A stretch of DNA of 64,000 nt from a candidate division FCPU426 bacterium (lineage in GTDB: Bacteria > Oederibacteriota > Muellerivitia > Muellerivitales > Muellerivitaceae). Under the pieces are notes generated by a model, which saw only the letters and a list, made by a program, of their open reading frames with translations, did not search any database and was not told the DNA's origin. The position numbers were made by a program, and so were the translations under genes. The number at the start of each line of letters is the position of its first letter. Positions within the stretch are counted from its first letter, which is position 1. The DNA lies in assembly GCA_963771075.1 (NCBI GenBank), contig CAVYSE010000005.1, forward strand, positions 64,001 through 128,000. Reading direction: 5' to 3'. This document shows, piece after piece, positions 1 to 64,000 of this stretch.

Positions 1-743
1 CCATCCGCAAACAGGTGCCCGGCGAAGACCTGGTTTATTTCGGCGATACCGCCCGCATCCCCTACGGCAGCAAGAGCAAAGACACCATCATCCATTACAC
101 CCGCCAGATCATCCGATTTCTCATCCAAAAAGAGAAGGTCAAGGTCCTGGTCGTGGCCTGCAACACCTCCTCGGCTTGGGCCTTGCGGGAAATCCGTAGG
201 GAATTCGATATCCCCATTCTCGGAGTCATCAATCCGGGAGCCCAGGCGGCGGTGGAAGTAACCCGAAACGGCCGCATCGGCGTGATCGGCACCGAGGGAA
301 CCATTTATTCCGGCGCCTATCCGGATGCCATCCATTCCTTGGATCCGCGCCTGAAGGTTTACACCCAGGCTTGCCCCCTTTTAGTCCCCCTGGTGGAGGA
401 GGGGAAGCTATCCGGACTCGTGACCGAGACGGTCGCGAAAGAATATCTTCGTCCCCTTTTGCGATCTCGGGTGGATACCCTCTTGCTGGGATGCACCCAC
501 TATCCGCTCCTTAAACAAACGCTAAAAAAGATCGCAGGATCGAAGGTTCGCATCGTGGATTCGGCCGAGGAAACGGCCAAGAGCCTCAAGTTGAACCTGG
601 AGGCCTATGGGGCCGGATCTTCCGGACGGGGAAGCGCCAAGTTTTACGTCAGCGACCTTTCCCGGAAATTCAAGGAACATGCCCAGCGCTTCCTGGGCCG
701 CCATATCGCCAAGGTGGAAAAAATCTTCATCGAGAAGTATTAG
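1..743 (+). CDS. murI: Glutamate racemase (5' end outside window)
   Basis: Motifs YFGDTARIPYGSK, VVACNT, LLLGCTHYP; frame open at the window start. Confidence 0.95.
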   Translation, partial: IRKQVPGEDLVYFGDTARIPYGSKSKDTIIHYTRQIIRFLIQKEKVKVLVVACNTSSAWALREIRREFDIPILGVINPGAQAAVEVTRNGRIGVIGTEGTIYSGAYPDAIHSLDPRLKVYTQACPLLVPLVEEGKLSGLVTETVAKEYLRPLLRSRVDTLLLGCTHYPLLKQTLKKIAGSKVRIVDSAEETAKSLKLNLEAYGAGSSGRGSAKFYVSDLSRKFKEHAQRFLGRHIAKVEKIFIEKY

Positions 744-999
744 ATTTGTCCGAAAAAGGGGTACCCCGAAGACGGGAAGAAAAGAATTTTTTAAAGATCC
801 GTCTTTTCACCCTCTCCCACCCTCACCTGGATATCCGATTCTTCGTGCCGATCCTCAAACGGTTGGTTTAAACACAAATGAGGCGTTTCTTCGCGGTAAG
901 GGTTTATTGGGCTTGAGCCTTGATTGACATTGCCTTCTTTCAATTTACAATGAGAAACAAAATCGGAGGTTTCCCATCCACAAACGAATCCCCCTGCTC

Positions 1000-1704
1000 A
1001 TGGTTCTGTCCCTCATCGGTGGGTTTTTCCCGCTCTGGGCGGAAAAGGGCGAATTGGCCTCTTCCCCTACCAATTATGAGATGGTGGAGGCGCCGACCGC
1101 CTACGTGCTCATGCACGGCGGTTACGACATCGTCACCCGCGTCTACGACAATGGCGGGGTCTACGTGCGCGGCAACCTGGGTTTCAAGGATGTCTTCATG
1201 GTGGGATTTTCCTTGAACGGGGCCAATGTCATCGGCAACGGGGAAATCCAGGTGCAAATGCCTGAACTGGCCCTGAAGTTCAAGGCCCTCGACGAGAAAT
1301 CCGCCCCCTTTTCCCTCGCGGTGGCATGGGATAACCGGGGCTACGGGACGGAGAATAACGGGATCTTTTCCCCGGGCACCCAAAAGGGTTTTTATCTCGC
1401 TTGCAGCCGGGAATTCCCCGAGGCGGGTTATCTCCAGGCCCATTGGGGCCTGAATGTGGTCACCTTCAACCAGTTCGACTCCAGCCGGGATTTGGGGGCT
1501 TTTTTCGGAACCTCCTTCGCCGTTTGCCCCACCCTCATGTTCAACCTGGAGATGGATAAAATCTTGAACGATGACTGGCAATTCAACGGAAATTTCCTAT
1601 TTAATGTGGATAAGCCCTTGCGCGTGGGAATCGATTTCCGGGATATCAACCGGGGGGATCTCTTTTCCCGCATCATCCGAATTCAATACACCGGGTTTTT
1701 CTGA
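1000..1704 (+). CDS. Hypothetical exported/outer-membrane beta-rich protein (YjbH-like)
   Basis: Signal-like N-terminus, PTAYVL motif, alternating beta pattern, C-terminal F; start uncertain. Confidence 0.55.
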   Translation: MVLSLIGGFFPLWAEKGELASSPTNYEMVEAPTAYVLMHGGYDIVTRVYDNGGVYVRGNLGFKDVFMVGFSLNGANVIGNGEIQVQMPELALKFKALDEKSAPFSLAVAWDNRGYGTENNGIFSPGTQKGFYLACSREFPEAGYLQAHWGLNVVTFNQFDSSRDLGAFFGTSFAVCPTLMFNLEMDKILNDDWQFNGNFLFNVDKPLRVGIDFRDINRGDLFSRIIRIQYTGFF

Positions 1705-1730
1705 TCCTTCCCCGCGGCCAAAGGCGCTCC

Positions 1731-2268
1731 ATGAAAAAAATGATCCTGTTGTCCCTTTTGACGGTGTTCTTTGCCCTCGCGGGTTGCGGTTTCTCCCCCT
1801 CGATTGAGGTGATCCCGCCGGGAAGCCGGGAGAGGGCGCGGGAGTTCAAGGTGCAGGCGCTTCATAACTGGCACCCCGGTCTCCAGCTGGCGGAGTCTGA
1901 AAGGAAAGGTGGTCCTCCTGGTTTTCTGGGCCACCTGGTGCGGGCCCTGCCGTATGGAGATGCCGGAACTCATCCAGCTTTATGACAAGTACCACGCCCA
2001 AGGACTGGAGGTCCTCGGCCTTTCCACCGAGGTGCAGGACATGCGGCCCCAGGGTTATTTCAACGATTTCATCTCCAAAATGGGCGTCGATTATCCCATG
2101 GCGCTAGCCGGTACGGAAACGATCGCGGATTACGGAATCCAGGGGATTCCCGCGGTCTTCTTCATCGACAAAAAGGGAAAGGTCGCCCTCTCCTTCGTAG
2201 GGGTCCATCCGAAAGAGGATTTCATCTCGGTCATCGATCAGCTTTTGAAAGAGACGCCGGACCGCTGA
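1731..2268 (+). CDS. TlpA/ResA-family thiol-disulfide lipoprotein, frameshifted near 1870-1905
   Basis: Lipobox LAGC in ORF 1731; FWATWCGPCRMEMP in ORF 1909 (different frame). Confidence 0.8.
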
Positions 2269-2320
2269 ACACCCCGCCCTTTTGGGGTATAATTCAATAA
2301 CAGAAGGTTTGGAGGGCCCC

Positions 2321-2755
2321 ATGCCCGAAACCCAGGATAACGAGATTCGCGAGGGTTTTTTGAACCTGTACCGCGATCTTTTCAACCACGTGCCCTATTT
2401 GGAAACGGTCATCGAGCGTCTCCTGCACGACCAGCCCGTGGACCGGGCGATGTTGGAAAATCATTTGGCCCAAATGATCGCCTCGCTGGCGATGGCCCAA
2501 AAAAAGCTCACCCTCCCGCGTGGAACCCGGGCCGCGAAAAAAGGGAAGCCGGATTATTTCCGCAAGGAAATGCAGAAAGTTTCCAAGATTATCAAGGGCC
2601 AATTGGCCGTGCTTTTGAAAACCTCCTTCCTGGTGGATACCCGGGAAGCGGAGGAGGATTACCTGCAAACGCTCAGCGATGTCACGGACAATATCGCGGG
2701 CGCCTTTCAGCATGTGGTCCGTTCCAACGTGCTCATGCCGGTGATGCTTAATTAA
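2321..2755 (+). CDS. Hypothetical helical protein
   Basis: ORF with GGAGG RBS before ATG 2321, host-like codon usage. Confidence 0.65.
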   Translation: MPETQDNEIREGFLNLYRDLFNHVPYLETVIERLLHDQPVDRAMLENHLAQMIASLAMAQKKLTLPRGTRAAKKGKPDYFRKEMQKVSKIIKGQLAVLLKTSFLVDTREAEEDYLQTLSDVTDNIAGAFQHVVRSNVLMPVMLN

Positions 2756-2804
2756 ACAGGCTTTTCCAACCATGAAACGAACGACAAAAAGGGGAACGAT
2801 CGCG

Positions 2805-3260
2805 ATGGATTCGGTCAAGGAACGCCGCGCCGAGATGGACGCCTTCAGCCATTATCTCCGGGAAAAGGCGTTGAAACTGACGCCCCAGAGGTCGATGATC
2901 CTGACCACCCTGCTGGACCATCCGGGCCACATTTCGGCCGAGGAGTTGTTCCAAAGGGCCCGCGAGAAACAGCCGAACGTGGGGTTCGCCACCGTCTACC
3001 GCACGCTCAAGCACCTGACCCTTTGCGGCCTGGCCCGGGAGCTGGATTTCGGGGAGGGCCGGGTCAAATATGAGACCGAATTCAACCGCCAGCACCACGA
3101 CCACATGATTTGCACCTCCTGCGGGGTTTATATCGAGTTTTTGAATCCCCAGATCGAGGAACTGCAGGAGCAGGTGAGCCGCAAGCACGGGTTTAAGATT
3201 ACCTCCCACCGCATGCAGCTTTATGGGCTTTGCCAGAAGTGCCAGAAAACGAATAAATAA
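2805..3260 (+). CDS. fur: Fur-family transcriptional regulator
   Basis: TPQR, ATVYRTL, HHDHMICTSCG and C-terminal CxxC. Confidence 0.9.
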   Translation: MDSVKERRAEMDAFSHYLREKALKLTPQRSMILTTLLDHPGHISAEELFQRAREKQPNVGFATVYRTLKHLTLCGLARELDFGEGRVKYETEFNRQHHDHMICTSCGVYIEFLNPQIEELQEQVSRKHGFKITSHRMQLYGLCQKCQKTNK

Positions 3261-3292
3261 AACTCATTTCATTCCAAGTTGAGGAGACAACC

Positions 3293-3772
3293 ATGGTGGA
3301 TTTCCTTGTATCCCGCGCCACGCGCGACCGGCTTCAGGAGGAATTCAAGGGCCTTAAAACCGTGCGGCGGCCCCAGGTGGCCAGGGCGCTCGAGGAGGCC
3401 CGGGCCCATGGCGACCTGAAGGAAAACGCCGAGTATGACGCGGCCAAGCAGGAACAAAGCCTCCTGGAGGCCCGGATCCGGGAACTGGAGGACAAGCTTT
3501 CCCGCACCCGACTGCTGGAGGATGAGAACATCACCGGCGAGCATGTTTCCATCGGAACCTCGGTCACGGTGAAAGACCTCAAGAGCGGGTCCCAGGAGAT
3601 CTACCGCCTGGTGGGCGAGGAAGAGGCGGACATTCCCAACAACAAGATCTCCATCCGCACCCCCATCGCCCGGGGCATGATCGGCAAGAAGGTCGGGGAG
3701 AAGGTGGATATCCAGGTCCCGGCCGGTCTACTGAAATACGAGATCCTCAAGATAGACATTTCCTTCGATTAA
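3293..3772 (+). CDS. greA: Transcription elongation factor GreA
   Basis: ARAHGDLKENAEYDAAK signature; SIRTPIARGMIGK. Confidence 0.95.
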   Translation: MVDFLVSRATRDRLQEEFKGLKTVRRPQVARALEEARAHGDLKENAEYDAAKQEQSLLEARIRELEDKLSRTRLLEDENITGEHVSIGTSVTVKDLKSGSQEIYRLVGEEEADIPNNKISIRTPIARGMIGKKVGEKVDIQVPAGLLKYEILKIDISFD

Positions 3773-3865
3773 TTGGCAGGCTCTCCTAATTAAAAGAAGG
3801 GGGCGGGTTTACCCCGTCTTGACTTTAAAAAGGGGAGGCCGTTAAACTTCACGCACAATTGAATA

Positions 3866-3997
3866 CTCTTATCAAGAGTGGCGGAGGGACAGGCCCTGCG
3901 ATGCCACGGCAACCGATGCCCGGGTGAAAACCCGGGGATGCCAGGTGCCAATTCCTGCTTCGGTGCGATTTCCTATGAAACCGGGCGAAGATGAGAG
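3866..3997 (+). ncRNA. SAM-I (S-box) riboswitch
   Basis: CTCTTATCAAGAG..GGAGGGACAGGCCC..GGCAACC..GGTGCCAATTCC..AAGATGAGAG matches the S-box consensus. Confidence 0.93.
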
Positions 3998-4013
3998 ATG
4001 GAAAACCAGACGC

Positions 4014-4057
4014 AAAAAGGCTTCCATCTCACGGATGGAGGCCTTTTTTATTTTTTC
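4014..4057 (+). terminator. Riboswitch expression-platform intrinsic terminator
   Basis: AGGCTTCCATC-TCACG-GATGGAGGCCT hairpin followed by a T tract. Confidence 0.85.
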
Positions 4058-4290
4058 ACGAATGATTCGCAACCCCGAGTCCAAACCGGGGACGGGGAGT
4101 CCAAGAGTCCCTGCCCTTCATGGACACATTTAGAACTTTTTTGAGGAGAGATGGGCAAGCCAATTTCTCGTTTAAAGATTAATAACGAAAAATGGCTGCC
4201 CTGCATGGATGCATTTAGAACTAATGATGGAAATGGCCGGGGTGAAAGGTTCGAGTTTTTTAGCTGTTGAAGATAAATGGGGGAGAAACC

Positions 4291-5527
4291 ATGACCTACG
4301 TGAAGTCCTTAAAATGCCGTGAATGCGGGCAGGAATACGAAAAGACCGCGAAGTATGTCTGCGAGTTTTGCTTCGGCCCCCTGGAAGCGGCCTACGATTA
4401 CGACGGGATCAAGAAGGACTATTTCTCGCGAGAAGATCATCTCCCGCCCCACGAACATCTGGCGTTACCGTGAGTTCTTGCCCGTCGAGGGCGAGGTCTT
4501 CAACACCCTGGGCGAGGGCTATACGCCCCTCCTGAAGGCCGAAAGGCTGGGCCGGGAACTGGGCCTCTCCAACCTCTATCTCAAAAATGATTGCGCCAAT
4601 CCCACCCATTCGTTCAAGGATCGGGTGGTCGCGGTGGCATCCACCCGGGCCCTGGAATTGGGTTTTGACACCCTGGCCTGCGCCTCCACCGGCAACCTGG
4701 CCAACGCCGTGGCCGCCTACGGCGCCCGGGGCGGCATGAAGCGATTCGTGTTCATCCCCTCGAACCTGGAAAAAGGCAAGGTCATCGGGGCCCTGGTCTA
4801 TGACCCCAACCTGATCGGTGTGAACGGCAATTACGATGACGTCAACCGGCTATGTAGCGAGATCGCGGGAAAGTACAAATGGGCCTTCGTGAACATCAAC
4901 ATGAGGCCCTATTACGCGGAAGGTTCCAAGACGCTGGGCTATGAGACCTGCGAGCAGTTGGGATGGAAGGCGCCGGACCAGGTGGTGGTGCCGGTCGCGT
5001 CGGGGTCGCTCTTGACCAAGATCTGGAAGGGAACCCAGGAATTCGTCAAGACCGGTTTGATTTCTTCGGCCAGGATGAGGGTCTTCGGCGCGCAGGCGGA
5101 AGGTTGCTCGCCCGTGGCCACGGCCTTCAAGAACAAGACGGACACCTTCAAGCCCGTTAAACCCAACACCATCGCCAAATCGCTCGCCATCGGCAACCCC
5201 GCCGACGGTTATTACGCCTTGAAAACCATCGCCGAATCCAACGGGGCGGCCGAAATGGCTTCCGACCCGGAGATCATCGAGGGCATCAAGCTTTTGGCGC
5301 GTACCGAAGGCATCTTCGCCGAGACGGCGGGGGGAGTCACCATCGCCTGCCTGAAAAAACTGGCCGCCTCCGGCCAGTTGGACCCGGACGCCTTGACCGT
5401 GGCCTATATTACGGGAACGGGGCTCAAGACCCAGGAAGCGGTGGCGGAACATTTGGGCGAAGTGAAGGTGATCCAGCCCAACCTGGAAGCTTTCGAGGCC
5501 ACCCTGCGGGTTCCCGCCGGCGTTTAA
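4291..5527 (+). CDS. thrC: Threonine synthase-like PLP enzyme with N-terminal Zn ribbon; frameshift near 4415
   Basis: CRECG..CEFC in the first frame; NPTHSFKDR, CASTGN in ORF 4319; RBS before ATG 4291. Confidence 0.85.
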
Positions 5528-5552
5528 AGCCACCGGTTTGAAATACCCGGTC

Positions 5553-6416
5553 CTAAAAAGCCGCCAGTTCCAATCCGCAATCGTTGCATTTGCCCTTTTC
5601 CAGGCTGTACTCCACCTCGCACCTCGGGCAATAGCTTTTCTGGGTAGGTTGGGAGGGTCGGGGGGTGGGTAGGCTCGCCTGGTAGTTCAAACCCTCCTGA
5701 ACCAGCCAAAATCGCAATAGCCTCAATTCTGCCCGAGGGTCCTTGGCCAATAAAACCGGGCTGTCCTTGGGCGCCTGCGGGTGGATGGCGGGGTATTTCA
5801 ACTCCAGCATCCAACGGCGGTAAAAACGGTTGCGTTCCTCCTCCCCCAATAAAACCATGGCCACCGCGAAGGGGTGATAGGGCGAAAAAAGCTTTTCCCC
5901 CAGCAGGTCCATGGCACGGGAGGACTGCCAGGGCGAAAAGAGGCAAAGAAGCAGGTTTTTCCAACGACTGCCCGGGTCGTCCGGGAAAAGTTCCCGATGG
6001 GCCTGGTCGAAAAAAAAGATCAAGGAAAAATGCAGGCCCAAGAAAAGGGCCATCAGAAAAAGCCATATCAGCCAGGTCCCCCACCCGAGCTCATAAAACA
6101 GGATGGCCGTCACAACGATTGTCAGCATGGCTTGGGAAAGCGTTCGAAGCCTTTTCGCTTTTTGGCCATAGGTATTCCACAGGTCTCGGGCTTCCTCCCA
6201 ATGAAGGCTGGTGGGAGGGAGTGGGCTCCCGGGGGTTGGAAAACGGTAGGCGTAACCCAGGGAAATAGGATTTCGGAAACCCAGCAGAGGACCCCGGCTC
6301 AATGAAAACCGGTTCCACCAGGAAAGCATCAGCCATCCTCCGGGGGGAACCAGGATCAGGCATTCAATCAGGTAAAGGGCAACGATGAAAAAAAGGTATA
6401 GGTTGAAGTGGATCAA
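5553..6416 (-). CDS. Hypothetical membrane protein with C-terminal CxxC..CxxC
   Basis: 287-aa ORF, several TM segments, YCPRC...CNDC. Confidence 0.65.
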   Translation of the reverse strand: MIHFNLYLFFIVALYLIECLILVPPGGWLMLSWWNRFSLSRGPLLGFRNPISLGYAYRFPTPGSPLPPTSLHWEEARDLWNTYGQKAKRLRTLSQAMLTIVVTAILFYELGWGTWLIWLFLMALFLGLHFSLIFFFDQAHRELFPDDPGSRWKNLLLCLFSPWQSSRAMDLLGEKLFSPYHPFAVAMVLLGEEERNRFYRRWMLELKYPAIHPQAPKDSPVLLAKDPRAELRLLRFWLVQEGLNYQASLPTPRPSQPTQKSYCPRCEVEYSLEKGKCNDCGLELAAF

Positions 6417-6501
6417 GGAAAGCCTTTAAAACGCATCATGACCGCGGAGGCGCGGAAACACGGATGAAAGAATCTGGGATTTAAGACTTTCAAGGCTTTT
6501 T

Positions 6502-7395
6502 TTATTTGATCACCGTCGGGGGTTGGTCGGAGTCGTCCTTTTCCCCGGAGATGGGACCTTTTTTTTGGCCCCCGCCAAAGAGTTTCTTGAAGAAGGCGCC
6601 GATGCCCGCCACGAGGGCCACGATCAAGGCCTTGGCCTTGGCCAGGAGCACCAGGATCATCCCCCCCAGTTTTCCCAAAAGGCCCGTCTTGGCCGCGAGG
6701 GCGCCGCCCCCGCCCAATACCAGGGCCGCCAGGCCGATCTCAGCCACCTTGTCGCCGGTCGTCCATTCGGCGTATTTGTTGCCGGCCGTGAAATCGAAGC
6801 TTTTCACGTCCTCGTTGAACCGGGCCATCACCGCGTCCATGTTGGCGTTGGGCACCAGGGTCACCACCATCACGCCCTTGCGGCCCAGAAACTTAGTGTG
6901 GTAATTGATGAATTGGCCGGATTTATCCTTCAAAATTTCGCCCCACTCCAAGCGGTGGGTTTCGGGGTTGTATTGGGGTTTTAACTGCCAGTCCACGAGT
7001 TCCATGGTGTCCCAGCCCTTGTCCGTCCTTTCCTTGTTCGCGTCCTCGTTGTTTTTCACCATGGCGGCCCACATCTTGTCCGCGTCCAGCTTTTCCTTGT
7101 CGGCGTCCTTGACGTAGCCTACGTCATCGAAGCTGAAGAGGGCCATGTATCCGTCGCCCTTGTCCTTCCGGATCAACACGCCCAGGTCCCTGTCTGAATA
7201 GAAATTATGGGTCTTGTCCATGAATTCCTTCAGGTCCTTTTGCTGGATGAAGTAATAGCCCTCGGGCACCTGGACTTGGCCAATCTCGCCCAATTTACCC
7301 ATGGCGGGGCCCTTGACGGGCTGGATCTCGGCCAGCAGGGGGGCGGACCAAAGGAATATCAGGCTGAGGACGACGAAATTTGTTTTGGAGATCAT
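6502..7395 (-). CDS. DUF2167-family membrane-anchored protein
   Basis: GYVKDAD, LGRKGV, Y..GDKVAEIGLAALVLGG..AAKTGLL. Confidence 0.85.
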   Translation of the reverse strand: MISKTNFVVLSLIFLWSAPLLAEIQPVKGPAMGKLGEIGQVQVPEGYYFIQQKDLKEFMDKTHNFYSDRDLGVLIRKDKGDGYMALFSFDDVGYVKDADKEKLDADKMWAAMVKNNEDANKERTDKGWDTMELVDWQLKPQYNPETHRLEWGEILKDKSGQFINYHTKFLGRKGVMVVTLVPNANMDAVMARFNEDVKSFDFTAGNKYAEWTTGDKVAEIGLAALVLGGGGALAAKTGLLGKLGGMILVLLAKAKALIVALVAGIGAFFKKLFGGGQKKGPISGEKDDSDQPPTVIK

Positions 7396-7571
7396 TGGAT
7401 TCCTTCCCAGGGTTTTAAACGCAACGGGCCATAGTATAAGAGAAAGAGGTCCGAAAAGGGCCTGTCTTGGGGCCTGTGAGGGATAACGGGTAGGTTAAAT
7501 TTAATTGATTTGCCCCATGTTCCGTGGTTGTTTAATAGGCGCGTTGAAACAACTTCGTCACGGGAGATCCC

Positions 7572-8393
7572 ATGGAAAGTCTGCCGAAAATAGCCCAGCT
7601 TCTCGCGGAAATCAAAAACAAAAAGCCCCTGGTACACCACCTTACCAATTATGTCACGGTCAACGATTGCGCCAACATCGTGCTGGCCCTGGGCGCCTCG
7701 CCGGTCATGGCGGACGACGAGGGGGAGGTGGCCCAGATGGTGGGGCTGGCCTCGGCCCTGGTCTTGAACATCGGCACGCTCAATGACCGGACCATCCGGT
7801 CCATGCTGGTGGCGGGCAAAAAAGCCAATGAGAAAGGGATTCCCGTTGTCCTCGACCCGGTGGGCGCGGGGGCCACTAACTTGAGGACCGAGACCGCCGC
7901 CCGATTCCTGAAGGTCATCCAATTGGCGGTGCTTCGGGGCAATATGTCGGAGATTAAGACCCTCAGCGGGGTGGGGGGAGCCACCAAGGGGGTGGATTCG
8001 ACCGCCGATTCCGCCGGAGGGCGGGAGATGGCGGTGGAGATGGCCCGGAAATACAAGTGCGTGGTCGCCATCACGGGTGCGCAGGACATCATTACGGATG
8101 GAACCCGGTTGGCTTTGATCGACAACGGCCACCCCGCCTTGTCCCAGGTGACGGGAACGGGTTGCATGGCCACCTCCCTGGTGGGCTGTTTTTGCGGGGC
8201 GACCAGCGATTATTACCTGGCGGCTTGCGGGGGGATCATGGCCATGGGCCTGGCGGGGGAGTGGGCTCAGGGAGACATGAAACTGGGCCGTGGAATCGGG
8301 ACCTTCCGGGTGAATCTCATGGACGCGATATCCCAAATGACCCCGGAAGATTTCATCAAGGGCGGCAAGATCAGCGAAGGAACAGCCAATTGA
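7572..8393 (+). CDS. thiM: Hydroxyethylthiazole kinase
   Basis: PLVHHLTNYVTVNDCAN, LDPVGAGAT, VTGTGC. Confidence 0.95.
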   Translation: MESLPKIAQLLAEIKNKKPLVHHLTNYVTVNDCANIVLALGASPVMADDEGEVAQMVGLASALVLNIGTLNDRTIRSMLVAGKKANEKGIPVVLDPVGAGATNLRTETAARFLKVIQLAVLRGNMSEIKTLSGVGGATKGVDSTADSAGGREMAVEMARKYKCVVAITGAQDIITDGTRLALIDNGHPALSQVTGTGCMATSLVGCFCGATSDYYLAACGGIMAMGLAGEWAQGDMKLGRGIGTFRVNLMDAISQMTPEDFIKGGKISEGTAN

Positions 8394-8465
8394 GGAGCGG
8401 CGCAAACCATGGGAGCAGGTCAGGTATTTACTGGAAAATGAATCGTTTATTCTGGGGAGAGTTAT

Positions 8466-8493
8466 TGACCATGACGGGGACCCGTCGTGGACA
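8466..8493 (+). repeat. 28-bp palindromic cassette site, copy 1
   Basis: TGACCATGACGGGGACCCGTCGTGGACA. Confidence 0.85.
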
Positions 8494-8603
8494 TGGGAAA
8501 TAACTCGTTTTAACCCCGATTAGGACAGAACTTTTACCCCTCCTGTTTCGTCCTATAATTATCCAGGTGTTTGTAGTCTCGTTTTCGGGAAAGAGGTAAA
8601 GCT

Positions 8604-9419
8604 ATGAAACCAACCCATGGTTTTCCAAGTCTGTTAAAAATGGCTTTAACCTTGGCGGTTGCCTTTTTATTCAGCGGATGCGCGCAAAATCCCATGCCGC
8701 CCCTCTTCAGCCTTTACGGCTACCAGCGCCTGGCCATCATCCCCTTTGACAACAAAACGCAGGACCCGGCCTTGGCCGACGCCCTCCAGGATGAAATGGC
8801 CAGTGAGATCGTGAACCTCAACGCCCTTCCCGTCATTGAGGCGGGGCAGGTGGCGGCCTACCTGAAGTCCATCGGGGCAAAGGCTTCCGACGTGCCTACG
8901 GATCATGGATTGCGGCAACAAATCGCCCAATATTTCAAATGCGACATCTTCTTATTGGGCACAGCCGATGGATATACCGAGTTACTCAAGGATGAGGCGC
9001 CCCAAAGGTCGGACTTGGGGTGGGGCTTTTACACGGACCGCAAGGTGGTCATCACCAACAGCGCCAAGCTGATGGACCCGGCCAGTGGCGGCATCCTCTG
9101 GTTCCGAAACAAGAACTGGGGCGCCAGTTGGCACAACACATGGAACCCCCTTCCCGTTCCGCAAACAGTGGTTCTTCCGGGTCTGTTGGGCCAATTCGTC
9201 GACCTGGCTAACATGGTGTTAAACCGGGTGGACCACAATGTGGATGTTGAGCCTCCCACGGTCGACGAAACCTATTCCGGCAGCCCGATCTACACCCAAA
9301 GCAGGGCTTTTGCCAGGCAACGCCAGAAGGCCATTGTCGCCACGGTGAATTCCCTGGTGGATGACTTCCAGGGCCATTACAACTGGACGCCGGGGTTAAG
9401 GACCAACAACAACCAATAA
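8604..9419 (+). CDS. Lipoprotein (cassette gene)
   Basis: Lipobox FSGC; RLAIIPFDNKT resembles CsgG/GNA1162-type lipoproteins. Confidence 0.7.
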   Translation: MKPTHGFPSLLKMALTLAVAFLFSGCAQNPMPPLFSLYGYQRLAIIPFDNKTQDPALADALQDEMASEIVNLNALPVIEAGQVAAYLKSIGAKASDVPTDHGLRQQIAQYFKCDIFLLGTADGYTELLKDEAPQRSDLGWGFYTDRKVVITNSAKLMDPASGGILWFRNKNWGASWHNTWNPLPVPQTVVLPGLLGQFVDLANMVLNRVDHNVDVEPPTVDETYSGSPIYTQSRAFARQRQKAIVATVNSLVDDFQGHYNWTPGLRTNNNQ

Positions 9420-9556
9420 GGCCGCAAGTGCGGGAAATCCGGTTACCGATTCCCTTCGGAAAACAATGAAAAAATGGTATTGATTTGTCCGGGATGTGAA
9501 GCTGTTTCAAGAATTGGAACAGGGGATTTTAGCGGGACACATTGGAATTCAGAAAT

Positions 9557-10372
9557 ATGAATAAAATCCCACAAACCGTATTGAAAGCATTCAATGTTGA
9601 AGCGGAAACGCAATTGTTGGATGGCGGCCAAGGTGAATCTTTTCGGGCGGGTAACATTGTCCTGAAACCAGCCCTCCTCGAAGCCGAATGGCTTGCCGAA
9701 AACCTTAAAGACTTAAAAGAAGATGGTTTCAGAATCCCAAGGCCCGTTTCAACAAGGGATGGGAAGTGGATCTTTGATCGATGGTGCGCCTGGACTTTTA
9801 TTTATGGCCGGCATGATCCCACGCGTGTGCAAGAGATAGTCCAAACCGCGAAGGTGTTTAATGCTTCGCTCAAGGGGTTTTCCAGGCCGGATTTTCTGGA
9901 TCAACGGCAGGATCCTTGGGCCATAGCGGATCGAATGGCATGGGGTGAGATTCCAATAGCTTGCCACCCCTCCCTTATGGTACCGATCAATAGAATTTCC
10001 GAACTTTTAAAACCGATTGATCTGCCGAGCCAGCTTATCCACTGTGATCTTATCGGCAACGTTCTTTTTGAGGATGAACATGCACCTGGAGTCATTGATT
10101 TTTCCCTTAACTGGCGGCCTCCCGATTATTCCCTCGCCATTATTGTGGTTGACGCAATGAACTGGAATGGCGCTGATGAATCAGTTCTGCGATATATTGG
10201 TGATGTTCCTGATTTTTTTCAGCTTTTGATCAGAGCCCAAATATTCCGCCTGGCTGTTTTGGAAGGATTTCGTCAAAGAGGGGCGGACATATCCCGAGGA
10301 ATAAGAGGAGAAGAAAGAACCGTTGAACTGATATGCGGAAAGCTCAAAGATAAATACCACAAAACTGCTTAA
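9557..10372 (+). CDS. Aminoglycoside-phosphotransferase-like kinase (cassette gene)
   Basis: LDGGQG, HCDLIGNVLF, VIDFS motifs. Confidence 0.8.
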   Translation: MNKIPQTVLKAFNVEAETQLLDGGQGESFRAGNIVLKPALLEAEWLAENLKDLKEDGFRIPRPVSTRDGKWIFDRWCAWTFIYGRHDPTRVQEIVQTAKVFNASLKGFSRPDFLDQRQDPWAIADRMAWGEIPIACHPSLMVPINRISELLKPIDLPSQLIHCDLIGNVLFEDEHAPGVIDFSLNWRPPDYSLAIIVVDAMNWNGADESVLRYIGDVPDFFQLLIRAQIFRLAVLEGFRQRGADISRGIRGEERTVELICGKLKDKYHKTA

Positions 10373-10378
10373 GTAGGT

Positions 10379-10406
10379 TGTCCGCGACGGGGACCCATCG
10401 CGAACA
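10379..10406 (+). repeat. 28-bp palindromic cassette site
   Basis: TGTCCGCGACGGGGACCCATCGCGAACA, 6 nt after a stop codon. Confidence 0.9.
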
Positions 10407-10453
10407 TCTAATGTGGGTTGGAGTTATACGATGGGCTATCGTATAATTAAGCT

Positions 10454-10669
10454 ATGAAAGTCACCGCGCTATTACCCGATAAACTAGTACGGGAAGTCCA
10501 AGGTTTTGCCAAAGGCAAAAACCTCACGGAATCGCTCGTCAAAGCATTATCGGAATGGAACCAACAACAAAAAATCAGGGATTTGAATCAACTGGTTCTT
10601 GAGCATCCCCTGGGTTTCTCCAAAACTTTTTCCGCCCCTCGCGTTCGAGCCAAAAACAGAAAATCATGA
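10454..10669 (+). CDS. vapB: VapB-like antitoxin (DUF2191-like)
   Basis: Short RHH-like ORF overlapping the PIN gene (ATGA); palindrome TTATACGAT..ATCGTATAA upstream. Confidence 0.75.
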   Translation: MKVTALLPDKLVREVQGFAKGKNLTESLVKALSEWNQQQKIRDLNQLVLEHPLGFSKTFSAPRVRAKNRKS

Positions 10670-11040
10670 TCCTTGTCGATACCTCCATTTGGGTGGAGTT
10701 TCTCAAGGGGCATCAACCCTATTTTGATCAAATGAAACAATTGTTGGAGGAACGCCAAGTCCTTGCGGTCGAACCTGTTTTCGGCGAATTGCTCCAAGGA
10801 GCTAAAGATGACCGTGAAAGGCGGATTCTTCAGGGATTTTGGGAAAATCTTCCCAAAAATAAAATACAGGATGCCTGGGTGAAGGCGGGGGAATTATCCT
10901 CCCGAAAAAAATGGAGTGATCGCGGAATCGGATTGATCGACGTGGTCTTGATTATTTCCTCTCGGGATTCAAACGCAAAGATTTGGTCTTTAGATAAGAA
11001 GTTAAATAGCGTATTGCACAAGAATGAGATTTTTGAATAG
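10666..11040 (+). CDS. vapC: VapC PIN-domain toxin
   Basis: MILVDTSIW, ELLQGA, IGLID, WSLDK. Confidence 0.9.
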   Translation: MILVDTSIWVEFLKGHQPYFDQMKQLLEERQVLAVEPVFGELLQGAKDDRERRILQGFWENLPKNKIQDAWVKAGELSSRKKWSDRGIGLIDVVLIISSRDSNAKIWSLDKKLNSVLHKNEIFE

Positions 11041-11047
11041 CTTTGCT

Positions 11048-11075
11048 TGTTTACGATGAGGTCCCATCGTGGACA
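11048..11075 (+). repeat. 28-bp palindromic cassette site
   Basis: TGTTTACGATGAGGTCCCATCGTGGACA. Confidence 0.85.
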
Positions 11076-11140
11076 TGAAAAATCATGGATAATGGGCTTG
11101 GTCTCCTTGTTCCACTATCCCAGTGAAAGGTAGTAAATAA

Positions 11141-12754
11141 ATGAAATACCAATGGTTGTTCGCGTTCTTGCTTGCAGTTCCATCCTGGGCCCTTCCCGCC
11201 GACAAGGCATTTGAATTATTTCCTCCGGCCAATAACGCCGCGCCGGAGACCTTTACCAAGGCGGTCCAACCCTTCCCGGCGGAGGGCAAGCCCTGGAAGT
11301 TCGCTCATGGCGCCAAGGTCCAGGTCAAGGTGGATGCCGCGCAGGTTCTGCAAAAGATCACCCCCTATCAATTCGGGTCCAATCTCGCCTGTTGGGATAA
11401 CAAACAATTCGTGAACGACCCGGATTGCCAGGAAAAGGTCAGGCAGGCGGGCATCCGGTTCTGGCGCTGGCCGGGAGGCAGTACCTCGGACAACTACCAT
11501 TGGGATGGCAAGTATGGGGACCATACCAAGGACCATGACGGGGGGAACCCGCCGAATATGAACGAACCCTGGGCCGCCTCCACCGACGATTTCATTTCCT
11601 TCTGCCAGAAGACGAATTCGGAAGCCATCGTGACGGTCAACTACGGCGCAGCCCGTTATGAGAATGTCCGGTACGCGGCCGACCTGGCCGCCCGGTGGGT
11701 GCATTATTTCAACTTCGAGAAGAATTTCAGGGTGCGTTATTGGGAGATTGGCAACGAGAATTTCGGGTCCTGGGAAGAGGGGAACCAGCTGGCAGGCAAA
11801 TCGCAATTGACCGGCGATGTCTATGGCAAGGATTTCCAGGTGATCGCCTCGGCCATGCGAAAAGTGGACCCGGACATCTTTATCGGGGCGGTGGCCGTGG
11901 ACAAGGACAGCGGGGATGATTGGAATGGTTACCACTGGTGGATGAGGGGCCTTCTGCCCCAGCTTCAACGGAAAGCCGATTTCCTGATCTTCCATGAATA
12001 TTTCATATGGCCCTTCGATGGCGCGAAAAACTATACCAATCCCAGCAACCAGGTTCTTCTGTCGAACCTTCACGAGATCCCCGACGCCAAGGCCGCTTTC
12101 GATGACATGGAAGACAAATACGCGCCGACCGAGAAGGGTTTGCCCATCGCCGCGACCGAGTTCAACATGATCAACGGCGATCCCCCCCAGACGATCCAAC
12201 TGTTGAACGGGTTATTTGCGGCGGAAGCCCTGGGGGAGATGATCAAGACGGGTTTCAAAAATTCCAACATCTGGGACCTGAAGAACGGCCTGGATGAGAA
12301 GCTCAAGGGGGACCATGGCTTGCTGGCCTATGGGGACTCCCGGATTCCGGCGGGTACACCCCGGCCGACCTATTACACTTACGCCCTTTATTCCCGGGCT
12401 TTCGGGGACACCCTGGTTTCGGCGGAGAGCGCGGACCCAACGGTAAAGATCTATGCCAGCCGTTTTTCGGGCGGGGAACTGGGTTTGGTCATCGTGAACG
12501 AGAATGACCAGAACCGCACGGCCGTTTTTGACCTGGCGGGGTTCAAGCCCCAGGGAAAACTGATGGGATGGGTCATGACCGGCAAGAATCTTAATGATTT
12601 TCAGGTTTCGTGGAACGGCGAAATGGGACCGGCGGGAGGGGGAGGGCCCTATCCCATCCAGACGATCCCGCCATACCGGGCCGTCTTCAAGACCAATCAA
12701 CCCCTCCAGCTACCCTTGCAAGCCAGGTCGGTTACGGGCCTTATCCTTTATTAG
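11141..12754 (+). CDS. Secreted clan GH-A glycoside hydrolase (arabinofuranosidase/GH51-like)
   Basis: Signal peptide, RWPGGSTSDNYHW, YWEIGNE, TEFN, C-terminal beta-sandwich. Confidence 0.8.
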   Translation: MKYQWLFAFLLAVPSWALPADKAFELFPPANNAAPETFTKAVQPFPAEGKPWKFAHGAKVQVKVDAAQVLQKITPYQFGSNLACWDNKQFVNDPDCQEKVRQAGIRFWRWPGGSTSDNYHWDGKYGDHTKDHDGGNPPNMNEPWAASTDDFISFCQKTNSEAIVTVNYGAARYENVRYAADLAARWVHYFNFEKNFRVRYWEIGNENFGSWEEGNQLAGKSQLTGDVYGKDFQVIASAMRKVDPDIFIGAVAVDKDSGDDWNGYHWWMRGLLPQLQRKADFLIFHEYFIWPFDGAKNYTNPSNQVLLSNLHEIPDAKAAFDDMEDKYAPTEKGLPIAATEFNMINGDPPQTIQLLNGLFAAEALGEMIKTGFKNSNIWDLKNGLDEKLKGDHGLLAYGDSRIPAGTPRPTYYTYALYSRAFGDTLVSAESADPTVKIYASRFSGGELGLVIVNENDQNRTAVFDLAGFKPQGKLMGWVMTGKNLNDFQVSWNGEMGPAGGGGPYPIQTIPPYRAVFKTNQPLQLPLQARSVTGLILY

Positions 12755-12828
12755 GTCGATAAGGTTGGCTTTCGACCGCAGCCGATAGATTAAACAGGTC
12801 TTGGACTGCCAATAAACCTTTTGTTACT

Positions 12829-12856
12829 TGTCCACGACGGGGACCCGTCGCGGACA
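12829..12856 (+). repeat. 28-bp palindromic cassette site
   Basis: TGTCCACGACGGGGACCCGTCGCGGACA. Confidence 0.92.
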
Positions 12857-12978
12857 GGTAATTCGAACCATGCCAACCCCCTTTTCAGGTCAAAGATTGA
12901 AGAGGTTTTAGATCCCATTGCAGGATTATCGATATAATGATATCATGATATCGTTACCATTCATTTGGGAGGAGACCC

Positions 12979-13230
12979 ATGGCCCAACTCATCGTTAGAA
13001 ATTTAGATGACAGCGTGAAGATGAAGCTGAGCCAAAGGGCCCGGAAGAATGGGCACAGCACGGAGGAAGAAGTACGGGATATCTTGAGAAACGCGGTAGG
13101 AAAAGATAGGGGCCTCGCCCCCATGCCATTGGGCGCCAGGTTTAAGGCGCGGTTTAGCAAGATAGGCCTAACTAGGGAAATCCCCGAATTGCGTGGACAG
13201 CAGGCCCAACCCGCCACCCTTGTCCCATGA
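12979..13230 (+). CDS. FitA/StbC-like RHH antitoxin
   Basis: MAQLIVRNLDD..RARKNGHSTEEEVRDIL. Confidence 0.85.
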   Translation: MAQLIVRNLDDSVKMKLSQRARKNGHSTEEEVRDILRNAVGKDRGLAPMPLGARFKARFSKIGLTREIPELRGQQAQPATLVP

Positions 13231-13646
13231 TCCTGCTCGATACAAATGTCCTTTCCGCATTGATGCTTCGGGAACCGGACCCTACGGTCGTTTCATGGCT
13301 GGATCGCCAGTCCGTTGAATCGGTTTGGACAACGACGATCACGGTATTTGAAATTCGGTTTGGCCTCGAGAACCTGGCGGGTGGGAAAAGACGGCGTCAG
13401 CTGGAAGAAATTTTTAACCAAACCCTGGAAATTGATTTGGAAGGCCGAGTCCTGCCATTTGACCTGGCCGCGGCCCGGGCGTCTGCCTCGATCGCGGCCC
13501 AACAAAGAAAAAGTGGGCGTCCGGTTGAGATACGAGATGTCCAGATTGCCGGGATCACTTTGGCCAGCAAGGCTACATTAGCCACCCGCAATATCCGGCA
13601 TTTCCAAGGGCTTGGTATCCATCTGATCGATCCCTGGAAAGCCTAG
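13227..13646 (+). CDS. vapC: FitB/VapC PIN toxin
   Basis: MILLDTNVLS, DVQIAG, LATRNIRHF, IDPW. Confidence 0.92.
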   Translation: MILLDTNVLSALMLREPDPTVVSWLDRQSVESVWTTTITVFEIRFGLENLAGGKRRRQLEEIFNQTLEIDLEGRVLPFDLAAARASASIAAQQRKSGRPVEIRDVQIAGITLASKATLATRNIRHFQGLGIHLIDPWKA

Positions 13647-13648
13647 CC

Positions 13649-13676
13649 TGTCCACGATGGGGACCCGGATTGGTCA
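13649..13676 (+). repeat. 28-bp cassette site, variant right arm
   Basis: TGTCCACGATGGGGACCCGGATTGGTCA, 2 nt after a stop codon. Confidence 0.85.
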
Positions 13677-13694
13677 AAGAAAGAAGGTTAGACA

Positions 13695-13973
13695 ATGGTA
13701 AATAAAAAGACGGTTGTGATGAAGATAAACATCAAGGCGTTCGGATTGGCTTGTGGTTTGTTGTGGGGTCTGGGAGTTTTAGGCCTGACTTGGTGGGTCA
13801 TCCTTTTCGAGGGGCCAACCCACGACCTGATGTTGCTTGGACACATCTACCGGGGTTATGACATCAGCCCCGCCGGAAGTTTGATTGGGACTGCTTATGG
13901 CCTGGTGGATGGAGGGGTGGGCGGCGTCGTTTTCGCCTGGCTTTATAACCTCCTCTGCGTCAAGTTCAAATGA
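13695..13973 (+). CDS. Small 2-TM membrane protein (family often annotated as holin)
   Basis: KAFGLACGLLWG..YRGY..GSLIG..FAWLYN. Confidence 0.7.
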   Translation: MVNKKTVVMKINIKAFGLACGLLWGLGVLGLTWWVILFEGPTHDLMLLGHIYRGYDISPAGSLIGTAYGLVDGGVGGVVFAWLYNLLCVKFK

Positions 13974-13993
13974 TCAGGTGTTGAGGAATAGCT

Positions 13994-14021
13994 TGTCCAC
14001 GATGGGGACCCTTCGTGGACA
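13994..14021 (+). repeat. 28-bp cassette site (intron target)
   Basis: TGTCCACGATGGGGACCCTTCGTGGACA followed by TC and intron copy 1. Confidence 0.92.
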
Positions 14022-14023
14022 TC

Positions 14024-16000
14024 GTGCCAGCGAAGGTTTGTAGAGCCAGCAGGTGAGGGAGTAGGCCGAAGAGGGCCAGCCCAAATCCTGACCAGGTAAT
14101 CGCCAGAGAGCCTGGAAGTCAGCCCCCGGCGTAGGACCGAGAGGTTCTGCCCGAAACGGGGTCATAAACCTCATTCAGTGAGGGAACAATCTAGCAGTCC
14201 GCAACATCAAGTGAATCCTGCCGCGTCGTGAATGGGACACCGAAAGGTGCAAGAGGATGCCGAGCCGCGTGTCTACCGGCGAAGGCCACGATCCCGCTGA
14301 AGAATCTGGAGCAAGCGGGGCAAGTCCTCCGGCGTATGGGGAACGGAATGCTGGAAAGGCTTTGCAAGCAACCTGGGAGATCCTACCCGCCAAAAGACTT
14401 GCCGCTATAAGGCTAAAACCGAAAAGGGGCAAGGGCGGGAGGAAGTCGGAGGGGGTCACAATACCTGTGAAGGGTGGACAACAAAACCACCTGGAGGGAA
14501 GGACCCCTGCTTCAACCAAGCAACCTTCAAAAGGGAGGCGCTGGAGCATGCCCCAAAGGGCCAACAACTCCGAAGACAAGGCGCGAACCCTTCAAAGGGC
14601 GCTATACCGAGCGGCCAAGAGGAGCCCAAGCCGGAGATTTCATGTACTGCATGACAGGATGACCCGATGGGATGTCCTGACAGCGGCATGGAAACAGGTG
14701 AAGGCTAATAAAGGCCAAGGAGGAGTGGACGGGGAAACGCTGGAATGGATCGAAGAGAAGGTGGGAATTATTCCATTCCTGAAGGGCATCCAGGAAGAAC
14801 TCAAAGCTGGGAAGTATCTGCCTAAACCTGTGAGACGAGTGGAAATACCCAAGCCTGATGGAAGCAAGAGACCGTTGGGAATCCCGGTAATTCGGGATCG
14901 GGTAGTTCAAGCGGCTTGCCGGAAGGTGGTGGAACCCATCTTTGAGGCGGACTTTCTGGAAGGCTCGTTTGGATTTCGGCCAAAACGCGGAGCCCAGCAG
15001 GCCCACCGGGAGATCAAGAAGTGGATCAATGGCGGGTACAGATGGGTGGTGGATGGAGATATTCGGAAGTATTTCGATTCCATCGACCACGACAAACTGA
15101 TGGTGCTGGTGCGCCAGAGGATCAGTGACCGGAAGGTTTTGAAACTGATCCGAGGGTGGCTGAAGGCGGGTGTGTTTGAGGAAGGAAGGCTTACGCCGAC
15201 TCTCCGAGGGACACCGCAAGGCGGGGTGATCTCACCGCTGTTATCCAATGTTTACCTTCACTTGCTGGACAAGGTTTGGAATAAGAGGCACAGGAAACTG
15301 GGTAGGCTGGTGCGCTACGCCGACGATTTTGTGGTGTTGTGCGGAAGCCAAGCCCATGCGGAAAAGAGCCTGGAAGTCATCAAGGAATTGATGGGACGAC
15401 TAGGGCTTGAACTGCACCCCGAAAAGACACGGCTGGTGGAAATGGGGCCTGGGAAGGAAGGGTTTGACTTCCTTGGGTTCCACTTTCGAGTAGGTATGCC
15501 GGTGGTAGGATTGGGTAAGACCTGTTGCCTGAGCTGGCCGAGCCGGAAGGCCATGAAGAAAATCGCCGAGAAAGTGAAGCAGATGACGGCGGGCCGAGAG
15601 CGGCTCTTATCTCCAATGGAGGATGTAGCGAAGGCTTTGAACCCGGTGTTAAGGGGGTGGGCCAACTATTTCCGAATTGGGGACAGCCAGCCATACTTTT
15701 CCAAGCTTCAATTTTACGTACTCGAAAGGCTGACTTTGTTTCGGAGGCATAAGTACGCCTGGGAAGGACGAACATGGTCGATCGAGGAAGTGAAACGCCT
15801 TGGTTTGAACTGGATTCCAGCTTTTGCCTTGAATGCTGCCGGTTGAAAGGTTGTCGGAAAGCCGTATGATCGAAAAGGTCACGTACGGTTTGATGAGGGG
15901 GCGCTGGAAACGTGGTGATGAGAGCCGGACTGAGGCCCAATCCGAAAGGGTTGGATTCGCCACCGTACTCTAAGGCATACGCGCCAGCGCTCTACTCTGC
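14024..16000 (+). mobile_element. Group II intron, copy 1 (~1977 bp)
   Basis: GTGCC 5' end, RT ORF, domain V AAGCCGTATGATCGAAAAGGTCACGTACGGTTT, long domain VI with bulged A; boundaries from 3-copy comparison (+/-2 nt). Confidence 0.93.
14548..15846 (+). CDS. ltrA: Group II intron reverse transcriptase/maturase, no endonuclease domain
   Basis: GVDG, RPLGIP, PQGGVISPLL, RYADD, FDFLGF, RGWANYF; RBS before ATG 14548. Confidence 0.95.
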   Translation: MPQRANNSEDKARTLQRALYRAAKRSPSRRFHVLHDRMTRWDVLTAAWKQVKANKGQGGVDGETLEWIEEKVGIIPFLKGIQEELKAGKYLPKPVRRVEIPKPDGSKRPLGIPVIRDRVVQAACRKVVEPIFEADFLEGSFGFRPKRGAQQAHREIKKWINGGYRWVVDGDIRKYFDSIDHDKLMVLVRQRISDRKVLKLIRGWLKAGVFEEGRLTPTLRGTPQGGVISPLLSNVYLHLLDKVWNKRHRKLGRLVRYADDFVVLCGSQAHAEKSLEVIKELMGRLGLELHPEKTRLVEMGPGKEGFDFLGFHFRVGMPVVGLGKTCCLSWPSRKAMKKIAEKVKQMTAGRERLLSPMEDVAKALNPVLRGWANYFRIGDSQPYFSKLQFYVLERLTLFRRHKYAWEGRTWSIEEVKRLGLNWIPAFALNAAG

Positions 16001-16036
16001 ACGAAAAGTCACGCATAAGAGGCAGTTTATGATTAG

Positions 16037-16456
16037 TTGGCCAATTTGAAAAAGATTAAACCCTGGGTGAAATTTTGGTTATTCGCAGGAACTTTATTAT
16101 TTGGTTACGTGTTTTGGGGGTTGGTTGAAGAAGTTGCTTTCAATAATCGATTTTTTATCCCCACTTTGAGTTCTCGGATGGTTCGGTTAACCGGGTTCAT
16201 TCATTTTCGCATAATCGACTTTTGGTGTTCCAATTGTATCTACGTTTTAGACAGTTCTGGCTCCCAAATTAAAGTGATCGTTCCCCAAAAAGTCCAAGAC
16301 GAAGTTCGGAGAACAAATTGGGGAGATTTAAAAAAGAACGGGAAAACAGTATTTGTTGACTTGAATGCAATATCTGGGGGTCTCGGGGATTATTATGTTT
16401 GTACGAGAGTCAATTCGATTAATGTCGTTGATGGAGTTGTTTCAGTAAGCAAATAA
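16037..16456 (+). CDS. Hypothetical protein with N-terminal TM (cassette gene)
   Basis: AT-rich ORF ending 14 nt before a site. Confidence 0.6.
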   Translation: MANLKKIKPWVKFWLFAGTLLFGYVFWGLVEEVAFNNRFFIPTLSSRMVRLTGFIHFRIIDFWCSNCIYVLDSSGSQIKVIVPQKVQDEVRRTNWGDLKKNGKTVFVDLNAISGGLGDYYVCTRVNSINVVDGVVSVSK

Positions 16457-16470
16457 TTCACATGAAGAGC

Positions 16471-16498
16471 TGTCCACGACGGGGACCCGTCGTGGACG
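16471..16498 (+). repeat. 28-bp palindromic cassette site
   Basis: TGTCCACGACGGGGACCCGTCGTGGACG. Confidence 0.93.
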
Positions 16499-16550
16499 AT
16501 GTTTTTAAGTTTATTACCCAAATTATAAGTTCTTTCAGATTGGATGTTTT

Positions 16551-17936
16551 ATGAAGAACCGATGGCAATGGGCGGTGACGATTGGGGCTGTCCCACTCTA
16601 TTACCTCCTTTCGCTTATTCCTCTTTATCATTACCCTAATTTTACTAATTCCCATGTAGGCAATCCGCCTATTGGATTGTTCGCACTTGGCCCAACACCG
16701 ATCTATAGTGGTTTTGTATTTGTAGAAATCATTTCCATCCTGGTCAATCCTTTAAAGCGATGGAGAACACAAGGGATGGCAGGCAGGGAAAAAATACATC
16801 GAGTTCAGCTTATTTTTATGTTTCTTGCAGCCATGTTTCAGGGATGGGGCACGGGTGAACTTATTAAAACTTTTGGCCCCGATTACACGGTGGAAATATT
16901 TGGAACGACCGGACTAGCCGCTCAAATTATTCTGTGTTCCTGTTTGGTTAACGGCGTCTTGATCTTCTACTTGATCGCTACAAATGTGTCCCTGTATGGT
17001 TTGTTCAATGGTTTTATTCTTTTCCTTTTCGTACGGCCCCTGGTGTCGAAAACTCTGGGTCTCATCGATGGAATCCAAACGGACTTACGCTTGCCCGTTG
17101 ACCTTCACTTTTCTAATTTTGATGAAAAAATGAATTTTATATATTTCTTTTTCGTCCTTGTAGGCGTGGGGTTTGTTCTGTACCAAAAACGAAAGAAAAT
17201 ATTAGAACTTATTTATCATTATGTGCTTCGTAACCCATTGGTTGGCTATCAAACAAAAGAAAAATTGTATCAAGTGAAAACTTCGCCCGTTCCTCAAACG
17301 TTAACGGGTGGTTTGGGTGTTTTGGTGCTGATTCTACAAATGGTTTTGTACCAACATGGCGCTTTTTCGGATAACGGGACTTTGCGAAATGTGCTATGGG
17401 TCGGGGCGGATATGATTGATCTGGGTGTGACATCTTTTTTACTTTGGCTTTTATTTACCAACACCTACTGGGTCGATCATCATCTGGAAGGACGGGCGTC
17501 TTGGCTTCCTGAACGGGACAAATTGAAGCCTTATTTTATTTTTTGGCTTGTGATGTCCGCTTTCGCAGTATTAATAAATGAGTCACCATTGTTTTTCCAT
17601 TTTTCATTAACTATTGAAAAATTGAGCCGTATTTTTCTTGAGCCTATTTTCATCCTGACGACGGTCATTTTAGGGATAGAAATTTACGAAAAATGGCAAT
17701 TCGAGCAAAGGTCGATTCAAAAAGTATGCCTGGCCGAAATGGATAATGTGGAATTGGTCCAGCTTTGGGTGGCCCAACTTGAAGAGGCGAATCTTTCCTT
17801 TCATGTGGAGGGCCTTCGTTATAGGCAACTTACGCAATTCTTTGCGCCTTATTTGAAAATGAGGCTGTTTGTGGATGAAAGTCAGGCCCAGGACGCGGTA
17901 AGCATCATTCGTTTAGAAGAAGTTAAGCAAATATAA
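16551..17936 (+). CDS. Divergent SecY-like membrane protein with DUF2007-like C-terminal domain (cassette gene)
   Basis: GLFALGPTPIYSG..GMAGREKI..AMFQG resembles SecY TM2-3; about 10 TMs. Confidence 0.6.
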   Translation: MKNRWQWAVTIGAVPLYYLLSLIPLYHYPNFTNSHVGNPPIGLFALGPTPIYSGFVFVEIISILVNPLKRWRTQGMAGREKIHRVQLIFMFLAAMFQGWGTGELIKTFGPDYTVEIFGTTGLAAQIILCSCLVNGVLIFYLIATNVSLYGLFNGFILFLFVRPLVSKTLGLIDGIQTDLRLPVDLHFSNFDEKMNFIYFFFVLVGVGFVLYQKRKKILELIYHYVLRNPLVGYQTKEKLYQVKTSPVPQTLTGGLGVLVLILQMVLYQHGAFSDNGTLRNVLWVGADMIDLGVTSFLLWLLFTNTYWVDHHLEGRASWLPERDKLKPYFIFWLVMSAFAVLINESPLFFHFSLTIEKLSRIFLEPIFILTTVILGIEIYEKWQFEQRSIQKVCLAEMDNVELVQLWVAQLEEANLSFHVEGLRYRQLTQFFAPYLKMRLFVDESQAQDAVSIIRLEEVKQI

Positions 17937-17949
17937 TGTGGGAGTTCGC

Positions 17950-17977
17950 TGTCCACGATGGGGACCCGTCGTGGACA
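17950..17977 (+). repeat. 28-bp palindromic cassette site
   Basis: TGTCCACGATGGGGACCCGTCGTGGACA. Confidence 0.93.
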
Positions 17978-18057
17978 AGCTTTAGTCACAAGGCCAAGAT
18001 GAAAATTCAAAATGGGTGATTATTGAAAACTGAGAAGGTGGAAAGAAGCTTAACCCA

Positions 18058-18558
18058 ATGGAAAATTCTTACAATTTAGAAAAAACTATTTGGTCAGAAG
18101 CCGACTTTGAAAAAATGTGTTGGCATGATGTTCATGTCCATGGAATTTCGTTTGGGCCAATGTCGGAAGAAAACGGAACGGCCGATTTTTTATTTGATAT
18201 TGATTACCTCTTTGAATGGATAAAACCCATTGCGCCTGAAATTTTCTATAGCTTTTGGATAGCCCCATGCACTCTCGTTTTTGAAAACGCGTATGACTTT
18301 AAAATGCAAATAGAAGACAAAATAGGTTTTGCTTTCGGTCCCTTTGTAATAGAAGATTTTTCAATGGCTGAGAACCTGGAACGGGATGGCGTTCATTACG
18401 GTTACCGTTGGAAAATCAAACTTAGAACCGGGTGGATAGAATTGAAATCCTACGGATTAAAACAATACGTTCGCCAAAAACCGAGAGTGGGTGGCCAATG
18501 GTTGTTATTTGAAGAACGGGCCGGTGTGAATTATCAAAAAAAATATTCCGGGTCGTAA
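18058..18558 (+). CDS. Conserved hypothetical protein (cassette gene)
   Basis: AT-rich ORF, MCWHDVHVHG, DIDYLFEW; stop 4 nt before a site. Confidence 0.7.
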   Translation: MENSYNLEKTIWSEADFEKMCWHDVHVHGISFGPMSEENGTADFLFDIDYLFEWIKPIAPEIFYSFWIAPCTLVFENAYDFKMQIEDKIGFAFGPFVIEDFSMAENLERDGVHYGYRWKIKLRTGWIELKSYGLKQYVRQKPRVGGQWLLFEERAGVNYQKKYSGS

Positions 18559-18562
18559 GGGT

Positions 18563-18590
18563 TGTCCACGATGGGGACCCATCGTGGACA
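18563..18590 (+). repeat. 28-bp cassette site (perfect 13-2-13 palindrome; intron target)
   Basis: TGTCCACGATGGGGACCCATCGTGGACA. Confidence 0.95.
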
Positions 18591-18592
18591 TC

Positions 18593-20569
18593 GTGCCAGC
18601 GAAGGTTTGTAGAGCCAGCAGGTGAGGGAGTAGGCCGAAGAGGGCCAGCCCAAATCCTGACCAGGTAATCGCCAGAGAGCCTGGAAGTCAGCCCCCGGCG
18701 TAGGACCGAGAGGTTCTGCCCGAAACGGGGTCATAAACCTCATTCAGTGAGGGAACAATCTAGCAGTCCGCAACATCAAGTGAATCCTGCCGCGTCGTGA
18801 ATGGGACACCGAAAGGTGCAAGAGGATGCCGAGCCGCGTGTCTACCGGCGAAGGCCACGATCCCGCTGAAGAATCTGGAGCAAGCGGGGCAAGTCCTCCG
18901 GCGTATGGGGAACGGAATGCTGGAAAGGCTTTGCAAGCAACCTGGGAGATCCTACCCGCCAAAAGACTTGCCGCTATAAGGCTAAAACCGAAAAGGGGCA
19001 AGGGCGGGAGGAAGTCGGAGGGGGTCACAATACCTGTGAAGGGTGGACAACAAAACCACCTGGAGGGAAGGACCCCTGCTTCAACCAAGCAACCTTCAAA
19101 AGGGAGGCGCTGGAGCATGCCCCAAAGGGCCAACAACTCCGAAGACAAGGCGCGAACCCTTCAAAGGGCGCTATACCGAGCGGCCAAGAGGAGCCCAAGC
19201 CGGAGATTTCATGTACTGCATGACAGGATGACCCGATGGGATGTCCTGACAGCGGCATGGAAACAGGTGAAGGCTAATAAAGGCCAAGGAGGAGTGGACG
19301 GGGAAACGCTGGAATGGATCGAAGAGAAGGTGGGAATTATTCCATTCCTGAAGGGCATCCAGGAAGAACTCAAAGCTGGGAAGTATCTGCCTAAACCTGT
19401 GAGACGAGTGGAAATACCCAAGCCTGATGGAAGCAAGAGACCGTTGGGAATCCCGGTAATTCGGGATCGGGTAGTTCAAGCGGCTTGCCGGAAGGTGGTG
19501 GAACCCATCTTTGAGGCGGACTTTCTGGAAGGCTCGTTTGGATTTCGGCCAAAACGCGGAGCCCAGCAGGCCCACCGGGAGATCAAGAAGTGGATCAATG
19601 GCGGGTACAGATGGGTGGTGGATGGAGATATTCGGAAGTATTTCGATTCCATCGACCACGACAAACTGATGGTGCTGGTGCGCCAGAGGATCAGTGACCG
19701 GAAGGTTTTGAAACTGATCCGAGGGTGGCTGAAGGCGGGTGTGTTTGAGGAAGGAAGGCTTACGCCGACTCTCCGAGGGACACCGCAAGGCGGGGTGATC
19801 TCACCGCTGTTATCCAATGTTTACCTTCACTTGCTGGACAAGGTTTGGAATAAGAGGCACAGGAAACTGGGTAGGCTGGTGCGCTACGCCGACGATTTTG
19901 TGGTGTTGTGCGGAAGCCAAGCCCATGCGGAAAAGAGCCTGGAAGTCATCAAGGAATTGATGGGACGACTAGGGCTTGAACTGCACCCCGAAAAGACACG
20001 GCTGGTGGAAATGGGGCCTGGGAAGGAAGGGTTTGACTTCCTTGGGTTCCACTTTCGAGTAGGTATGCCGGTGGTAGGATTGGGTAAGACCTGTTGCCTG
20101 AGCTGGCCGAGCCGGAAGGCCATGAAGAAAATCGCCGAGAAAGTGAAGCAGATGACGGCGGGCCGAGAGCGGCTCTTATCTCCAATGGAGGATGTAGCGA
20201 AGGCTTTGAACCCGGTGTTAAGGGGGTGGGCCAACTATTTCCGAATTGGGGACAGCCAGCCATACTTTTCCAAGCTTCAATTTTACGTACTCGAAAGGCT
20301 GACTTTGTTTCGGAGGCATAAGTACGCCTGGGAAGGACGAACATGGTCGATCGAGGAAGTGAAACGCCTTGGTTTGAACTGGATTCCAGCTTTTGCCTTG
20401 AATGCTGCCGGTTGAAAGGTTGTCGGAAAGCCGTATGATCGAAAAGGTCACGTACGGTTTGATGAGGGGGCGCTGGAAACGTGGTGATGAGAGCCGGACT
20501 GAGGCCCAATCCGAAAGGGTTGGATTCGCCACCGTACTCTAAGGCATACGCGCCAGCGCTCTACTCTGC
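18593..20569 (+). mobile_element. Group II intron, copy 2
   Basis: Same sequence and ORF set as copy 1, offset 4569. Confidence 0.93.
19117..20415 (+). CDS. ltrA: Group II intron RT/maturase
   Basis: Translation identical to copy 1. Confidence 0.95.
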   Translation: MPQRANNSEDKARTLQRALYRAAKRSPSRRFHVLHDRMTRWDVLTAAWKQVKANKGQGGVDGETLEWIEEKVGIIPFLKGIQEELKAGKYLPKPVRRVEIPKPDGSKRPLGIPVIRDRVVQAACRKVVEPIFEADFLEGSFGFRPKRGAQQAHREIKKWINGGYRWVVDGDIRKYFDSIDHDKLMVLVRQRISDRKVLKLIRGWLKAGVFEEGRLTPTLRGTPQGGVISPLLSNVYLHLLDKVWNKRHRKLGRLVRYADDFVVLCGSQAHAEKSLEVIKELMGRLGLELHPEKTRLVEMGPGKEGFDFLGFHFRVGMPVVGLGKTCCLSWPSRKAMKKIAEKVKQMTAGRERLLSPMEDVAKALNPVLRGWANYFRIGDSQPYFSKLQFYVLERLTLFRRHKYAWEGRTWSIEEVKRLGLNWIPAFALNAAG

Positions 20570-20610
20570 ATGAAAAGTACCAATGGAGCGTCTGATAGGG
20601 TGAGGTATTA

Positions 20611-21588
20611 ATGGGATTTTTTGAAGAATTCAAAAAACTGCTGTGGCTCTACAACCCCCTTAAAAAATCTGGAAGGCCTGGGGAGATTAAGAGCCGAGGC
20701 ATCAACGGAGCTGTTTTTTGCCCCATTTACAACCATTGGATTTCCAACCTTGAGTGTTTAGAAACGAGCGGGGAGCGCGGCTCCTACGACGAAATTGACA
20801 AACCCGATTTAAATCATTTGGAAACCGGCTACAACGATATTCATAACGCGACTAAACGTAGCGGGCATAAATTCCCCCAAGACATTAAAAAAGTGGTCAT
20901 TACCTGTGAGTATTGTGAAGCCTACTGCCTCGGCCAGGAAAATGGACCTCTAGTAGTCCCTCCCATTGACAGTATCGATCGAAAGAAATTGTTGTTCGAT
21001 TTATATGACGAAAGTAAAAGATATTCAAAAGACACCATTGACCCAACGGAATTGGAGAAGATTAAAAAGGCAGCCATGGAACTGAGCGAAAAAGCCGGAA
21101 AATACTTGGCCGAACATCTGAACCTTGAAAAAGAAATACGCGAAATAACAGTCGAATTCGAAGCGCAAGAAACTGGAAAAACGGGTTTTTGGATCATTCT
21201 TTTTGGCCTCGTTTTTGCTGTCGCCGGATTCGGGAATCTTTGGAATGTCAACTGGTTCGCTCATAAAGCCTTTCAGGGGAAAGGGGCTGTTTTGTCGGTA
21301 GAGAAAAAAGAAGCGACCGACAGTGGCAAATGGATTGCCCGGGTCCGATATACCCCTCGGAATTACCCAGAAGTCGTCGCTGAGCTTGAAGTTGAAAAAC
21401 CTTATGAAACAAATCAATTGGTAGAATTTCTTTATGACCCACAAAACCCCAATAAGCTACGGCCCGCCAGCTGGTCAAAAAAAAGTCCGCTGACCAATTT
21501 CTTTTTGGCGATAATTGGCATTGTTGTCATCGGGTTCGGCTGGAGCAAATTAAAAGTTGCCAGGCCTTTTTATCCGAAAAGGGGTTAA
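20611..21588 (+). CDS. Hypothetical protein: Cys-rich N-terminus, DUF3592-like membrane C-terminus (cassette gene)
   Basis: GAGG RBS; TM-..YDPQNP..-TM pattern. Confidence 0.65.
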   Translation: MGFFEEFKKLLWLYNPLKKSGRPGEIKSRGINGAVFCPIYNHWISNLECLETSGERGSYDEIDKPDLNHLETGYNDIHNATKRSGHKFPQDIKKVVITCEYCEAYCLGQENGPLVVPPIDSIDRKKLLFDLYDESKRYSKDTIDPTELEKIKKAAMELSEKAGKYLAEHLNLEKEIREITVEFEAQETGKTGFWIILFGLVFAVAGFGNLWNVNWFAHKAFQGKGAVLSVEKKEATDSGKWIARVRYTPRNYPEVVAELEVEKPYETNQLVEFLYDPQNPNKLRPASWSKKSPLTNFFLAIIGIVVIGFGWSKLKVARPFYPKRG

Positions 21589-21612
21589 AAGGTTGCTATG
21601 AGGCCATTCCTC

Positions 21613-21802
21613 AAGTTCAATTAAGCCCACCCGTCAGCCTTTTGGTTTCGCGGATTCACGCTGCTATTCGTGCTCGAGGCACAAGTTAAAAATTCGATAA
21701 TCCAGTAGGGAAGCCACCAGCTGTCCATCGTGCCTTACGGCACCACCAAATTCCGTGGTCATTCCAAAGGGATCGAATCACAAAACCGAGGCTGAAACCT
21801 CT
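21613..21802 (-). ncRNA. Putative bridge/seek RNA of the IS110 element
   Basis: Two parallel GTGCC-loop-GCAC-GA-7mer modules 60 nt apart; the 7-mers TGGACAG and ATAGCAG match target and donor junction. Confidence 0.75.
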
Positions 21803-22879
21803 TTAGCGCATGGGCCGATACACTTCCTTCCGAACCAACATCGTCCAAAGGTGAATCAAAAGCTTGTGCGCCATTGCCACAATCGCCTTGTTGACGTGTC
21901 CCGTATTACGGACCAGTCGACGAAAAACACGGTAGGCCTGGGTATCCTTTTGGATCCATGACCAGGCCGCTTCAACCAAGGTCGCTCTCAAAGTGCCTTT
22001 TCCGGCCTTCTGTAAATGGCCTTCCTTCCGGGTTTCACCGCTTTGCCTGATCCTAGGGGCCAACCCCACGTAAGCCGCCACTTGTTTGGCGTTTTCAAAG
22101 CGTTCCGGCTGGTAAATCTCCGTTAATACTTGCAGGGTCGTCACTTCGCCCACTCCTGGGTGGGTTCTCAGGATCTTGGCCTTTTTCTCGTAGGCCTTCT
22201 CCTTCATCATGACCCTCAAACGTATGTTCACGTCCTTGAGCTGCCTATCAAAGTAAAAAAGATCTTCCAATAGGCGATCCAAGGTGAACCTCAGGGCAGG
22301 TGGCAGTTCCATTTCCCGTAATATCCCAATGGCTTCGTGGGTCCAGTAATCCAACCCTCTGGGAGTTTTGAGCCCATATTGAAGGAAGAAGCTCTTGATC
22401 CTTTGTTTGGCCTTGCGTTTCTGCTCGACCATCGCGTTCCTCAAACGAACCACCTGCCGGTCAGCTTCTTCCTGGAGGGTTGGGATCGCCACCGCCTTCA
22501 GCAATTCTTTCTCCGCATACTCCGCCAGTTTGCTACAGTCCAAACGGTCGGATTTTGTTTCAAACTGCGACACGCGAGGAGTCTTGTGCGGGGCGATGAC
22601 ATCCAATGGGTATCCCTCCTCCCGAAGGCGGCGGGCCAGGCCAAAACCGGTAGGGCCTGCCTCGTAGACGACCTTTTTCAACCCCACCCGATAAGGCGCC
22701 AGGACCTTCACCACCGCCTCCCAGTCCGCTGTCAGGGACTTTGTTCCGACTTCCTTTCCGTTAATCCTGATTGCCATATAAATACTTCGTTTGTGGACAT
22801 CCAATCCCACAAACACAGCGTCCCGCTTGGATACCTCCTTGCCTCGGTATCCTTTTTTGCTAATCTGTTTCATGGCCAT
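21803..22879 (-). CDS. IS110 DEDD recombinase/transposase
   Basis: FVGLDVHK, YEAGPTG, KSDRLD, HPGVG, GLAP..QSG. Confidence 0.95.
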   Translation of the reverse strand: MAMKQISKKGYRGKEVSKRDAVFVGLDVHKRSIYMAIRINGKEVGTKSLTADWEAVVKVLAPYRVGLKKVVYEAGPTGFGLARRLREEGYPLDVIAPHKTPRVSQFETKSDRLDCSKLAEYAEKELLKAVAIPTLQEEADRQVVRLRNAMVEQKRKAKQRIKSFFLQYGLKTPRGLDYWTHEAIGILREMELPPALRFTLDRLLEDLFYFDRQLKDVNIRLRVMMKEKAYEKKAKILRTHPGVGEVTTLQVLTEIYQPERFENAKQVAAYVGLAPRIRQSGETRKEGHLQKAGKGTLRATLVEAAWSWIQKDTQAYRVFRRLVRNTGHVNKAIVAMAHKLLIHLWTMLVRKEVYRPMR

Positions 22880-22948
22880 TCCTCCTTGTGAGTTGCCTGC
22901 TCACCGGGACTAGTTTAATCCCGGCGGAGGAATGGCCTTCATGTTACC

Positions 22949-22976
22949 TGTCCACGACGGGGACCCGTCGTGGACA
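22949..22976 (+). repeat. 28-bp cassette site (IS110 target)
   Basis: TGTCCACGACGGGGACCCGTCGTGGACA, perfect palindrome. Confidence 0.95.
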
Positions 22977-23059
22977 CCTAATTCTGACGTGGCTTTGGAT
23001 AAACCTCTTTGCTTTAGTCATGGGTGATAAGGACTGAATTTTAGGACGAAAGGAAAACC

Positions 23060-23644
23060 ATGAAAACCGTTCTTGTTATTTTAGCATTGATCGTTTTGGT
23101 TTTTTTCTTTTGGAAGTTCAAATCCCGGCGTCTTTTTGACCCGGAAGCCCTCATGCCGGGTTACGCACAGAAGGCCATCTCGACCGCCAAGGAAAAGTAT
23201 GGCCTCACTTTGGATCTGGACGAAAAAAACTTGAAAGTTCTTGAGATGAAAATTATGAGGCCGCTAAGTGAAGAGTTTAAGAAAAAAGCCTTATCGGACG
23301 AAGAACTTGCGAACAATTGCATTCTTTGGGGGGCTTATCTGGGGGAAATGTTAAAGAAGGCTTCGCCCTACTGGTCTCAGGCCCATTGGAGATTAAATGA
23401 TTCAGAAAAAGGCCAACAAACAATTAATCCAAACCAGATTGGTTTGGCGGGAAAGGATTTTGTGGTTTATCCCGGTGCTTGGGTTCAAAAACATATCGAA
23501 GACCCTATAAACGATAATTTCGTGGGAAAGTATGAATTAGCTTATCAACTGCCAAACACGGATCAGAATAAAAAGGGCACTCAGGGTCAGCTGATAGATA
23601 AAGATGGGAACCCTATCAAAATGCGATATATGCCTGAAAAGTAA
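23060..23644 (+). CDS. Hypothetical protein with N-terminal TM (DUF3806-like; cassette gene)
   Basis: LDLDEKNL..WGAYLGE..P..WVQK. Confidence 0.65.
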   Translation: MKTVLVILALIVLVFFFWKFKSRRLFDPEALMPGYAQKAISTAKEKYGLTLDLDEKNLKVLEMKIMRPLSEEFKKKALSDEELANNCILWGAYLGEMLKKASPYWSQAHWRLNDSEKGQQTINPNQIGLAGKDFVVYPGAWVQKHIEDPINDNFVGKYELAYQLPNTDQNKKGTQGQLIDKDGNPIKMRYMPEK

Positions 23645-23662
23645 TAGATTGTTTGGTGAAGT

Positions 23663-23690
23663 TGTCCACGACGGGGACCCATCGTGGACG
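23663..23690 (+). repeat. 28-bp cassette site (intron target)
   Basis: TGTCCACGACGGGGACCCATCGTGGACG followed by TC and intron copy 3. Confidence 0.93.
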
Positions 23691-23692
23691 TC

Positions 23693-25669
23693 GTGCCAGC
23701 GAAGGTTTGTAGAGCCAGCAGGTGAGGGAGTAGGCCGAAGAGGGCCAGCCCAAATCCTGACCAGGTAATCGCCAGAGAGCCTGGAAGTCAGCCCCCGGCG
23801 TAGGACCGAGAGGTTCTGCCCGAAACGGGGTCATAAACCTCATTCAGTGAGGGAACAATCTAGCAGTCCGCAACATCAAGTGAATCCTGCCGCGTCGTGA
23901 ATGGGACACCGAAAGGTGCAAGAGGATGCCGAGCCGCGTGTCTACCGGCGAAGGCCACGATCCCGCTGAAGAATCTGGAGCAAGCGGGGCAAGTCCTCCG
24001 GCGTATGGGGAACGGAATGCTGGAAAGGCTTTGCAAGCAACCTGGGAGATCCTACCCGCCAAAAGACTTGCCGCTATAAGGCTAAAACCGAAAAGGGGCA
24101 AGGGCGGGAGGAAGTCGGAGGGGGTCACAATACCTGTGAAGGGTGGACAACAAAACCACCTGGAGGGAAGGACCCCTGCTTCAACCAAGCAACCTTCAAA
24201 AGGGAGGCGCTGGAGCATGCCCCAAAGGGCCAACAACTCCGAAGACAAGGCGCGAACCCTTCAAAGGGCGCTATACCGAGCGGCCAAGAGGAGCCCAAGC
24301 CGGAGATTTCATGTACTGCATGACAGGATGACCCGATGGGATGTCCTGACAGCGGCATGGAAACAGGTGAAGGCTAATAAAGGCCAAGGAGGAGTGGACG
24401 GGGAAACGCTGGAATGGATCGAAGAGAAGGTGGGAATTATTCCATTCCTGAAGGGCATCCAGGAAGAACTCAAAGCTGGGAAGTATCTGCCTAAACCTGT
24501 GAGACGAGTGGAAATACCCAAGCCTGATGGAAGCAAGAGACCGTTGGGAATCCCGGTAATTCGGGATCGGGTAGTTCAAGCGGCTTGCCGGAAGGTGGTG
24601 GAACCCATCTTTGAGGCGGACTTTCTGGAAGGCTCGTTTGGATTTCGGCCAAAACGCGGAGCCCAGCAGGCCCACCGGGAGATCAAGAAGTGGATCAATG
24701 GCGGGTACAGATGGGTGGTGGATGGAGATATTCGGAAGTATTTCGATTCCATCGACCACGACAAACTGATGGTGCTGGTGCGCCAGAGGATCAGTGACCG
24801 GAAGGTTTTGAAACTGATCCGAGGGTGGCTGAAGGCGGGTGTGTTTGAGGAAGGAAGGCTTACGCCGACTCTCCGAGGGACACCGCAAGGCGGGGTGATC
24901 TCACCGCTGTTATCCAATGTTTACCTTCACTTGCTGGACAAGGTTTGGAATAAGAGGCACAGGAAACTGGGTAGGCTGGTGCGCTACGCCGACGATTTTG
25001 TGGTGTTGTGCGGAAGCCAAGCCCATGCGGAAAAGAGCCTGGAAGTCATCAAGGAATTGATGGGACGACTAGGGCTTGAACTGCACCCCGAAAAGACACG
25101 GCTGGTGGAAATGGGGCCTGGGAAGGAAGGGTTTGACTTCCTTGGGTTCCACTTTCGAGTAGGTATGCCGGTGGTAGGATTGGGTAAGACCTGTTGCCTG
25201 AGCTGGCCGAGCCGGAAGGCCATGAAGAAAATCGCCGAGAAAGTGAAGCAGATGACGGCGGGCCGAGAGCGGCTCTTATCTCCAATGGAGGATGTAGCGA
25301 AGGCTTTGAACCCGGTGTTAAGGGGGTGGGCCAACTATTTCCGAATTGGGGACAGCCAGCCATACTTTTCCAAGCTTCAATTTTACGTACTCGAAAGGCT
25401 GACTTTGTTTCGGAGGCATAAGTACGCCTGGGAAGGACGAACATGGTCGATCGAGGAAGTGAAACGCCTTGGTTTGAACTGGATTCCAGCTTTTGCCTTG
25501 AATGCTGCCGGTTGAAAGGTTGTCGGAAAGCCGTATGATCGAAAAGGTCACGTACGGTTTGATGAGGGGGCGCTGGAAACGTGGTGATGAGAGCCGGACT
25601 GAGGCCCAATCCGAAAGGGTTGGATTCGCCACCGTACTCTAAGGCATACGCGCCAGCGCTCTACTCTGC
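23693..25669 (+). mobile_element. Group II intron, copy 3
   Basis: Same sequence and ORF set as copy 1, offset 9669. Confidence 0.93.
24217..25515 (+). CDS. ltrA: Group II intron RT/maturase
   Basis: Translation identical to copy 1. Confidence 0.95.
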   Translation: MPQRANNSEDKARTLQRALYRAAKRSPSRRFHVLHDRMTRWDVLTAAWKQVKANKGQGGVDGETLEWIEEKVGIIPFLKGIQEELKAGKYLPKPVRRVEIPKPDGSKRPLGIPVIRDRVVQAACRKVVEPIFEADFLEGSFGFRPKRGAQQAHREIKKWINGGYRWVVDGDIRKYFDSIDHDKLMVLVRQRISDRKVLKLIRGWLKAGVFEEGRLTPTLRGTPQGGVISPLLSNVYLHLLDKVWNKRHRKLGRLVRYADDFVVLCGSQAHAEKSLEVIKELMGRLGLELHPEKTRLVEMGPGKEGFDFLGFHFRVGMPVVGLGKTCCLSWPSRKAMKKIAEKVKQMTAGRERLLSPMEDVAKALNPVLRGWANYFRIGDSQPYFSKLQFYVLERLTLFRRHKYAWEGRTWSIEEVKRLGLNWIPAFALNAAG

Positions 25670-25695
25670 ACCTTTTTTAGTGTTAAGGAGGTTTA

Positions 25696-26313
25696 ATGGT
25701 AGCCCAATTTCCCGATATTACCTTTGAAGGTCCGCTCATATCAGATCAAAATTTTCTAAACGCTCTCCCTGAGGATTTAAAATCAATTCTCAAAATAAAA
25801 AATGGTTTTATCGCTTTTGCCGGTGGATTTCACATGAGAGGGATTTGCGAAGAACCTAGTTGGCATTCGTGAGAACTGTTTTGGACCGGTAAGCATTCCT
25901 TTTCGAAATTGTATTCTTCTATTCAAAAAGACGATGTACCTTTTGGACAAGATTGCTTGGGTGATCAGTTTATTTTAAGAAAGAACCAAGTATTACGTCT
26001 TAGGGGTGAATCGGGAGACATTGTAGATATGAAAATGGATTTATTAACTTTCTTGGATGAAGCTGAATCAAATCCTTTTGATTTATTAGAACTAGCTCCT
26101 TTGAAGCGAATTCAAAACGAAGGAAAAAAACTGGAGCCCGGCCAATTAATTAATGTGTTTCCTCCCTTTATTACCGCAGAGAGCCGTAAAGGCGTTTCAT
26201 TGAAGCCAATACCAACCGTCGAAAGAATCTTGTTTCTTTCCGATCTTGCTAAACAAATTTCCAATATTTCTGACGGTACACAAGTTAAATTCAATATAAG
26301 CTCTAAGGGGTAG
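25696..26313 (+). pseudogene. SMI1/KNR4 (SUKH)-like immunity protein with in-frame TGA at 25870-25872
   Basis: AAGGAGG RBS then ATG 25696; LPEDL..KNGF..GG, FGQDCLGDQF; same frame as ORF 25909. Confidence 0.65.
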
Positions 26314-26330
26314 TTTGAGGGCTTAGCGAT

Positions 26331-26358
26331 TGTCCACGATGGGGACCCATCGTGAACA
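26331..26358 (+). repeat. 28-bp palindromic cassette site
   Basis: TGTCCACGATGGGGACCCATCGTGAACA. Confidence 0.93.
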
Positions 26359-26382
26359 AGGGAATTATGAGGTTTGTAATAA

Positions 26383-26550
26383 ATGAATAGGTTAAAAAAG
26401 ATATTAAAGATTTGTGGTTATGCTATCGGCACCTTATTGGTTCTTTTCTGTCTTGCGCGGTTTTGTCTATTCGAATTCATAAATGTCATAAACCCGAGAG
26501 TGATATTAGGGGAGATCGCCTCTCCGCAAAAGACTTATATATTCCGTTTT
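26383..26550 (+). pseudogene. Truncated cassette gene (N-terminal TM)
   Basis: AT-rich ORF that runs abruptly into the GC-rich convergent gene at 26551. Confidence 0.55.
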
Positions 26551-29500
26551 TTACCGGACGACGAGCAGTTTCATGACTTTGTGGGTTTCCCGACTGCCGG
26601 TTCGTAAGACGAGGTCCACGTAATAAAGCCCGTTGGCGAGGTTCAAGCCCGCTTGGTTCCATTGGAGGGTGTAGAGGTGCTGGCCCGGCGACATAGGCAA
26701 CGTGGCATCCTCGTAAATTTTCCGGAAAGAAACGGTGAAAAGCTTGGCCTTCACCTGGTCCACCGGCTGGTCCAGGTTGTAATAGAACCGTAAGGGTTGG
26801 TTATCTATCACCGGGTTAGGATAAAGAACGTCCACCGACGCGATGGTCGGCGTACCCGTGAGGGTCAGGGTGGGGGTTAAGCTCGGGGTGGGAGTGAGGG
26901 TAGGCGTCGGAGTGGGAGTCAGGGTGGGCGTTTGGGTGGAGGTGAGGGTAGGTGTCGGGGTGGGGGTGTCTGTCGGGGGGTTGGTGGGCACTAGGGTTTG
27001 GGTGGGGGTGAAGCTGGCCGTTCCCGTGGCCGTCCCCGTGGGGCTATAGGTGGGGGTGACGATCCCCGCGGTCGTATAAAACCCGATCTGGTCGACCTGA
27101 AAATTGAAGGCGCCCGTCCCCTGGGTGAAAATCCAGATTCCGGTGCAATCCGTTCCCTGGTATGTCACCGGCAAGCCGGTTTGGCCGCTCCAGCCCGTTT
27201 GGCGAAACATGGAGGTAAAGGGCACCTGGTAAAAAGTCCACTGTCCCGGGGCCGGAGTGATTTGGATGCCGTAATAGTTGTAGTCGGTGACGGCCTGGCT
27301 GGACACGGTCACCCGGTAGGTGCGTCCGTCGCCGTAAAACCAAAATTCCAGCCCGAGGACCCCGGAGCCGCTCAGGTTATAAGTCGGGGGGGCCACGCGG
27401 AACTCAGATTGCTGGTGTAGTTGACGTAGGAGGAATTGGGCGTGGTGCCGGCGCCGATAACCCCCGTGAGCTTGGCCGCGTAGTGGGTTCCGGCCGCGCC
27501 GGACGATACTCCGTATTGGACGGTGATGCCGCTGGTGGCATCCGTGTAAGTGGCCCAGGTTCCGCCCCACAGGTTGGCGCGGGCGGGGGGACTCCGTCCC
27601 GGCTCAAGTCCTCGAAGTCATCCACCAGGGTGACCGGCCCCTCGTTGGGCGTGCAGGTAGGCGAGTGGGTGGGCGTTGGGGTGATGGTCGCCGTGAACCA
27701 GGTTCCCGTAGGCGTGGCCGTGAAGGTGGGGGTGGGCGTCGAAGTCAGGGTCGGCTGCCCCGAGTTGGTGAATCGCAGGACCGTGATGGAATAAGGCTGG
27801 AAGGTCACGGGGAAGGAGCCGGAAACGCCGGTCAAGGTCACGGCCGTGGGAGCGGTGTCCGGCGCGGCGTGGTAAGGCATTGCCCCGGTGTTCACCCATT
27901 GGTAGTTGGAGGAATCGAATGTCCAGCCGCTGGCGGTGCTGTTGGGCGTGAAAGGCAACCCGGTGATCCGGGTGTTATAGGCATTCGCCGGGTCCTTGTT
28001 GACCACGGCCAGGGAGACGACGCCATCAGGCCGGTAATCCGAGTAGGCCGCGAACAAGGAAACGGGAACGCCGCCGACCGTTGTGGATAGGAGCTGGTGG
28101 TGGTTGGTATCGCCGGGAATGGCCCAATCGACGGCCATCATCCGCATGGCCCAATAGGAGGCATGGGGCTGGTACTGGTAGGCGCCGGAGGTACCGCACA
28201 GGTAACCCATATCCCCGCCCGCGGGGTTGGTGGCCGCGTCCTCGCCGAGCATGAACACGGCGTAATAGTTGGCGCTGCCCCGGGCGCCAAAATCGGTGAT
28301 GAGATGGCCCAAGCTGTCCGCCACCCAAAGGCCGTCCAACAGCTGCACCTGGCCATTCGCGTCAAAGGCATCCTCATTAAATTGGCTCACGAAAACGGGA
28401 ATCGTGGCCCCTCCCGCGACACCGCTTAGCCAGGAATTCAGGCTGGCCGGATAGGCGTCCAGGGTGGAGGTGCTGGCCAGGGCCTGGGACGCCGTGTAAG
28501 TTCCGTAATTGGGGAACCAATGAAAATCGATCCCGTTGATGTAGCTGTCATCCCCCTTGGCGTGGAGAAAACCGATGAAATCCTGGACGTAGCCCTTCCC
28601 GTCGTACATGTTGGAATTATCGAAGAAGCTCCCGGACACCGGGCCCAGGACGAGAATGGACGGATCCACCGCCTTCATGGCTTCGTAATACTCGATATAG
28701 CGGCGCACGAAGTCCTCGGCGGGCAGGGGCCCGCCCGGTTCCCATTGGCCCTCGGTCTCGTTGCCAATCTCCCAGTATTTAATGTCATAACCCCGAACGA
28801 TGTTGGCGTAATAAACCCAGGAGGCGGCCTCCTGGGCCGTGCCCGTTCCCAAATTCACCGCGACCATGGGAATGGCGTGGGGACTGAAGGAATGGACGTA
28901 TGTCATGTAGCGCTCGAAATCCAAGGGAGGGGTCCAACCCGTGTTAGGGCTGTTCCCCGGGTCGGTGCTGGAAACCTCGACCTGGGTTTGGCTGACGCCG
29001 GAGGAAGTGTTGACGGTCACTTGGGTGTCGGCGTCGTAAAGCATGACCTCCGCGATGGAATAGGCCCCACTGACCCCCGCCGAGCTGGCCGTCATGAGAA
29101 TACGGTAATACCAGGATGAAACGGGGGGGAAGGTCACTCCCTGGGTTCCCGGCGTACCCGTGTAGGTGCCGATGGTCGCCCAATGGGATTCGGATTGCCC
29201 GCTGTAAAGGGGAAACGAACCAGCCGAGGTCCAATTTTGGATTTGGAACGAAGCCGCGTAGGGCGTTCCCCAGGCGATCGTGACGGCGTTGACCGTGACT
29301 TGACTGTTAAAATCCAGTTCGACCCATTGGTGGTTTGGAAAATCCGTGTCCACGTTGGAAAGCCAGGCGGTGGAGCTGTTCCCATCCGTGATGTTGGAGG
29401 GGAACCCGAACTGGGTATCGGTGCCGCTGTAAGTCTCAAGGCAATCGAAACCGGGGGAATAGGTGGTCCCGCTGGGAATCCAGTAATGATGGGAGTCGTA

Positions 29501-29794
29501 GCTACCCGTGCCGTTCCAGTGATTGTAATCCGCGCCGGATCCGCCCGCGTAGCCCAGGAAGAAATTCCCCGCGCCCTGGACCAGGTTTTGGGTGTTCGTC
29601 ACGTCGGTGGCGTTGTCATAATCCGCGATGTTATTTCCGAAGATGCTGATGGGGATAAAAGACGACACGGTGACGGCGGAGTTGATGGTGATCGTGGCCG
29701 GCAGGGCCTGGGCCATGGGAGGCATGAAGGCCGGGTAGGCCGCCGCGAAAGCCAGGAAGGTTAGGATCGGCTTTATGTTTTTCAGGTGGGACCA
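26551..29794 (-). CDS. Large secreted GH-A glycoside hydrolase with discoidin-like insert, CBM11-like domain, PT linkers and T9SS-like CTD; frameshifted ~27400-27580
   Basis: YWEIGNE; WVELDF..; LVDDFED..; C-terminal YPNP..LANGLYY..KLLVVR; signal peptide upstream of 29725, start approximate. Confidence 0.75.
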
Positions 29795-30087
29795 TCCCTT
29801 TTGGCCAACACGGCGTTAAAAGGGCGCGAAAACGCTTTTTCCCGCGGCATCCTTCATAATTATTAGATGCCGATTTTCGCGAAAGTGTCGCCGGAGAAGG
29901 GCTGTTTTCAAGGAATGGCGGGTTTCTTGGCCCAAGTCGGGGTTGGAGCCGTACAAATAACCGGGAAAATAAACAAGATGGGATAAAAACCGAAGATTGT
30001 TATGAGGGTGTGAAATTTTCCTGCATATGGTTCTCGTTAAAAGGATGGTGTGCAACCACGTACAACCAGCTCAACCAGAATTCCCCG

Positions 30088-30158
30088 GGCCTGGCCCCTT
30101 TGACTCTTTGAGCCCCTACGTCCCTGTGAAAAGTTTTAAATGTTGGCCCCTTTGACTC
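30088..30158. repeat. Remnant RAYT/TIRYT end sequences
   Basis: GGCCTGGCCCC and CTACGTCCCTGTGAAAAGT.TTAAATGTTGGCC shared with 34030-34069. Confidence 0.6.
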
Positions 30159-30365
30159 CAGTTCTCGACCCTACGGGACCCAACATGGACAACAAAAAAC
30201 AGATCAAGGGGAATAGACCTCTTGGTTTTGCGCGAATAGGTATTACAGGTATTATAATTTTTTCACCTGTTTCTATTGCCTTTGCAAGCCCCCATACTCT
30301 CCCGGCTAAACCTTGTCGAAAGATTTTGTTGGATCGAAGGTTTTAAATAGAAAAAAGGTCATGCC

Positions 30366-31031
30366 ATGAAACGCCGCCCCTTCGGTTTATTTTCCAACGA
30401 TAAAATTTCATCGCTTTTAGCGGTTAGTTTCTGGCTGGTGTTGCTCCCCCATGGGGTCTTCGCCCAATCCAACGCGGATTGGCAGCAGATCAAGCGCAAT
30501 TGCGGGCTTGATCCCGGCCTCGCTTACAACACCTGGGTCGCGCAAGGCATGCCTTGCAACAACGGCGGCGGCGCTCAAGCCCAGCCGGTCGGCCCCTCCC
30601 CGGAACAAATTCGCCAAAACCAGCTTATCGCGGACGCGAGGGCTCTCAACCAAAAGGGCTTGGATGCCTTCGAAAGCAACGACTACGACGCCGCGCTCGG
30701 TTTTTTTCAACAGGCCTTGGATAAAACGCCCAACGATACGGGGATTCAGCAAAACCTCCAAAACGCCCAGAATAAAATCGACGAAAGGAATAAGTTCAAT
30801 CAAAACAAGCAGGATGCCCTCAATGATCTCAAGGACCCTTCCGGCGCGAATGGCGGGAATTCGGACACCGGCTTGAAAGACGCGGTGTCGGATCAAGGCG
30901 ACTCCTCGGCGGACGGTCAAGGCCTCAAGGACATCCATGTTGATGCGGTCAAACAGGCGGACCAAGTCCATCAAGATCCCGATGCGTTTAGAACAACGGG
31001 GTCAGGTCTTCATTTTATAATAACTTTGTGA
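30366..31031 (+). CDS. Secreted TPR protein, probably truncated by a transposase end at 30998
   Basis: Signal peptide, one TPR; last codons lie inside the GGGGTCAGGTCTT end motif. Confidence 0.6.
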   Translation: MKRRPFGLFSNDKISSLLAVSFWLVLLPHGVFAQSNADWQQIKRNCGLDPGLAYNTWVAQGMPCNNGGGAQAQPVGPSPEQIRQNQLIADARALNQKGLDAFESNDYDAALGFFQQALDKTPNDTGIQQNLQNAQNKIDERNKFNQNKQDALNDLKDPSGANGGNSDTGLKDAVSDQGDSSADGQGLKDIHVDAVKQADQVHQDPDAFRTTGSGLHFIITL

Positions 31032-31628
31032 TAAGATCCGCAAATGGCTAGACCGTTAAGAGTGCATTATGAAGGCGCTGTTTATCACGTTACCTCGCGG
31101 GGGAACGAGCGGAAAAACATTGTCCGGTCGGATAAGGACCGGGAATTGTTTTTGTGGGTATTGGCCCAAGTCGTGGAGGATCATCATGTGATGTGCCATG
31201 CCTGGGTATTGATGGATAATCATTACCACTTGTTGGTGGAGACGCCGGAAGCCAACTTGTCACGGGCCATACGGCACCTGAATGGTGTTTATACCCAGAA
31301 ATTCAATCGGCGGAATAACCGCAGAAAAAGGGGCCAGGCCTACATATTACACTTTACGTGAAACGCGTCTATCTTGAGGAGGGTCGGGAAGGTGTATGGG
31401 GAAAAGCCGGAGGAGGTATTGAGGGCGGGGCGCAGGAAAAGCGTGGCGCGGGCGGTGGCGATTTACCTGCTCAAGAAGGAATCGGGTTTGAGCCTGGGGG
31501 AAATCGGAAAAAGGATGGAGGTCGGTTTTTCGGCGGTGGGGAACCAATGGTCGAAGATCAAAAAAAGCTGTCCGAGGACCCTGAATTTGGCCGGATGGTT
31601 CTAAAGTGTAAAATGTAGGCCTGGCCCC
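30998..31628 (+). mobile_element. Defective REP-associated Y1 transposase element (RAYT/TIRYT type)
   Basis: YHVTSRGN, WVLMDNHYHLL (HUH) at 31044-31329; DnaA-C-like HTH at 31374-31604; middle missing; GGGG(T/C)CAGG ends. Confidence 0.8.
31330..31628. mobile_element. MITE-like unit with 26-bp TIRs carrying the transposase C-terminus
   Basis: GGGGCCAGGCCTACATATTACACTTT / AAAGTGTAAAATGTAGGCCTGGCCCC (25/26 complementary). Confidence 0.8.
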
Positions 31629-31844
31629 TATGTTACACGGAACCCGTCACCACCCAAAAACCCGCGGGGCTCGTGATTGACCTCTCCCGTGAGCCGGAGT
31701 CGAAGGGGCTTGTGACCGGGGTGAGGGAAATGGTTTTTCCGGGGAAAAAGGGTAACCCGTAAAACAATTTTTTAAGCACTTCAAGAAAAGATCCAATTAC
31801 AAAGAAATAATTTTTATGCTCTTGCCTGCTCATGGCGGCGGCTC

Positions 31845-32003
31845 CGAAAACGACCCCTTCAACCCGCCCCGCAGGGCGGTACGGCTGGTCGCGCCGTGAG
31901 GGAAGCGGTTGTTTTAGCGGCCAAACTAGGGTGACCACTAAATCGGGGGAAGTCCACACGACTAAAGGGGTAAAATAGCCGTTATCGGGTTGTCTACGAT
32001 GGG
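31845..32003 (+). repeat. 159-bp direct repeat copy A (leader-like, ends in a cassette-site left arm)
   Basis: Near-identical to 34075-34233. Confidence 0.9.
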
Positions 32004-32018
32004 GACCCGAAGTGGACA
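31991..32018 (+). repeat. 28-bp cassette site, variant
   Basis: TGTCTACGATGGGGACCCGAAGTGGACA. Confidence 0.85.
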
Positions 32019-32141
32019 ATCCACTAAGTGAACAAAAGGCCAAAATCCTTTCTTTCCTTCAATATTGAAACGACCTCCCTTTAAAGAATTATTTCCAAAA
32101 AAAGACTTGCAAAACATTACACCATAAGGTGCAATATAGGC

Positions 32142-32471
32142 ATGGATCACCTGACGGATGTTCTGGCAGCCCTTTCCCACCCCACCCGGCGGACAATCCT
32201 CCAGCAGCTCGCCAAGGGGCCGGCCCGTTTTTTGGATGTGGCCAAGCCCTTTGACACGGCGCTGAATTCGGTGACAAAACACCTGAAACTCCTGGAAAGG
32301 GCCGGGCTCATCGAGCGCCGGAAACAGGGCAGGGAAGTGTTCATCTCGTTACGGGCGGAGCCCCTTCGGGAGGTGGCGGGCTGGGTGGATGGGTACGAGC
32401 GGTTCTGGAACGAGCGCCTGGACCGGTTCGAGAAGCATTTTAAGGATAAGAAAAAGGGGAGGAAGCGATGA
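32142..32471 (+). CDS. ArsR/SmtB-family regulator
   Basis: AALSHPTRRTIL..KHLKLLERAGLI..YERFW. Confidence 0.9.
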   Translation: MDHLTDVLAALSHPTRRTILQQLAKGPARFLDVAKPFDTALNSVTKHLKLLERAGLIERRKQGREVFISLRAEPLREVAGWVDGYERFWNERLDRFEKHFKDKKKGRKR

Positions 32472-32932
32472 AAAATACAGCGAAGACTCTGGAGCTTAAA
32501 TTTGAGCGAGTGATCCCGGCGCCTCCGGGCGAGGTGTTCGACGGGTGGCTGGATCCCAAAACTCCGGGCACGCCCTGGAACGAGAATGACAAGTTGATCT
32601 TGAATCCTAAGGTCGACGGGTTCTTTTACTGGCTCATCCACGGGACCTCCCATTACGGGCGTTTCACGAAAATCGAGCGGCCGGGTCGCGTCCAGCACAC
32701 CTGGATGTCCCGGTACACCTCCGGGGAAGAATCGACGGTCACGGTGACCTTCAAGAAAAAGGGAAAAGACACCTTGATGACGCTTTTACATTCCGGACTG
32801 CCCGACAACGAGAAGTCAAAAGCCCACAAGGACGGCTGGAATTATTTCCTCGATAAATTGGTGAAAACTTTTTCCGGCGGTTCGCCGGAAGGCGTTCAGG
32901 AACCTAAGGGGTGGCGAGGCCGGAAGAAATAA
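32468..32932 (+). CDS. SRPBCC/AHSA1 domain protein
   Basis: ERVIPAPPGEVFDGW..HKDGWNYFL. Confidence 0.85.
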   Translation: MKNTAKTLELKFERVIPAPPGEVFDGWLDPKTPGTPWNENDKLILNPKVDGFFYWLIHGTSHYGRFTKIERPGRVQHTWMSRYTSGEESTVTVTFKKKGKDTLMTLLHSGLPDNEKSKAHKDGWNYFLDKLVKTFSGGSPEGVQEPKGWRGRKK

Positions 32933-32968
32933 GGCGCCGGGGCTTAAAACGACAAGGGGAGGAAAACC

Positions 32969-33445
32969 ATGGCTACATCGACCTTTGCCTACGTGACCTA
33001 TATCCGCGTCACGCCGGAAAAGCTGTGGGCGGCGCTGACCGACCCGGAAACCATGAGGCAATACTGGTTCGGCGCCCGGTGCGAAAGCCGGTTTACGGCG
33101 GGGGCCCCCTGGAAGCTGGTGTATCCGGACGGCCGCGCCACCGACGCCGGCGAGATCGCCGAGGCCGAGCCGCCGCGCAGGCTGGCGATCCGCTGGCGGC
33201 ACCTGGACAAGATGGAGTTCAAGGCCGAGGGCGAGTCGCTTTGCGTGATGGAGCTGGAAGGGGGCGGCGGGGCGGTCCGGCTCACGGTCACCCACAGCCT
33301 GGAGCGCGAAAACTCAAAATTCATCGCGGCGGTTTCCGCCGCCTGGCCGATGGTCCTCTCGAACCTGAAGTCCCTACTGGAGACCGGCTCCATCGTTCTG
33401 CTCAGTCCCTTTCCTGTGGGGAACGATCCCCTGAAAATCAGTTAA
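32969..33445 (+). CDS. SRPBCC/AHSA1 domain protein
   Basis: YIRVTPEKLWAALTDP..WPMVLSNLKSLLETG. Confidence 0.88.
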   Translation: MATSTFAYVTYIRVTPEKLWAALTDPETMRQYWFGARCESRFTAGAPWKLVYPDGRATDAGEIAEAEPPRRLAIRWRHLDKMEFKAEGESLCVMELEGGGGAVRLTVTHSLERENSKFIAAVSAAWPMVLSNLKSLLETGSIVLLSPFPVGNDPLKIS

Positions 33446-33549
33446 CAGCTCTCAGCTCGTAGTCGACGGTTGACAGTCCGTAGGTTCAGCCTTAAGACAA
33501 ACTGCCAACTGCCGACTGTCGACCGTGGACTGCCTATTGTGGCCTACTG
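33446..33549. repeat. Inverted arrays of degenerate 7-mer tandem repeats
   Basis: CAGCTCT CAGCTCG TAGTCGA CGGTTGA CAGTCCG ... ACTGCCA ACTGCCG ACTGTCG ACCGTGG ACTGCCT. Confidence 0.7.
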
Positions 33550-33552
33550 TTT

Positions 33553-33890
33553 TTAGAAAGGACTCAGCACGAGCCTCCCATAGGCCACGAACAAGGCCAA
33601 AAGGGCGGGCAACCCAGCCCAGAGAATGCCCGGAAACTTGACACCGGTCATCATGGAGACCAACACCGTTTCAACGGCCACGCCGACAGCCGCAATGGGT
33701 GTTAGTTTGGGCAAGACCTTCATCGCGCCAGGCAAGACCAGACCCAACGCGAACAGGGCCTGGAGCAGGCCCAGGGCCACCCAGGCGGGCTTGGGCATCA
33801 ATTTCAACCAGACGGGTGGGACCTTGGATACCATCCAGCTCCCGCCCATTAAATAGTACAAACCCAGCAATATTTGAAGAACCCATAGGG
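33553..33890 (-). pseudogene. DoxX-like membrane protein, 5' end disrupted by a MITE
   Basis: LWVLQILLG..GLVLP..LTPIAA..FVAYGR; N-terminus of the ORF comes from the TIR. Confidence 0.65.
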
Positions 33891-33907
33891 GCCAGGGCAA
33901 AAAACAA

Positions 33908-34069
33908 AGGGCCAGGCCAACATTTAACACTTTGCGATCCTTCGAGTGAGTTCTTTTCCTCTCCCATCCTTTTTTTCATTACCAGCCATCGATTTCCCAC
34001 CGCGCTGGCCCCAATCCCCATTTGAGCTCCTACGTCCCTGTGAAAAGTGTTAAATGTTGGCCTGGCCCC
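33908..34069. mobile_element. MITE with 26-bp TIRs carrying a RAYT C-terminal fragment
   Basis: AGGGCCAGGCCAACATTTAACACTTT / AAAGTGTTAAATGTTGGCCTGGCCCC; minus strand reads MGIGASAVGNRW, like MEVGFSAVGNQW at ~31520. Confidence 0.8.
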
Positions 34070-34074
34070 TGATA

Positions 34075-34233
34075 CGAAAACGACCCCTTCAACCCGCCCC
34101 GCAGGGCGGTACGGCTGGTCGCGCCGTGAGGGAAGCGGTTGTTTTAGCGGCCAAACTAGGGTGACCACTAAATCGGGGAAGTCCACATGACCAAAGGGGG
34201 TAAAATAGCCGTTATCGGGTTGTCTACGATGGG
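34075..34233 (+). repeat. 159-bp direct repeat copy B
   Basis: Near-identical to 31845-32003. Confidence 0.9.
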
Positions 34234-34285
34234 CCATGTAGCTAAGCGCAAGCGCATGCTACATGGCGGGGATCCATCGTGGATA
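34221..34285 (+). repeat. Cassette site with central 37-bp hairpin insertion
   Basis: TGTCTACGATGGG + CCATGTAGCTAAGCGCAAGCGCATGCTACATGGCGGG + GATCCATCGTGGATA. Confidence 0.88.
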
Positions 34286-34310
34286 GGGCAAATGTGCAAT
34301 TAATTGAATG

Positions 34311-35723
34311 CACTGCTATCCTAAACAACTCAATCTGACCGCTGCCCCCCAAGAAAAACAAGCGATTTTGGACAGGTTTGTGAATTTCCAGGGATAAGCC
34401 CCCCCCTTTCGTCCGGATGCTGTCCAAATCACGAGGGTATTAATTCCATCTGTTTTTCCGCCGGTTCCAATCTCGCCACCAGGAATGGTGCATCCAACCA
34501 AGCCCACAAATCGCGGTAGGTCAATAGATTCATCCGCAGCATGGCCGCCAAGTGGGACAGGCTCCAGGCGATATGGCTCTTCAGTTGAAGGAATTTCAAC
34601 AGCAGCATGGCAATCAATGCTGTCCAAATCTGCGTCTGAACAGCATTCTCAGTGGTCCCTACGAAAGTCTTCACCCGTAAGTTCTGCTTGAGAGCCTTGA
34701 AGAACAACTCGATCTGCCAACGTTCCTTGTAGATGGCCGCCACCGTCGAGGCAGCAAAACCCATGTGGTTGGTAAGGAATACGAGTTCCCGCTTCTGGTC
34801 TTCGTCCCATACCACCACTCGTCGCATCTCTTTCGGGTAGGCTTCCTGTGACCGAAACGTTGTTAACCGTATCACTTGGTCCTTCAGGACGTTGCCCGTT
34901 TTCGGAACCGGCAGGTTCTTCACCACCTCGTAGGCCATGTTGATCTTGGCACGGGTCACCCACCACACGCCTTGGAACGTCCATCGGGCCAGAAGAAAGA
35001 AATCCACATATCCCCGATCCATCACTACGATTGAATCCACCGGAAAATCCAGCTTTTGAGCCACTTTCACGTCATGCACGCCTCCCTCCGTTACGAGTCC
35101 CCAGCAGGGCAAGTATCCCTGATGATCCAGCAAGAGATGGAGTTTGATGGCCCCTTTGGTCCTACGGAACTTTGCCCAGTCGAAGACTGACAAACAAAGA
35201 TCAATGGTGCTGGAGTCCAGGCTGTAGAGGGGATTCTTGAACTTGAATTTCCTCTTCGAGATGGCCGCCTGTAGCTGACACTTCGATAGCAGATGGTAGA
35301 AAAGACTTTGCTGAACCTGCCAAGGACGGTTGGCGTTAGCGTAAGCCAAGGTGGATTTAGTGGGTGCTTCGCAAAGACCCAAATGGGTCAATTTCCCAAG
35401 GGCCGTGTGGAGGCCACCACAGATTTCCCTCAAGGAATGGGCGGCTCCCATCTGGCAGAAAAGCATGGAAACAAACTGATTCCAGCAACTGAACCCCTTG
35501 GCGTGTTTTTCGGCTTCAAACTCCCGCACAATTCGTTCAAAAGCCGTGCGATCCACAATTTTCAACACTTGGGCAAAAAGACTGGTTGGTGGTACCATCG
35601 AAATACGCCTCCGGATGTTTGAAGTAGCGACGGCTGGTAACCGTCGCTTTGGGCTTGTCGACTAACCCAATTCTACTTCAGTCGGAGGTGTCTTTTTTTA
35701 GTCCTTTATTTAGGACAAGAGTG
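34311..35723 (-). mobile_element. IS4-family insertion sequence, copy 1 (1413 bp), 9-bp TSD AATTGAATG
   Basis: Imperfect TIRs CACTGCTATCCTAAA / TTTAGGACAAGAGTG; TSD at 34302-34310 and 35724-35732. Confidence 0.92.
34429..35598 (-). CDS. IS4-family DDE transposase (DUF4372-type N-terminus)
   Basis: LDSSTI, MDRGY, YKERWQIELFFKALKQ. Confidence 0.95.
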   Translation of the reverse strand: MVPPTSLFAQVLKIVDRTAFERIVREFEAEKHAKGFSCWNQFVSMLFCQMGAAHSLREICGGLHTALGKLTHLGLCEAPTKSTLAYANANRPWQVQQSLFYHLLSKCQLQAAISKRKFKFKNPLYSLDSSTIDLCLSVFDWAKFRRTKGAIKLHLLLDHQGYLPCWGLVTEGGVHDVKVAQKLDFPVDSIVVMDRGYVDFFLLARWTFQGVWWVTRAKINMAYEVVKNLPVPKTGNVLKDQVIRLTTFRSQEAYPKEMRRVVVWDEDQKRELVFLTNHMGFAASTVAAIYKERWQIELFFKALKQNLRVKTFVGTTENAVQTQIWTALIAMLLLKFLQLKSHIAWSLSHLAAMLRMNLLTYRDLWAWLDAPFLVARLEPAEKQMELIPS

Positions 35724-35729
35724 AATTGA

Positions 35730-36383
35730 ATGTATTTTTTGAAAAGGGAAAAAATGAATTATTTTAATTACCAGATGATGCTTCCATTAACGTTCGGACT
35801 GGTCGCGAGTACCTTTCTCTATATCGGCTTAAGGGGTTTGGTGAAACGAAAGCCGTTTTTAATGCCTTCCAGGTGGATTATCTTCATGATGATCCCGATT
35901 TTGCTTCCTGGTTTCAGCCTGCCTTTTATGGTGCATCAAAATCCTGGCTTTGATCTGATAACCTGGGCCGATCCCCTCCTGCTTATCCTGATCTTCACCC
36001 TTTACTGGAAGATCACAAAAGGATATTCGGTGTATGGCGCGAACGCCGAAACGATCCGTAAATCGCTCCTGGCTGCGGTCAACGAGTTAAACCTGCAATA
36101 CACCGAAAACATGACGGGTATCTATTTGCCCGCCCACGACATTACCTTGACGGCATCGGTGGCAATGTCGATTGGGAAAATTAGTGTAAAAGGGAAAGAT
36201 ACGGGAGGGTTATTGAAAAGGGTGGCTGTGATCATGAAAAAGGAATTCGCGAATTCCGACTTCGAATGCGACCTGAAGCCTTTTTTGTTTTTTTTGGCCA
36301 TTGGCGTGATGATCTTGATCACAGCCTGTAAGGAGGTTTCGTTATTGCAAGAGATCGGAACGCACTACACCCCAAACCCATAA
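35730..36383 (+). CDS. Hypothetical membrane protein (cassette gene)
   Basis: About 4 TM segments; start could be 35754. Confidence 0.65.
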   Translation: MYFLKREKMNYFNYQMMLPLTFGLVASTFLYIGLRGLVKRKPFLMPSRWIIFMMIPILLPGFSLPFMVHQNPGFDLITWADPLLLILIFTLYWKITKGYSVYGANAETIRKSLLAAVNELNLQYTENMTGIYLPAHDITLTASVAMSIGKISVKGKDTGGLLKRVAVIMKKEFANSDFECDLKPFLFFLAIGVMILITACKEVSLLQEIGTHYTPNP

Positions 36384-36423
36384 TAGGCCCCATTCTGCAG
36401 GGGCTTCTGGGCACGCTACGGAT

Positions 36424-36451
36424 TTTCCACTGCGGGTCCCCGTCGTGGGAA
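36424..36451. repeat. Degenerate cassette site
   Basis: TTTCCACTGCGGGTCCCCGTCGTGGGAA. Confidence 0.7.
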
Positions 36452-36473
36452 GGCAAAATCAGAAAGAACAAGA

Positions 36474-36956
36474 ATGAACAAAGAAGTTAAAAGTCACCTT
36501 TCGACGATCGATAAATTACTTTCGTCTAAAAATGAGAAAAATATCTGGAAGGGGGCCGCGGACCTATGCGGTTACGTTATTGACCAGCCTGAACTAATCT
36601 GGGATCGAATTGTAAAATATGGTTCCCGAAACAATGGGGAGTTGCAACAGGCCATAGCTTTATGCGTTTTGGAGCATGTTTTTCAGTATCACTTCAATGA
36701 GTATTTCCCAAAAGCCAAGAAAATTATCCTTTCTGGTAATAAACGTTTCCGGGAAACTTTTTGTCAATGTGGTAAATTCGGTCAATCGGAGAAAAAGTCC
36801 AACTCGGCAAAATGGGACAAATTCATTTTTCAAACCGCGACATTTGGGGAAAAGGAAAGAATTCTATATTGGAAAAAATGGAATAAGTTAAAGAAAAAGG
36901 CAATGACGGGTGACCCCAAAGCAGTTAAGGCTTATCAAAAGTTCCGTTCTGTTTAG
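36474..36956 (+). CDS. Hypothetical protein (cassette gene)
   Basis: AT-rich 160-aa ORF between sites. Confidence 0.65.
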   Translation: MNKEVKSHLSTIDKLLSSKNEKNIWKGAADLCGYVIDQPELIWDRIVKYGSRNNGELQQAIALCVLEHVFQYHFNEYFPKAKKIILSGNKRFRETFCQCGKFGQSEKKSNSAKWDKFIFQTATFGEKERILYWKKWNKLKKKAMTGDPKAVKAYQKFRSV

Positions 36957-36985
36957 AATCGTAAAGTTCGGGTGATATATACGGC

Positions 36986-37013
36986 TGGCCAATTAGGGGC
37001 TCCTTCTTTGACA
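36986..37013 (+). repeat. Highly degenerate cassette site
   Basis: TGGCCAATTAGGGGCTCCTTCTTTGACA aligns without gaps to the consensus (~19/28). Confidence 0.5.
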
Positions 37014-37081
37014 ATAAAAGACCTATATAATGTACGTAATAATACCGTACATATGGTATATTGCCGATGGAGGGTATGACC

Positions 37082-37363
37082 ATGACGAAAGCTCTAAAAA
37101 CCAAAGAAGAACGTATCGAATTGAGGGTGAGGCCCCAGGACAAGCGACTGCTGGAAAAAGCGGCTCAAGCCCAAGGATTGAGCCTGAGTTCTTATCTTGT
37201 GACGAGATCCCTGCATGCGGCCCAGGAAGACGCGGTTCCGGTTAAAACCTACATACCCTCCAAGCGGGATGTGGACTTGTTTCTTCGGCTTCTGGAAACT
37301 CCCCCCCTGCCAAACGAAAAGCTTAAAGCGGCGGCGCGGCGTTATCAAAAAGAAATGTCCTGA
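37082..37363 (+). CDS. DUF1778 (TacA-like) antitoxin
   Basis: KEERIELRV..LLEKAA..LSSY..LLETPPLPNEKL; start uncertain. Confidence 0.88.
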   Translation: MTKALKTKEERIELRVRPQDKRLLEKAAQAQGLSLSSYLVTRSLHAAQEDAVPVKTYIPSKRDVDLFLRLLETPPLPNEKLKAAARRYQKEMS

Positions 37364-37371
37364 TCCGGACT

Positions 37372-37884
37372 ATGCCTGGCCCAAAATGGAAAATGGTACC
37401 CGTCACGGAAAAAGCTGAACTCCAATCTTTCGATTGCGGGATACCTGAACTCAATGATTACCTGAAAAGGTACGCGGGCCAGAACCACCGAAAAGGGTTG
37501 GGCAGCACTTACGTTCTCGTTCCCGCCGAGGGGGAACCACTGGCAGTCGGGTACCATACCTTAAGTATGGCTCAGGTGGATCTGCAAAACTTGCCCGAAT
37601 CCCATTGCAAAAACCTACCGAAGTATCCTGTTCCTGCGGTTCGATTAGGCCGTCTTGCCGTTGACCGCAAATGGCAAGGGGCTGGATTGGGGGAGATCCT
37701 ATTGATGGATGCGATTCACCGGTCTGTTGCGGCGGTTCAATCAGTCGCGGCTAAGTATAAGATCGTAGACGCTAAAAACAAAAAAGCTGAAGAGTTTTAC
37801 TTGCGCTACGGTTTTCATCCCTTTGAGGGAGGAGCCCATTCCCTGGTTGCCGCTATCGACACGTTAAAAGGGCTTTTTGGGTAG
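37372..37884 (+). CDS. GNAT acetyltransferase toxin (TacT/AtaT-like)
   Basis: FDCGIPELNDYL, LGRLAVD..QGAGLG..LLMDA, VDAKN..FY..YGF. Confidence 0.9.
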   Translation: MPGPKWKMVPVTEKAELQSFDCGIPELNDYLKRYAGQNHRKGLGSTYVLVPAEGEPLAVGYHTLSMAQVDLQNLPESHCKNLPKYPVPAVRLGRLAVDRKWQGAGLGEILLMDAIHRSVAAVQSVAAKYKIVDAKNKKAEEFYLRYGFHPFEGGAHSLVAAIDTLKGLFG

Positions 37885-37891
37885 AAAGGTT

Positions 37892-37919
37892 TGTCCGCGA
37901 CGGGGGGCCGGGATGGGCA
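37892..37919 (+). repeat. Cassette site, variant right arm
   Basis: TGTCCGCGACGGGGGGCCGGGATGGGCA, 7 nt after a stop codon. Confidence 0.75.
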
Positions 37920-37934
37920 AATAAATAATTTGAA

Positions 37935-38432
37935 TTGAGGAGGATGATCGTGCGTAGATTGAAATCGCTTGGGATGATCGGGTTGGTTCTGGGCCTCGTT
38001 TTATTGGGTATGAATCATTGGGGCTGCTCAAGCTCGGATAACGAAGCCGATAGCAAGGCCTACGTGGATAAAGTCGCGCCGGTCCTATTCAAGGACTGGG
38101 ATTCGACCCTCATTTTGGCCGAAGCCGATCCGGATCTGAAGAATTTCGCCGACACGAATAAAGACGCCTTCGATAAAGGGATCCAATCCTTCAAGGACGC
38201 GGTTGGCTCCATGAAAACCTACAAAGGCGCGACCCTTTTGGGGAAACCCACCGAAGGGCCGGACCATACGGTCGTCGCCGGTTATTCCGTTGAGGCAGAT
38301 TTCGAGAAAGGGACCAGCAAGGTTTTAGTGACCACTACCCTCCGCGGCGGGAAATGGCAGATGGGTCTTTTTAACCTCGACCCGCAAGCCGAGTTGCAAA
38401 GGATGACCAAGGCCCTGACCCCGAACCCTTAA
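37935..38432 (+). CDS. Hypothetical exported/lipoprotein (cassette gene)
   Basis: Hydrophobic leader + GC; YSVEADFEKG..GKWQ; start uncertain. Confidence 0.65.
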   Translation: MRRMIVRRLKSLGMIGLVLGLVLLGMNHWGCSSSDNEADSKAYVDKVAPVLFKDWDSTLILAEADPDLKNFADTNKDAFDKGIQSFKDAVGSMKTYKGATLLGKPTEGPDHTVVAGYSVEADFEKGTSKVLVTTTLRGGKWQMGLFNLDPQAELQRMTKALTPNP

Positions 38433-38496
38433 ACCACCGGATGGGCCGGGAGTTTCGGCGGCCAAACGAACCATCGGCTTTTAGCTGATAAAGCTT

Positions 38497-38561
38497 TTTC
38501 CACGGCGGGCCATGTAGCTAAGCGCAAGCGCATGCTACATGGCGGGAACCAGAATAACCCG
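38497..38561 (+). repeat. Degenerate cassette site with the same 37-bp insertion
   Basis: TTTCCACGGCGGG + identical 37-mer (38510-38546). Confidence 0.75.
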
Positions 38562-38642
38562 CGATTGTACCTTCGCTATTTCAATGGGCCGTTTGACAAA
38601 TTAACTGAGAGTATTACAATGTATTACATATAGGAGGGTTCG

Positions 38643-38861
38643 ATGAAAACCATGTTAAACGTTCGCTTGACGCCCGAATTGGGCCGGCAGTTGGAAAAAG
38701 CTTCCAAAGAAGGAAAAATCCCCGTTAGTGATATAGTCCGCGAATCTTTAAAACGTTATGTGGTTGTTTTGCGTTTCCAAGAGCTGCAGAAAAAAATGAT
38801 TAAAAAAGCGAGAAAGAAAGGGGTTTTCACTGACGAGGACGTATTCAAGATCGTTTCATGA
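38643..38861 (+). CDS. CopG/RHH antitoxin
   Basis: LNVRL..SDIVRESL..FTDEDVFKIVS; overlaps the PIN gene. Confidence 0.85.
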   Translation: MKTMLNVRLTPELGRQLEKASKEGKIPVSDIVRESLKRYVVVLRFQELQKKMIKKARKKGVFTDEDVFKIVS

Positions 38862-39262
38862 AAATCGTTCTGGATACCAATGTTTATATTGCCGCTTTAG
38901 TCACCCAAGGCCTTTGCGCCGAAGTTTATCAATATTGCCTCCAATATCATGAACTCGTCCTATCCGATTACATTCTCAAAGAAATTCGACGTAATCTCAC
39001 CCGTAAATTCGGCCAATCGGCTTCGGATGTGTCGGAAGCGCTGGAGATATTGTCCGAAGGGGCTTTGAAAGTCACGCCCCACCCACTTGATAAACCTGTG
39101 AGCCGGGATTCATCCGACGACCCTATTCTTGGAACTGCCCTGGCGGGTAAAGTTGATTATCTTGTCTCGGGAGACAAGGATTTACTTTCGCTCAAACGTT
39201 ATGGGCAAATCCGTATTATTTCACCCCGGGATTTTTGGACAAAGATGATGGGGTCTGAATAG
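38858..39262 (+). CDS. PIN-family toxin
   Basis: VLDTNV, RDSSDDPIL..A, LVSGDKDLL, IISPRDF. Confidence 0.9.
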   Translation: MKIVLDTNVYIAALVTQGLCAEVYQYCLQYHELVLSDYILKEIRRNLTRKFGQSASDVSEALEILSEGALKVTPHPLDKPVSRDSSDDPILGTALAGKVDYLVSGDKDLLSLKRYGQIRIISPRDFWTKMMGSE

Positions 39263-39287
39263 CAGAAGCCGTTTTTTAATTTTAAAG

Positions 39288-40208
39288 ATGCGTCAAAAGG
39301 GTTTAATTTTGGTTAAAAAGAATAGTAAACAAAGCGCCATTTACCTTCCCTTCGCGATCGGGTTGATCCTTTCCCTCATCCTGGGAACGGTGGTTTGGCG
39401 GTGGTTTTATATCGTATTCAGTTCCATCGGTTTATTCATCTCGATAGGGAATTGGATCCAGTCCCGCTCGGTTCAACCCGATCTTGGCCGAAGGGTGAGC
39501 CTTCTTCTCATCCTGCCTATCTTCATCGTCTTTTTTGGCTTCTTCCAACGGGAAAATATGCAATTGGAGGAAACGGTTTTTTACGGGGCCTTTTTCCTGG
39601 CCGGGGGCGTATTCACCCGGGTGCTGATCCATTATTCCATCGCAAAGGTGTTCGGCCCGCTCCTCTTCGGGAGGGGTTTTTGCGGCTGGGCCTGTTGGAC
39701 CGCCGCTATCTTGGATTGGCTGCCGATTAAAGAAAACAACCCCATCCCCGCGAAATACACTTGGGTCCGCTGGCCCGTCTTGGCGGTTTCCATCGGCCTT
39801 CCTTTTTACCTCATTCGCGCGGGATACAACTATATGGAGGGGCATATTCAGGGGGACGCGGGTAACCTGATCCAAACCCACAAATGGGACCAATTCCTCT
39901 GGTTCTTGGCCGGAAACGGCCTTTATTACTTAAGCGGGATCCTGTTGGCTTTCGCGTTCAAAAAAAGAAGGGCTTTTTGCAAGATCGCCTGCCCGGTGTC
40001 GCTGGTGATGAAGGTTCCATCCAGGTTTTCGATCATCCGCAAGAGACCCTCGGGGGAAAACTGTTCGGGCTGCGGAAAATGCAACAAGGAATGCCCGATG
40101 GATGTGGATGTCCGGAGCTATATTCAAAAAGGGCTTAAAATACTTTCCGCGGAGTGCATCCTCTGCGGTAAGTGCAGCCAGGTTTGCCCAACCCACGCGA
40201 TTCTCTGA
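39288..40208 (+). CDS. Membrane 4Fe-4S binding protein (NapH/YccM-like)
   Basis: GRGFCGWAC, RAFCKIACP, two CxxCxxCxxxCP motifs. Confidence 0.85.
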   Translation: MRQKGLILVKKNSKQSAIYLPFAIGLILSLILGTVVWRWFYIVFSSIGLFISIGNWIQSRSVQPDLGRRVSLLLILPIFIVFFGFFQRENMQLEETVFYGAFFLAGGVFTRVLIHYSIAKVFGPLLFGRGFCGWACWTAAILDWLPIKENNPIPAKYTWVRWPVLAVSIGLPFYLIRAGYNYMEGHIQGDAGNLIQTHKWDQFLWFLAGNGLYYLSGILLAFAFKKRRAFCKIACPVSLVMKVPSRFSIIRKRPSGENCSGCGKCNKECPMDVDVRSYIQKGLKILSAECILCGKCSQVCPTHAIL

Positions 40209-40231
40209 ACTGGTTGGATTGAAATGTTGGT

Positions 40232-40296
40232 TGTCCGCAGCGGGCCATGTAGCTAAGCGCAAGCGCATGCTACATGGCGGGAACCCGGTTTGGACT
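40232..40296 (+). repeat. Cassette site with the same 37-bp insertion
   Basis: TGTCCGCAGCGGG + identical 37-mer (40245-40281) + AACCCGGTTTGGACT. Confidence 0.82.
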
Positions 40297-40629
40297 TCTC
40301 TTTTGGCCACATATTGGGTACTTGGTTCCTAAAACCCCGACTTAAGGGATTTAACCGGAGCTAAAATAACGGCAATTCAAAGCGGATAATTGAATGGTTC
40401 GAGTCCAACCCGGGGAGCAATTAAATATTATTCAAAGGATATATTAATGGATGAAGATAAAAACCTTAGTTTTTTAAAAACGGTTCATACCGTAACTATT
40501 CTTATCGGTTTTTTCATTGGCGTTTTATCTTTTTTTTCAAGTTTTGGGATCGGTATGGTGATGAGCAATGCCGACACCGATTGGGTTGGTACGCCATATC
40601 AAGCGGATGTATAACTTTGCCTGCAATCT

Positions 40630-42042
40630 CACTCTTGTCCTAAATAAAGGACTAAAAAAAGACACCTCCGACTGAAGTAGAATTGGGTTAGTCGACAAGC
40701 CCAAAGCGACGGTTACCAGCCGTCGCTACTTCAAACATCCGGAGGCGTATTTCGATGGTACCACCAACCAGTCTTTTTGCCCAAGTGTTGAAAATTGTGG
40801 ATCGCACGGCTTTTGAACGAATTGTGCGGGAGTTTGAAGCCGAAAAACACGCCAAGGGGTTCAGTTGCTGGAATCAGTTTGTTTCCATGCTTTTCTGCCA
40901 GATGGGAGCCGCCCATTCCTTGAGGGAAATCTGTGGTGGCCTCCACACGGCCCTTGGGAAATTGACCCATTTGGGTCTTTGCGAAGCACCCACTAAATCC
41001 ACCTTGGCTTACGCTAACGCCAACCGTCCTTGGCAGGTTCAGCAAAGTCTTTTCTACCATCTGCTATCGAAGTGTCAGCTACAGGCGGCCATCTCGAAGA
41101 GGAAATTCAAGTTCAAGAATCCCCTCTACAGCCTGGACTCCAGCACCATTGATCTTTGTTTGTCAGTCTTCGACTGGGCAAAGTTCCGTAGGACCAAAGG
41201 GGCCATCAAACTCCATCTCTTGCTGGATCATCAGGGATACTTGCCCTGCTGGGGACTCGTAACGGAGGGAGGCGTGCATGACGTGAAAGTGGCTCAAAAG
41301 CTGGATTTTCCGGTGGATTCAATCGTAGTGATGGATCGGGGATATGTGGATTTCTTTCTTCTGGCCCGATGGACGTTCCAAGGCGTGTGGTGGGTGACCC
41401 GTGCCAAGATCAACATGGCCTACGAGGTGGTGAAGAACCTGCCGGTTCCGAAAACGGGCAACGTCCTGAAGGACCAAGTGATACGGTTAACAACGTTTCG
41501 GTCACAGGAAGCCTACCCGAAAGAGATGCGACGAGTGGTGGTATGGGACGAAGACCAGAAGCGGGAACTCGTATTCCTTACCAACCACATGGGTTTTGCT
41601 GCCTCGACGGTGGCGGCCATCTACAAGGAACGTTGGCAGATCGAGTTGTTCTTCAAGGCTCTCAAGCAGAACTTACGGGTGAAGACTTTCGTAGGGACCA
41701 CTGAGAATGCTGTTCAGACGCAGATTTGGACAGCATTGATTGCCATGCTGCTGTTGAAATTCCTTCAACTGAAGAGCCATATCGCCTGGAGCCTGTCCCA
41801 CTTGGCGGCCATGCTGCGGATGAATCTATTGACCTACCGCGATTTGTGGGCTTGGTTGGATGCACCATTCCTGGTGGCGAGATTGGAACCGGCGGAAAAA
41901 CAGATGGAATTAATACCCTCGTGATTTGGACAGCATCCGGACGAAAGGGGGGGGCTTATCCCTGGAAATTCACAAACCTGTCCAAAATCGCTTGTTTTTC
42001 TTGGGGGGCAGCGGTCAGATTGAGTTGTTTAGGATAGCAGTG
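40630..42042 (+). mobile_element. IS4-family insertion sequence, copy 2 (1413 bp), 9-bp TSD CTGCAATCT
   Basis: Inverted copy of 34311-35723; TSD at 40621-40629 and 42043-42051. Confidence 0.92.
40755..41924 (+). CDS. IS4-family DDE transposase
   Basis: Translation identical to copy 1. Confidence 0.95.
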   Translation: MVPPTSLFAQVLKIVDRTAFERIVREFEAEKHAKGFSCWNQFVSMLFCQMGAAHSLREICGGLHTALGKLTHLGLCEAPTKSTLAYANANRPWQVQQSLFYHLLSKCQLQAAISKRKFKFKNPLYSLDSSTIDLCLSVFDWAKFRRTKGAIKLHLLLDHQGYLPCWGLVTEGGVHDVKVAQKLDFPVDSIVVMDRGYVDFFLLARWTFQGVWWVTRAKINMAYEVVKNLPVPKTGNVLKDQVIRLTTFRSQEAYPKEMRRVVVWDEDQKRELVFLTNHMGFAASTVAAIYKERWQIELFFKALKQNLRVKTFVGTTENAVQTQIWTALIAMLLLKFLQLKSHIAWSLSHLAAMLRMNLLTYRDLWAWLDAPFLVARLEPAEKQMELIPS

Positions 42043-42366
42043 CTGCAATCTTGATTGGCATCATCCTTCCAAGAGTTAGCGCAATTTTATTGTGGGGTGC
42101 GGCGTTAGTGACGGCATTCCTTGTAATCATTAATGGTCATAAGGGTTTATCTGTAGCAGTTAGCCAGGATATTTATTGGGGCAATTTCTGCTGGTGGCAA
42201 CTAACAGTGATGATGATAGTGTTGGGGTCGGCTTTGTTTTTTATAGGGTGGAAAAAAAGATCAATCTTACTAACAAAAAAATAGTGTTCTAACATCGAAT
42301 TATTACGAATTTGATGGTTCACAGATTCGGAATAGATGAACAAAGGGTTCAAGCTGGGGCTTTATT

Positions 42367-42873
42367 TTATCGAATCCAACCCAAAGGCAGCAGGGCAGGA
42401 ACCCGCTTACGGTAGGCCCGATAGGCGGTGCCGAACCGGCTTCCCAGCCAGGTTTCCTCTTCCCGAACCAGCATCAAGACCAAGGCGCACATGAAAAGGG
42501 GGATGATGAAGGCGGTCCAGTTATTCGTCAGCAGAACGATTCCGGGAACGATGAGGACGCACCAACTGGCGTAGAGGGGGTGGCGGCAGAAGCCGTAAAG
42601 GCCCGAGGTGCAAAGCCTGCCCGCATGGAAGCCCTTGACCACTTTCACGCCGGAAAGGATCCACCCGGGAACGCCCAAGGCGATCAGGATGACCCCAAGG
42701 CCGACCCTGACAGCGGACGGGAGGAAGGCGATCGGAAACCCGCCGGCATGACCGGCACATAACCCGTAAACCAGGGCGGCAAAGAGAAGGGACATACTAG
42801 AGAACTGGGGACCGATGCCAAAAACCGTCATGGCGGGGGGCACCGGGCGAACCTGGGGAGTTTTTTTTCTCAT
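42367..42873 (-). CDS. Isoprenylcysteine/phospholipid methyltransferase (ICMT/PEMT) family
   Basis: LCTSGLYGFCRHPLY, EETWL..FG..Y..Y..RVP. Confidence 0.85.
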   Translation of the reverse strand: MRKKTPQVRPVPPAMTVFGIGPQFSSMSLLFAALVYGLCAGHAGGFPIAFLPSAVRVGLGVILIALGVPGWILSGVKVVKGFHAGRLCTSGLYGFCRHPLYASWCVLIVPGIVLLTNNWTAFIIPLFMCALVLMLVREEETWLGSRFGTAYRAYRKRVPALLPLGWIR

Positions 42874-43206
42874 GGGAAACCTCCTGAGGGAGTGGCTGGG
42901 CCATTATCGCATCCGGCACCTTTACATAACAGGCCGAACCCTTTTACCCGCTAAACAGAGGGGTAAAAACCTTTCATCATTTCCCAAAAACTAAGTTTCC
43001 ACAAGAATGAACTCGGCGGGGAAAGGTCTTTGCCAGGCTTGCGCGATGGACCAACATCCCTTTTTTGCGAGAACCCCGAAATCCGCCAGGAACCAGGGTC
43101 AGACGCGATCCGGTTGGGCCGGGGGCCATGGACGCGCGGCCCTTGGGGCCGGGTGAGGGTGCCCCAAACCTGAGTATCAGGGGTGTAAAGGGCTGGGACG
43201 GAAAAA

Positions 43207-43455
43207 TTATTTTTTCAATTTCAGGCGGGTTTTCATCTCCGCGAGTGAGATGGTTTTTTGTTTCCTGCGGGTTTGGATGAGATTCCAAAATGCGCCGTTC
43301 GTTTCCTGAACAACCGTTTCCCAATCCTCTCCCTCAACCCCGACCAGGACGGCGGACGGCTTGCCATGCCGGGTCAATACCACGCGATCCTTTTGGGAGG
43401 CGTCGACATACTCTTTAATCTTTTTCTGGAGATCCCGGACATTGACGGTTTTCAT
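43207..43455 (-). CDS. Phd/YefM antitoxin
   Basis: MKTVNVRDL..VVLTRHGKPSAVL. Confidence 0.88.
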   Translation of the reverse strand: MKTVNVRDLQKKIKEYVDASQKDRVVLTRHGKPSAVLVGVEGEDWETVVQETNGAFWNLIQTRRKQKTISLAEMKTRLKLKK

Positions 43456-43751
43456 AAAATTTCCTCCGTTTGGCTGTGGGGCGGTTTGAAGCGGATGGCA
43501 CGTACATAAACCGTCCGTTCCTCCTCCGCTACGTCGTAAAAAACACGGTAATCCTCAACCCTTAATTCCCATATGGGCGGCACGTTTTGCCAGGGAGGCA
43601 CTAAATTCAACAGGATCTTTCGTTTCTTCGTCCTCGTCGTGGGCTGATGCGTTAGCTGTTCTTCGATCGCATCCAGGATGATCCGCTGGTCCCGTACGGG
43701 CAGTGGCTTCAGGTCGTTCCAGACGCCGGTCGATAACTGGATGTCGAACAT
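43452..43751 (-). CDS. RelE/ParE-family toxin (upstream of the antitoxin)
   Basis: WELRVEDYRVFYDV; overlaps the Phd start. Confidence 0.85.
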   Translation of the reverse strand: MFDIQLSTGVWNDLKPLPVRDQRIILDAIEEQLTHQPTTRTKKRKILLNLVPPWQNVPPIWELRVEDYRVFYDVAEEERTVYVRAIRFKPPHSQTEEIL

Positions 43752-43907
43752 GTATATATTATTGCATATGCGAATTAAGAATCAAGGGGTTTAGGGCCAT
43801 TTACCAAACCACGAGAGTTTTTCTGAGGAACGATCCAAAAGGAAGGAGGCGGAAACCGCTTACGGTAGGCCCGATAGGAGTCACCGAGTTCCAGGCCGGG
43901 TCAATTG

Positions 43908-46900
43908 TTACCGAAGGACCAGCAGTTTGATGACCGAGGTCTTCCCGTTTGAAGCGGTCAGCTGAAGATAGTACAGCCCGTTGGAGAGCATGACCCCCGC
44001 ATTGTCCAGGAGCGAAATCGTGACGGTCGAGCCGGGGTGGACCATGGCAATCGTCACGGTTTTGATCAGCCTCATGGAAACCGAATCAATGATGATCTTC
44101 AAACTGCCCTGGGGAAAGTTGGCGGGGACTGAAATGCTGACCGTGGTTCCTGCCACGGGGTTGGGATAGGCCCCGTAAACAATGGAAACGCCGTAGGAGG
44201 GCGTGGCGGTCCAGGTGGTGGTGGGGAGGGTGGTCTTGGTATAGGTAGCCGTGACCGTCGGGGTGGTGGTGGGAATCACAGTTGGGCTATAGGTGAAGGT
44301 GACCGTGGAAGTGACGGTGGAAGTCCAGGAGGGCGTGCTAGTGGGCAACACCGTCTGGGTATAGGTGAAGGACGGAGTGGAGGTATGGGTAAAGGTAGGG
44401 GTGGTGCTGGGTGTGGGCGTCACGGTGTTGGTCGCGGTAAACACGCCCGAAGTGAGGGTAAAGGTGGGGGTATAGGTCACGGTCATTGTTTGGGTTGGGC
44501 TGGAAGTGGGTGTTCCGGGCGTGATGGACCATGTCGTTGTAGCGGTGATTGTCACTGTGGGGGTGCAGGTGGGGGTGGAGGTCACGGTAACGGTCCCTTC
44601 GACGGTAGGTGTGGCTGTTCGGGTGAGGGTAGGCGTATAGGTGGCCATGGAAAAGGAAGTAGGCGTTCCCGTTAGGGAATTGGTGGGAGTGGCCGTGGGT
44701 GTGTAGGTAATCAAGGTGCCCGTAAAGGTCACGGTAGGCGATGAGGTGACGGTATAGGTGGCTGTAATGGTGGGCGTTGAGGCATTCGTGGGTGTGGAGG
44801 TAAAGGGCACGCAACCCAGCACAGCCGCCTCATTGACGTTTAACAAGCTACTGCCCCCGTTATAACCGCCTACCGCATACATCACGTTGTTGATGACTCC
44901 CACGCCCAATTCTTCGCGGGCGGTGGGCATGGCGGTCGATGCCTTCCATGAGCTGGTGGAGGGGTTATAAGCCTCAACGGTGTTCAATACCGGGCCGTCA
45001 TCAAACCCACCCAAGGCGTAAAGAATTCCATTCAGGACACCCGCTCCCAAGAAATAACGCGCGGTCGGCATGGGAGCCAGTGTGGTCCAGGTGTTCGTGG
45101 AGGGGTTATAGGCGTTCAGGTAATTGACGGGCGCTCCGCCGCCGCCGACGGTATATAAAATCCCGTTGATCGTACCCGCCGCCATGTACCAGTAGTTATT
45201 TGTGGATTGGGTTGGAAGCGGGGCCATTTCGGACCAGGTGTTCGTCGCGGGATTATAGGCTTCCACCGCGTTGGTATAGGCAGTGCTCGTTTCGCCACCC
45301 ATTGCGTAAAGGATTCCATTGACCACGCCCACGCATAACCCCTGACGGGCCGTCGGCATGGGGGCCATCATGCTCCAGGTATTGGTGGAAGGGTTATAGG
45401 CTTGCAGCATATTCGTGGAAGAGCCGTTATCCCCTCCCACGACATAAAGGATGCCATTGACGGCTCCCACAGCGAATCCGGTGCATGTGGACGGCATGGA
45501 AGGGAAGGTGGTCCAGGTATTCGTCGAAGGGTTGTAAACCTCATTCGAGTTCGCGATCGCGGGATTTTCCCCCACCACATAGAGCTGCCCATTGACGACC
45601 CCTAAGCCCATTCCATCCTGGTTAGCCAACATGGGGGCCAGGGTGGTCCAACTCAGGTTCAGGCCGGTTCCTGGCCCGCAGGAGGTGGGTGTGTATTGGA
45701 CGGTGGGTGTGATGGTAGGGCTATAGATCGGGGTGTTGGTAACGGTAATGGTCCCTTCGACGGTGGGAGTCGCCGAATTGGTATAGGTCCAAGTCGGGGT
45801 GGGTGTATTTCCTGGAAGGAGCAGTGCCCAGGTTGAAAAATGGTTGGTGACAACGGTGATGGTGTCCAAGGTCGTATTCAAGGTGCCAGGCACCGCCACC
45901 CAGTTGGAACCGTCATAGTAATCGACCTGCAGGCTGGTGGGCGATTGTCCGCCCAATTCGGAGGGGTTGTAGGTGAATGTCAGGGTCACGGTGTTCGAGC
46001 CGAATTCGCTCACCGGTCCGGTAGAACTATCCGCCTCGAAAGTATAGAGGGTGCCGTCGGGCGCTAGGAAGCTTCCCAAGGGTGGGCCTGACGAAGCCGC
46101 TATCTGGTCGACGGTCACTGTTGTTCCCGAGCTTAAAACCCCCGCGCCAATACTGACGCTGGTTCCATTGGCCAATGCTACCGCCACCCCACTTGCCCCC
46201 GACGTGGCTTGCGCGGTGGCGATGGGTGTGGGAATCGCAGTGGTTGTGGTGGTTGACGTGATGGTTGGGGTGAAGGTTGGGGTTTGGGTGAAGCTGTTGG
46301 TGGACGTTGGGGTATTGGTATTAGTGGTGGTTGGCGTTCGGGTGGGGGTGTAAGTAGTAGTCGTGGTATAGGTAAAGATGCCGGAAGTCATAGTCCAGGT
46401 AATGGTATTGGTGACGGTAGTGGTTAGGGTGGGGGTTAGGGAAATGGTCATGGTGAGCGTTACCGTACCGGGTGTTCCTGTCATTGTTTTGGTGTTGGTG
46501 TTGGTATTGGTGACGGTGGTGGTTAGGGTGACGGTGGTGGTTCGGGTTGGGGTTTGGGTATGGGTCATTGTGGGCGTTACCGTACCAGGTGTTCCTGTCA
46601 TCGTTTCGGTGTTGGTGTTGGTGGGTGTATTGGTAAGCGTGTAGGTGTTGTAGGGCGTCAGGGGATCGGTTGTGCCGGTGGCCGTGAAGGTATCGGTACC
46701 GGTGAAAGTGCCGGTGAAAGTATAGGTGGGTGTGGCAGTGATCGTGGGCGTGTAAGAGGTAGTCGAGGTGTTGGTGACGGTCAAAGAATAGGTCGGGGTG
46801 TTGGTGGATGTGCCCGTTGGGAAGGGACTGGGGGTGTAAGTAGAAGTGATCGTATTGGAAAAGGTTGGCGTGCTGGTGATCGTGGGCGTCGGGGTAATCG

Positions 46901-47735
46901 TATTGGTCGGAAAGGGCGTCAAGGGGGTTAAGGTTTGGGTGGGGGTAGTGGTGGGGGTGTAAGTAGTAGTCGTGGTATAGGTCATGGCGGCGGGTGTCCA
47001 GGTCACGGTGGATGTATTGGTGAAGGTGGTAGTGGCGGTGGTCGTTGGGGTTCGGGTATAGGTCGTTGTGGATGTTGCGGTATTGGTATTAGTGGTGGTA
47101 GGGGTTTGGGTGAAAGCGGGGGTGCGCGTATAAGTCGTGGTATAGGTCATGATTCCGGAAGTCCAGGTCCAGGTGCCTGTATTGGTGACGGTTGCGGTGG
47201 TGGTTGGGGTTTGGGTATTGGTCATTGTGGGCGTTACACAGGTAGTATTTACCAGAGTCTGAGTGTTGGTCATGGTGGGTGTATTGGTAAGGGTGTAGGT
47301 GTTGTAGGGAGTCAGGGGATCAGTTGTGGCGGTGGCCGTGAAGGTATCCGTGCCAGTGGAAGTGCCGGTAAAAGTGAAGGTGGGTGTGGAAGTGATCGTG
47401 GGCGTGAAAGAGGAAGTCGGGGTCAAGGTGATGGTCCACGTGTAGGTTTGGGTGCCTGTGGATGTTTCCGTCGGAAAGGGAGTTGGGGTGTAGGTAGAAG
47501 TTGTGGTATTGGAAAAGGTTGGAGTGTTGGTGATCGTGGGCGTCGGGGTAATCGTATCGGTTGGAAAGGGCGTCAAGGGGGTTAAGGTTTGGGTGGGGGT
47601 GGTGGTTGGGGTGTCGGTAAGAACCGTGGCGGTAATCGTATTGGTGGGGGTTTGGGTAGAGGTAACAGTGGCATAAGAATAACCAAAACTAAAAATAGCC
47701 AGTAATCCAACGACGTAGATATTTGGTCTTTTCAT
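43908..47735 (-). CDS. Secreted Thr-rich mucin-like protein with Kelch propeller and T9SS-like CTD
   Basis: Signal peptide, long T/P tracts with internal duplication, about 6 Kelch repeats (YNPSTNTW, LYAxGG), YPNP..LSNGLYY..KLLVLR. Confidence 0.85.
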
Positions 47736-47897
47736 ATATAGAACCCTCCGAACCTATAGACGGGAAAAGGAAGATTTATTTCAAAAAATAATTAATTTTC
47801 CGGGAATAGAGAGGCGGGAATGGAAAGGCCTGGTTGGCCCAATTTCCCAAAAAATGAGTAGTTTTTAGGGTTTTTAAGGGTCTAAGGGTGAAGGTTT

Positions 47898-49997
47898 TTA
47901 ATGTTTCCCCGAATAGTTCACCATGGCCTTGGCGTAGGCATCTTTGTATTTTTCATAAAGTTGGGCGTTGGGGGGCTGGAGATTTCCGGCCAACTGGTAT
48001 TGTTTCGCGGCCATGGCGTAATCCTTCCTATCCATATATAAGTCCCCTAAGTGCTCGTGAAATACCGGCTCTTTGGGCATCAATAGGCTGGCCTTGTTGA
48101 ATGTCGCGACCGCCTGGTCCACACGGCCGGTTTTTTGGTAAAGCGAGGCGAGGCTATCCAAGTAGTCCGGGTTGGATGGATCCATGGAATAGGCGGTTTG
48201 AAACGCACTTTCCGCCTCTTTGATCCTTTTCAAGTTCCAGTAGGTGATGCCCATGTCGTGGTAGGCGTCGCTGAAATCGGGCTGGATGCGAATGGCCTTT
48301 TGGATCGCGTCCAAGGCTTCCGGCTCGGCGCCTTTTCGTTCATAGGAATACCAGAGGTATTGGTACAGGTCCGGCGGGACGTTGGAACCGTAAAGGGCCT
48401 CGGATCGAAGGAATTCGGCGATCCCCTGGTCCACCTGGTTTTGGGCGATATAAACCGCGCCCTTTTCCATATTCAAATGGGGGTCGGGCGGTGGCATGGT
48501 TATGGCGATGTCAAATTCCCGAAGGGCCTCGTCGTTGCGCCGGGATAGGGCGTAGGAACGGGCCAGGTTGGCGTGGGGGACGCGGGCATCGGGAAAAAGT
48601 TTCACGGCGTTCTCCCAAAGCGCGATGGAATTTTTCCAAGTGGAAAGCTGGCGCAGGGTGCCGGCGCCCAAACCCAGGGTGAGGACCAATCCCGCCAAGG
48701 CCAGGGTGGCAGGTTTGGGGGAGGTCCATTTGACCAACTGGGCGGCGGCCAAGAGAAACAAACCGAGGCTGGGGAGGTAGGTATAGCGGTCGGCGGAAGC
48801 CTGCAATCCCACCTGCACGATCCCCAGGACGGGGCCGAGGGTGACGAGGAAATACAACCCGGCGATGGGTAAATAGGGAAACTTCTTACGAAGCAGGAAA
48901 AAGGCCGCGCTCAGGATCAGGACGGCAAGGGCCGCGCCCATGTTGACCAGGGTAAAGGGGTTCTTGTCGGCGGGCATGGGATAGTAGGGGGCCAAGCCGG
49001 TGGGGACCAGGAATTTGTAGAGATAAAAGACGATGGAATGGAAAGCGTTCATGACCCGGAAATCCAGGGGCAAATCCTGCATCAAGAGCATCGCGCCGGC
49101 TTTGGCTTGGGCGTAGTAGGTTACGACCGCGAAAACGATGGAGGCGATGAAAAAGAGGGTCTTTTCCTTCAGCAAATTCAGAAAACCTTCCCGGAGCCGG
49201 CCCAGGGGCCGGATATCCAAAAGGACCAGAATCAGGGGCAAGGTGATGGCCATGGGTTTGGCCAGCAGGGAAAGGATGAATGAAAAAAATGAGAGGGCCA
49301 GAAACCAGGTCCTCTTTTTGGCGCCGATGAACCCGGGCGGGGTCGGGTAGCCCAGGTAAAAAAACAGGCTCAAGAGAAAATAGAAGGCGCACAGAACGTC
49401 CTTCCGCTCCGAGCACCAGGCTACGGATTCCACGTGGATCGGGTGAAGCCCCCAAAGCAGTGAACCCAACCCCGCGATCGCCCATAAGGGGAGTGAACTT
49501 CGTGGTTCTTCCCGGGTGGTTAACTTTTGGTTTTGGATTTTCGAAGAAGGCTTCCCTATAGCCTTTCCGGATTCCGAATGGGTGTGGGTTCCGGTGTTCC
49601 TGGGCCCCTGGGGTAAAGATTCGGTTTTTGTTTTTTCCGCCAGGTTCAACAACCGCAGGCTGACGAAAAAGACCAAAACCGTGTTCAGCGCGTGCAAGAT
49701 CAGGTTGTGAAGGTGATAAATCCATGGATGGTATTGGGCAAAATGGTAGTCCGAGGCCAGGGAGATCCAGGTCAGGGGGATCCAATTGCCGCTGTCGAAG
49801 TTGGTCCAAGCCCATTTGAAAAAGGCGGGGCCAAGCGTTTGGATGTGGTTGTTGGCGAAGATGAAGACCTGGTCATCCCAGGTGACGAAGTCGTAGCCCA
49901 GGACCGGCAGGTAAACCATGAAGGTGAGGATCCCTGGCAGGAACCCTAGCCAAAAGGTTTGGAAGGATAGACGCCTGGGGGTGACTTGTTCGAGCAT
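47898..49997 (-). CDS. TMTC-like GT-C glycosyltransferase with TPRs
   Basis: FVTWDD, LHPIHVESVAW.SERKD, ADRYTYLP, C-terminal TPRs. Confidence 0.85.
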   Translation of the reverse strand: MLEQVTPRRLSFQTFWLGFLPGILTFMVYLPVLGYDFVTWDDQVFIFANNHIQTLGPAFFKWAWTNFDSGNWIPLTWISLASDYHFAQYHPWIYHLHNLILHALNTVLVFFVSLRLLNLAEKTKTESLPQGPRNTGTHTHSESGKAIGKPSSKIQNQKLTTREEPRSSLPLWAIAGLGSLLWGLHPIHVESVAWCSERKDVLCAFYFLLSLFFYLGYPTPPGFIGAKKRTWFLALSFFSFILSLLAKPMAITLPLILVLLDIRPLGRLREGFLNLLKEKTLFFIASIVFAVVTYYAQAKAGAMLLMQDLPLDFRVMNAFHSIVFYLYKFLVPTGLAPYYPMPADKNPFTLVNMGAALAVLILSAAFFLLRKKFPYLPIAGLYFLVTLGPVLGIVQVGLQASADRYTYLPSLGLFLLAAAQLVKWTSPKPATLALAGLVLTLGLGAGTLRQLSTWKNSIALWENAVKLFPDARVPHANLARSYALSRRNDEALREFDIAITMPPPDPHLNMEKGAVYIAQNQVDQGIAEFLRSEALYGSNVPPDLYQYLWYSYERKGAEPEALDAIQKAIRIQPDFSDAYHDMGITYWNLKRIKEAESAFQTAYSMDPSNPDYLDSLASLYQKTGRVDQAVATFNKASLLMPKEPVFHEHLGDLYMDRKDYAMAAKQYQLAGNLQPPNAQLYEKYKDAYAKAMVNYSGKH

Positions 49998-50255
49998 AAA
50001 CCTCTAATCGGTTGCTGGAGAAGCAGCTAAATCGGGTTTTTCACCCATGCCTCTTTGAAACGGCATAACCAAAGTAAATGGAGACCTATTGGGCTCCAAT
50101 TTATTCACACTTAAAGACTATAACAAAACCTAATTTCACCACAGGCCGCCTTTGGCGGCCACATGCCGACCATCCATGAGACATTAAATGGGGTCGGTAT
50201 TGTCCCGATTTCTTTCGCCTTTTGGGCGAAAGGGGACAGAGAAAAAACTTTCTTA

Positions 50256-50492
50256 TTAAGCAAGCGTGTCGAACTTGGGGCTTGGCCCAGGATTTGAGCC
50301 TACCGCCTCGTCCTGGGTATCTCCCGAACCTTCCCCATCCTTCATGTCCCTGAGTTTCTTGTGTTCCCGGTTCAACTCATTTTGCAACTCGCGCGATTTT
50401 TGGCCGAAGCGCCTTCGGCGCGGAATCACTTTTTGGGCGCGGGGCGTTTGCACGATGGGGTCCACGGGCGGGAAGGGGTCGTCAACCGTCAT
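50256..50492 (-). CDS. Small hypothetical protein
   Basis: GGAGG RBS before ATG; 78 aa. Confidence 0.5.
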   Translation of the reverse strand: MTVDDPFPPVDPIVQTPRAQKVIPRRRRFGQKSRELQNELNREHKKLRDMKDGEGSGDTQDEAVGSNPGPSPKFDTLA

Positions 50493-50511
50493 GGGAAACC
50501 TCCGAACCGGC

Positions 50512-51588
50512 TCAGGGTGGGGCGGGCAACTCGCCCGAGGGCTGGGCCGGAGGCGCGGTCTCGGGCACAGCCCTAGCCACGGGGGTGGGTGTTTCCCCAC
50601 CGGGAGGAACCAGTTCCGGCGGGTTGGTTCGGGGCACATCCGTGTCGGGCGGGGGCGGAACATTAACGCCCGGCGCGGGTAAACGAGTTGGGGTCGGAGC
50701 GGGCGGGATGGGCGTATCCGTGGGGGCAGGCGGGGTGATTCGTTTGGGTAACTTTGTTTTTTTCTTAGGAGCCCGTTTGGGAATGGGGGTTGCGGTGGGG
50801 AGGGGAGTGACCGTGCTGGTGGCGGTCGCCGTGGGCGTGAAAGAGGGCGACCTTGTGGGGGTGACGGTCGGGGAATTGACTGGAACCGCGGTGGGGGTCG
50901 GGATGGGAGTGGGGGTCGTTATGAAAGAAAGAATATAGGGTTTAGCCTCTTCCAACCCGGGCGTGCCGTCCCAAAACCAAAGCATGCCCAGGAGCAGGAA
51001 AATGACGAACAAGACAAGATAAGCCCCGAAACTTGAGGATTTACGTTTTCCCACCCCCTCGATCTTCACCTTGAATATCTCGATCTTTTGGTCGATGTTC
51101 TTGAGATCCTTGACTCCCAGGGAGGCCACCTTGAACTCGCCCTTGTTCTTGATGTGGTGGTAAACATCGGAGGAAATGCAGATGCCCCCCGGTTCGGCGA
51201 GGGGGTAAATGCGCGCCGCGATATTGACGCCGTCGCCGAAGATGTCGTTGTCACGGATGACAACATCGCCGATGTGGATGCCGATGCGAACCCGCCGCTG
51301 GTTGCCCGAGATACGGCTATGTTCCTGGAAACGCTTCTGGATGGTCACCGCGCATTTGACCGCGTTGACCGCGCTGGAAAAGTCGGCCATGAAGGAATCC
51401 CCCACGGTCTTGATGACCCGGCCCTGATGCTTTTGGATCTCCTCGCGGATGAGGGTGTCGTGGAATTTCAGGAAGAGCAGGGTGCCGGTCTCGTCCTCGC
51501 CCATCATCTTGCTGTAGCCCACGATATCCGTGAACATGATGGCGGAAAGCCTGCGTTCCAGTTCCGACTCGGCCATAGGTCCCCTCAA
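50512..51588 (-). CDS. Class III adenylate/guanylate cyclase with TM and Pro/Thr-rich tail
   Basis: AIMFTDIVGYS, KTVGDS, RIGIHIGDV, GDGVNIAAR. Confidence 0.9.
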   Translation of the reverse strand: MRGPMAESELERRLSAIMFTDIVGYSKMMGEDETGTLLFLKFHDTLIREEIQKHQGRVIKTVGDSFMADFSSAVNAVKCAVTIQKRFQEHSRISGNQRRVRIGIHIGDVVIRDNDIFGDGVNIAARIYPLAEPGGICISSDVYHHIKNKGEFKVASLGVKDLKNIDQKIEIFKVKIEGVGKRKSSSFGAYLVLFVIFLLLGMLWFWDGTPGLEEAKPYILSFITTPTPIPTPTAVPVNSPTVTPTRSPSFTPTATATSTVTPLPTATPIPKRAPKKKTKLPKRITPPAPTDTPIPPAPTPTRLPAPGVNVPPPPDTDVPRTNPPELVPPGGETPTPVARAVPETAPPAQPSGELPAPP

Positions 51589-51778
51589 AGTTATTCGTTA
51601 AACCTCGGACATTATATAAGTCAAAAAGGGGAAAGTTAAGAAAAGGGGGGCTTTTGCCCATTTTGAAAAATGACGAGGGAACTTAACCGGAATGAGGCGC
51701 TCGGGTCAGGCTTGCCAGGGCCCTCCAGGAGCGTGGTGGAGATCCCCGGACAAGCCCGGGGAATTCAACCCGGCGACT

Positions 51779-53007
51779 CTAAAAATTATAACTCACCTGA
51801 AGGTTGCCCTTTAGACCGCTCAAATCCACCGTCATGGGGGTGGTGCTGGGAGCCGGGTCTCCCGGATAGATATTGGGGGTTGTGCGGCCGTAGACAGGCC
51901 TTTCCACGTTCCCGCTGGAGACCGGAACGATCATGGTTCCAAAGTCGGTAGGCACCTTATCCAAAGTAAGCGTCATTGTCTGGCCTTCGGAGTAGGTACC
52001 GGTCACGGGCGCCTGGAAATTGCTGGCGGAAGCGAACTGGTAACCGACCGATTGGGAAACGACAAAACCTCCCCCCAAATCCCAGTCCAATCCCACTTGG
52101 GCCTGTCCGCCAAACCCTAAGCCCATGAAATTGCCGTTGATCGTATCCGTATCGTATTCCAGGGTGTCGGGGTTACCAAAGGAATCGCTGCTATTAAAGT
52201 TGATTTGCATCGCCACCAAGGCGAGGCCCCCGGAAATGAAGGGACGAAAATCCCCATGGGATAAAATGTAGCGGGCCTGGAGGCCAAAAAGCTCCGAGGT
52301 AATGGAATAGGAATCGGTCGCGATGAGTGGATAGGAAGGGTTGCCGGGGTTGGGGAGTTGAAAAGTATTGTTCACCGTACCGACGGGCAGAAAGGTCAGA
52401 AAGACACCCAGCTCAAACTCCGGGCCGAAACGCTGGGACCCTTCGATCCCGATTTGGGCGACCGCCTGGTCGGGAACGCTTCCCGAATAGGTCGGGGAAT
52501 CGCCCATGCTTTGCGCGTATTGGCCCATGGCCACATAAGAGAGGCGTCGGCCTTGAAATCATCCAGGGACATCATCGAAGCGCCGAAGGTCAGACGGACA
52601 TCGTATTTTTTCGAGAAGGTGATGTCCTTGGGAGGGGCGGGCTGCATCGCGGCGACATTGGGCTGGGGCGGGACATATCCCACTTGGGCCTGGAGCGCTT
52701 GGATGAATTGGGCGAGTTGGGGGTTGGGTTGGACCGATTCCACCCTCTGGTAATCGGCCAAAGCGGCGGCCTTGTTGCCCAGGGTGTACTCGCAGTTGGC
52801 CCGGCCCTGGTAGGCCGCCAGGTTGTTGGGGTCGAGGCTGATGGCCGCGCCGAAATATTGAACGGCCAAGGCGTAATTTTTGGCGTTATAAAGCTGGAGA
52901 CCGGCCTGGTAGTAATCCGCCGAAGTGGCGGCCTGGAGGCGGGGAGCGGCCACGAAAACTGAAAGCAGGATCAATATCACACCCAACGAACGAATACGAA
53001 AGCGCAT
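51779..53007 (-). CDS. TPR plus outer-membrane beta-barrel protein, frameshifted near 52530
   Basis: Signal + TPR in ORF 53046-52396; barrel strands ending VSYNF in ORF 52534-51779. Confidence 0.7.
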
Positions 53008-53088
53008 AGGGTTACCTCGGGATAATTTGAAAAACGATAACGTCAACCAACCCTAGTTTAACAAAAGAAATTTTGATCGAAATGGAAT

Positions 53089-54858
53089 TTACCGCATTTT
53101 GCTATTTGTCAGGCTCTTGTGGACCTTGACTACCTGGAAAAAGGGACAGGGGTAGACCGTCTCAAACTCGGTTACCATCCCGTACTTTTCCCGCAAGCAA
53201 GTTTGGTAGAACCCCCTTTCCTCCTCCGTGGCGATGAGAAAAAGGTTGGGATTGTCCACCAGGTCGAGAAAGAGGTTCTTCACCCCGAATCGGTTCATCA
53301 TGGCGCGGGCGGTGGGGGTGCGCTGGAACCAGGTCAGGGGAAGCATGTTGAACCCCCGGAACATCTCGAAATCGCCGAAGGCGGGGTTGAACTCCATGGG
53401 AAAACCCGATTCCCAGACCACGTAAAGCTGTTGGTCGTTCGGGTGGATGCCGTCCATAGAGGCCTTGAAAAGGGACTCGCATTGGTTCCACCGCTGGTTT
53501 CGGGAAATTTCCTTCTGGAAAAAGTAAATGGAGAAAAGGGCCAGTAGAAGGGCGGAGCCCCAGGCGGACCAGCGGATGAAAGCGGTCTTCGCGGGGGGCA
53601 GGGAGGGGTCCTTCCATTTTGGCACCGCGTAAAAAACGCCCAGGGTGACCAGGAAGAAAAGGCCGGGCAGGAAAACCCTTTCGGGGAGCTTTTCCGAGAA
53701 CATCAAATAACCCAGTGCCAGGAAAACCCAAAGGGCCGTCATCCCGAAAGCGCGGCCGGAACTGCGGGGAATAAGCCAAAGAATCGCGAACAGGAAAAGC
53801 AGGGAGATCTGGGTAGTGTCGAAGGAAAACTTATTGAAGAGGCTAAAGGCCGGATTCTTGTCGAAACCGTACTTGGGGAAATAATCGTTCAGTTTTTGGA
53901 GCTTATCGACGCTGTAGGTGTCCTCGTCCAGGAAGTACCAGCTTTGGAACAGGTTCAGGTCGTTAGCGGTCCAGCCGATAGAATCGAATACAGGCTTGCT
54001 CTTTTCGTCGTACACCGGGTTGCGGGCCTCGTGGAGCTCGAAATGTTGGTCGAAAAATTCGGTGAATTTCATCCAGCCGGGATCCCGGTGGTAGAAGGCG
54101 TATTGGGTTCCGACCGATAGGCCGGCGGCCAAGGCGGTGACGACGAGCAGGCCCAGCAATTTTTTTCGGGTCGGGGTCAAGGCCTGGCCCCGCCCCAGGG
54201 CCCCCAGGGTGGGGAGGGATAGGAGGACGATCAGGCCCACCGCCGGATAACGGATCTGGACGCCGAGGACCATCAATAAGAAGAACAAAAGGTACGCGAA
54301 GAGGGGGGGCTGACGGTCTTTCTCCCTCCAAAGTGCGGCCATTAATAGGATTCCCCCCAGCCCCGCCAGGGAGGAGGTCATGGTCCATTGTAGATTGGAG
54401 AAAAAGTAAGCTCCCAGCCCCGCGGAAGCGAAGAGGAACAAAAGGGTGCGGAAGCCCTTGTGTCCTCCCCATTGAAAAGCCGTCAAGAGGGCCCAAAAGG
54501 ATAGGAACTGGGTCAAAACCAGCAGGCCGCTATACCACTGGAAGCCGGGAAAAAGTTTGTAGAGTGTCTTTAATAATGAACAAAGCAGGATGTTCTCCCG
54601 TTGATTGAGGGCGCTGGGGGCCTGGGTCAGGCCCACTCCCTTTAATAGAAGGAGAACTTGGACGTCATCCGCATATTGGAAGTGGGGTCGAAAAAAGGCG
54701 TAAATAAGGAGAACCAACCCCAAGGTGATCAAAAAGGAAGTGAAAAAAGGTTTGTCGGAAAAATATAGGATAAGTTTATAGAAAAGGGCAACTATCGATG
54801 TGGGTGAATTAGAAATTTTGGGAGGGTTGGTTTCCAAAAGATGACCTTGGGCTTTCAT
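53089..54858 (-). CDS. Multi-pass membrane protein (possible GT-C glycosyltransferase)
   Basis: About 12 TMs, DD motif in the first loop. Confidence 0.6.
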   Translation of the reverse strand: MKAQGHLLETNPPKISNSPTSIVALFYKLILYFSDKPFFTSFLITLGLVLLIYAFFRPHFQYADDVQVLLLLKGVGLTQAPSALNQRENILLCSLLKTLYKLFPGFQWYSGLLVLTQFLSFWALLTAFQWGGHKGFRTLLFLFASAGLGAYFFSNLQWTMTSSLAGLGGILLMAALWREKDRQPPLFAYLLFFLLMVLGVQIRYPAVGLIVLLSLPTLGALGRGQALTPTRKKLLGLLVVTALAAGLSVGTQYAFYHRDPGWMKFTEFFDQHFELHEARNPVYDEKSKPVFDSIGWTANDLNLFQSWYFLDEDTYSVDKLQKLNDYFPKYGFDKNPAFSLFNKFSFDTTQISLLFLFAILWLIPRSSGRAFGMTALWVFLALGYLMFSEKLPERVFLPGLFFLVTLGVFYAVPKWKDPSLPPAKTAFIRWSAWGSALLLALFSIYFFQKEISRNQRWNQCESLFKASMDGIHPNDQQLYVVWESGFPMEFNPAFGDFEMFRGFNMLPLTWFQRTPTARAMMNRFGVKNLFLDLVDNPNLFLIATEEERGFYQTCLREKYGMVTEFETVYPCPFFQVVKVHKSLTNSKMR

Positions 54859-54954
54859 GGTTTGTTACACAGATGGGCAAGTCATTTTATTCTATAAATT
54901 TTGATAAGAAAAAATGGCGGGAGGTCTGGGTGTTGAACTTGCCGTTTCGACCGA

Positions 54955-55941
54955 TTAATCCCGGTTCACCATCTTACCCATCATCTCGCCATAACGTTCA
55001 CCTTGAACCTTGAAGGAGGCCAGGATTTGGTCCAAAGCGCCGAAATCGGCGTCGGAAAAAGAAAGGGTGGCGGCTTGCGCGTTTTCCTCCAAGTGTTTCA
55101 CCTGGGTGGTCCCGGGGATAGGCACCACGTCCGGACCTCTTTTTAAGAGCCAAGCCAAGGCCACTTGGGAGGGAGTCGCGTTGCTTTTTGCGGCAAGCTT
55201 CGTCACTTCCTCCACTAACCGGATGTTGGCTTGAAAGTTCCCGCCTTGGAAACGGGGCAGGTTTCGGCGCATGTCGCCCTCGGGAATATCCTCGTACCTT
55301 TTGATGGCTCCGGTTAAAAATCCACGGCCCACGGGGCTGAAGGGAACCAGGCCGATCTTGAGTTCGCGCAGGACCGGGAGGATCTTCTCCTCCAATCCCG
55401 TTTCCCAGAGTGAATACTCGCTTTGAAGGGCGGAAATGGGGTGAACCCGATGCGCTCGCCGCAGGGTGTTGGGCCCCACCTCGCTCAAGCCTAAATACCT
55501 CACCTTGCCTTCCTTGACCAGTTGGGACATAGCCCCCACGGTTTCCTCGATGGGCACCTTGGGGTCGGCCCGATGGAGGTAAAGGAGATCGATTGTTTCA
55601 ATGCCAAGCCTCGAAAGGGAACCTTCCGTCGCCCGGCGCGCGTTTTGGGGAGAACCATCCAGGTTTTCAAACCCGGTCTTTCCCTCTTTCCAGGCGAATT
55701 TGGTGGCCACAACCACCCGGGAGCGAGTGCCCTTGAGGGCTCTGCCGAGCAATTCCTCATTCTTAAAAGGTCCATAGGCTTCCGCGGTATCCCAGAAATC
55801 GATACCCAACTCCAGGGAGCGGTGCAAAACCCGCAAGGATTCGGCCTCGTCGGCCTTGCCATAGGCGAAACTCATCCCCATGCAGCCCAGTCCCAGGGCG
55901 GAAACTTCCAGGCCTTGGGTCCCAAGTTTTCGTTTCTCCAT
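54955..55941 (-). CDS. Aldo/keto reductase
   Basis: GLGCMGMS, DTAEAYG, ALQSEYSLW, PIPGT. Confidence 0.92.
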   Translation of the reverse strand: MEKRKLGTQGLEVSALGLGCMGMSFAYGKADEAESLRVLHRSLELGIDFWDTAEAYGPFKNEELLGRALKGTRSRVVVATKFAWKEGKTGFENLDGSPQNARRATEGSLSRLGIETIDLLYLHRADPKVPIEETVGAMSQLVKEGKVRYLGLSEVGPNTLRRAHRVHPISALQSEYSLWETGLEEKILPVLRELKIGLVPFSPVGRGFLTGAIKRYEDIPEGDMRRNLPRFQGGNFQANIRLVEEVTKLAAKSNATPSQVALAWLLKRGPDVVPIPGTTQVKHLEENAQAATLSFSDADFGALDQILASFKVQGERYGEMMGKMVNRD

Positions 55942-56046
55942 TGTTCTTCTTCCTCGTTGAATAGAGTAAACTTGCAAGTCTGACGCTCCATTTTGCGCGG
56001 TCGGAACCAGATTTCAAGCGTTTCCAAAACCCAAGGAGGGCTTTCC

Positions 56047-56805
56047 ATGAGATTAACAGGTCGCACGATCCTTATCACAGGCGGGGGTTCGGGCATAGGC
56101 GGGGGATTGGCGGAGGCTTTTCACCAGAGGGGAAATAAGGTCATCATCACCGGCCGGCGGCCCAAGGTATTGAAGGAAATGACCCAGAAACACAAGGGCA
56201 TGGAAGCCTTCGCCATGGACGTTTCCTCCGAATCGGACGTGCAACGGCTCTACAAGGCGGTATCCAAAAAATATCCAACCCTCGACGCGTTGATCAACAA
56301 CGCGGGGCTTATGCTCTGGCCCGATTTCGCCACCGGTGAAAGGCTGGACGACAACCTTTACCAGGAAATTGACGTCAACTTGAAGGGACTCATCCGCATG
56401 ACCGCGGTTTTCCTGCCTTTATTGAAGAAACAAAAGGAATCCACCCTGGTCAACGTTAGCTCGGGCCTGGCCTTTGTGCCCCTGGCCTCCACGCCCATCT
56501 ATTGCGCTACCAAGGCCGCCGTGCATTCTTTCACCGATTCGCTTCGCTACCAGCTTCGAAACACCCTGGTGGAGGTGATCGAGATCGCCCCGCCCGCGGT
56601 CCAGACCGACCTGGGCGCAGCACCCGGAAAGCCCGAAGGCAATTACCCCCGCATGCCCCTGGACCAGTTCACCCAGGAGACCCTGAAAGCGCTGGAGTCC
56701 GGGAAAAAGGAACTCGTCATTCAGAGGGCCAAGTTTCTGAAGGCCGGCTCCCGTTTCTTCCCGGGCCGGGTGTTCAGCATGCTTAACCCACTCAAAGGGA
56801 GATAG
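56047..56805 (+). CDS. Short-chain dehydrogenase (DltE-like)
   Basis: TGGGSGIG, NNAG, YCATK. Confidence 0.9.
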   Translation: MRLTGRTILITGGGSGIGGGLAEAFHQRGNKVIITGRRPKVLKEMTQKHKGMEAFAMDVSSESDVQRLYKAVSKKYPTLDALINNAGLMLWPDFATGERLDDNLYQEIDVNLKGLIRMTAVFLPLLKKQKESTLVNVSSGLAFVPLASTPIYCATKAAVHSFTDSLRYQLRNTLVEVIEIAPPAVQTDLGAAPGKPEGNYPRMPLDQFTQETLKALESGKKELVIQRAKFLKAGSRFFPGRVFSMLNPLKGR

Positions 56806-56939
56806 GAATTGAAGCTGGCATGGGTCCGGACCGCACGGAAGACCCTTCGCGGGGTTAAAAAGGCCCTGTGGACGCTGGAAAATAAAGACCCTTTTAGGCC
56901 ATAATCCAACCCGTCATCGTGTCAACCCAGGAGGAAAAT

Positions 56940-57218
56940 ATGCCCGTTAAAGTCATGATCCCCACGCCTCTTCGCAACCTCACCCAAAACCAGGCCGAGG
57001 TAACCGCCGAAGGCGCAAGCATCAAGGAACTCATCGAGAATCTCGGCAAAAGTTATGACGGTTTGAAGGGCCGTATCCTCGATGAAAACGGTAAGATCCG
57101 GCGGTTCGTGAACATCTACTTAAATGAGGAAGACATTCGCTTCCTGCAGGGGGAAGCGACCGCCCTGAAGGACGGGGACCAGATCTCCATCGTACCCGCC
57201 ATCGCGGGGGGAAAATAA
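56940..57218 (+). CDS. MoaD/ThiS/CysO-type ubiquitin-like sulfur carrier
   Basis: IPTPLR..FVNIYLNEEDIRF..IVPAIAGGK. Confidence 0.9.
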   Translation: MPVKVMIPTPLRNLTQNQAEVTAEGASIKELIENLGKSYDGLKGRILDENGKIRRFVNIYLNEEDIRFLQGEATALKDGDQISIVPAIAGGK

Positions 57219-57230
57219 AAAACAACGTCC

Positions 57231-57379
57231 AACACAAAGCCGCAAAGACGCCAAGAAATTTCAAAAAATCGAGATTAAGGCATCAAACCAAAATCCGGCA
57301 AAAAGTCTGAAAGATTCGAAAGAAACTGTTGAATTTTAATCCTGATTTGACTTTCTTGGCGTCTTTGCGGCTTTGAGTT
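57231..57379. repeat. Long inverted repeat pair (REPIN-like)
   Basis: AACACAAAGCCGCAAAGACGCCAAGAAA ... TTTCTTGGCGTCTTTGCGGCTTTGAGTT. Confidence 0.8.
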
Positions 57380-57409
57380 AGATATGGAATTTGTAGTTTG
57401 GGGGTGTGC

Positions 57410-57655
57410 ATGACTTCCATCAAGAAACTCATTGAGCTGGATTATCCCAACGACAAGGTCACCCAGCCGGTCCTCTCGGAGATGATCAAGACCCACGATG
57501 TCATTGTGAACATCCGGAGGGCCTCCATCAGCAAGGGTTTCGGCTATGTGCAAATGGAAATCGATGGCGAGGAAAACGAAGTAAAAAAAGCCCTGGCCTA
57601 CCTTCAAAATCTCCACATTGACGTGAATCCCATCACCAAAGACATAGTCGAGTAG
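57410..57655 (+). CDS. NIL-domain protein
   Basis: YP..VTQPVL..VNIRRASI..G...EIDG..AL.YL. Confidence 0.8.
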   Translation: MTSIKKLIELDYPNDKVTQPVLSEMIKTHDVIVNIRRASISKGFGYVQMEIDGEENEVKKALAYLQNLHIDVNPITKDIVE

Positions 57656-57657
57656 CC

Positions 57658-58359
57658 ATGCCCGAGATTCCCGAAGGGCAGAACTCTCCCGCCTCCGGGT
57701 CACCCGAATGGCTGGAGCGTTATTCCCGCCAGACCCTGTTGAAGGGCGTGGGTGTGGAAGGACAAAAAAAATGGGCGAATTCCCGGGTTCGGGTGATCGG
57801 GGAGGGGCCGGCCCTGGAAGCCTGTTTGACCGCCCTGGCCTCGAGCGGAGCCGGAACCCTCTGGATCGGAAGCCCCGAACCCTACGACCTGCAAGCCCTT
57901 TCCCAAAACCAGCATCAAGCGAAGACAGACCTCCTTGCCGATATCGGCGATCAGTCCGATTCGGACCTGACCTTGGTCGTAACGGAACGGACGGAGATCC
58001 GCCGAAGGATCAGCCGGCAACTTCGCAAATTGAGGAAGACCGGTATTTTCGCCTGGCCCGCCGCGAGCGGGTTCGCCCTATGGGTGGGCACCCACGCCCC
58101 TGGGCCCTGTCCCTGTTTGGAATGTTTTGAGGTGCTGAATCCCAAGGCTTTCACGCATGGGACCCCCATGATCCAAAGACTCCTGGGTCAGGTGGCGGCC
58201 TCGGAGGGGCTGCTGTATCTTTTGAAAGGGGAATCCCCCCTGGCCCAAAGGGTCTGGATCACCGCCCTGGACACGGGAATCTCGCTTCACCATGAGGTTT
58301 TTTCGTCCTATAAATGCCCCGCCCAATTGGAAGACGAGGGCGCGTCCCACACGCCATGA
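57658..58359 (+). CDS. Degenerate ThiF/MoeB-family protein
   Basis: ERYSRQ..GVEGQKK, PCLEC; nucleotide-binding GxGG motif eroded. Confidence 0.7.
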   Translation: MPEIPEGQNSPASGSPEWLERYSRQTLLKGVGVEGQKKWANSRVRVIGEGPALEACLTALASSGAGTLWIGSPEPYDLQALSQNQHQAKTDLLADIGDQSDSDLTLVVTERTEIRRRISRQLRKLRKTGIFAWPAASGFALWVGTHAPGPCPCLECFEVLNPKAFTHGTPMIQRLLGQVAASEGLLYLLKGESPLAQRVWITALDTGISLHHEVFSSYKCPAQLEDEGASHTP

Positions 58360-59315
58360 TCCATAATCGCTATCCCCTTTCCACGAATGTGATCGAGCTC
58401 ATCGGCAACACGCCCCTGCTCCGATTGAAAAGAATTCCGGACCCCGGCCACGCCCAAGTCCTCTGCAAGATGGAATCCTTCAATCCCGGGGGAAGCCTCA
58501 AGGACCGCGTCGCCCTCTCCATGATCCAGGACGCCGAGCGGAAGGGCCTCCTGAAGCCCGGCGGAACCGTGGTGGAACCCACTAGTGGAAATACCGGCAT
58601 CGGGTTGGCAATGATTTGCGCAAAGAGGGGCTACCGATTAATCCTTTGCATGCCGGAGGACATGAGCCGGGAGCGTCGGGTGGTGCTGAAGGCTTACGGA
58701 GCGGAACTGGTTTTGACCCCCGCCCCGGGATTCATGGCGGCGGCGATGGAAAAGGCCCAGGAAATCCTGGCGGAAAACCCCGGTTTTTTCATGCCGGGAC
58801 AATTTTCAAACCGCGCGAATCCCGAGGCCCATATCCAAACAACCGCCCCCGAGATCGACCGGGACACCCAAGGCGAATTCGACGCCTTCGTGGCGGGCAT
58901 CGGCACGGGTGGAACCATCACGGGAGTGGGGGAATACTTCAAGGCGAAAAACCCGCGAATCCAAATCATCGGGGTTGAACCCTCCGCCTCGGCCGTTCTT
59001 TCGGGCGGAAAGCCGGGAGCCCACCGCATCCAAGGAATCGGGGCGGGGTTTATCCCTTCCATCTTGAACCGGGCAGTCATGGATGAAGTGATGAAGGTGG
59101 ATGACCGAAACGCCTACCATATGACCAAGCGCCTGGCCCGGGAGGAGGGGCTCCTATTGGGCATCTCCTCCGGCGCCAACGTGACGGCGGCATGCCGGGT
59201 GGCCCGGAGGCTCGGCCCGGAGGCCGCGGTGGTAACCATTTGTTGCGACATGGGAGAACGTTATTTCAGCTTGGATGAGGAGTTCCAGGGTGAGCCCCCC
59301 TCGGACGGCCTATAA
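58356..59315 (+). CDS. cysK: Cysteine synthase
   Basis: IGNTPL, NPGGSLKDR, EPTSGNTG, GTGGT, QGIGAG. Confidence 0.93.
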   Translation: MIHNRYPLSTNVIELIGNTPLLRLKRIPDPGHAQVLCKMESFNPGGSLKDRVALSMIQDAERKGLLKPGGTVVEPTSGNTGIGLAMICAKRGYRLILCMPEDMSRERRVVLKAYGAELVLTPAPGFMAAAMEKAQEILAENPGFFMPGQFSNRANPEAHIQTTAPEIDRDTQGEFDAFVAGIGTGGTITGVGEYFKAKNPRIQIIGVEPSASAVLSGGKPGAHRIQGIGAGFIPSILNRAVMDEVMKVDDRNAYHMTKRLAREEGLLLGISSGANVTAACRVARRLGPEAAVVTICCDMGERYFSLDEEFQGEPPSDGL

Positions 59316-59336
59316 ACTGGGTGCCTGGGCCCTCGG

Positions 59337-60314
59337 CTAATGTTTGAACAGGGAAGACAGGTCGGGAACCTCATAGGCTTGGGTCACGTGCTGGCTGCCT
59401 TCCCGGCAGACCCAGGTGTCCTTTTTTAAAATCCTCATGGCACGAAGTTGCGAGGAGGTGTAGGGCCCTTCCCAGCGGTCATTTTTATAAACCATGAAAG
59501 AAGTGTCCTTCGGAGCCGGTTCGGAAAGGGGTGAAAGCTTGAGAAAATCAAGGTTTTCCTTTTCCTCGTCGAGTATCTCGGGGGTCCCCTCTTCCTCTTT
59601 TTTCCCGCGGTGCGAGGTTCGGGTTTTGTCCATGGGTTGACTGTCCCGGATGTGTTTTCTTGTTTCCTTATCTTCCAAATGGGGGTCCAGCTTTTTGGAT
59701 TTCCGCTCCGTCGTGGTGACCGAGGCGATTAATTCCTCATCTTCCTTGAGCCTGTGGATTTCCTCTTTCAAGTGCTGGACCTTGGTCTTGTCGGGTACCG
59801 GTTTGGCTAGCTCGTTGTCCAACTCAATGCGTTTGAGGTGGAGCGGGTAGGATTTCCGGAGGATCTTGAAACATCTTTCCAATTCCGGATCGACCGGCTG
59901 GGCTTGAAGGGTCATGACGTTCAAGGCCATGGAATAGGCCAACTCGGCGTTGTCGGCCTTGAGATTGGGGTCCATCCCGATGTAACGGTTGAATAGCTTA
60001 ATGGCGTTCAGGTAAACCTGGTAAGCCTTCCGGATGTCTTTTTCCTCTTGATAGTATTTACCCACGAGGTAGTGGCATTGCAGGTCGAAGGATTCCTTCG
60101 GGTCAATTGCCTCGAATAGGGCCAGGGCTTCGGCGATATGGTGGGGCGCGGGTTCATGCTGGGTAAAACGGTTCAAAAGACAAAAATTGATGAACTGTGC
60201 CTGTAGCCCGTGGTCTTTGGGGTTGAACTCCAGCGCCTTCTTGAAACGTTTGTAATCCTTTTGATAACTATCGCTTTTTCCGAAGAGGGAGGTTAAGCGA
60301 ATTTTGATATCCAT
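59337..60314 (-). CDS. Hypothetical TPR-like protein with C-terminal GYF_2 domain
   Basis: GPYT..L..DTWVCREG. Confidence 0.65.
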   Translation of the reverse strand: MDIKIRLTSLFGKSDSYQKDYKRFKKALEFNPKDHGLQAQFINFCLLNRFTQHEPAPHHIAEALALFEAIDPKESFDLQCHYLVGKYYQEEKDIRKAYQVYLNAIKLFNRYIGMDPNLKADNAELAYSMALNVMTLQAQPVDPELERCFKILRKSYPLHLKRIELDNELAKPVPDKTKVQHLKEEIHRLKEDEELIASVTTTERKSKKLDPHLEDKETRKHIRDSQPMDKTRTSHRGKKEEEGTPEILDEEKENLDFLKLSPLSEPAPKDTSFMVYKNDRWEGPYTSSQLRAMRILKKDTWVCREGSQHVTQAYEVPDLSSLFKH

Positions 60315-60389
60315 AGAAAGCTTCCTTGATGAATAGGAGGTAGGGGCAGGATAGGAAGCGAGTGATCATAAAATCAAGAAAGATTTATT

Positions 60390-60953
60390 CTAAAACCACT
60401 TGAAAAACTTGAAAAAATCCCCAAAGGGAGACTTGTTGCGGCGGGTCGGAAGGCTCCTGGATTCTTCCGCGAGTACCGCGACCGGGGAGGATTCGGTAAC
60501 AGGCAACTCGCGAGGGCTTTCCAATCCTGCCTTCACCTTTTCTGGCGTGGCGGTCCTGGAGGTTTTGCGTTTTTCGACCCGAACGGGTTCCATCGTTTTG
60601 CCAAAACCCTTCAGAAGGGCCATTTCCACAGAGGGGAATGCCTTCAAGATGCTGTTTAATTCCAAGAGCTCAAATGTTTCAGTCACCTCCGGGCTCATGC
60701 CTGCAAAAAACAAGTTACCCTTTTGAGCCCGGATGCGTTTGAGTTCTCCGATGAAAATGCCCCAGCCGGCGCTGCTGATGTAGGTGATGTTTTTCAAGTC
60801 GATGATCAGGTTGTACTTATTCTGGCTTAAGGCAGCTTGAAAGGTTCGCTCAAAATCGGGCGCGGTGGTGGTGTCGATAAAACCCTTGGCGTTGATGATC
60901 GTGATTTCTTTGTGAAGGGGATGGTTGGAAGCGGAAACGGTTAAATTAGCCAT
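60390..60953 (-). CDS. STAS-domain anti-sigma-factor antagonist
   Basis: GFIDTTTAP, YISSAGWG. Confidence 0.85.
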   Translation of the reverse strand: MANLTVSASNHPLHKEITIINAKGFIDTTTAPDFERTFQAALSQNKYNLIIDLKNITYISSAGWGIFIGELKRIRAQKGNLFFAGMSPEVTETFELLELNSILKAFPSVEMALLKGFGKTMEPVRVEKRKTSRTATPEKVKAGLESPRELPVTESSPVAVLAEESRSLPTRRNKSPFGDFFKFFKWF

Positions 60954-61190
60954 GGTTAACCCCTCGAAAAAATGAAAGCCTTTAGATAACCGGCATTATT
61001 AAAAGGTTTTAACGTTTTTTTCAAGGTATTCGGAAGGAGAATTTGGGAAACCGATACCCCGTGCAATGGTATAGAAAGGGCATTAAAAACGTTTTTAGGC
61101 CAAGGGATGTGATCATCGGGTAAGGGCACCCTTTCTTAATTATTTTATGATGGAGTGTCCGGCTCCCTTCGCTAAACTTTCCGCACTTTT

Positions 61191-62147
61191 ATGGAACCAA
61201 TTCCTCGACCTCTCATTTTAATAACAGGAGCCACCGGTTATGTGGGTGGTAGGCTTTTACCCCTCCTGGCTGAAAAGGGCTTCGCCCTGCGTTGCATGGC
61301 GAGAACACCTGAGCAATTGAAAGCCAAAACTCCTGCGGGGGTGGAGGTGATACCGGGTGATGTGCTTAACAAGGATTCCCTGCTCAAGGCCCTGCAGGGC
61401 GTGCATACGGCCTTTTACCTCGTGCACTCCATGGCGTCCACTTCCCGTTTCGAGGAAATGGACCGGATCGCGGCCAAAAATTTCGCCGAGGCCGCCCGTC
61501 GCAACCATATCAAAAAGATCGTCTACCTGGGCGGACTTTCCCAAGACACTTCGGGAAACCGCCACTTGGCCAGCCGGGAGGAAGTGGGAAAAATCCTGCG
61601 TTCGTGCGGGGTACCCACCGTTGAATTCCAAGCTTCTTTCATTATCGGTTCAGGGAGTTATTCCTTTGAAATAATCCGATCTTTGGTCGACCGTTGGCCG
61701 GTTATGCTGACACCCCGCTGGGTAGGGACCCTCTGCCAGCCGATCGCCATTAACGATGTTCTCGCTTACCTGGTGGCGGCTCTTGAAAAACCCTATTTGG
61801 AGAGCCAGGTTTTCCCCATCGGGGGGGCCGAAAAGATTTCGTATGGCGGATTGATGAGGGAATATGCCCGACAAAGGGGTTTGAAACGGTTGTTGATTCC
61901 CGTGCCCATTCGTACTCCCGTTATGTCCGCCCTTTGGCTGGGGTTCATCACCCCGGTCTACCCGCGGGTGGCCCGCCAACTCGTCGAGGGGCTCCGGGAG
62001 CAATCGGTCGTGAATGATTTGACCGCCGCAAAGATTTTTCCCGTCAAACCCGTGGGATATCGGGAGGCCCTGGCCAGCTCTATCCGAAATGAAGATCGAG
62101 AAACCCCCTTGACCAACTGGTTTGACGCTTTTTCCAACCGAAAATAA
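61191..62147 (+). CDS. NAD(P)-binding atypical SDR (YbjT-like)
   Basis: TGATGYVG, YLVHSM, IIGSGS.SFE, QPIAI.DV. Confidence 0.85.
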   Translation: MEPIPRPLILITGATGYVGGRLLPLLAEKGFALRCMARTPEQLKAKTPAGVEVIPGDVLNKDSLLKALQGVHTAFYLVHSMASTSRFEEMDRIAAKNFAEAARRNHIKKIVYLGGLSQDTSGNRHLASREEVGKILRSCGVPTVEFQASFIIGSGSYSFEIIRSLVDRWPVMLTPRWVGTLCQPIAINDVLAYLVAALEKPYLESQVFPIGGAEKISYGGLMREYARQRGLKRLLIPVPIRTPVMSALWLGFITPVYPRVARQLVEGLREQSVVNDLTAAKIFPVKPVGYREALASSIRNEDRETPLTNWFDAFSNRK

Positions 62148-62346
62148 AAATCCTTCATGTGTATCCCGCCCTTTGCGGTCGGGAGCCCCTCAAAAATCCT
62201 GACAACCAGTTTCACTTTCAACCCTTTTGGAAAACAATTTCTCTTCATTTAAATGTGACGGGGGTCATAACGTAAAGCCCCTGTCGCGACCAAAATACCC
62301 CTGCTGCGAATATGCGCGCTTTGTGCACCCTTTTAAGGAGAGTGAA

Positions 62347-64000
62347 ATGAGTGATTCCCCCTACGCGACGATGGATGCCAATGAAGCGGTAGCCCATGTG
62401 GCCTACCGGCTTAACGAGGTGATCTCCATCTATCCCATTACGCCTTCATCGCCCATGGCCGAATTTTGCGACGAGTGGGCCGCCGCGGGACGCCTCAATC
62501 TTTGGGGCGTAGTGCCCACGATCATGGAAATGCAATCGGAGGGCGGCGCGGCGGGAACGGCCCACGGAGCGCTCCAAACAGGCTCCATGACCACCACCTT
62601 CACCGCCTCCCAGGGTCTGCTCCTGATGATCCCCAACATGTTCAAGATCGCGGGAGAACTGACTCCGGCGGTATTCCACGTGTCCGCCCGGTCCCTTGCC
62701 TACCACGCCCTATCCATTTTTGGCGACCATAGTGACGTCATGGCCTGCCGGATGACCGGTTTCGCCATGTTGTGCTCCAACTCCGGGCAAGAGGCCATGG
62801 ACTTCGCCGCCATCGCCCAGTCCGCCTCCCTTCAGTCACGCGTGCCGTTCCTCCACTTTTTCGACGGTTTCCGGACCTCCCATGAGGTTTCTAAGGTGAC
62901 CCTTATTCCCGACGAAACCTTGCAGGCCTTGATCACGCCGGAGATGGTGACCGAGGTTCGCTCGCGGGCCATGTCCCCGGACCATCCCGTCCTAAGGGGC
63001 ACCGCCCAAAACCCGGATGTGTTCTTCCAGGGCCGGGAGAGGGCCAATAGCTATTACAACGCCTTACCTGGCATTGTGCAAAAGACCATGGATCAGTTCG
63101 GCAAGCTCACGGGCCGTTCCTATAAGATCTTCGAGTATCACGGAGCGCCGGACGCGGAACGGGTGTTGGTTCTAATGGGATCCGGCGCGGAGGACGCTCA
63201 CGAGACGGTCGATTGGTTGCTGGCCAAGGGTGAAAAGGTGGGGGTTCTGAAGGTCAGACTCTTCCTGCCGTTCGACATCGAGGCTTTCGCCAAGGCCCTG
63301 CCCCCTACCGTGAAGACCCTGGCGGTGTTGGACCGCACCAAGGAATCGGGAAGCTTGGGTGAGCCCCTTTACATGAACGTGATGGCCGGCTTGACGGAAA
63401 CCCTCGCCGTGGGAAAAACCTCCCTGAAGTTAATGCCCCGCGTCATCGGCGGGCGCTACGGCCTCTCGTGCAAAGAATTTACCCCCGCGATGATCATCGG
63501 CCTCCTGGATCATATGAAGGGCAAGGAGTTGAAGAACCACTTCACCATCGGCATCAACGACGACCTGACCCACACCAGTATTTCCTACGATGCCACGCTT
63601 TCCATCGAGCCCCCCGAGGTCAAAAGGGCGCTGTTCTTTGGCTTGGGCGCGGATGGAACGGTGGGCGCGAACAAGAATTCCATCAAGATCATCGGTGAGA
63701 ACACCGATTTCTGGACCCAGGGTTATTTCGTGTACGACTCCAAGAAATCCGGTTCCATGACGACTTCCCATTTGAGGTTCGGGCCCAAGAGTATCCAATC
63801 CGCCTATTTGATCAACAAGGCGGACTTCGTGGCCTGCCACCAGCCGGCTTTCCTCACCCGCTACAACATGCTGAAGGACCTGATGCCGGGTGGAACCTTC
63901 CTCCTGAATATCGCCCAGGGTCCCCGGGATGTCTGGGAACACTTGCCCCAGAGGGTCCAGGAACAATTGATTTCCAAAAAGATTAAGTTCTATGTGATCG
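62347..64000 (+). CDS. nifJ: Pyruvate:ferredoxin (flavodoxin) oxidoreductase, runs off the window end
   Basis: Manual translation MSDSPYATMDANEAVAHVAY..IYPITPSS..EMQSEGGAAG..FTASQGLLLMIPN; absent from the ORF track because there is no stop. Confidence 0.95.
   Translation, partial: MSDSPYATMDANEAVAHVAYRLNEVISIYPITPSSPMAEFCDEWAAAGRLNLWGVVPTIMEMQSEGGAAGTAHGALQTGSMTTTFTASQGLLLMIPNMFKIAGELTPAVFHVSARSLAYHALSIFGDHSDVMACRMTGFAMLCSNSGQEAMDFAAIAQSASLQSRVPFLHFFDGFRTSHEVSKVTLIPDETLQALITPEMVTEVRSRAMSPDHPVLRGTAQNPDVFFQGRERANSYYNALPGIVQKTMDQFGKLTGRSYKIFEYHGAPDAERVLVLMGSGAEDAHETVDWLLAKGEKVGVLKVRLFLPFDIEAFAKALPPTVKTLAVLDRTKESGSLGEPLYMNVMAGLTETLAVGKTSLKLMPRVIGGRYGLSCKEFTPAMIIGLLDHMKGKELKNHFTIGINDDLTHTSISYDATLSIEPPEVKRALFFGLGADGTVGANKNSIKIIGENTDFWTQGYFVYDSKKSGSMTTSHLRFGPKSIQSAYLINKADFVACHQPAFLTRYNMLKDLMPGGTFLLNIAQGPRDVWEHLPQRVQEQLISKKIKFYVI

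Follow-up and report, generated by a model that had tools for sequence, protein, structure and literature searches.

Background

In the searchable literature, cassette arrays that are put together gene by gene are ascribed to tyrosine recombinases (IntI, Xer). In the integrons and CALINs described by Cury et al. 2016 (PMC4889954), as at the locus analysed here, co-oriented cassettes carry one or two genes, stop codons lie close to the next site, the cargo is rich in TA pairs and unknown genes, and many arrays have no enzyme nearby. Group II introns and an IS110-family element also target their sites, again as here; IIC-attC introns are described as inserting at attC (PMC7923331). In contrast, the present arrays have no IntI and no attC boxes, their site is a fixed, sequence-conserved 28-bp unit whose arms do not covary, the linked recombinase is a serine recombinase that faces the array, there is no attI-type quality gradient, and the leaders are long, with promoter-like motifs. 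The pdif modules of Acinetobacter, which are recombined by XerCD, are likewise bounded by 28-bp sites, hold single genes or TA pairs and are shuffled, as described in PMC9771954. However, the site here has another sequence, the copies are direct and chromosomal, and the site belonging to the host Xer is a separate one.

Large serine integrases (Listeria A118/LI, Bxb1, phiC31 and SPbeta SprA; PMC3783163) have the same catalytic domain, with its YxRVSS serine and DRLxR motif, and the same recombinase domain as the enzyme described below. In these integrases and in tRNA-targeting relatives of the same family, as here, the attachment site is at the gene's 3' end. In contrast, the whole clade of short recombinases described below lacks the zinc ribbon and the coiled coil, its last 120 residues are more basic than those of full-length relatives, and its sites are 28-bp and symmetric, at more than 100 per genome, rather than 40-50-bp attP/attB pairs. 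SCC and SCCmec are composite multi-kb islands; their Ccr recombinases are full-length and act at a single locus. They resemble the present system in that a mobile element carries a serine recombinase, like sites recombine and modules pile up in tandem. Here, however, units have a median length of 0.8 kb and one genome holds 18 clusters. CcrA/B are credited with attP x attP activity in PMC3783163. In PLE 1 of Vibrio cholerae, as here, a mobile-element serine recombinase targets a cassette-array repeat, and PLE 1 Int recombines with the V. cholerae repeat (PMC6002521). By the same account PLE Int differs in having a zinc ribbon and coiled coil and in needing a phage RDF, and its target belongs to a true integron.

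We found no published description of a system like the present one in the openly licensed literature. The DNA analysed is a 64-kb stretch of a bacterial genome (the window), in which 28-bp palindromes form the borders of gene cassettes and are probably the crossover sites of a shortened serine recombinase.

The array and its site

A first-pass annotation had listed about 19 copies of the palindrome in the window. A site or derivative was recovered at 19/19 of these positions, and the array as then observed was confirmed. Its features, with neighbouring genes, are as follows.

8466..40296, + strand: cassette array, 19 sites or derivatives (site scoring)
8466..8493, +: first 28-bp site, directly 3' of a 273-aa gene (7572-8393)
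8604..10372, +: two-gene cassette, predicted lipoprotein (no Pfam match) and APH-family phosphotransferase
10379..11075, +: site, TA cassette (small gene and PIN; Pfam), site
11141..12754, +: one-gene cassette, 537 aa, no Pfam match
12829..13676, +: site, FitA and PIN TA cassette (Pfam), site
13649..14021, +: site, 92-aa membrane-protein cassette, site
14022..16000, +: group II intron with RT/maturase ORF (14257-15846), directly 3' of site 13994
16471..16498, +: 28-bp site
17950..17977, +: 28-bp site, near consensus
18563..20569, +: 28-bp site, followed directly by a second intron copy (18591-20569)
21596..22948, -: IS110-family element that abuts site 22949 on the left
22949..22976, +: 28-bp site, consensus copy
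23663..25669, +: 28-bp site with a third intron copy directly behind it (23691-25669)
26331..26358, +: 28-bp site
26551-29725, -: two large minus-strand genes, unlike typical cassettes
30998..31630, +: broken gene of the Y1 (RAYT-like) type, carrying inverted repeats of its own
31638..32018, +: remnant from the end of a larger repeated element, stopping in the left half of site 31991
34221..34285, +: long-form site, central 37-nt hairpin insert with 4-nt repeat
34429..35598, -: IS4-family transposase
36424..36451, -: 28-bp site, core reversed, good copy
36986..37919, +: decayed site, TacA and GNAT TA cassette (Pfam), decayed site
38497..38561, +: long-form site, right arm decayed; next come a TA pair (RHH and PIN) and the gene for a 4Fe-4S protein
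40232..40296, +: long-form site, last in the array
40755-41924, +: second IS4-family transposase, protein identical to that at 34429..35598

Thirteen positions between 8466 and 31991 are good 28-bp copies (30-47 bits). Three are 65-bp long forms in which the 37-nt insert sits mid-site (34221, 38497 and 40232), and two are decayed (36986 at 6 bits, 37892 at 16 bits). No further position in the rest of the 64-kb window scored above 7.4 bits. All but one of the 19 (36424) are co-oriented with the genes. Pfam agrees with the four TA pairs named earlier: PIN at 10666 (its partner without a match), FitA with PIN, TacA with GNAT, and RHH with PIN. The cargo had been called mostly AT-rich, which holds only in moderation (78 cassettes from this genome have a median GC of 0.47, and the window has 0.53). 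The three group II introns, the IS110 element, the two IS4 elements, the broken RAYT-like gene and the two element-end remnants are additions to the first-pass annotation. The second remnant is a shorter copy that precedes site 34221, and the same element end is also present on contigs C3, C13, C21 and C9.

The site is a palindrome that reads as 13-2-13 about an asymmetric GA core at positions 14-15, its symmetry centre; as a reading of the sequence, this is serine-recombinase geometry. It is predicted to fold into a 12-bp hairpin (-11.2 kcal/mol). However, the signature of a single-strand hairpin (structure conserved over sequence) was not seen, as the arms of 98 sites did not covary: positions 10 and 19 were independent (Fisher p = 1), changes were right-only in 208 cases, left-only in 66 and paired in 28, and the inner right arm varied without compensating change. 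Terminator-type U tracts were rare: the 8 nt after the site hold at least five T at 28/509 sites on the gene strand and at 35/509 on the opposite strand. Along 56 arrays, some of which overlap, site quality had no trend pointing to an attI end (mean rho -0.03).

Distribution of the site

The site also occurs well beyond this array. In this genome (G000; other G numbers are related genomes) there are 118 sites in 30 loci, of which 18 have two or more sites and 12 a single one. Positions scoring at least 18 bits numbered 109 genome-wide, compared to 0 and 1 in two shuffled genomes. The site scan for clustering versus dispersal, proposed in the first-pass annotation, came out for clustering: for 103/118 sites the next site is no more than 4 kb away (mean 22 and maximum 41 in 1000 random sets). 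Adjacent sites are direct repeats in 81/85 pairs. The core has the orientation of the upstream gene at 99/118 sites and of the downstream gene at 95/117, against a background of 3254/4480 for adjacent genes. Within the family the site is present in 25/30 other genomes; the remaining five have none within 3 mismatches. It was absent from 67/67 genomes of other orders of the phylum.

Cassettes and their exchange

Across 398 cassettes, 566/608 genes lie on the site strand, with one gene in 242 cassettes and two in 105. The median unit is 0.8 kb, the median distance from stop codon to site 20 nt and the median leader 59 nt; promoter-like motifs occur in 67/256 leaders, compared to 27.9 when shuffled (2.4-fold).

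Cassette order differs between genomes. We found 66 whole-cassette homologue pairs in 28 families, and in 65/66 the neighbours were unrelated on both sides (one further pair, L023/L011, is from the same genome and was excluded, which takes the counts from 67 to 66 pairs and from 398 to 397 cassettes). Two cassettes are 100% identical between genera (975 bp in G067/G053, 388 bp in G051/G000). From the window itself, the TA cassette at 10379..11075 has whole-cassette homologues in G054, G066 and G070 with different neighbours, the 92-aa membrane-protein cassette has them in G050 and G052 (90-94%), and the downstream flank of the FitA and PIN cassette at 12829..13676 is found again in G048 beside a different neighbour. 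The 273-aa gene that precedes the array (7572-8393) has orthologues in G047 and G048 with no array downstream.

Shared homology begins and stops at sites. In nine pairs with an identical 300-nt left flank, differences within the site were confined to positions 16-28, and in nine with an identical right flank to positions 1-10, although the pairs are not independent. Each site half thus travels with its own flank, and these comparisons place the crossover mid-site, between positions 10 and 16. The interval (11-15) includes GA and is also compatible with a 6-bp overlap, only one pair being informative at 16-17; small cassettes and the element end share it. Among less similar flanks there were counter-examples, with six left-arm differences despite a shared left flank and eight right-arm differences despite a shared right flank (three of the eight being one pair counted twice). 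Four runs from four studies (all low-depth assembled contigs) were compared with 7000-18590 of the window. Their inter-site joints have at most 28 letters on the short side, which is the site itself, and so show neither excision nor circles.

A short serine recombinase linked to the site

The search for recombinase genes adjoining arrays led to a short serine recombinase gene that is physically tied to the site. The only intact serine recombinase of this genome has 277 aa, and its gene ends 14 nt from a site. It is also the sole intact resolvase-domain gene found; three broken copies all abut sites. It consists of a PF00239 catalytic domain and a PF07508 recombinase domain, with no zinc ribbon and no coiled coil. 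It aligns to TP901-1 integrase, and S20, R18, D89, R90 and R93 are invariant in 20 sequences. The best Foldseek matches of its structure model (mean pLDDT 67) are the SPbeta, Bxb1 and phiC31 integrases. Dimer prediction for it was uninformative (score 0.02). The protein reached 60-74 bits on the NCBIfam Ccr models, whose cut-offs are 700-900.

The 19 nearest protein clusters are of 275-283 aa, 68-96% identical and all without PF13408, and the next matches are at most 61% identical. Stop codons are present at the loci of this short clade, and the clade is one branch in a quick tree (SH-aLRT 100). Its last 120 residues contain 25-30 K+R, compared to 18-19 in three full-length relatives. A site lies 8-34 nt 3' of the stop codon in 7/9 short-clade loci; at the two remaining loci an intron splits the site or the contig end truncates it. 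In contrast, 0/7 full-length relatives in site-bearing genomes are followed by a site. These seven in-family loci are the real control, as a further 110 recombinase loci without a site are mostly from other taxa and form a weak one.

An intact short recombinase was found in 5/27 site-bearing genomes. It is broken in G070 and G072, and the protein was not found in the site-rich G044, G047, G048, G049, G052 and G066 (86-99% complete), two of which (G047 and G066) retain DNA remnants of its 3' end abutting a site. VirB4/TraG-like genes lie upstream of it in synteny in G000 and G051, and ArdC lies upstream in G000, G054 and G067. On contig C8 (44039-80850) the recombinase, a VirB4/TraG-like ATPase and ArdC lie between two sites, and on C12 a coupling protein with ParA/ParB adjoins another site. 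No relaxase was identified among the 37 proteins scanned.

These data support the earlier proposal of cassette capture and shuffling on a non-attC site by a recombinase encoded elsewhere. Cassettes would be cut out as circles by the recombinase, which would then insert them wherever another copy of the site is present. We infer that an enzyme of catalytic and recombinase domains only would bind the two 13-bp arms on double-stranded DNA and cut at the central GA, and the asymmetric core would hold all cassettes in one orientation. Without a coiled coil, any two like sites would recombine, so that no attI-like primary site would be expected. The gene would be carried by a conjugative-type element that itself uses one copy of the repeat for attachment; this element would visit genomes, shuffle cassettes, carry them between genera and then decay, leaving arrays without an enzyme. 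How sites arise on a new gene is unexplained by this model.

In the Listeria integrase, according to PMC3783163, the recombinase domain contacts 13 bp per half-site, coiled-coil deletion gives excision of every site pair tested and no intermolecular integration, and zinc-ribbon deletion weakens binding about 25-fold. Given these deletion results, as reported there, integration by the short recombinase is not guaranteed.

With a little less confidence than in the crossover role of the site, we lean towards a wider reading in which the integron was invented independently: a tRNA-targeting large serine integrase would have lost its zinc ribbon and coiled coil, become bidirectional on one short symmetric site, and come to run a family-wide cassette pool moved between genera by a conjugative element. 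If true, such a serine-recombinase version would be convergent evolution of cassette capture and would provide a second system in which to study the formation of cassettes. Similar arrays may be common and unrecorded, as they would be invisible to attC-based tools. A natural 277-aa recombinase with a 28-bp site that tolerates arm variation would also offer a direct test of the need for zinc ribbon and coiled coil, and could serve as a compact tool enzyme.

Alternative explanations

The short recombinase might do no more than integrate a conjugative element, for which the repeats are landing pads, while another enzyme builds and shuffles the arrays. Its gene is missing from most site-bearing genomes and lies in an ICE-like region, the site is also hit by introns, IS110 and a small insert, and PLE provides a precedent for a mobile-element integrase that uses Vibrio integron repeats (PMC6002521). 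However, the site is symmetric (13-2-13), as expected for the short recombinase, and the copy beside its gene does not stand out from the rest of the family, so that array sites should be recombined by the enzyme as well. Moreover, no other recombinase was found at the arrays (a RIT trio 3.8 kb past the window end and four phage-like integrases, considered as movers, are not beside them), and small cassettes share the crossover interval of the element end. We consider this division of labour unlikely. Recombination of dif/pdif-like 11-6-11 sites by the chromosomal Xer, as suggested in the first-pass annotation, is far less probable. The 28-bp length fits, the crossover interval allows a 6-bp spacer, and a single-copy Xer-like gene is present in 31/32 genomes of the order, so that Xer would nearly always be available. 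However, this reading is disfavoured by an unrelated AT-rich 11-6-11 palindrome, with 4/28 bases in common, that accompanies the single Xer gene: it lies directly upstream of xer in 26/30 loci (one full copy in G000), 30/30 xer loci lack the cassette site, and the five genomes without the site have the gene too. The cassette sites are also direct repeats, whereas pdif modules are flanked by inverted sites, judging by a reference title in PMC9771954.

Processing of the site as a single-stranded hairpin by an HUH (RAYT-like) enzyme, or movement of cassettes through group II introns, would account for the predicted fold, for 17 RAYT-like Y1 matches and for the intron lineages at the site. Yet the arms do not covary, most shuffled cassettes have no intron, and Y1 genes have other inverted repeats and, among the matches listed, are mostly not near sites. 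RAYT was rejected as the mover on the differing Y1 repeats and the lack of arm covariation, and a REP/RAYT class because the sites are clustered and co-oriented and Y1 genes have other inverted repeats; we regard this whole explanation as very unlikely. About as improbable as the Xer reading is that the repeat is a terminator, a REP-like or a regulatory element, with gene order changed by other means. Sites do lie close behind stop codons and 12/30 loci in G000 have a single site, but U tracts are lacking at nearly all sites, cassette homology is bounded by sites, and site halves move with their own flanks; the crossover mapping largely refutes it. Least credible of all is a divergent integron with IntI and atypical attC. 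Layout and TA-rich cargo do resemble sedentary chromosomal integrons and CALINs, but all eight tyrosine recombinases (PF00589) of G000 scored at most 76 bits on TIGR02249 (cut-off 265). Order-wide, 0/32 genomes matched TIGR02249, a weak search in that no control genome matched either. The attC boxes, reported absent earlier, occur at chance: RYYYAAC at 22/509 sites and GTTRRRY at 19/509 (17.4 and 27.0 in shuffled flanks), and both at 2/509 (1.15 shuffled).

Elements inserted at the site

The 28-bp site is a target of group II introns, IS110 and the 37-nt insert. The three introns in the window are identical and lie directly 3' of sites 13994, 18563 and 23663, and at least two intron lineages insert at or within the site. 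Rfam matches in the window are confined to the intron and a SAM riboswitch. Besides three IS200-type matches, the genome has the 17 Y1 (RAYT-like) matches; relatives of the broken gene at 30998..31630 are scattered over it, mostly away from sites, and among the matches listed most Y1 genes, which carry their own inverted repeats, have no site within 6 kb. The only other IS110 copy found in the genome, on C9, also abuts a site.

Sites and cassette arrays

The first-pass annotation had listed 19 copies of a 28-bp palindrome in the window, and the site or a derivative of it stands at all 19 positions. Thirteen are good copies, and the others are:

34221, long-form site with a 37-nt central insert
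36424, site with reversed core
36986, decayed site
37892, decayed site
38497, long-form site with a 37-nt central insert
40232, long-form site with a 37-nt central insert

Scoring the 4.39-Mb genome under study (G000) with a profile built from the window gave 109 positions of at least 18 bits, compared to 0 and 1 in two shuffles. With long forms included there were 118 sites at 30 loci, 18 of them clusters. The sites are clustered: 103 of the 118 lie within 4 kb of another site, where random placement gave a mean of 22. Adjacent sites were co-oriented in 81 of 85 pairs, and at 99 of the 118 sites the asymmetric palindrome centre pointed in the direction of the gene upstream.

Across the phylum, with up to three mismatches allowed, the site was carried by 25 of the 30 further family members, by the single genome of the sister family and by none of 67 other genomes, counts that include non-independent kin and many incomplete genomes. 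The reversed pattern, used as a control, matched in no genome searched. Two relatives (G047 and G048) have orthologues of the gene preceding the window array with no array behind them.

We then considered the cassettes of G000 and of selected arrays (not whole genomes) of its relatives, a set of 535 sites with 398 segments that have co-oriented sites at both ends. Their median length was 812 bp; 242 held one gene and 105 held two, and 566 of 608 genes lay on the site strand. Leaders were long (median 59 nt) and a promoter-like motif occurred in 67 of 256, compared to 27.9 in shuffles; for both reasons, it is probable that many cassettes arrive with a promoter of their own. Elsewhere in G000, 99 cassette proteins from arrays beyond the window included 20 of toxin–antitoxin toxin type (counted by Pfam hits) and 41 with no Pfam hit at E 1e-5. 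Site quality showed no gradient along 56 arrays, and therefore no attI-like end is evident.

Homologous cassettes, matched from site to site, formed 66 pairs in 28 families (one self-pair left out), 62 of them between genomes. Comparison of cassette order among relatives bore out the proposed shuffling, as neighbours were unrelated on both sides in 65 of the 66 pairs; the sole exception was an inverted duplication on contig C26 of G000. The window cassette 10379–11048 recurs whole in three other genomes, and 13649–13994 in two. Identical cassettes were shared between genera (975 bp in G067 and G053; 388 bp in G051 and G000, despite Xer proteins only 70% identical), mis-binning being possible for the shorter contigs. 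Sequencing runs compared with the window, all of them low-depth contigs, gave no excised circle. There is very little doubt that the arrays are real.

At C26:138321–143721, part of an array is duplicated inverted around an intron fragment, through biology or an assembly artefact. An HflX-like GTPase gene is a travelling cassette, about 90% identical, in three genomes (G000 C3:344996–346502; locus L028 of G053; locus L143 of G047).

Position of the exchange

Nine pairs share 300 identical nt in the left flank and are unrelated on the right; here, differences within the site were confined to positions 16–28. Nine pairs whose right flanks are identical had differences at positions 1–10 alone, a range that a single pair, with flanks less closely matched, stretches to position 11. 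These comparisons place the DNA exchange within positions 11–15, which include the GA symmetry centre (14–15). Among looser pairs, shared variants at 19–25 went with the right flank (60 vs 13) and variants at 16–28 went with the left flank in 5 vs 57; left-arm variants went with the left flank in only 9 vs 9. The arms showed no covariation, which argues that the site is recognized by its sequence in double-stranded form and speaks against a hairpin substrate of the attC kind.

Candidate enzymes

The arrays work like an integron, yet fail the tests that define one. The annotation had seen neither attC boxes nor an integrase, and this holds: boxes at the sites were at chance level, and none of the eight tyrosine recombinases of G000 (a RIT-like trio, four phage-like integrases and one Xer-like gene) came near the IntI cut-off. 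Its reading of the site as an 11-6-11 target of dif/pdif type is disfavoured, because the Xer-like gene, found in 31 of the order's 32 genomes, is also present in the five without sites, and because in 26 of 30 loci a different, AT-rich 11-6-11 palindrome lies immediately upstream of it. This conserved palindrome is a candidate dif (L305:1469–1496, at C6:114166 of G000, and 25 other loci); its order-wide adjacency to the only Xer-like gene recalls the XerS/difSL linkage described in PMC2731167. A weaker look-alike lies in an element-like region at C12:14579.

The search for recombinase genes adjoining arrays led to a serine recombinase of 277 aa, the sole resolvase-domain gene found in G000 (C8:80002–80835). 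It faces its array, and its stop codon lies 14 nt before the last site; three broken copies each abut a site. The protein has catalytic and recombinase domains only, and so lacks the C-terminal parts that define a large serine integrase. Its 19 nearest clusters are all 275–283 aa long and form one branch among full-length integrases, several of them with tRNA-like sequence at the end. Of nine short-clade loci, seven have a site behind the gene; in the other two the site is split by an intron (G054) or cut by the contig end (L144). None of seven full-length relatives from site-bearing genomes has a site behind the gene.

In the Listeria integrase, as described in PMC3783163, the recombinase domain contacts 13 bp per half-site and the zinc ribbon reads positions 16–24. 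Removal of the coiled coil gave promiscuous excision and no integration between molecules, and deletion of the zinc ribbon weakened binding about 25-fold (PMC3783163). By analogy, we infer that a 13-2-13 site would be the expected target of an enzyme with catalytic and recombinase domains only. The C-terminal region of the short clade is more basic, which may compensate for the missing parts. We consider it likely that the short serine recombinase shuffles the cassettes.

The main weakness of this model is the scarcity of the enzyme: of 27 site-bearing genomes, 5 yielded an intact gene, two more have broken copies, and G047 and G066 have DNA remnants of it beside a site; none was found in the five genomes without sites. 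The pattern fits a visiting element that would carry the recombinase and then decay. On C8 the gene stands at the head of a 37-kb stretch that is bounded by two sites and also contains ArdC and a VirB4/TraG-like ATPase; G051 has the same block. A 7-kb stretch between two sites in G067 contains ArdC and RadC, a conjugation-like block in G050 runs directly into an array, and the recombinase gene of G053 lies near core genes. As no relaxase was identified among 37 proteins scanned, we term the carrier ICE-like only.

In the open-licence literature searched, we found no account of cassette arrays that depend on a serine recombinase. SCC composite islands count among the nearest precedents. Others are integrons and CALINs (PMC4889954), pdif modules (PMC9771954) and PLE integration into integron repeats (PMC6002521).

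Parasites of the site and other features

As with attC sites (PMC7923331), several kinds of parasite target the 28-bp sites: group II introns of two lineages, an IS110 and the 37-nt insert. Three introns lie directly 3' of a site in the window:

14022–16000, group II intron
18591–20569, group II intron
23691–25669, group II intron

The first lineage has about 11 copies in G000, directly 3' of either site arm and on either strand. Its ends look non-canonical: the GTGCC start is preceded by two extra bases, and the terminus is GC. Related introns behave alike in G066, G067 and G070. The second lineage inserts inside the site and splits it (L135:15100–17130 in G054, where the site adjoins the recombinase gene; C3:168386–169987 in G000). 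The 37-nt insert, a hairpin with a 4-nt repeat, occupies the centre of some sites, with a partial left arm rebuilt. It has 13 copies in G000, including those at 34221, 38497 and 40232 in the window, and was not found in the arrays examined from other genomes.

The nearest full-length serine integrases of the family (L099, L100, L117, L118) end in tRNA-like 3' sequence, so that the attachment site appears to lie within their reading frames. G000 also has about 17 RAYT-like Y1 genes, each encoding about 318 aa and set within short terminal inverted repeats (C6:1580, C3:103928, C18:221080, C21:73610 and others). Since near-identical copies occur in unrelated locations, these genes look like mobile, IS-like units. 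In the window, a SAM-I riboswitch (3866–3997) lies upstream of a PLP-dependent enzyme gene, and 43908–47735 encodes a secreted-type protein of 1275 aa with long Thr/Pro repeats and Kelch repeats.

Follow-up and report, generated by a model that had tools for sequence, protein, structure and literature searches.

An En-less group II intron with IIB-type exon-binding sequences probably homes by base pairing into the end of a multicopy palindrome

Sequence comparison indicates that a group II intron with IIB-type exon-binding sequences (EBS) and no En domain very probably spreads by ordinary retrohoming, with the edge of a 28-bp palindrome present in about 94 copies as its target. The window analysed here is a 64,000-nt stretch of DNA from a candidate division FCPU426 bacterium, and it holds three copies of the intron (Table 1). 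Each copy matches Rfam RF02003 and RF00029, and their sequence is identical across the intron, so that the three copies of the original prediction are real. The motif occurs at 94 sites in the 4.39 Mb genome; all 12 intron 5' ends lie at one and the same base of it, and none lies away from the palindrome. This agreement exceeds chance and supports the predicted specific use of the palindrome. Ten full copies in the genome share 99.4-100% identity, in line with the recent spread that had been proposed. As predicted, A directly follows all three window copies, and one 98% copy elsewhere (L206) has G as the next base. Insertion in the gene direction holds within the window but not genome-wide, where 8/12 5' ends follow the site direction and 4/12 occupy the other arm. 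By GC skew, the sense strand of the intron is rich in G in 10 of the 12 insertions, which is confounded with array direction. Contigs of RNA run X15 cover only parts of the intron, and no exon junction was seen in them.

Table 1. Features of the intron copies and their target sites (positions in the window)
Feature	Position	Strand	Remarks and basis
Co-oriented palindrome array	8466..26358	+	Sites at 8466, 10379, 11048, 12829, 13649, 13994, 16471, 17950, 18563, 22949, 23663, 26331
Empty palindrome	10379..10406	+	Arm end CGAACA mismatches EBS1; then T
28-bp palindrome, occupied	13994..14021	+	Last 13 nt contain IBS1 and IBS2; IBS2 has one U-T mismatch at this site
Group II intron copy 1	14022..16000	+	1979 nt, 5' UCGUG, 3' GC; Rfam matches, flank and variant comparison
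Predicted EBS2 (AUGGG)	14232..14236	+	Pairs with CCCRT at -13..-9; covariation
Predicted EBS1 (UGUCUAC)	14270..14276	+	Hairpin loop, pairs with last 6-7 nt of arm; covariation
Predicted EBS3 (U)	14337..14337	+	Partner is A after intron; Watson-Crick in 17/18 scored introns
RT/maturase ORF	14548..15846	+	432 aa, YADD, no En domain; RVT_1 and GIIM found
Domain V	15859..15891	+	Full length, AGC triad at 15860-15862
Domain VI	15895..15997	+	Long, about 100 nt, bulged A at 15994 (-7)
28-bp palindrome, occupied	18563..18590	+	
Group II intron copy 2	18591..20569	+	Identical to copy 1; sequence comparison
RT ORF in copy 2	19117-20415	+	
28-bp palindrome, occupied	23663..23690	+	Terminal G (wobble with EBS1)
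Group II intron copy 3	23691..25669	+	Identical to copy 1; sequence comparison
RT ORF in copy 3	24217-25515	+	

The original prediction left a 2-nt gap (TC) between palindrome and intron and gave a length of ~1977 bp. In the genome, TC lies next to 2 of 177 empty arms and 11 of 11 scored occupied arms, and a variant of 93% identity that occupies this palindrome position too (loci L226 and L227) starts with GCGTG, not TC. Therefore TC represents intron nucleotides 1 and 2, the length is 1979 nt, and the intron abuts the end of the palindrome arm (TGGACA/A). In these arm counts and those below, three duplicate sites from the fold-back of contig C26 were removed beforehand, and the copy on contig C4 was left unscored because the contig end cuts its site. 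The site at 10379 is empty with TC-T next to it, as had been noted. It is hardly credible that the intron starts at GUGCC and requires the palindrome plus TC/A; this start matches GUGYG at 4/5 positions, but it is contradicted by the rarity of TC at empty arms and by the variant with GC in its place, and relatives align as G-Y-G-Y-G-C-C and EBS1 pairing extends to the last base of the arm. It is also very improbable that the copies spread without RNA, carried along on DNA modules that are shuffled at the palindrome. Flank-sharing sites do suggest that modules are joined within the palindrome; this origin is contradicted by the unique DNA 3' of the intron, which diverges from the second base onward in all ten full copies, and by the three of these ten that sit on the opposite arm. 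Contig C26, a noisy fold-back duplication with one intron 5' fragment, raises the question of an assembly artefact, for which we see a negligible chance: every full copy is flanked on either side by DNA of its own, one DNA-run contig spans the whole intron and the flank of another genomic copy, and other genomes carry related copies at the same site. Furthermore, intron contigs are several-fold deeper than flank contigs in three DNA runs from three studies, although depth cannot be read as copy number and the best of these runs may lack independence.

All three exon-binding elements, whose mapping had been proposed as a check, were located; they match the arm and the +1 base and covary with the targets in relatives. 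EBS1, EBS2 and EBS3 are complementary to positions -1 to -7, -9 to -13 and +1, respectively. At EBS3-IBS3, all four base pairs are represented among the matches (17/18; 6 of 24 introns were unscorable). EBS2/IBS2 is AUGGG/CCCRT in the query, AAGGG/CCCTT in the 93% variant (2/2 sites), ACACC/GGTGT in the 85% variant, GAGAG/CTCTC in the 73% variant, GUGUC/GACAC in the 69% variant (2/2 sites) and AAUGUGCC/GGCACATT in the 58% variant; thus six distinct EBS2 sequences are each complementary to their own exon. The EBS2 register shifts by about two bases among sub-lineages, and the 69% variants at the palindrome pair at 4/5 EBS2 positions. Permutation of 40 unique EBS sets gave scores of 4.46 for EBS1 (permuted 3.13 +- 0.15, maximum 3.54 of 300) and 4.10 for EBS2 (3.12 +- 0.13, maximum 3.49), in a test that ignores kinship and in which 13/46 inputs were hand-picked and 33/165 other loci passed the parser. 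In the genome, 11/55 full-target arms are occupied and 0/133 of the remaining arms, the latter count being partly circular since the full-target pattern was derived from occupied sites. Of the arms that EBS1 and EBS2 both match well, 11/83 are occupied when A comes next and 0/43 when another base does.

These pairings bear on the claim of a second invention of hairpin-directed insertion, which was not supported: both IBS1 and IBS2 fall within the 3' arm of the stem, EBS1, EBS2 and EBS3 covary, and clade relatives occupy non-hairpin sites. In the 3' arm, 12 of the last 13 bases pair with, or sit between, EBS elements, so the hairpin is likely not read structurally. That the hairpin itself is read as in IIC introns, or helps through fork stalling or single-strand exposure while EBS pairing merely fixes the base, seems improbable to us. 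It would fit the sharing of the palindrome by three intron lineages, and hairpins at occupied arms are slightly better than those at full-target arms that are empty (overall p = 0.058; p = 0.45 and 0.16 when the two orientations are taken separately). In the available text of Miura 2022, nearly half of the g6/U1/U2 introns lie directly behind terminators (PMC8919778), and Sonbol and Siam speculate on a comparable role for UHB.I2 (PMC7923331, available part). Against it stand the location of both IBS within the stem and the close relatives (58-85% RT identity) at non-hairpin sites; non- or half-hairpin targets within the clade are those of L209, L210, L211, L212, L215 and L257:813, and five clade members sit at hairpin-free sites. 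Three ORF-less copies (L216, L235 and L236) lie behind a right arm that is separated from its left arm by 2 kb and another intron, which may be the older or the younger insertion. In addition, the A-rich EBS2 of terminator-adjacent Firmicutes relatives matches the terminator arm and T-tract.

For homing by EBS pairing, the precursor would be transcribed from array promoters and spliced as a lariat via the bulged A with the aid of the RT. The intron would then enter a further palindrome by reverse splicing into its exposed strand, and would be copied from a replication-fork primer. Each site offers one target per strand because the target is a palindrome, and insertion at its edge keeps the 28 bp intact. 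Among full-target arms, forward arms are more often occupied (7/15 vs 4/40, Fisher p = 0.005). This bias is not explained by EBS pairing and may reflect strand position or bases -14/-15. By eye, position -14 is A or C depending on orientation and has no constant partner for an EBS2a-IBS2a pair, which is a feature of IIB1/IIB2 (PMC8643678).

The predicted IIB-like character of the RNA is supported. It has EBS1-IBS1 of 6-7 bp, EBS2-IBS2 and EBS3-IBS3, and the full-length domain V with an AGC triad and the long domain VI were both found as described. The intron ends, UCGUG...GC, depart from the group II consensus GUGYG...AY, with the bulged A retained at -7. The first and penultimate bases are U/G in 8 and G/A in 15 of the 23 introns with both ends located, and none is discordant. 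These unusual ends, with U1 and G as the penultimate base, probably represent one compensated version of the known contact between the two positions. Start-codon-targeting relatives that begin with UUGCG (L050 and L074) appear to retain the penultimate A, and thus the U/G coupling is not lineage-wide. A 5'-terminal insertion ahead of GUGCC, of the type in the available part of PMC4424553, was dropped, as UCGUG is in register with GYGYG.

The RT contains RVT_1 and GIIM and, as predicted, no En domain; this absence is shared with classes D, E, F and G and not diagnostic of class C. As had been suspected, the intron is not class IIC. Seven class C references (one Miura-labelled, one annotated as IIC, all with CGC-type domain V) formed a clade at 99.7 that excluded the query; nesting of the query RT in class C was rejected (p <= 1.6e-6), and a sister position was not (p = 0.24). 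The domain V triad is AGC in the query vs CGC in 7/7 class C references. Class IIC introns are expected to lack EBS2 and to have an EBS1 of 3-4 bp, whereas here both elements covary and EBS1 has 6-7 bp; IIC-attC introns are expected to insert opposite to cassette genes, whereas 8/12 insertions follow the site's forward direction. Grouping with Rh.js.I1 and Sr.me.I2 of class G (g1) was rejected (p-AU 0.0025). The query, with YADD, fell outside the three-reference class F clade (g2 has FADD) in a tree without g2, g4 and g5 references, and a joint clade had p = 0.155. The query RT grouped with two references labelled 'Unclassified' and a Leptospira RT (SH-aLRT 93), the last of which takes its label from the chromosomal copy in a sister species; two other references with this label fell elsewhere, and no g6 reference was included. 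All trees are quick trees, with half of the related loci omitted from one and most from the others. The nearest labelled RTs (46-56% identity) bear the 'Unclassified' label of Miura 2022, and metagenome and GTDB scans returned no RT above 58%.

The palindrome was found in 27/30 genomes of the host family, and two further intron lineages occupy it at other positions. In the window, 11/12 array palindromes lie 2-74 nt past the stop codon of an accessory gene. Sites with a common upstream flank are alike as far as position 18-19, and those with a common downstream flank share the right arm; from these alignments, the joining of modules seems to take place within the palindrome site. Its 11+6+11 layout resembles that of dif/Xer sites. 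The predicted cassette site is plausible as regards the junction, but no TIGR02249 match lies above the cut-off for an integron integrase in the host genome (G000, 96.7% complete). Judged from its sequence, the palindrome is also without the R''/R' motifs of attC sites, as given in the available part of PMC7923331. Eight tyrosine recombinase matches in the genome include none adjoining an array, and, judged by BLAST against own ORFs, relatives have no recombinase adjacent to the arrays at 6 loci of 16-19 kb. In the relative locus L245, a three-gene recombinase cluster lies ~6 kb from palindrome sites. Y1 (HUH) transposases were rejected as owners of the palindrome: of 20 genome matches, the 17 with inspected flanks have their own ends and no palindrome. 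The IS110 at 21803-22879 was considered as another targeter and gave no readable target, since its two copies lie within one duplicated 1360-bp block.

It is conceivable, though we hold it doubtful, that the palindrome serves a non-integron gene-cassette system, limited to one family, as its recombination site; that three intron lineages, each on its own, adapted their guide loops to three of its positions; that the query inserts at the edge, spares site function and travels with the next cassette; and that the unclassified lineage in the wider sense gets to cassette sites, to terminators and to start codons with their -10 boxes purely by EBS1/EBS2 re-tuning, a second origin of terminator targeting without hairpin reading. 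The introns provide a natural series of compensatory changes for three exon-binding pairs and the first/penultimate contact, in a lineage of which no studied member was found in the literature searched. An intron beside a hairpin need not read it in the IIC manner, and EBS pairing offers an explanation, open to testing, for the association with terminators that the available text of Miura 2022 describes for unclassified introns (PMC8919778). Three lineages on one family-specific palindrome indicate a long-lived, tolerated landing site and draw attention to a cassette system that awaits explanation.

As a strategy, the use of EBS pairing to home into multicopy repeats is already known, which limits the surprise; it was published for RmInt1 and RmInt2 (PMC4615759, available part). 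What is new here is the lineage, the coupled first/penultimate base changes and the three-way convergence on the palindrome; the literature searched, mostly outside subscription journals, held no report of this intron-palindrome pairing. According to the available part of PMC4615759, RmInt2/RmInt1 of Sinorhizobium meliloti (class D) resemble the query in being En-less and IIB-like, in EBS homing into a multicopy element and in having inverted repeats that give one target per strand. The query differs in its RT lineage (35% identity to an RmInt1-like reference) and in its target, a stand-alone 28-bp palindrome between accessory genes used by three lineages, whereas that of RmInt1/2 is IS ends. 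UHB.I2 (IIB1/CL1) is likewise non-IIC, lies directly behind a cassette hairpin in the gene direction and, with ends 5'-UUGCG..GU-3', shares U first and G penultimate; unlike the query it is single copy with a CL1 RT and a true attC, and the available part of PMC7923331 shows no repeated homing or covariation. The query has at least 12 insertions in one genome, at a site that is not attC. The Avi.groEL/EcKTE56.groEL IIB1 lineage is also a non-C lineage specialised on a recurrent genomic context, but it targets start/stop codons of housekeeping genes and has a large domain I insertion (PMC12584367, available part). IIC and IIC-attC introns, in the available parts of PMC7923331 and PMC4424553, also lack an En domain and have inverted repeats next to them, within intergenic or cassette DNA; the query differs from them by an RT outside class C, AGC, EBS2, a 6-7 bp EBS1, IBS in the stem and mostly gene-direction insertion. 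The 'Unclassified' U1/U2 proteins of Miura 2022 are En-less and 400-500 aa, like that of the query; the available text of that paper (PMC8919778) notes terminator proximity for unclassified introns, and we found there no EBS mechanism or palindrome-targeting branch such as the one described here.

Self-comparison of the window revealed three 2-kb repeats that are 99.9% alike, with complete identity over the intron. Each copy matches group II domain I and domain V/VI in Rfam and encodes a 432-aa RT/maturase with YADD and without an endonuclease domain, which bears out the three predicted copies. The window's genome contains ten full copies with 99.4-100% identity, one ORF-less derivative (contig C2) and one 5' fragment (C26), which sits within a fold-back artefact. 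All 12 5' ends are located at a palindrome-arm end, eight on the forward and four on the reverse arm, as assigned from the asymmetric centre of the palindrome. Insertion at the palindrome, as originally predicted, thus holds throughout, but insertion in the gene direction fails for the four on the reverse arm. Two 3'-end remnants lie in a duplicated stretch that is remote from any palindrome. The main intron is a real element that has spread recently, as had been proposed. ORF-less derivatives (~800 nt) that keep domains I, V and VI intact and share the target were found on C2 (57260-58050, minus strand) and at loci L214, L216, L235, L236 and L257. ORF-less copies of the main intron are likewise placed at an arm end, and such derivatives likely moved in trans. 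On C8 (88546, minus strand), a palindrome is followed by ~30 nt resembling the 5' end of a sub-lineage with 69% RT identity and then by unrelated DNA, which probably marks where an intron was lost. Anomalies were also observed in a 93% copy broken by an IS110-like element (L208), a 69%-type copy with the 3' end of a second intron (L229) and a 73% variant that carries a long insertion close to the 5' end (L210).

The possibility that the copies are an assembly artefact was also checked. A noisy fold-back duplication on C26 (133640-143721), centred on the intron 5' fragment, is probably a long-read assembly artefact. Each copy of the main intron has its own flanks, and one DNA-run contig crosses the whole intron with the flank of another genomic copy. 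Across three DNA runs, which come from three studies, contigs are several-fold deeper over the intron than over the flanks; contig depth does not equal copy number, and the best of the three runs may not be independent. These observations argue for genuine copies. No exon junction was found in RNA-run contigs, in which intron cover is partial.

Features of the window and their positions
Feature	Position	Length or sequence	Remark
Main intron, copy 1	14022-16000	1979 nt	starts UCGUG
EBS1	14270-14276	UGUCUAC	domain I hairpin loop; complementary to the arm's last 6-7 bases
EBS2	14232-14236	AUGGG	upstream of EBS1 loop; complementary to CCCRT at -13..-9
EBS3	14337	U	matches A at +1
VapC-like PIN-domain genes	10400-11040, 12980-13646		small ORF upstream of each
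IS110-family transposase	21803-22879 (-)		within palindrome array
IS4-family element	34310-35728, 40624-42043		two inverted copies, 99.9%
Y1 (HUH) transposase	31044-31361		truncated
SAM riboswitch (RF00162)	3866-3997		upstream of threonine-synthase-like gene

The intron had been predicted to start after a 2-nt gap (TC), but the true boundary lies two bases further left. TC follows only 2 of 177 empty arms in this genome, and A follows 103. The 93% variant of genome G067, at the same palindrome position (L226/L208, L227/L207), has GC there, starting with GCGTG and ending with AC. UCGUG is the GUGYG-type start with two bases changed, because the 5' ends of relatives align as G-Y-G-Y-G-C-C. Among 24 introns examined, both ends were found in 23, and the first and penultimate bases were U/G in 8 and G/A in 15. 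These states alternate at least three times on the tree as judged by eye, although RNA-ORF exchange among introns that reside together might obscure the pattern. The first and penultimate bases are already known to make a non-Watson-Crick contact, as described in part of PMC4238363. Start-codon-targeting relatives with a UUGCG start apparently keep the penultimate A, and therefore the U/G coupling is only local.

EBS1, EBS2 and EBS3 were all located in the domain I region, each complementary to target bases. EBS2 changes are matched by compensatory changes in the target: AAGGG with two CCCTT sites, ACACC with a GGTGT site whose palindrome lacks the inner stem, GUGUC with two GACAC sites, both non-palindromic, GAGAG with CTCTC, and AAUGUGCC with GGCACATT. 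Across 40 unique EBS sets, own-exon scores were 4.46 for EBS1 and 4.10 for EBS2 vs 3.13 ± 0.15 and 3.12 ± 0.13 when shuffled, each above all 300 shuffles, in statistics that ignore kinship among introns (43 of 46 5' regions parsed; 13 hand-picked, 33 from 165 loci tried). EBS3 matched in 17 of 18 scored introns, and all four base pairs occur. In this genome, the full target is present in 55 arms, of which 11 are occupied, whereas none of the 133 other arms is; this count is partly circular. Among eligible arms, occupancy is 11 of 83 where A follows and 0 of 43 where any other base does. No insertion at site 10379 is expected, because its arm ends with CGAACA and T follows, and the site is indeed empty. 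Standard IIB-type pairing is thus the likely means by which the main intron homes into this family-specific palindrome. Hairpins are somewhat better at occupied arms (p = 0.058). There is also a preference for the forward arm (7/15 occupied vs 4/40 reverse, p = 0.005), which EBS pairing does not explain. Both count against purely sequence-based recognition. The intron sense strand is the G-rich strand in 10 of 12 cases, which is confounded with array direction.

The 28-bp palindrome has the consensus TGTCCACGAY GGGGACCC RTCGTGGACA. The window contains 12 co-oriented palindromes from 8466 to 26358, 11 of them with a stop codon 2-74 nt upstream, and the genome contains 94 (<=6 mismatches; three fold-back duplicates removed). 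At <=3 mismatches it was found in 27/30 genomes of the same family, 1/1 of the same order and 0/67 of the rest of the phylum. Positions 1-18 are highly conserved and 19-23 variable. Sites with a common upstream flank agree up to position ~18-19, and those with a common downstream flank have their right arms in common, degenerate ones included. This fits modules that would have been joined within the palindrome, and we infer that it is a 'cassette site'. Our searches tied no integron integrase, linked recombinase or HUH transposase to it. Many palindromes are followed at 5-20 nt by the motif GGATAATGG, among them several empty ones, e.g. relatives of window sites 11048 and 31991. At window 34258 and on C11 and C26, a variant left half that forms a hairpin of its own takes the place of the usual arm. 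Each PIN gene and its small ORF are flanked by two palindromes; these pairs are toxin-antitoxin modules of the kind found in integron arrays. The IS110 block, which includes the site 22949 left arm, has a second copy on C9, where the right arm differs. Y1 transposases (~317 aa) occur at 16 further loci of the genome, and their short terminal inverted repeats begin with GGGGTCAG or GGGGCCAG.

Other lineages also use the palindrome. An F-like lineage (FADD, 39-41% identity) is inserted after palindrome base 11 at nine loci in genomes G067, G054 and G070, and the loop of its EBS1 complements the left arm. A third lineage (46-47% identity) is inserted after base 19 at two loci in G053, and its EBS1 also matches its palindrome target. 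The window's genome carries a 3'-truncated F-like intron (C3, 168530-169946, minus strand; FADD), 84% identical to a G067 copy; this relic is placed at the palindrome centre and its relatives after base 11.

RT phylogeny agreed with the claim that the intron is not class IIC. Seven class C references formed one clade (99.7) with the query outside; its nesting within this clade was rejected, and a sister position was not. Grouping with class G was rejected (p = 0.0025), and grouping with E or F was not. In quick trees, whose deep nodes are weak, the query groups first with a family clade of 8 (98) and next with L001, a 58% phylum relative, and a Leptospira RT. The main intron is a non-C intron. 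In a large sister RT group (many of L003-L080 and L126-L205), 5' ends immediately follow ATG/GTG, which in many cases has a -10-like box a few bases before it. EBS1 is CAUG in this group, and matches of EBS2 to the region of the box are frequent (e.g. L057, L032, L142). Of the 40 unique EBS sets, 23 have exons that end with ATG/GTG, and at least two of the 23 are terminator-type by chance. Judged from these sequences, the group looks like one that targets leaderless gene starts, for which our literature search found no report. Firmicutes relatives lie directly after intrinsic terminators of differing sequence (L018-L020, L025, L045, L046, L048, L082, L088), with an A-rich EBS2 matching the terminator 3' arm and T-tract.

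In the literature searched, we found no report of the main intron, its palindrome or the convergence of lineages. The class definitions used were taken from portions of PMC3552965, PMC4244168 and PMC4424553, and that of EBS2a from a portion of PMC8643678; a groEL intron lineage appears in an excerpt of PMC12584367. According to sections of Miura 2022 (PMC8919778), g6/U1/U2 introns are frequently found directly behind terminators, and in the part of its Table S3 covered, the best plasmid RT matches found are mostly 'Unclassified', with two weaker ones F. RmInt2, as described in part of PMC4615759, homes into IS inverted repeats, and therefore has one target per strand. UHB.I2, in the portion of PMC7923331 consulted, is a IIB intron directly 3' of attC and likewise has U as its first and G as its penultimate base.

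Follow-up and report, generated by a model that had tools for sequence, protein, structure and literature searches.

An insertion sequence that very probably couples an IS110-family recombinase to guides set to the edge of a family-wide palindrome

The described elements closest to the one analysed here are IS621 and ISCro4, which combine a recombinase carrying DEDD and serine residues with a two-module RNA (PMC11208160, PMC11208158; PDB 8wt6, 9t56), and the seekRNA elements of the IS1111 group, such as ISPa11, which targets REP sequences, ISKpn4, ISPst6 and ISPa25, which target attC sites, and ISEc11 (PMC11187229). The core dinucleotide of IS621 is CT, with an almost invariant T, and TT also works (PMC11208158); handshake pairing with the wrong partner, tested at both loops together, blocks exchange in IS621 and favours a locked state. 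IS1111 elements are described as having sub-terminal inverted repeats and 7+3-bp extensions, no true target duplication, a downstream non-coding region, a junction promoter and an RNA in which the complement of the top strand comes before the match to the bottom strand (PMC11187229). This reversal of guide order between IS1111 and IS110 RNAs has been taken as a hint of differing mechanisms (PMC11187229). Many IS1111 RNAs place their donor guides within a loop that is large or branched (PMC11208160), and the size range given for IS1111 proteins is 330–350 aa. Repeat-targeting IS1111 elements (ISPa11, ISKpn4), repeat targeting by IS621 and programmable bridge RNAs are already published.

The window, a 64,000-nucleotide (64-kb) stretch of one contig from a candidate division FCPU426 bacterium, holds an insertion sequence that is very probably a selfish bridge-recombinase element of the IS110 family, with IS1111-type ends and guides set to the edge of a palindrome. 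The element, its ends and its target are laid out as follows.

21593..21594, plus strand: target-derived core dinucleotide, TT here and CT in relatives
21595..22949, minus strand: insertion sequence of 1,355 bp, a single core included, IS110 family with IS1111-type ends
21595..21597, minus strand: right terminal extension, 3 bp (7+3 rule from PMC11187229)
21598..21612, minus strand: right sub-terminal inverted repeat, 15 bp
21803..22879, minus strand: open reading frame of the DEDD/serine recombinase, 358 aa, with D27, E73, D111, D114 and S280
22871..22885, minus strand: internal inverted-repeat copy over the ribosome-binding site and start codon, pairing with the left repeat
22927..22942, minus strand: left sub-terminal inverted repeat, 16 bp
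22943..22949, minus strand: left extension, 7 bp, starting with the donor core AG (22948–22949)
22949..22976, plus strand: palindromic array site of 28 bp, the target, outside the element beyond 22949

The product of the recombinase gene matches PF01548 (RuvC-like DEDD) and PF02371 (Tnp) above the Pfam cut-offs and scores 243 bits against the NCBIfam model NF033542, 'IS110 family RNA-guided transposase', whose cut-off is 140, and its D27, E73, D111, D114 and S280 are invariant or almost so among 44 relatives. The two inverted repeats (15 and 16 bp) differ by one indel and are bounded by extensions of 7 bp on the left and 3 bp on the right, with 208 nt of non-coding sequence downstream of the gene and 70 nt upstream. 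A second, identical copy lies on contig C9 of the source genome (G000), which carries two copies in total. Judged by sequence, the element agrees with IS110-family membership on every testable point and its DNA features agree with the IS1111 group; the assignment made in the initial annotation, an IS110-family recombinase with IS1111-type ends, is thereby borne out by the domain matches and the end geometry. It is not an IS1111-attC element: the 28-bp site lacks what we take to be the defining end motifs of attC, and a domain search found no integrase gene in the 64-kb window. The non-attC palindrome as target and the 358-aa protein set it apart from the described IS1111-group elements, with which it shares the sub-terminal repeats, the 7+3-bp extensions, the downstream non-coding region, a predicted junction promoter, a repeat-type target and the lack of a true duplication (PMC11187229). 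Unlike the published accounts of IS621 and ISCro4, the RNA lies downstream rather than upstream of the gene, reading of the substrate takes place on the strand that faces the gene, the inverted repeats are long (15–16 bp) and the donor guides sit in a multi-branch loop. The proteins are also distant (best E 1e-16), and G63 of IS621 aligns with a proline of the window recombinase in a region of uncertain alignment. A repetitive palindrome as target, in IS621 the REP, is common to both.

Relatives were gathered from genome, metagenome and viral collections, and 22 elements of at least about 37% identity with readable modules or ends were kept. The covariation analysis excluded loci whose identity is below about 37%, a group that takes in most of the 80 loci from metagenomes and the 20 from viruses, and also L007, L008 and L022–L025, whose modules or ends are degenerate, truncated or missing. 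One new copy came from 401 genomes of another phylum, and all plasmid matches were at most 36.5% identical at full length. In a tree with five named anchors only, and without IS1111 itself, the element falls in a clade of 16 rows (support 99/98) apart from IS4321, ISPsy16, ISShdy1, ISEc45 and ISHvo9, the deep placement of the clade being supported at 57/77. Four unnamed IS110 entries with a YEAGPTG motif in Supplementary Table 1 of Durrant et al. (rows 146, 979, 982 and 983) share motifs with the clade by eye, among the rows listed, so that the protein clade was already present in that survey; these rows carry no ISfinder name, and the accessible parts of the survey yielded no description of their RNA or target. 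A literature search, with the subscription literature mostly out of reach, found no paper on the element clade or the palindrome.

The core dinucleotide of the element is AG on the minus strand, and hence CT on the plus strand. In a tally made without any filter on letters, 17 of 18 elements have AG at the opening of the 7-bp left extension, seven nucleotides ahead of the left inverted repeat (GG in L112), while the base that precedes it varies (C in six, T in eight, A in three); the core is therefore not CA, as first annotated, a reading that lies one base off. Right junctions start with AG on the minus strand in 16 of 17 elements, AA being found only in the window element, in both its copies, and the plus-strand core is accordingly CT in the donor and TT in the targets of the window element. 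The TG reported at both ends is indeed present (21594–95 and 22949–50), but its interpretation as a target-site duplication was rejected, since it consists of the core T and a G found by coincidence in both target and donor. On the plus strand the target core occupies the left junction of the window and the donor core the right one, as predicted by a cut after the core. The 2-bp core is common to target and donor and is read by both guides, and the CT core, the invariant T and the tolerance of TT are all reported for IS621 as well.

The non-coding region downstream of the gene encodes a predicted RNA with two modules, each consisting of a hairpin with a guide on either side.

21634..21795, minus strand: predicted bridge/seek RNA, its ends estimated by means of the outer helix
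21744..21753, minus strand: 5' target guide, its sequence that of the plus-strand left arm plus core; counterpart of the IS621 LTG
21730..21743, minus strand: target-module hairpin
21721..21727, minus strand: 3' target guide TGGACAG, 7 nt with core; counterpart of the IS621 RTG
21719..21720, minus strand: target-loop handshake bases CT, the first matching the target, not the donor, here
21684..21692, minus strand: 5' donor guide, complementary to the left-end extension
21670..21682, minus strand: donor-module hairpin
21661..21667, minus strand: 3' donor guide ATAGCAG, corresponding to the right end plus core
21659..21660, minus strand: donor-loop handshake bases CG

Both modules lie at the minus-strand positions first annotated, with their 7-mers 60 nt apart, and the 7-mers recur where they had been reported, TGGACAG at the junction of element and site (22948–22954) and ATAGCA at the right end (21594–21599). 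The proposal that they act as target and donor guides is upheld by the guide/target covariation across homologs that the initial annotation had named among its checks, whereas its picture of one guide per module missed the second, 5' guide. Covariation was assessed over 15–17 elements by 200,000 permutations of RNAs against sites, leaving out the core bases, with hand-set anchors for four elements and with the 5' guide scored as the best of three registers in true and permuted pairs alike. The 3' target guide matches the flank at 3.51 of 5 positions (permuted 1.66, n = 15) and the 5' target guide at 5.01 of 6 (permuted 2.62, n = 17), scores reached by none of the 200,000 permutations, although these elements are kin, most with a single site, and permutation values overstate their independence. 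After removal of the window element and its near-duplicates L009, L016 and L020, the counts per 200,000 were 0 for the 3' target guide, 0 for the 5' target guide and 249 for the 5' donor guide, and cross-controls were at chance. The window element itself scores 5/5 with the 3' target guide and just 3.5/6 with the 5' target guide over its own two sites. The guides thus covary with target and donor on both DNA strands, as expected of an IS110-family bridge recombinase. The handshake bases follow the same logic: in 12 of 15 elements the nucleotide that follows the 3' target guide is the same as that of the donor (70 of 200,000 permutations), and the nucleotide that follows the 3' donor guide agrees with that of the target at a rate of 0.63, compared with 0.29 when permuted (n = 17; 253 of 200,000), the respective counts without the window element, L009, L016 and L020 being 1,350 and 482 per 200,000. 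In the window element and in G051, the first of the target handshake bases has the target, not the donor, as its pairing partner; the target handshake bases are unchanged in runs X13, X15 and X16, and the oddity is therefore real and evidently not fatal. As in IS1111-group elements, the complement to the top strand stands ahead of the bottom-strand match and relatives appear to have undergone natural reprogramming of their guides (PMC11187229). The target loop also follows that of IS621 base for base (A43/G48, guide 50–58, hairpin, A67/G72-U73, guide 74–80, handshake 81–82), presenting a flipped A, a G five bases on, G-N, a 9-nt left guide, the hairpin, G-N, a 7-nt right guide and a 2-nt handshake, except that the window element has G for the second flipped A. 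Five elements (L018, L020, L111, L112 and L131) carry inserts of 23–79 nt between the two target guides, against the usual 15–18, which indicates that the inner hairpin tolerates additions.

The target of the window element is a palindrome present in 87 copies, in 26 groups, across the genome and absent from a shuffled genome. The palindromes are co-oriented inside clusters, and a same-strand stop codon lies within 60 nt before the palindrome in 60 of the 87 copies, compared with 13 of 87 in the opposite orientation. Insertion at the palindrome, as initially annotated, holds for both copies of the window element, which abut its 5' edge with different outer flanks, and for four of the five copies in G067, a genome with a 92%-identical element. 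The claim that the recombinase is specialised on the array survives only as a recent retargeting by a parasite, confined to the window element and this 92%-identical relative. The G067 copies use both palindrome ends, two at each, and one unrelated site. Family members at 62–64% identity target other sequences, G051 and G066 have palindromes but elements that differ in guides and in targets, and the element is missing from most palindrome-bearing genomes. One of the five G067 copies, L002, lies outside any palindrome and matches its own 5' guide at 8 of 8 positions. Public sequencing runs add further copies next to the palindrome in X13 and X16, including, in X13, a variant of 98% identity whose 1,361-nt unitig spans 21594–22954, stops precisely at the core at one end and just past TGTCCA at the opposite end, and has 29 differences, none within the guides. 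Three extra outer flanks occur in these runs as loose ends, and among the resulting five flanks (two of them genomic) arm position 7 is G in all five, position 6 is G in four and the first core base is T in four, in agreement with the prediction from the 5' guide of the window element. The 5' guide of the window element nevertheless matches only 19 of the 35 arm bases overall, and 3/7 and 4/7 at its own two sites, partial matches that fit the 'half-match' activity reported for IS621 (bioRxiv 10.64898/2026.08.31.748434). At the site in the window the 5' guide also fits the far end (8/9), a match that was discarded because it is absent at the C9 copy (score 4), and the count of a TGGACAGSTA pattern in four genomes was near its control and uninformative.

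The weakness of this 5' guide match and the abundance of matching sequences elsewhere bear on a possible, though clearly less probable, reading in which the guides pick a short sequence but insertion further requires a hairpin or cruciform of the palindrome, or a protein that binds it, making the element specific for structure as well as for sequence. Only 114 of the 2,348 occurrences of TGTCCA, and 13 of the 81 occurrences of the 9-mer GGTTGTCCA, fall in sites, yet six of the seven copies in the two genomes adjoin a palindrome; guides alone hence do not explain the site bias, and selection or structure must add to them. ISKpn4 and ISPa11 likewise reside in potentially folded targets (PMC11187229). 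Against this reading, long open reading frames, where insertions would be purged, contain 57 of the 68 9-mers outside sites; furthermore, L002 inserted without any palindrome and with a full match to its 5' guide, and the loose-end flanks partly fit the 5' guide of the window element, with the G at arm position 7 in every flank. Guides set to the palindrome edge remain the preferred reading.

The donor module is central to whether this RNA works as a bridge RNA or, as an unlikely alternative would have it, as a seekRNA of 70–100 nt made up of the target module, with the protein recognising the ends through the inverted repeats and the donor module dispensable or used for excision only. An 82-nt RNA is reported as sufficient for ISEc11 movement (PMC11187229), and the donor-guide covariation is the weakest of the three, the 5' donor guide matching the left end at 3.73 of 5 positions (permuted 2.77, n = 15; 1 of 200,000), and at only 3 of 5 in the window element. 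In contrast, the donor hairpin and the 3' donor guide form the most conserved stretch of the alignment, guide and end change together in L033, L016, L017 and L005, and the donor handshake base varies along with the target. Hardly any variation is seen in the 3' donor guide, whose single, compensated change, in L033, turns guide and end alike into ATAAC. The downstream regions of 14 elements align to one common scaffold, for which RNAalifold returns a closing stem, in which one A is bulged, and two hairpins. Some 93.8% of cells in the consensus structure are paired, and 24 are compensatory compared with 8.3 in shuffles (0 of 500), a result that leans in favour of the structure, which was derived from the same alignment. 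With the guides held open, at a cost of about 6 kcal/mol, folds give an outer helix with the donor guides in a large or branched loop. The minus-strand fold that had been suggested as a check proved unremarkable by itself: the free fold of 21596–21810 buries the guides and has a z of −0.90 relative to shuffles, which is uninformative as structural proof, so that structural support for the RNA rests on covariation. At the gathering threshold, Rfam has no match within the element.

Several features allow a mechanism to be proposed for bridge-directed movement of the element. The element would first circularise, and its joined ends would form a sigma70-like promoter driving the recombinase gene and the downstream RNA, from boxes predicted at the two ends.

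21609-21614: predicted -35 box TTGAGG, within the right-end region of the element
22941-22946: predicted -10 box TAACAT, at the left end of the element

These promoter-like boxes share one register in 11 of 14 computed end-to-end junctions, with 8 of 12 bases in the window element, and a promoter scan of the linear element gave no sites. The tandem copy L010 provides a natural end-to-end junction. Contigs of runs X2, X13, X15 and X16 contain no end-to-end circle joint, which contigs cannot show to be absent, and the two RNA runs that carry the element do so as contigs only, which cannot reveal a small RNA and whose coverage is no proof of transcription. As covariation shows, the predicted RNA has a target and a donor module with a guide on either side of each hairpin, the two guides of a module reading the two DNA strands and overlapping at the 2-bp core. 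On the strand opposite to the recombinase gene the core reads CT/TT with an invariant T; together with the IS621 spacing of the target module, this leads us to expect an IS621-type path, with a top-strand cut after the core, handshake-aided strand exchange and resolution of the junction. The guides of the window lineage read approximately NNNNTGG-TT-GTCCA, the 5' edge of the family-wide palindrome, which comes after genes in cassette-like arrays; the element lands between genes, here next to a group II intron, exploiting the array and not building it. The left repeat and its internal copy fold together at −39.9 kcal/mol, with 10–11 of 12 positions complementary in 10 of 12 elements, and their pairing is likely to guard against read-through translation. 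Across 22871–22942 of the window, the repeat pairing over the ribosome-binding site keeps compensating changes in relatives.

Exploitation of the array may be set against a scenario, which we consider very improbable, in which the recombinase is, or was, the cassette enzyme of the array and recombines palindrome ends. The window contains no integrase gene, and none of the eight tyrosine-recombinase matches of the genome was established as an integron integrase; two arrays have one site-to-site unit in common (89% identical), and a 17-bp relic of the left end adjoins another site, on contig C11. The palindrome, however, is present in 25 of 30 family genomes (and in none of 67 genomes outside the order), while the element clade is present in three of the 30 and palindrome guides in only one of those; the donor guides match the ends of the element itself and not the site, and the guides read 6 of the 28 conserved site bases. 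This distribution and the recent retargeting identify the element as a parasite of the array and not its recombinase. There is an equally slight chance that the recombinase also pairs two palindrome ends and so moves whole cassettes; if true, an RNA-guided IS110 enzyme would serve, at least some of the time, as integrase for a cassette array of the non-attC type. That the 7-mer matches are fortuitous can practically be dismissed: seven-base matches are short and TGGACA alone arises in 4.6% of shuffles, but when the non-coding region (190 nt) is shuffled 100,000 times, both annotated words turn up in just 0.05% of cases (a joint frequency of 0.0005), and the covariation over 15–17 elements refutes it.

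The element adds a deep-branching and apparently unnamed clade of bridge recombinases. Its RNA is compact, the four guides and the handshake bases are legible in the sequence itself, and there are about 20 naturally reprogrammed versions. The clade constitutes a usable pool for tool screening, a purpose that IS621, ISCro4 and ISEc11 already serve. Within it, the reversal of guide order disappears when the other strand is considered, and the CT core and the IS621 loop spacing reappear. The element also marks the palindrome as a common landing site of at least three mobile elements.

Near-identical group II introns of about 1,980 bp occupy positions 14022, 18591 and 23691 of the window and about eight other places in the genome, beginning just past the 3' edge of the palindrome, the edge opposite to that used by the insertion sequence. 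The 355-bp end of a larger repeated element, with an open reading frame of 500–700 aa, stops right before the palindrome in five places.

31637-31990, window: 355-bp repeat end
C3:1792-2145: 355-bp repeat end
C9:1495-1848: 355-bp repeat end
C13:208-560: 355-bp repeat end
C21:2500-2852: 355-bp repeat end

A motif in this end may resemble an IS3-type terminal repeat, and at C9 the insertion sequence lies between the repeat end and the palindrome. A 17-bp near-copy of the left end of the insertion sequence, with one mismatch and no element body, adjoins a palindrome at G000:C11:136339, is also seen in run X2 and is probably the relic of an older insertion. The site-to-site unit common to two arrays comprises C3:166305-166945 and C21:4957-5607 (89% identical). 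Other members of the clade (L008, L010, L012, L016, L089/L094/L097) also sit in repeats, including long palindromes, and the elements of G051 in runs of a GAATT-type heptamer; we take these other targets to be REP-like. In all four full G067 copies (L001–L004) the last 18 bp of the right end are tandemly duplicated, in shortened form in L001, as though at some time a donor had undergone recombination with its own end. Another IS1111-type element (1,329 bp, protein 27% identical) occurs at G000:C21:10481-11809 and in six more copies; it has a TG core and guide-like matches in the same layout, and its target is a different sequence. The Y1 transposase fragment at 31044 scores 55 bits, below the RAYT cut-off of 80. 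Between 34206 and 40281 the window contains a second palindrome family, with three copies of about 37 bp that start right after TTGTC-like edges and sit among toxin-antitoxin cassettes and two DDE insertion sequences, and at 3866–3997 a SAM riboswitch (RF00162) precedes a gene for a PLP-dependent enzyme.
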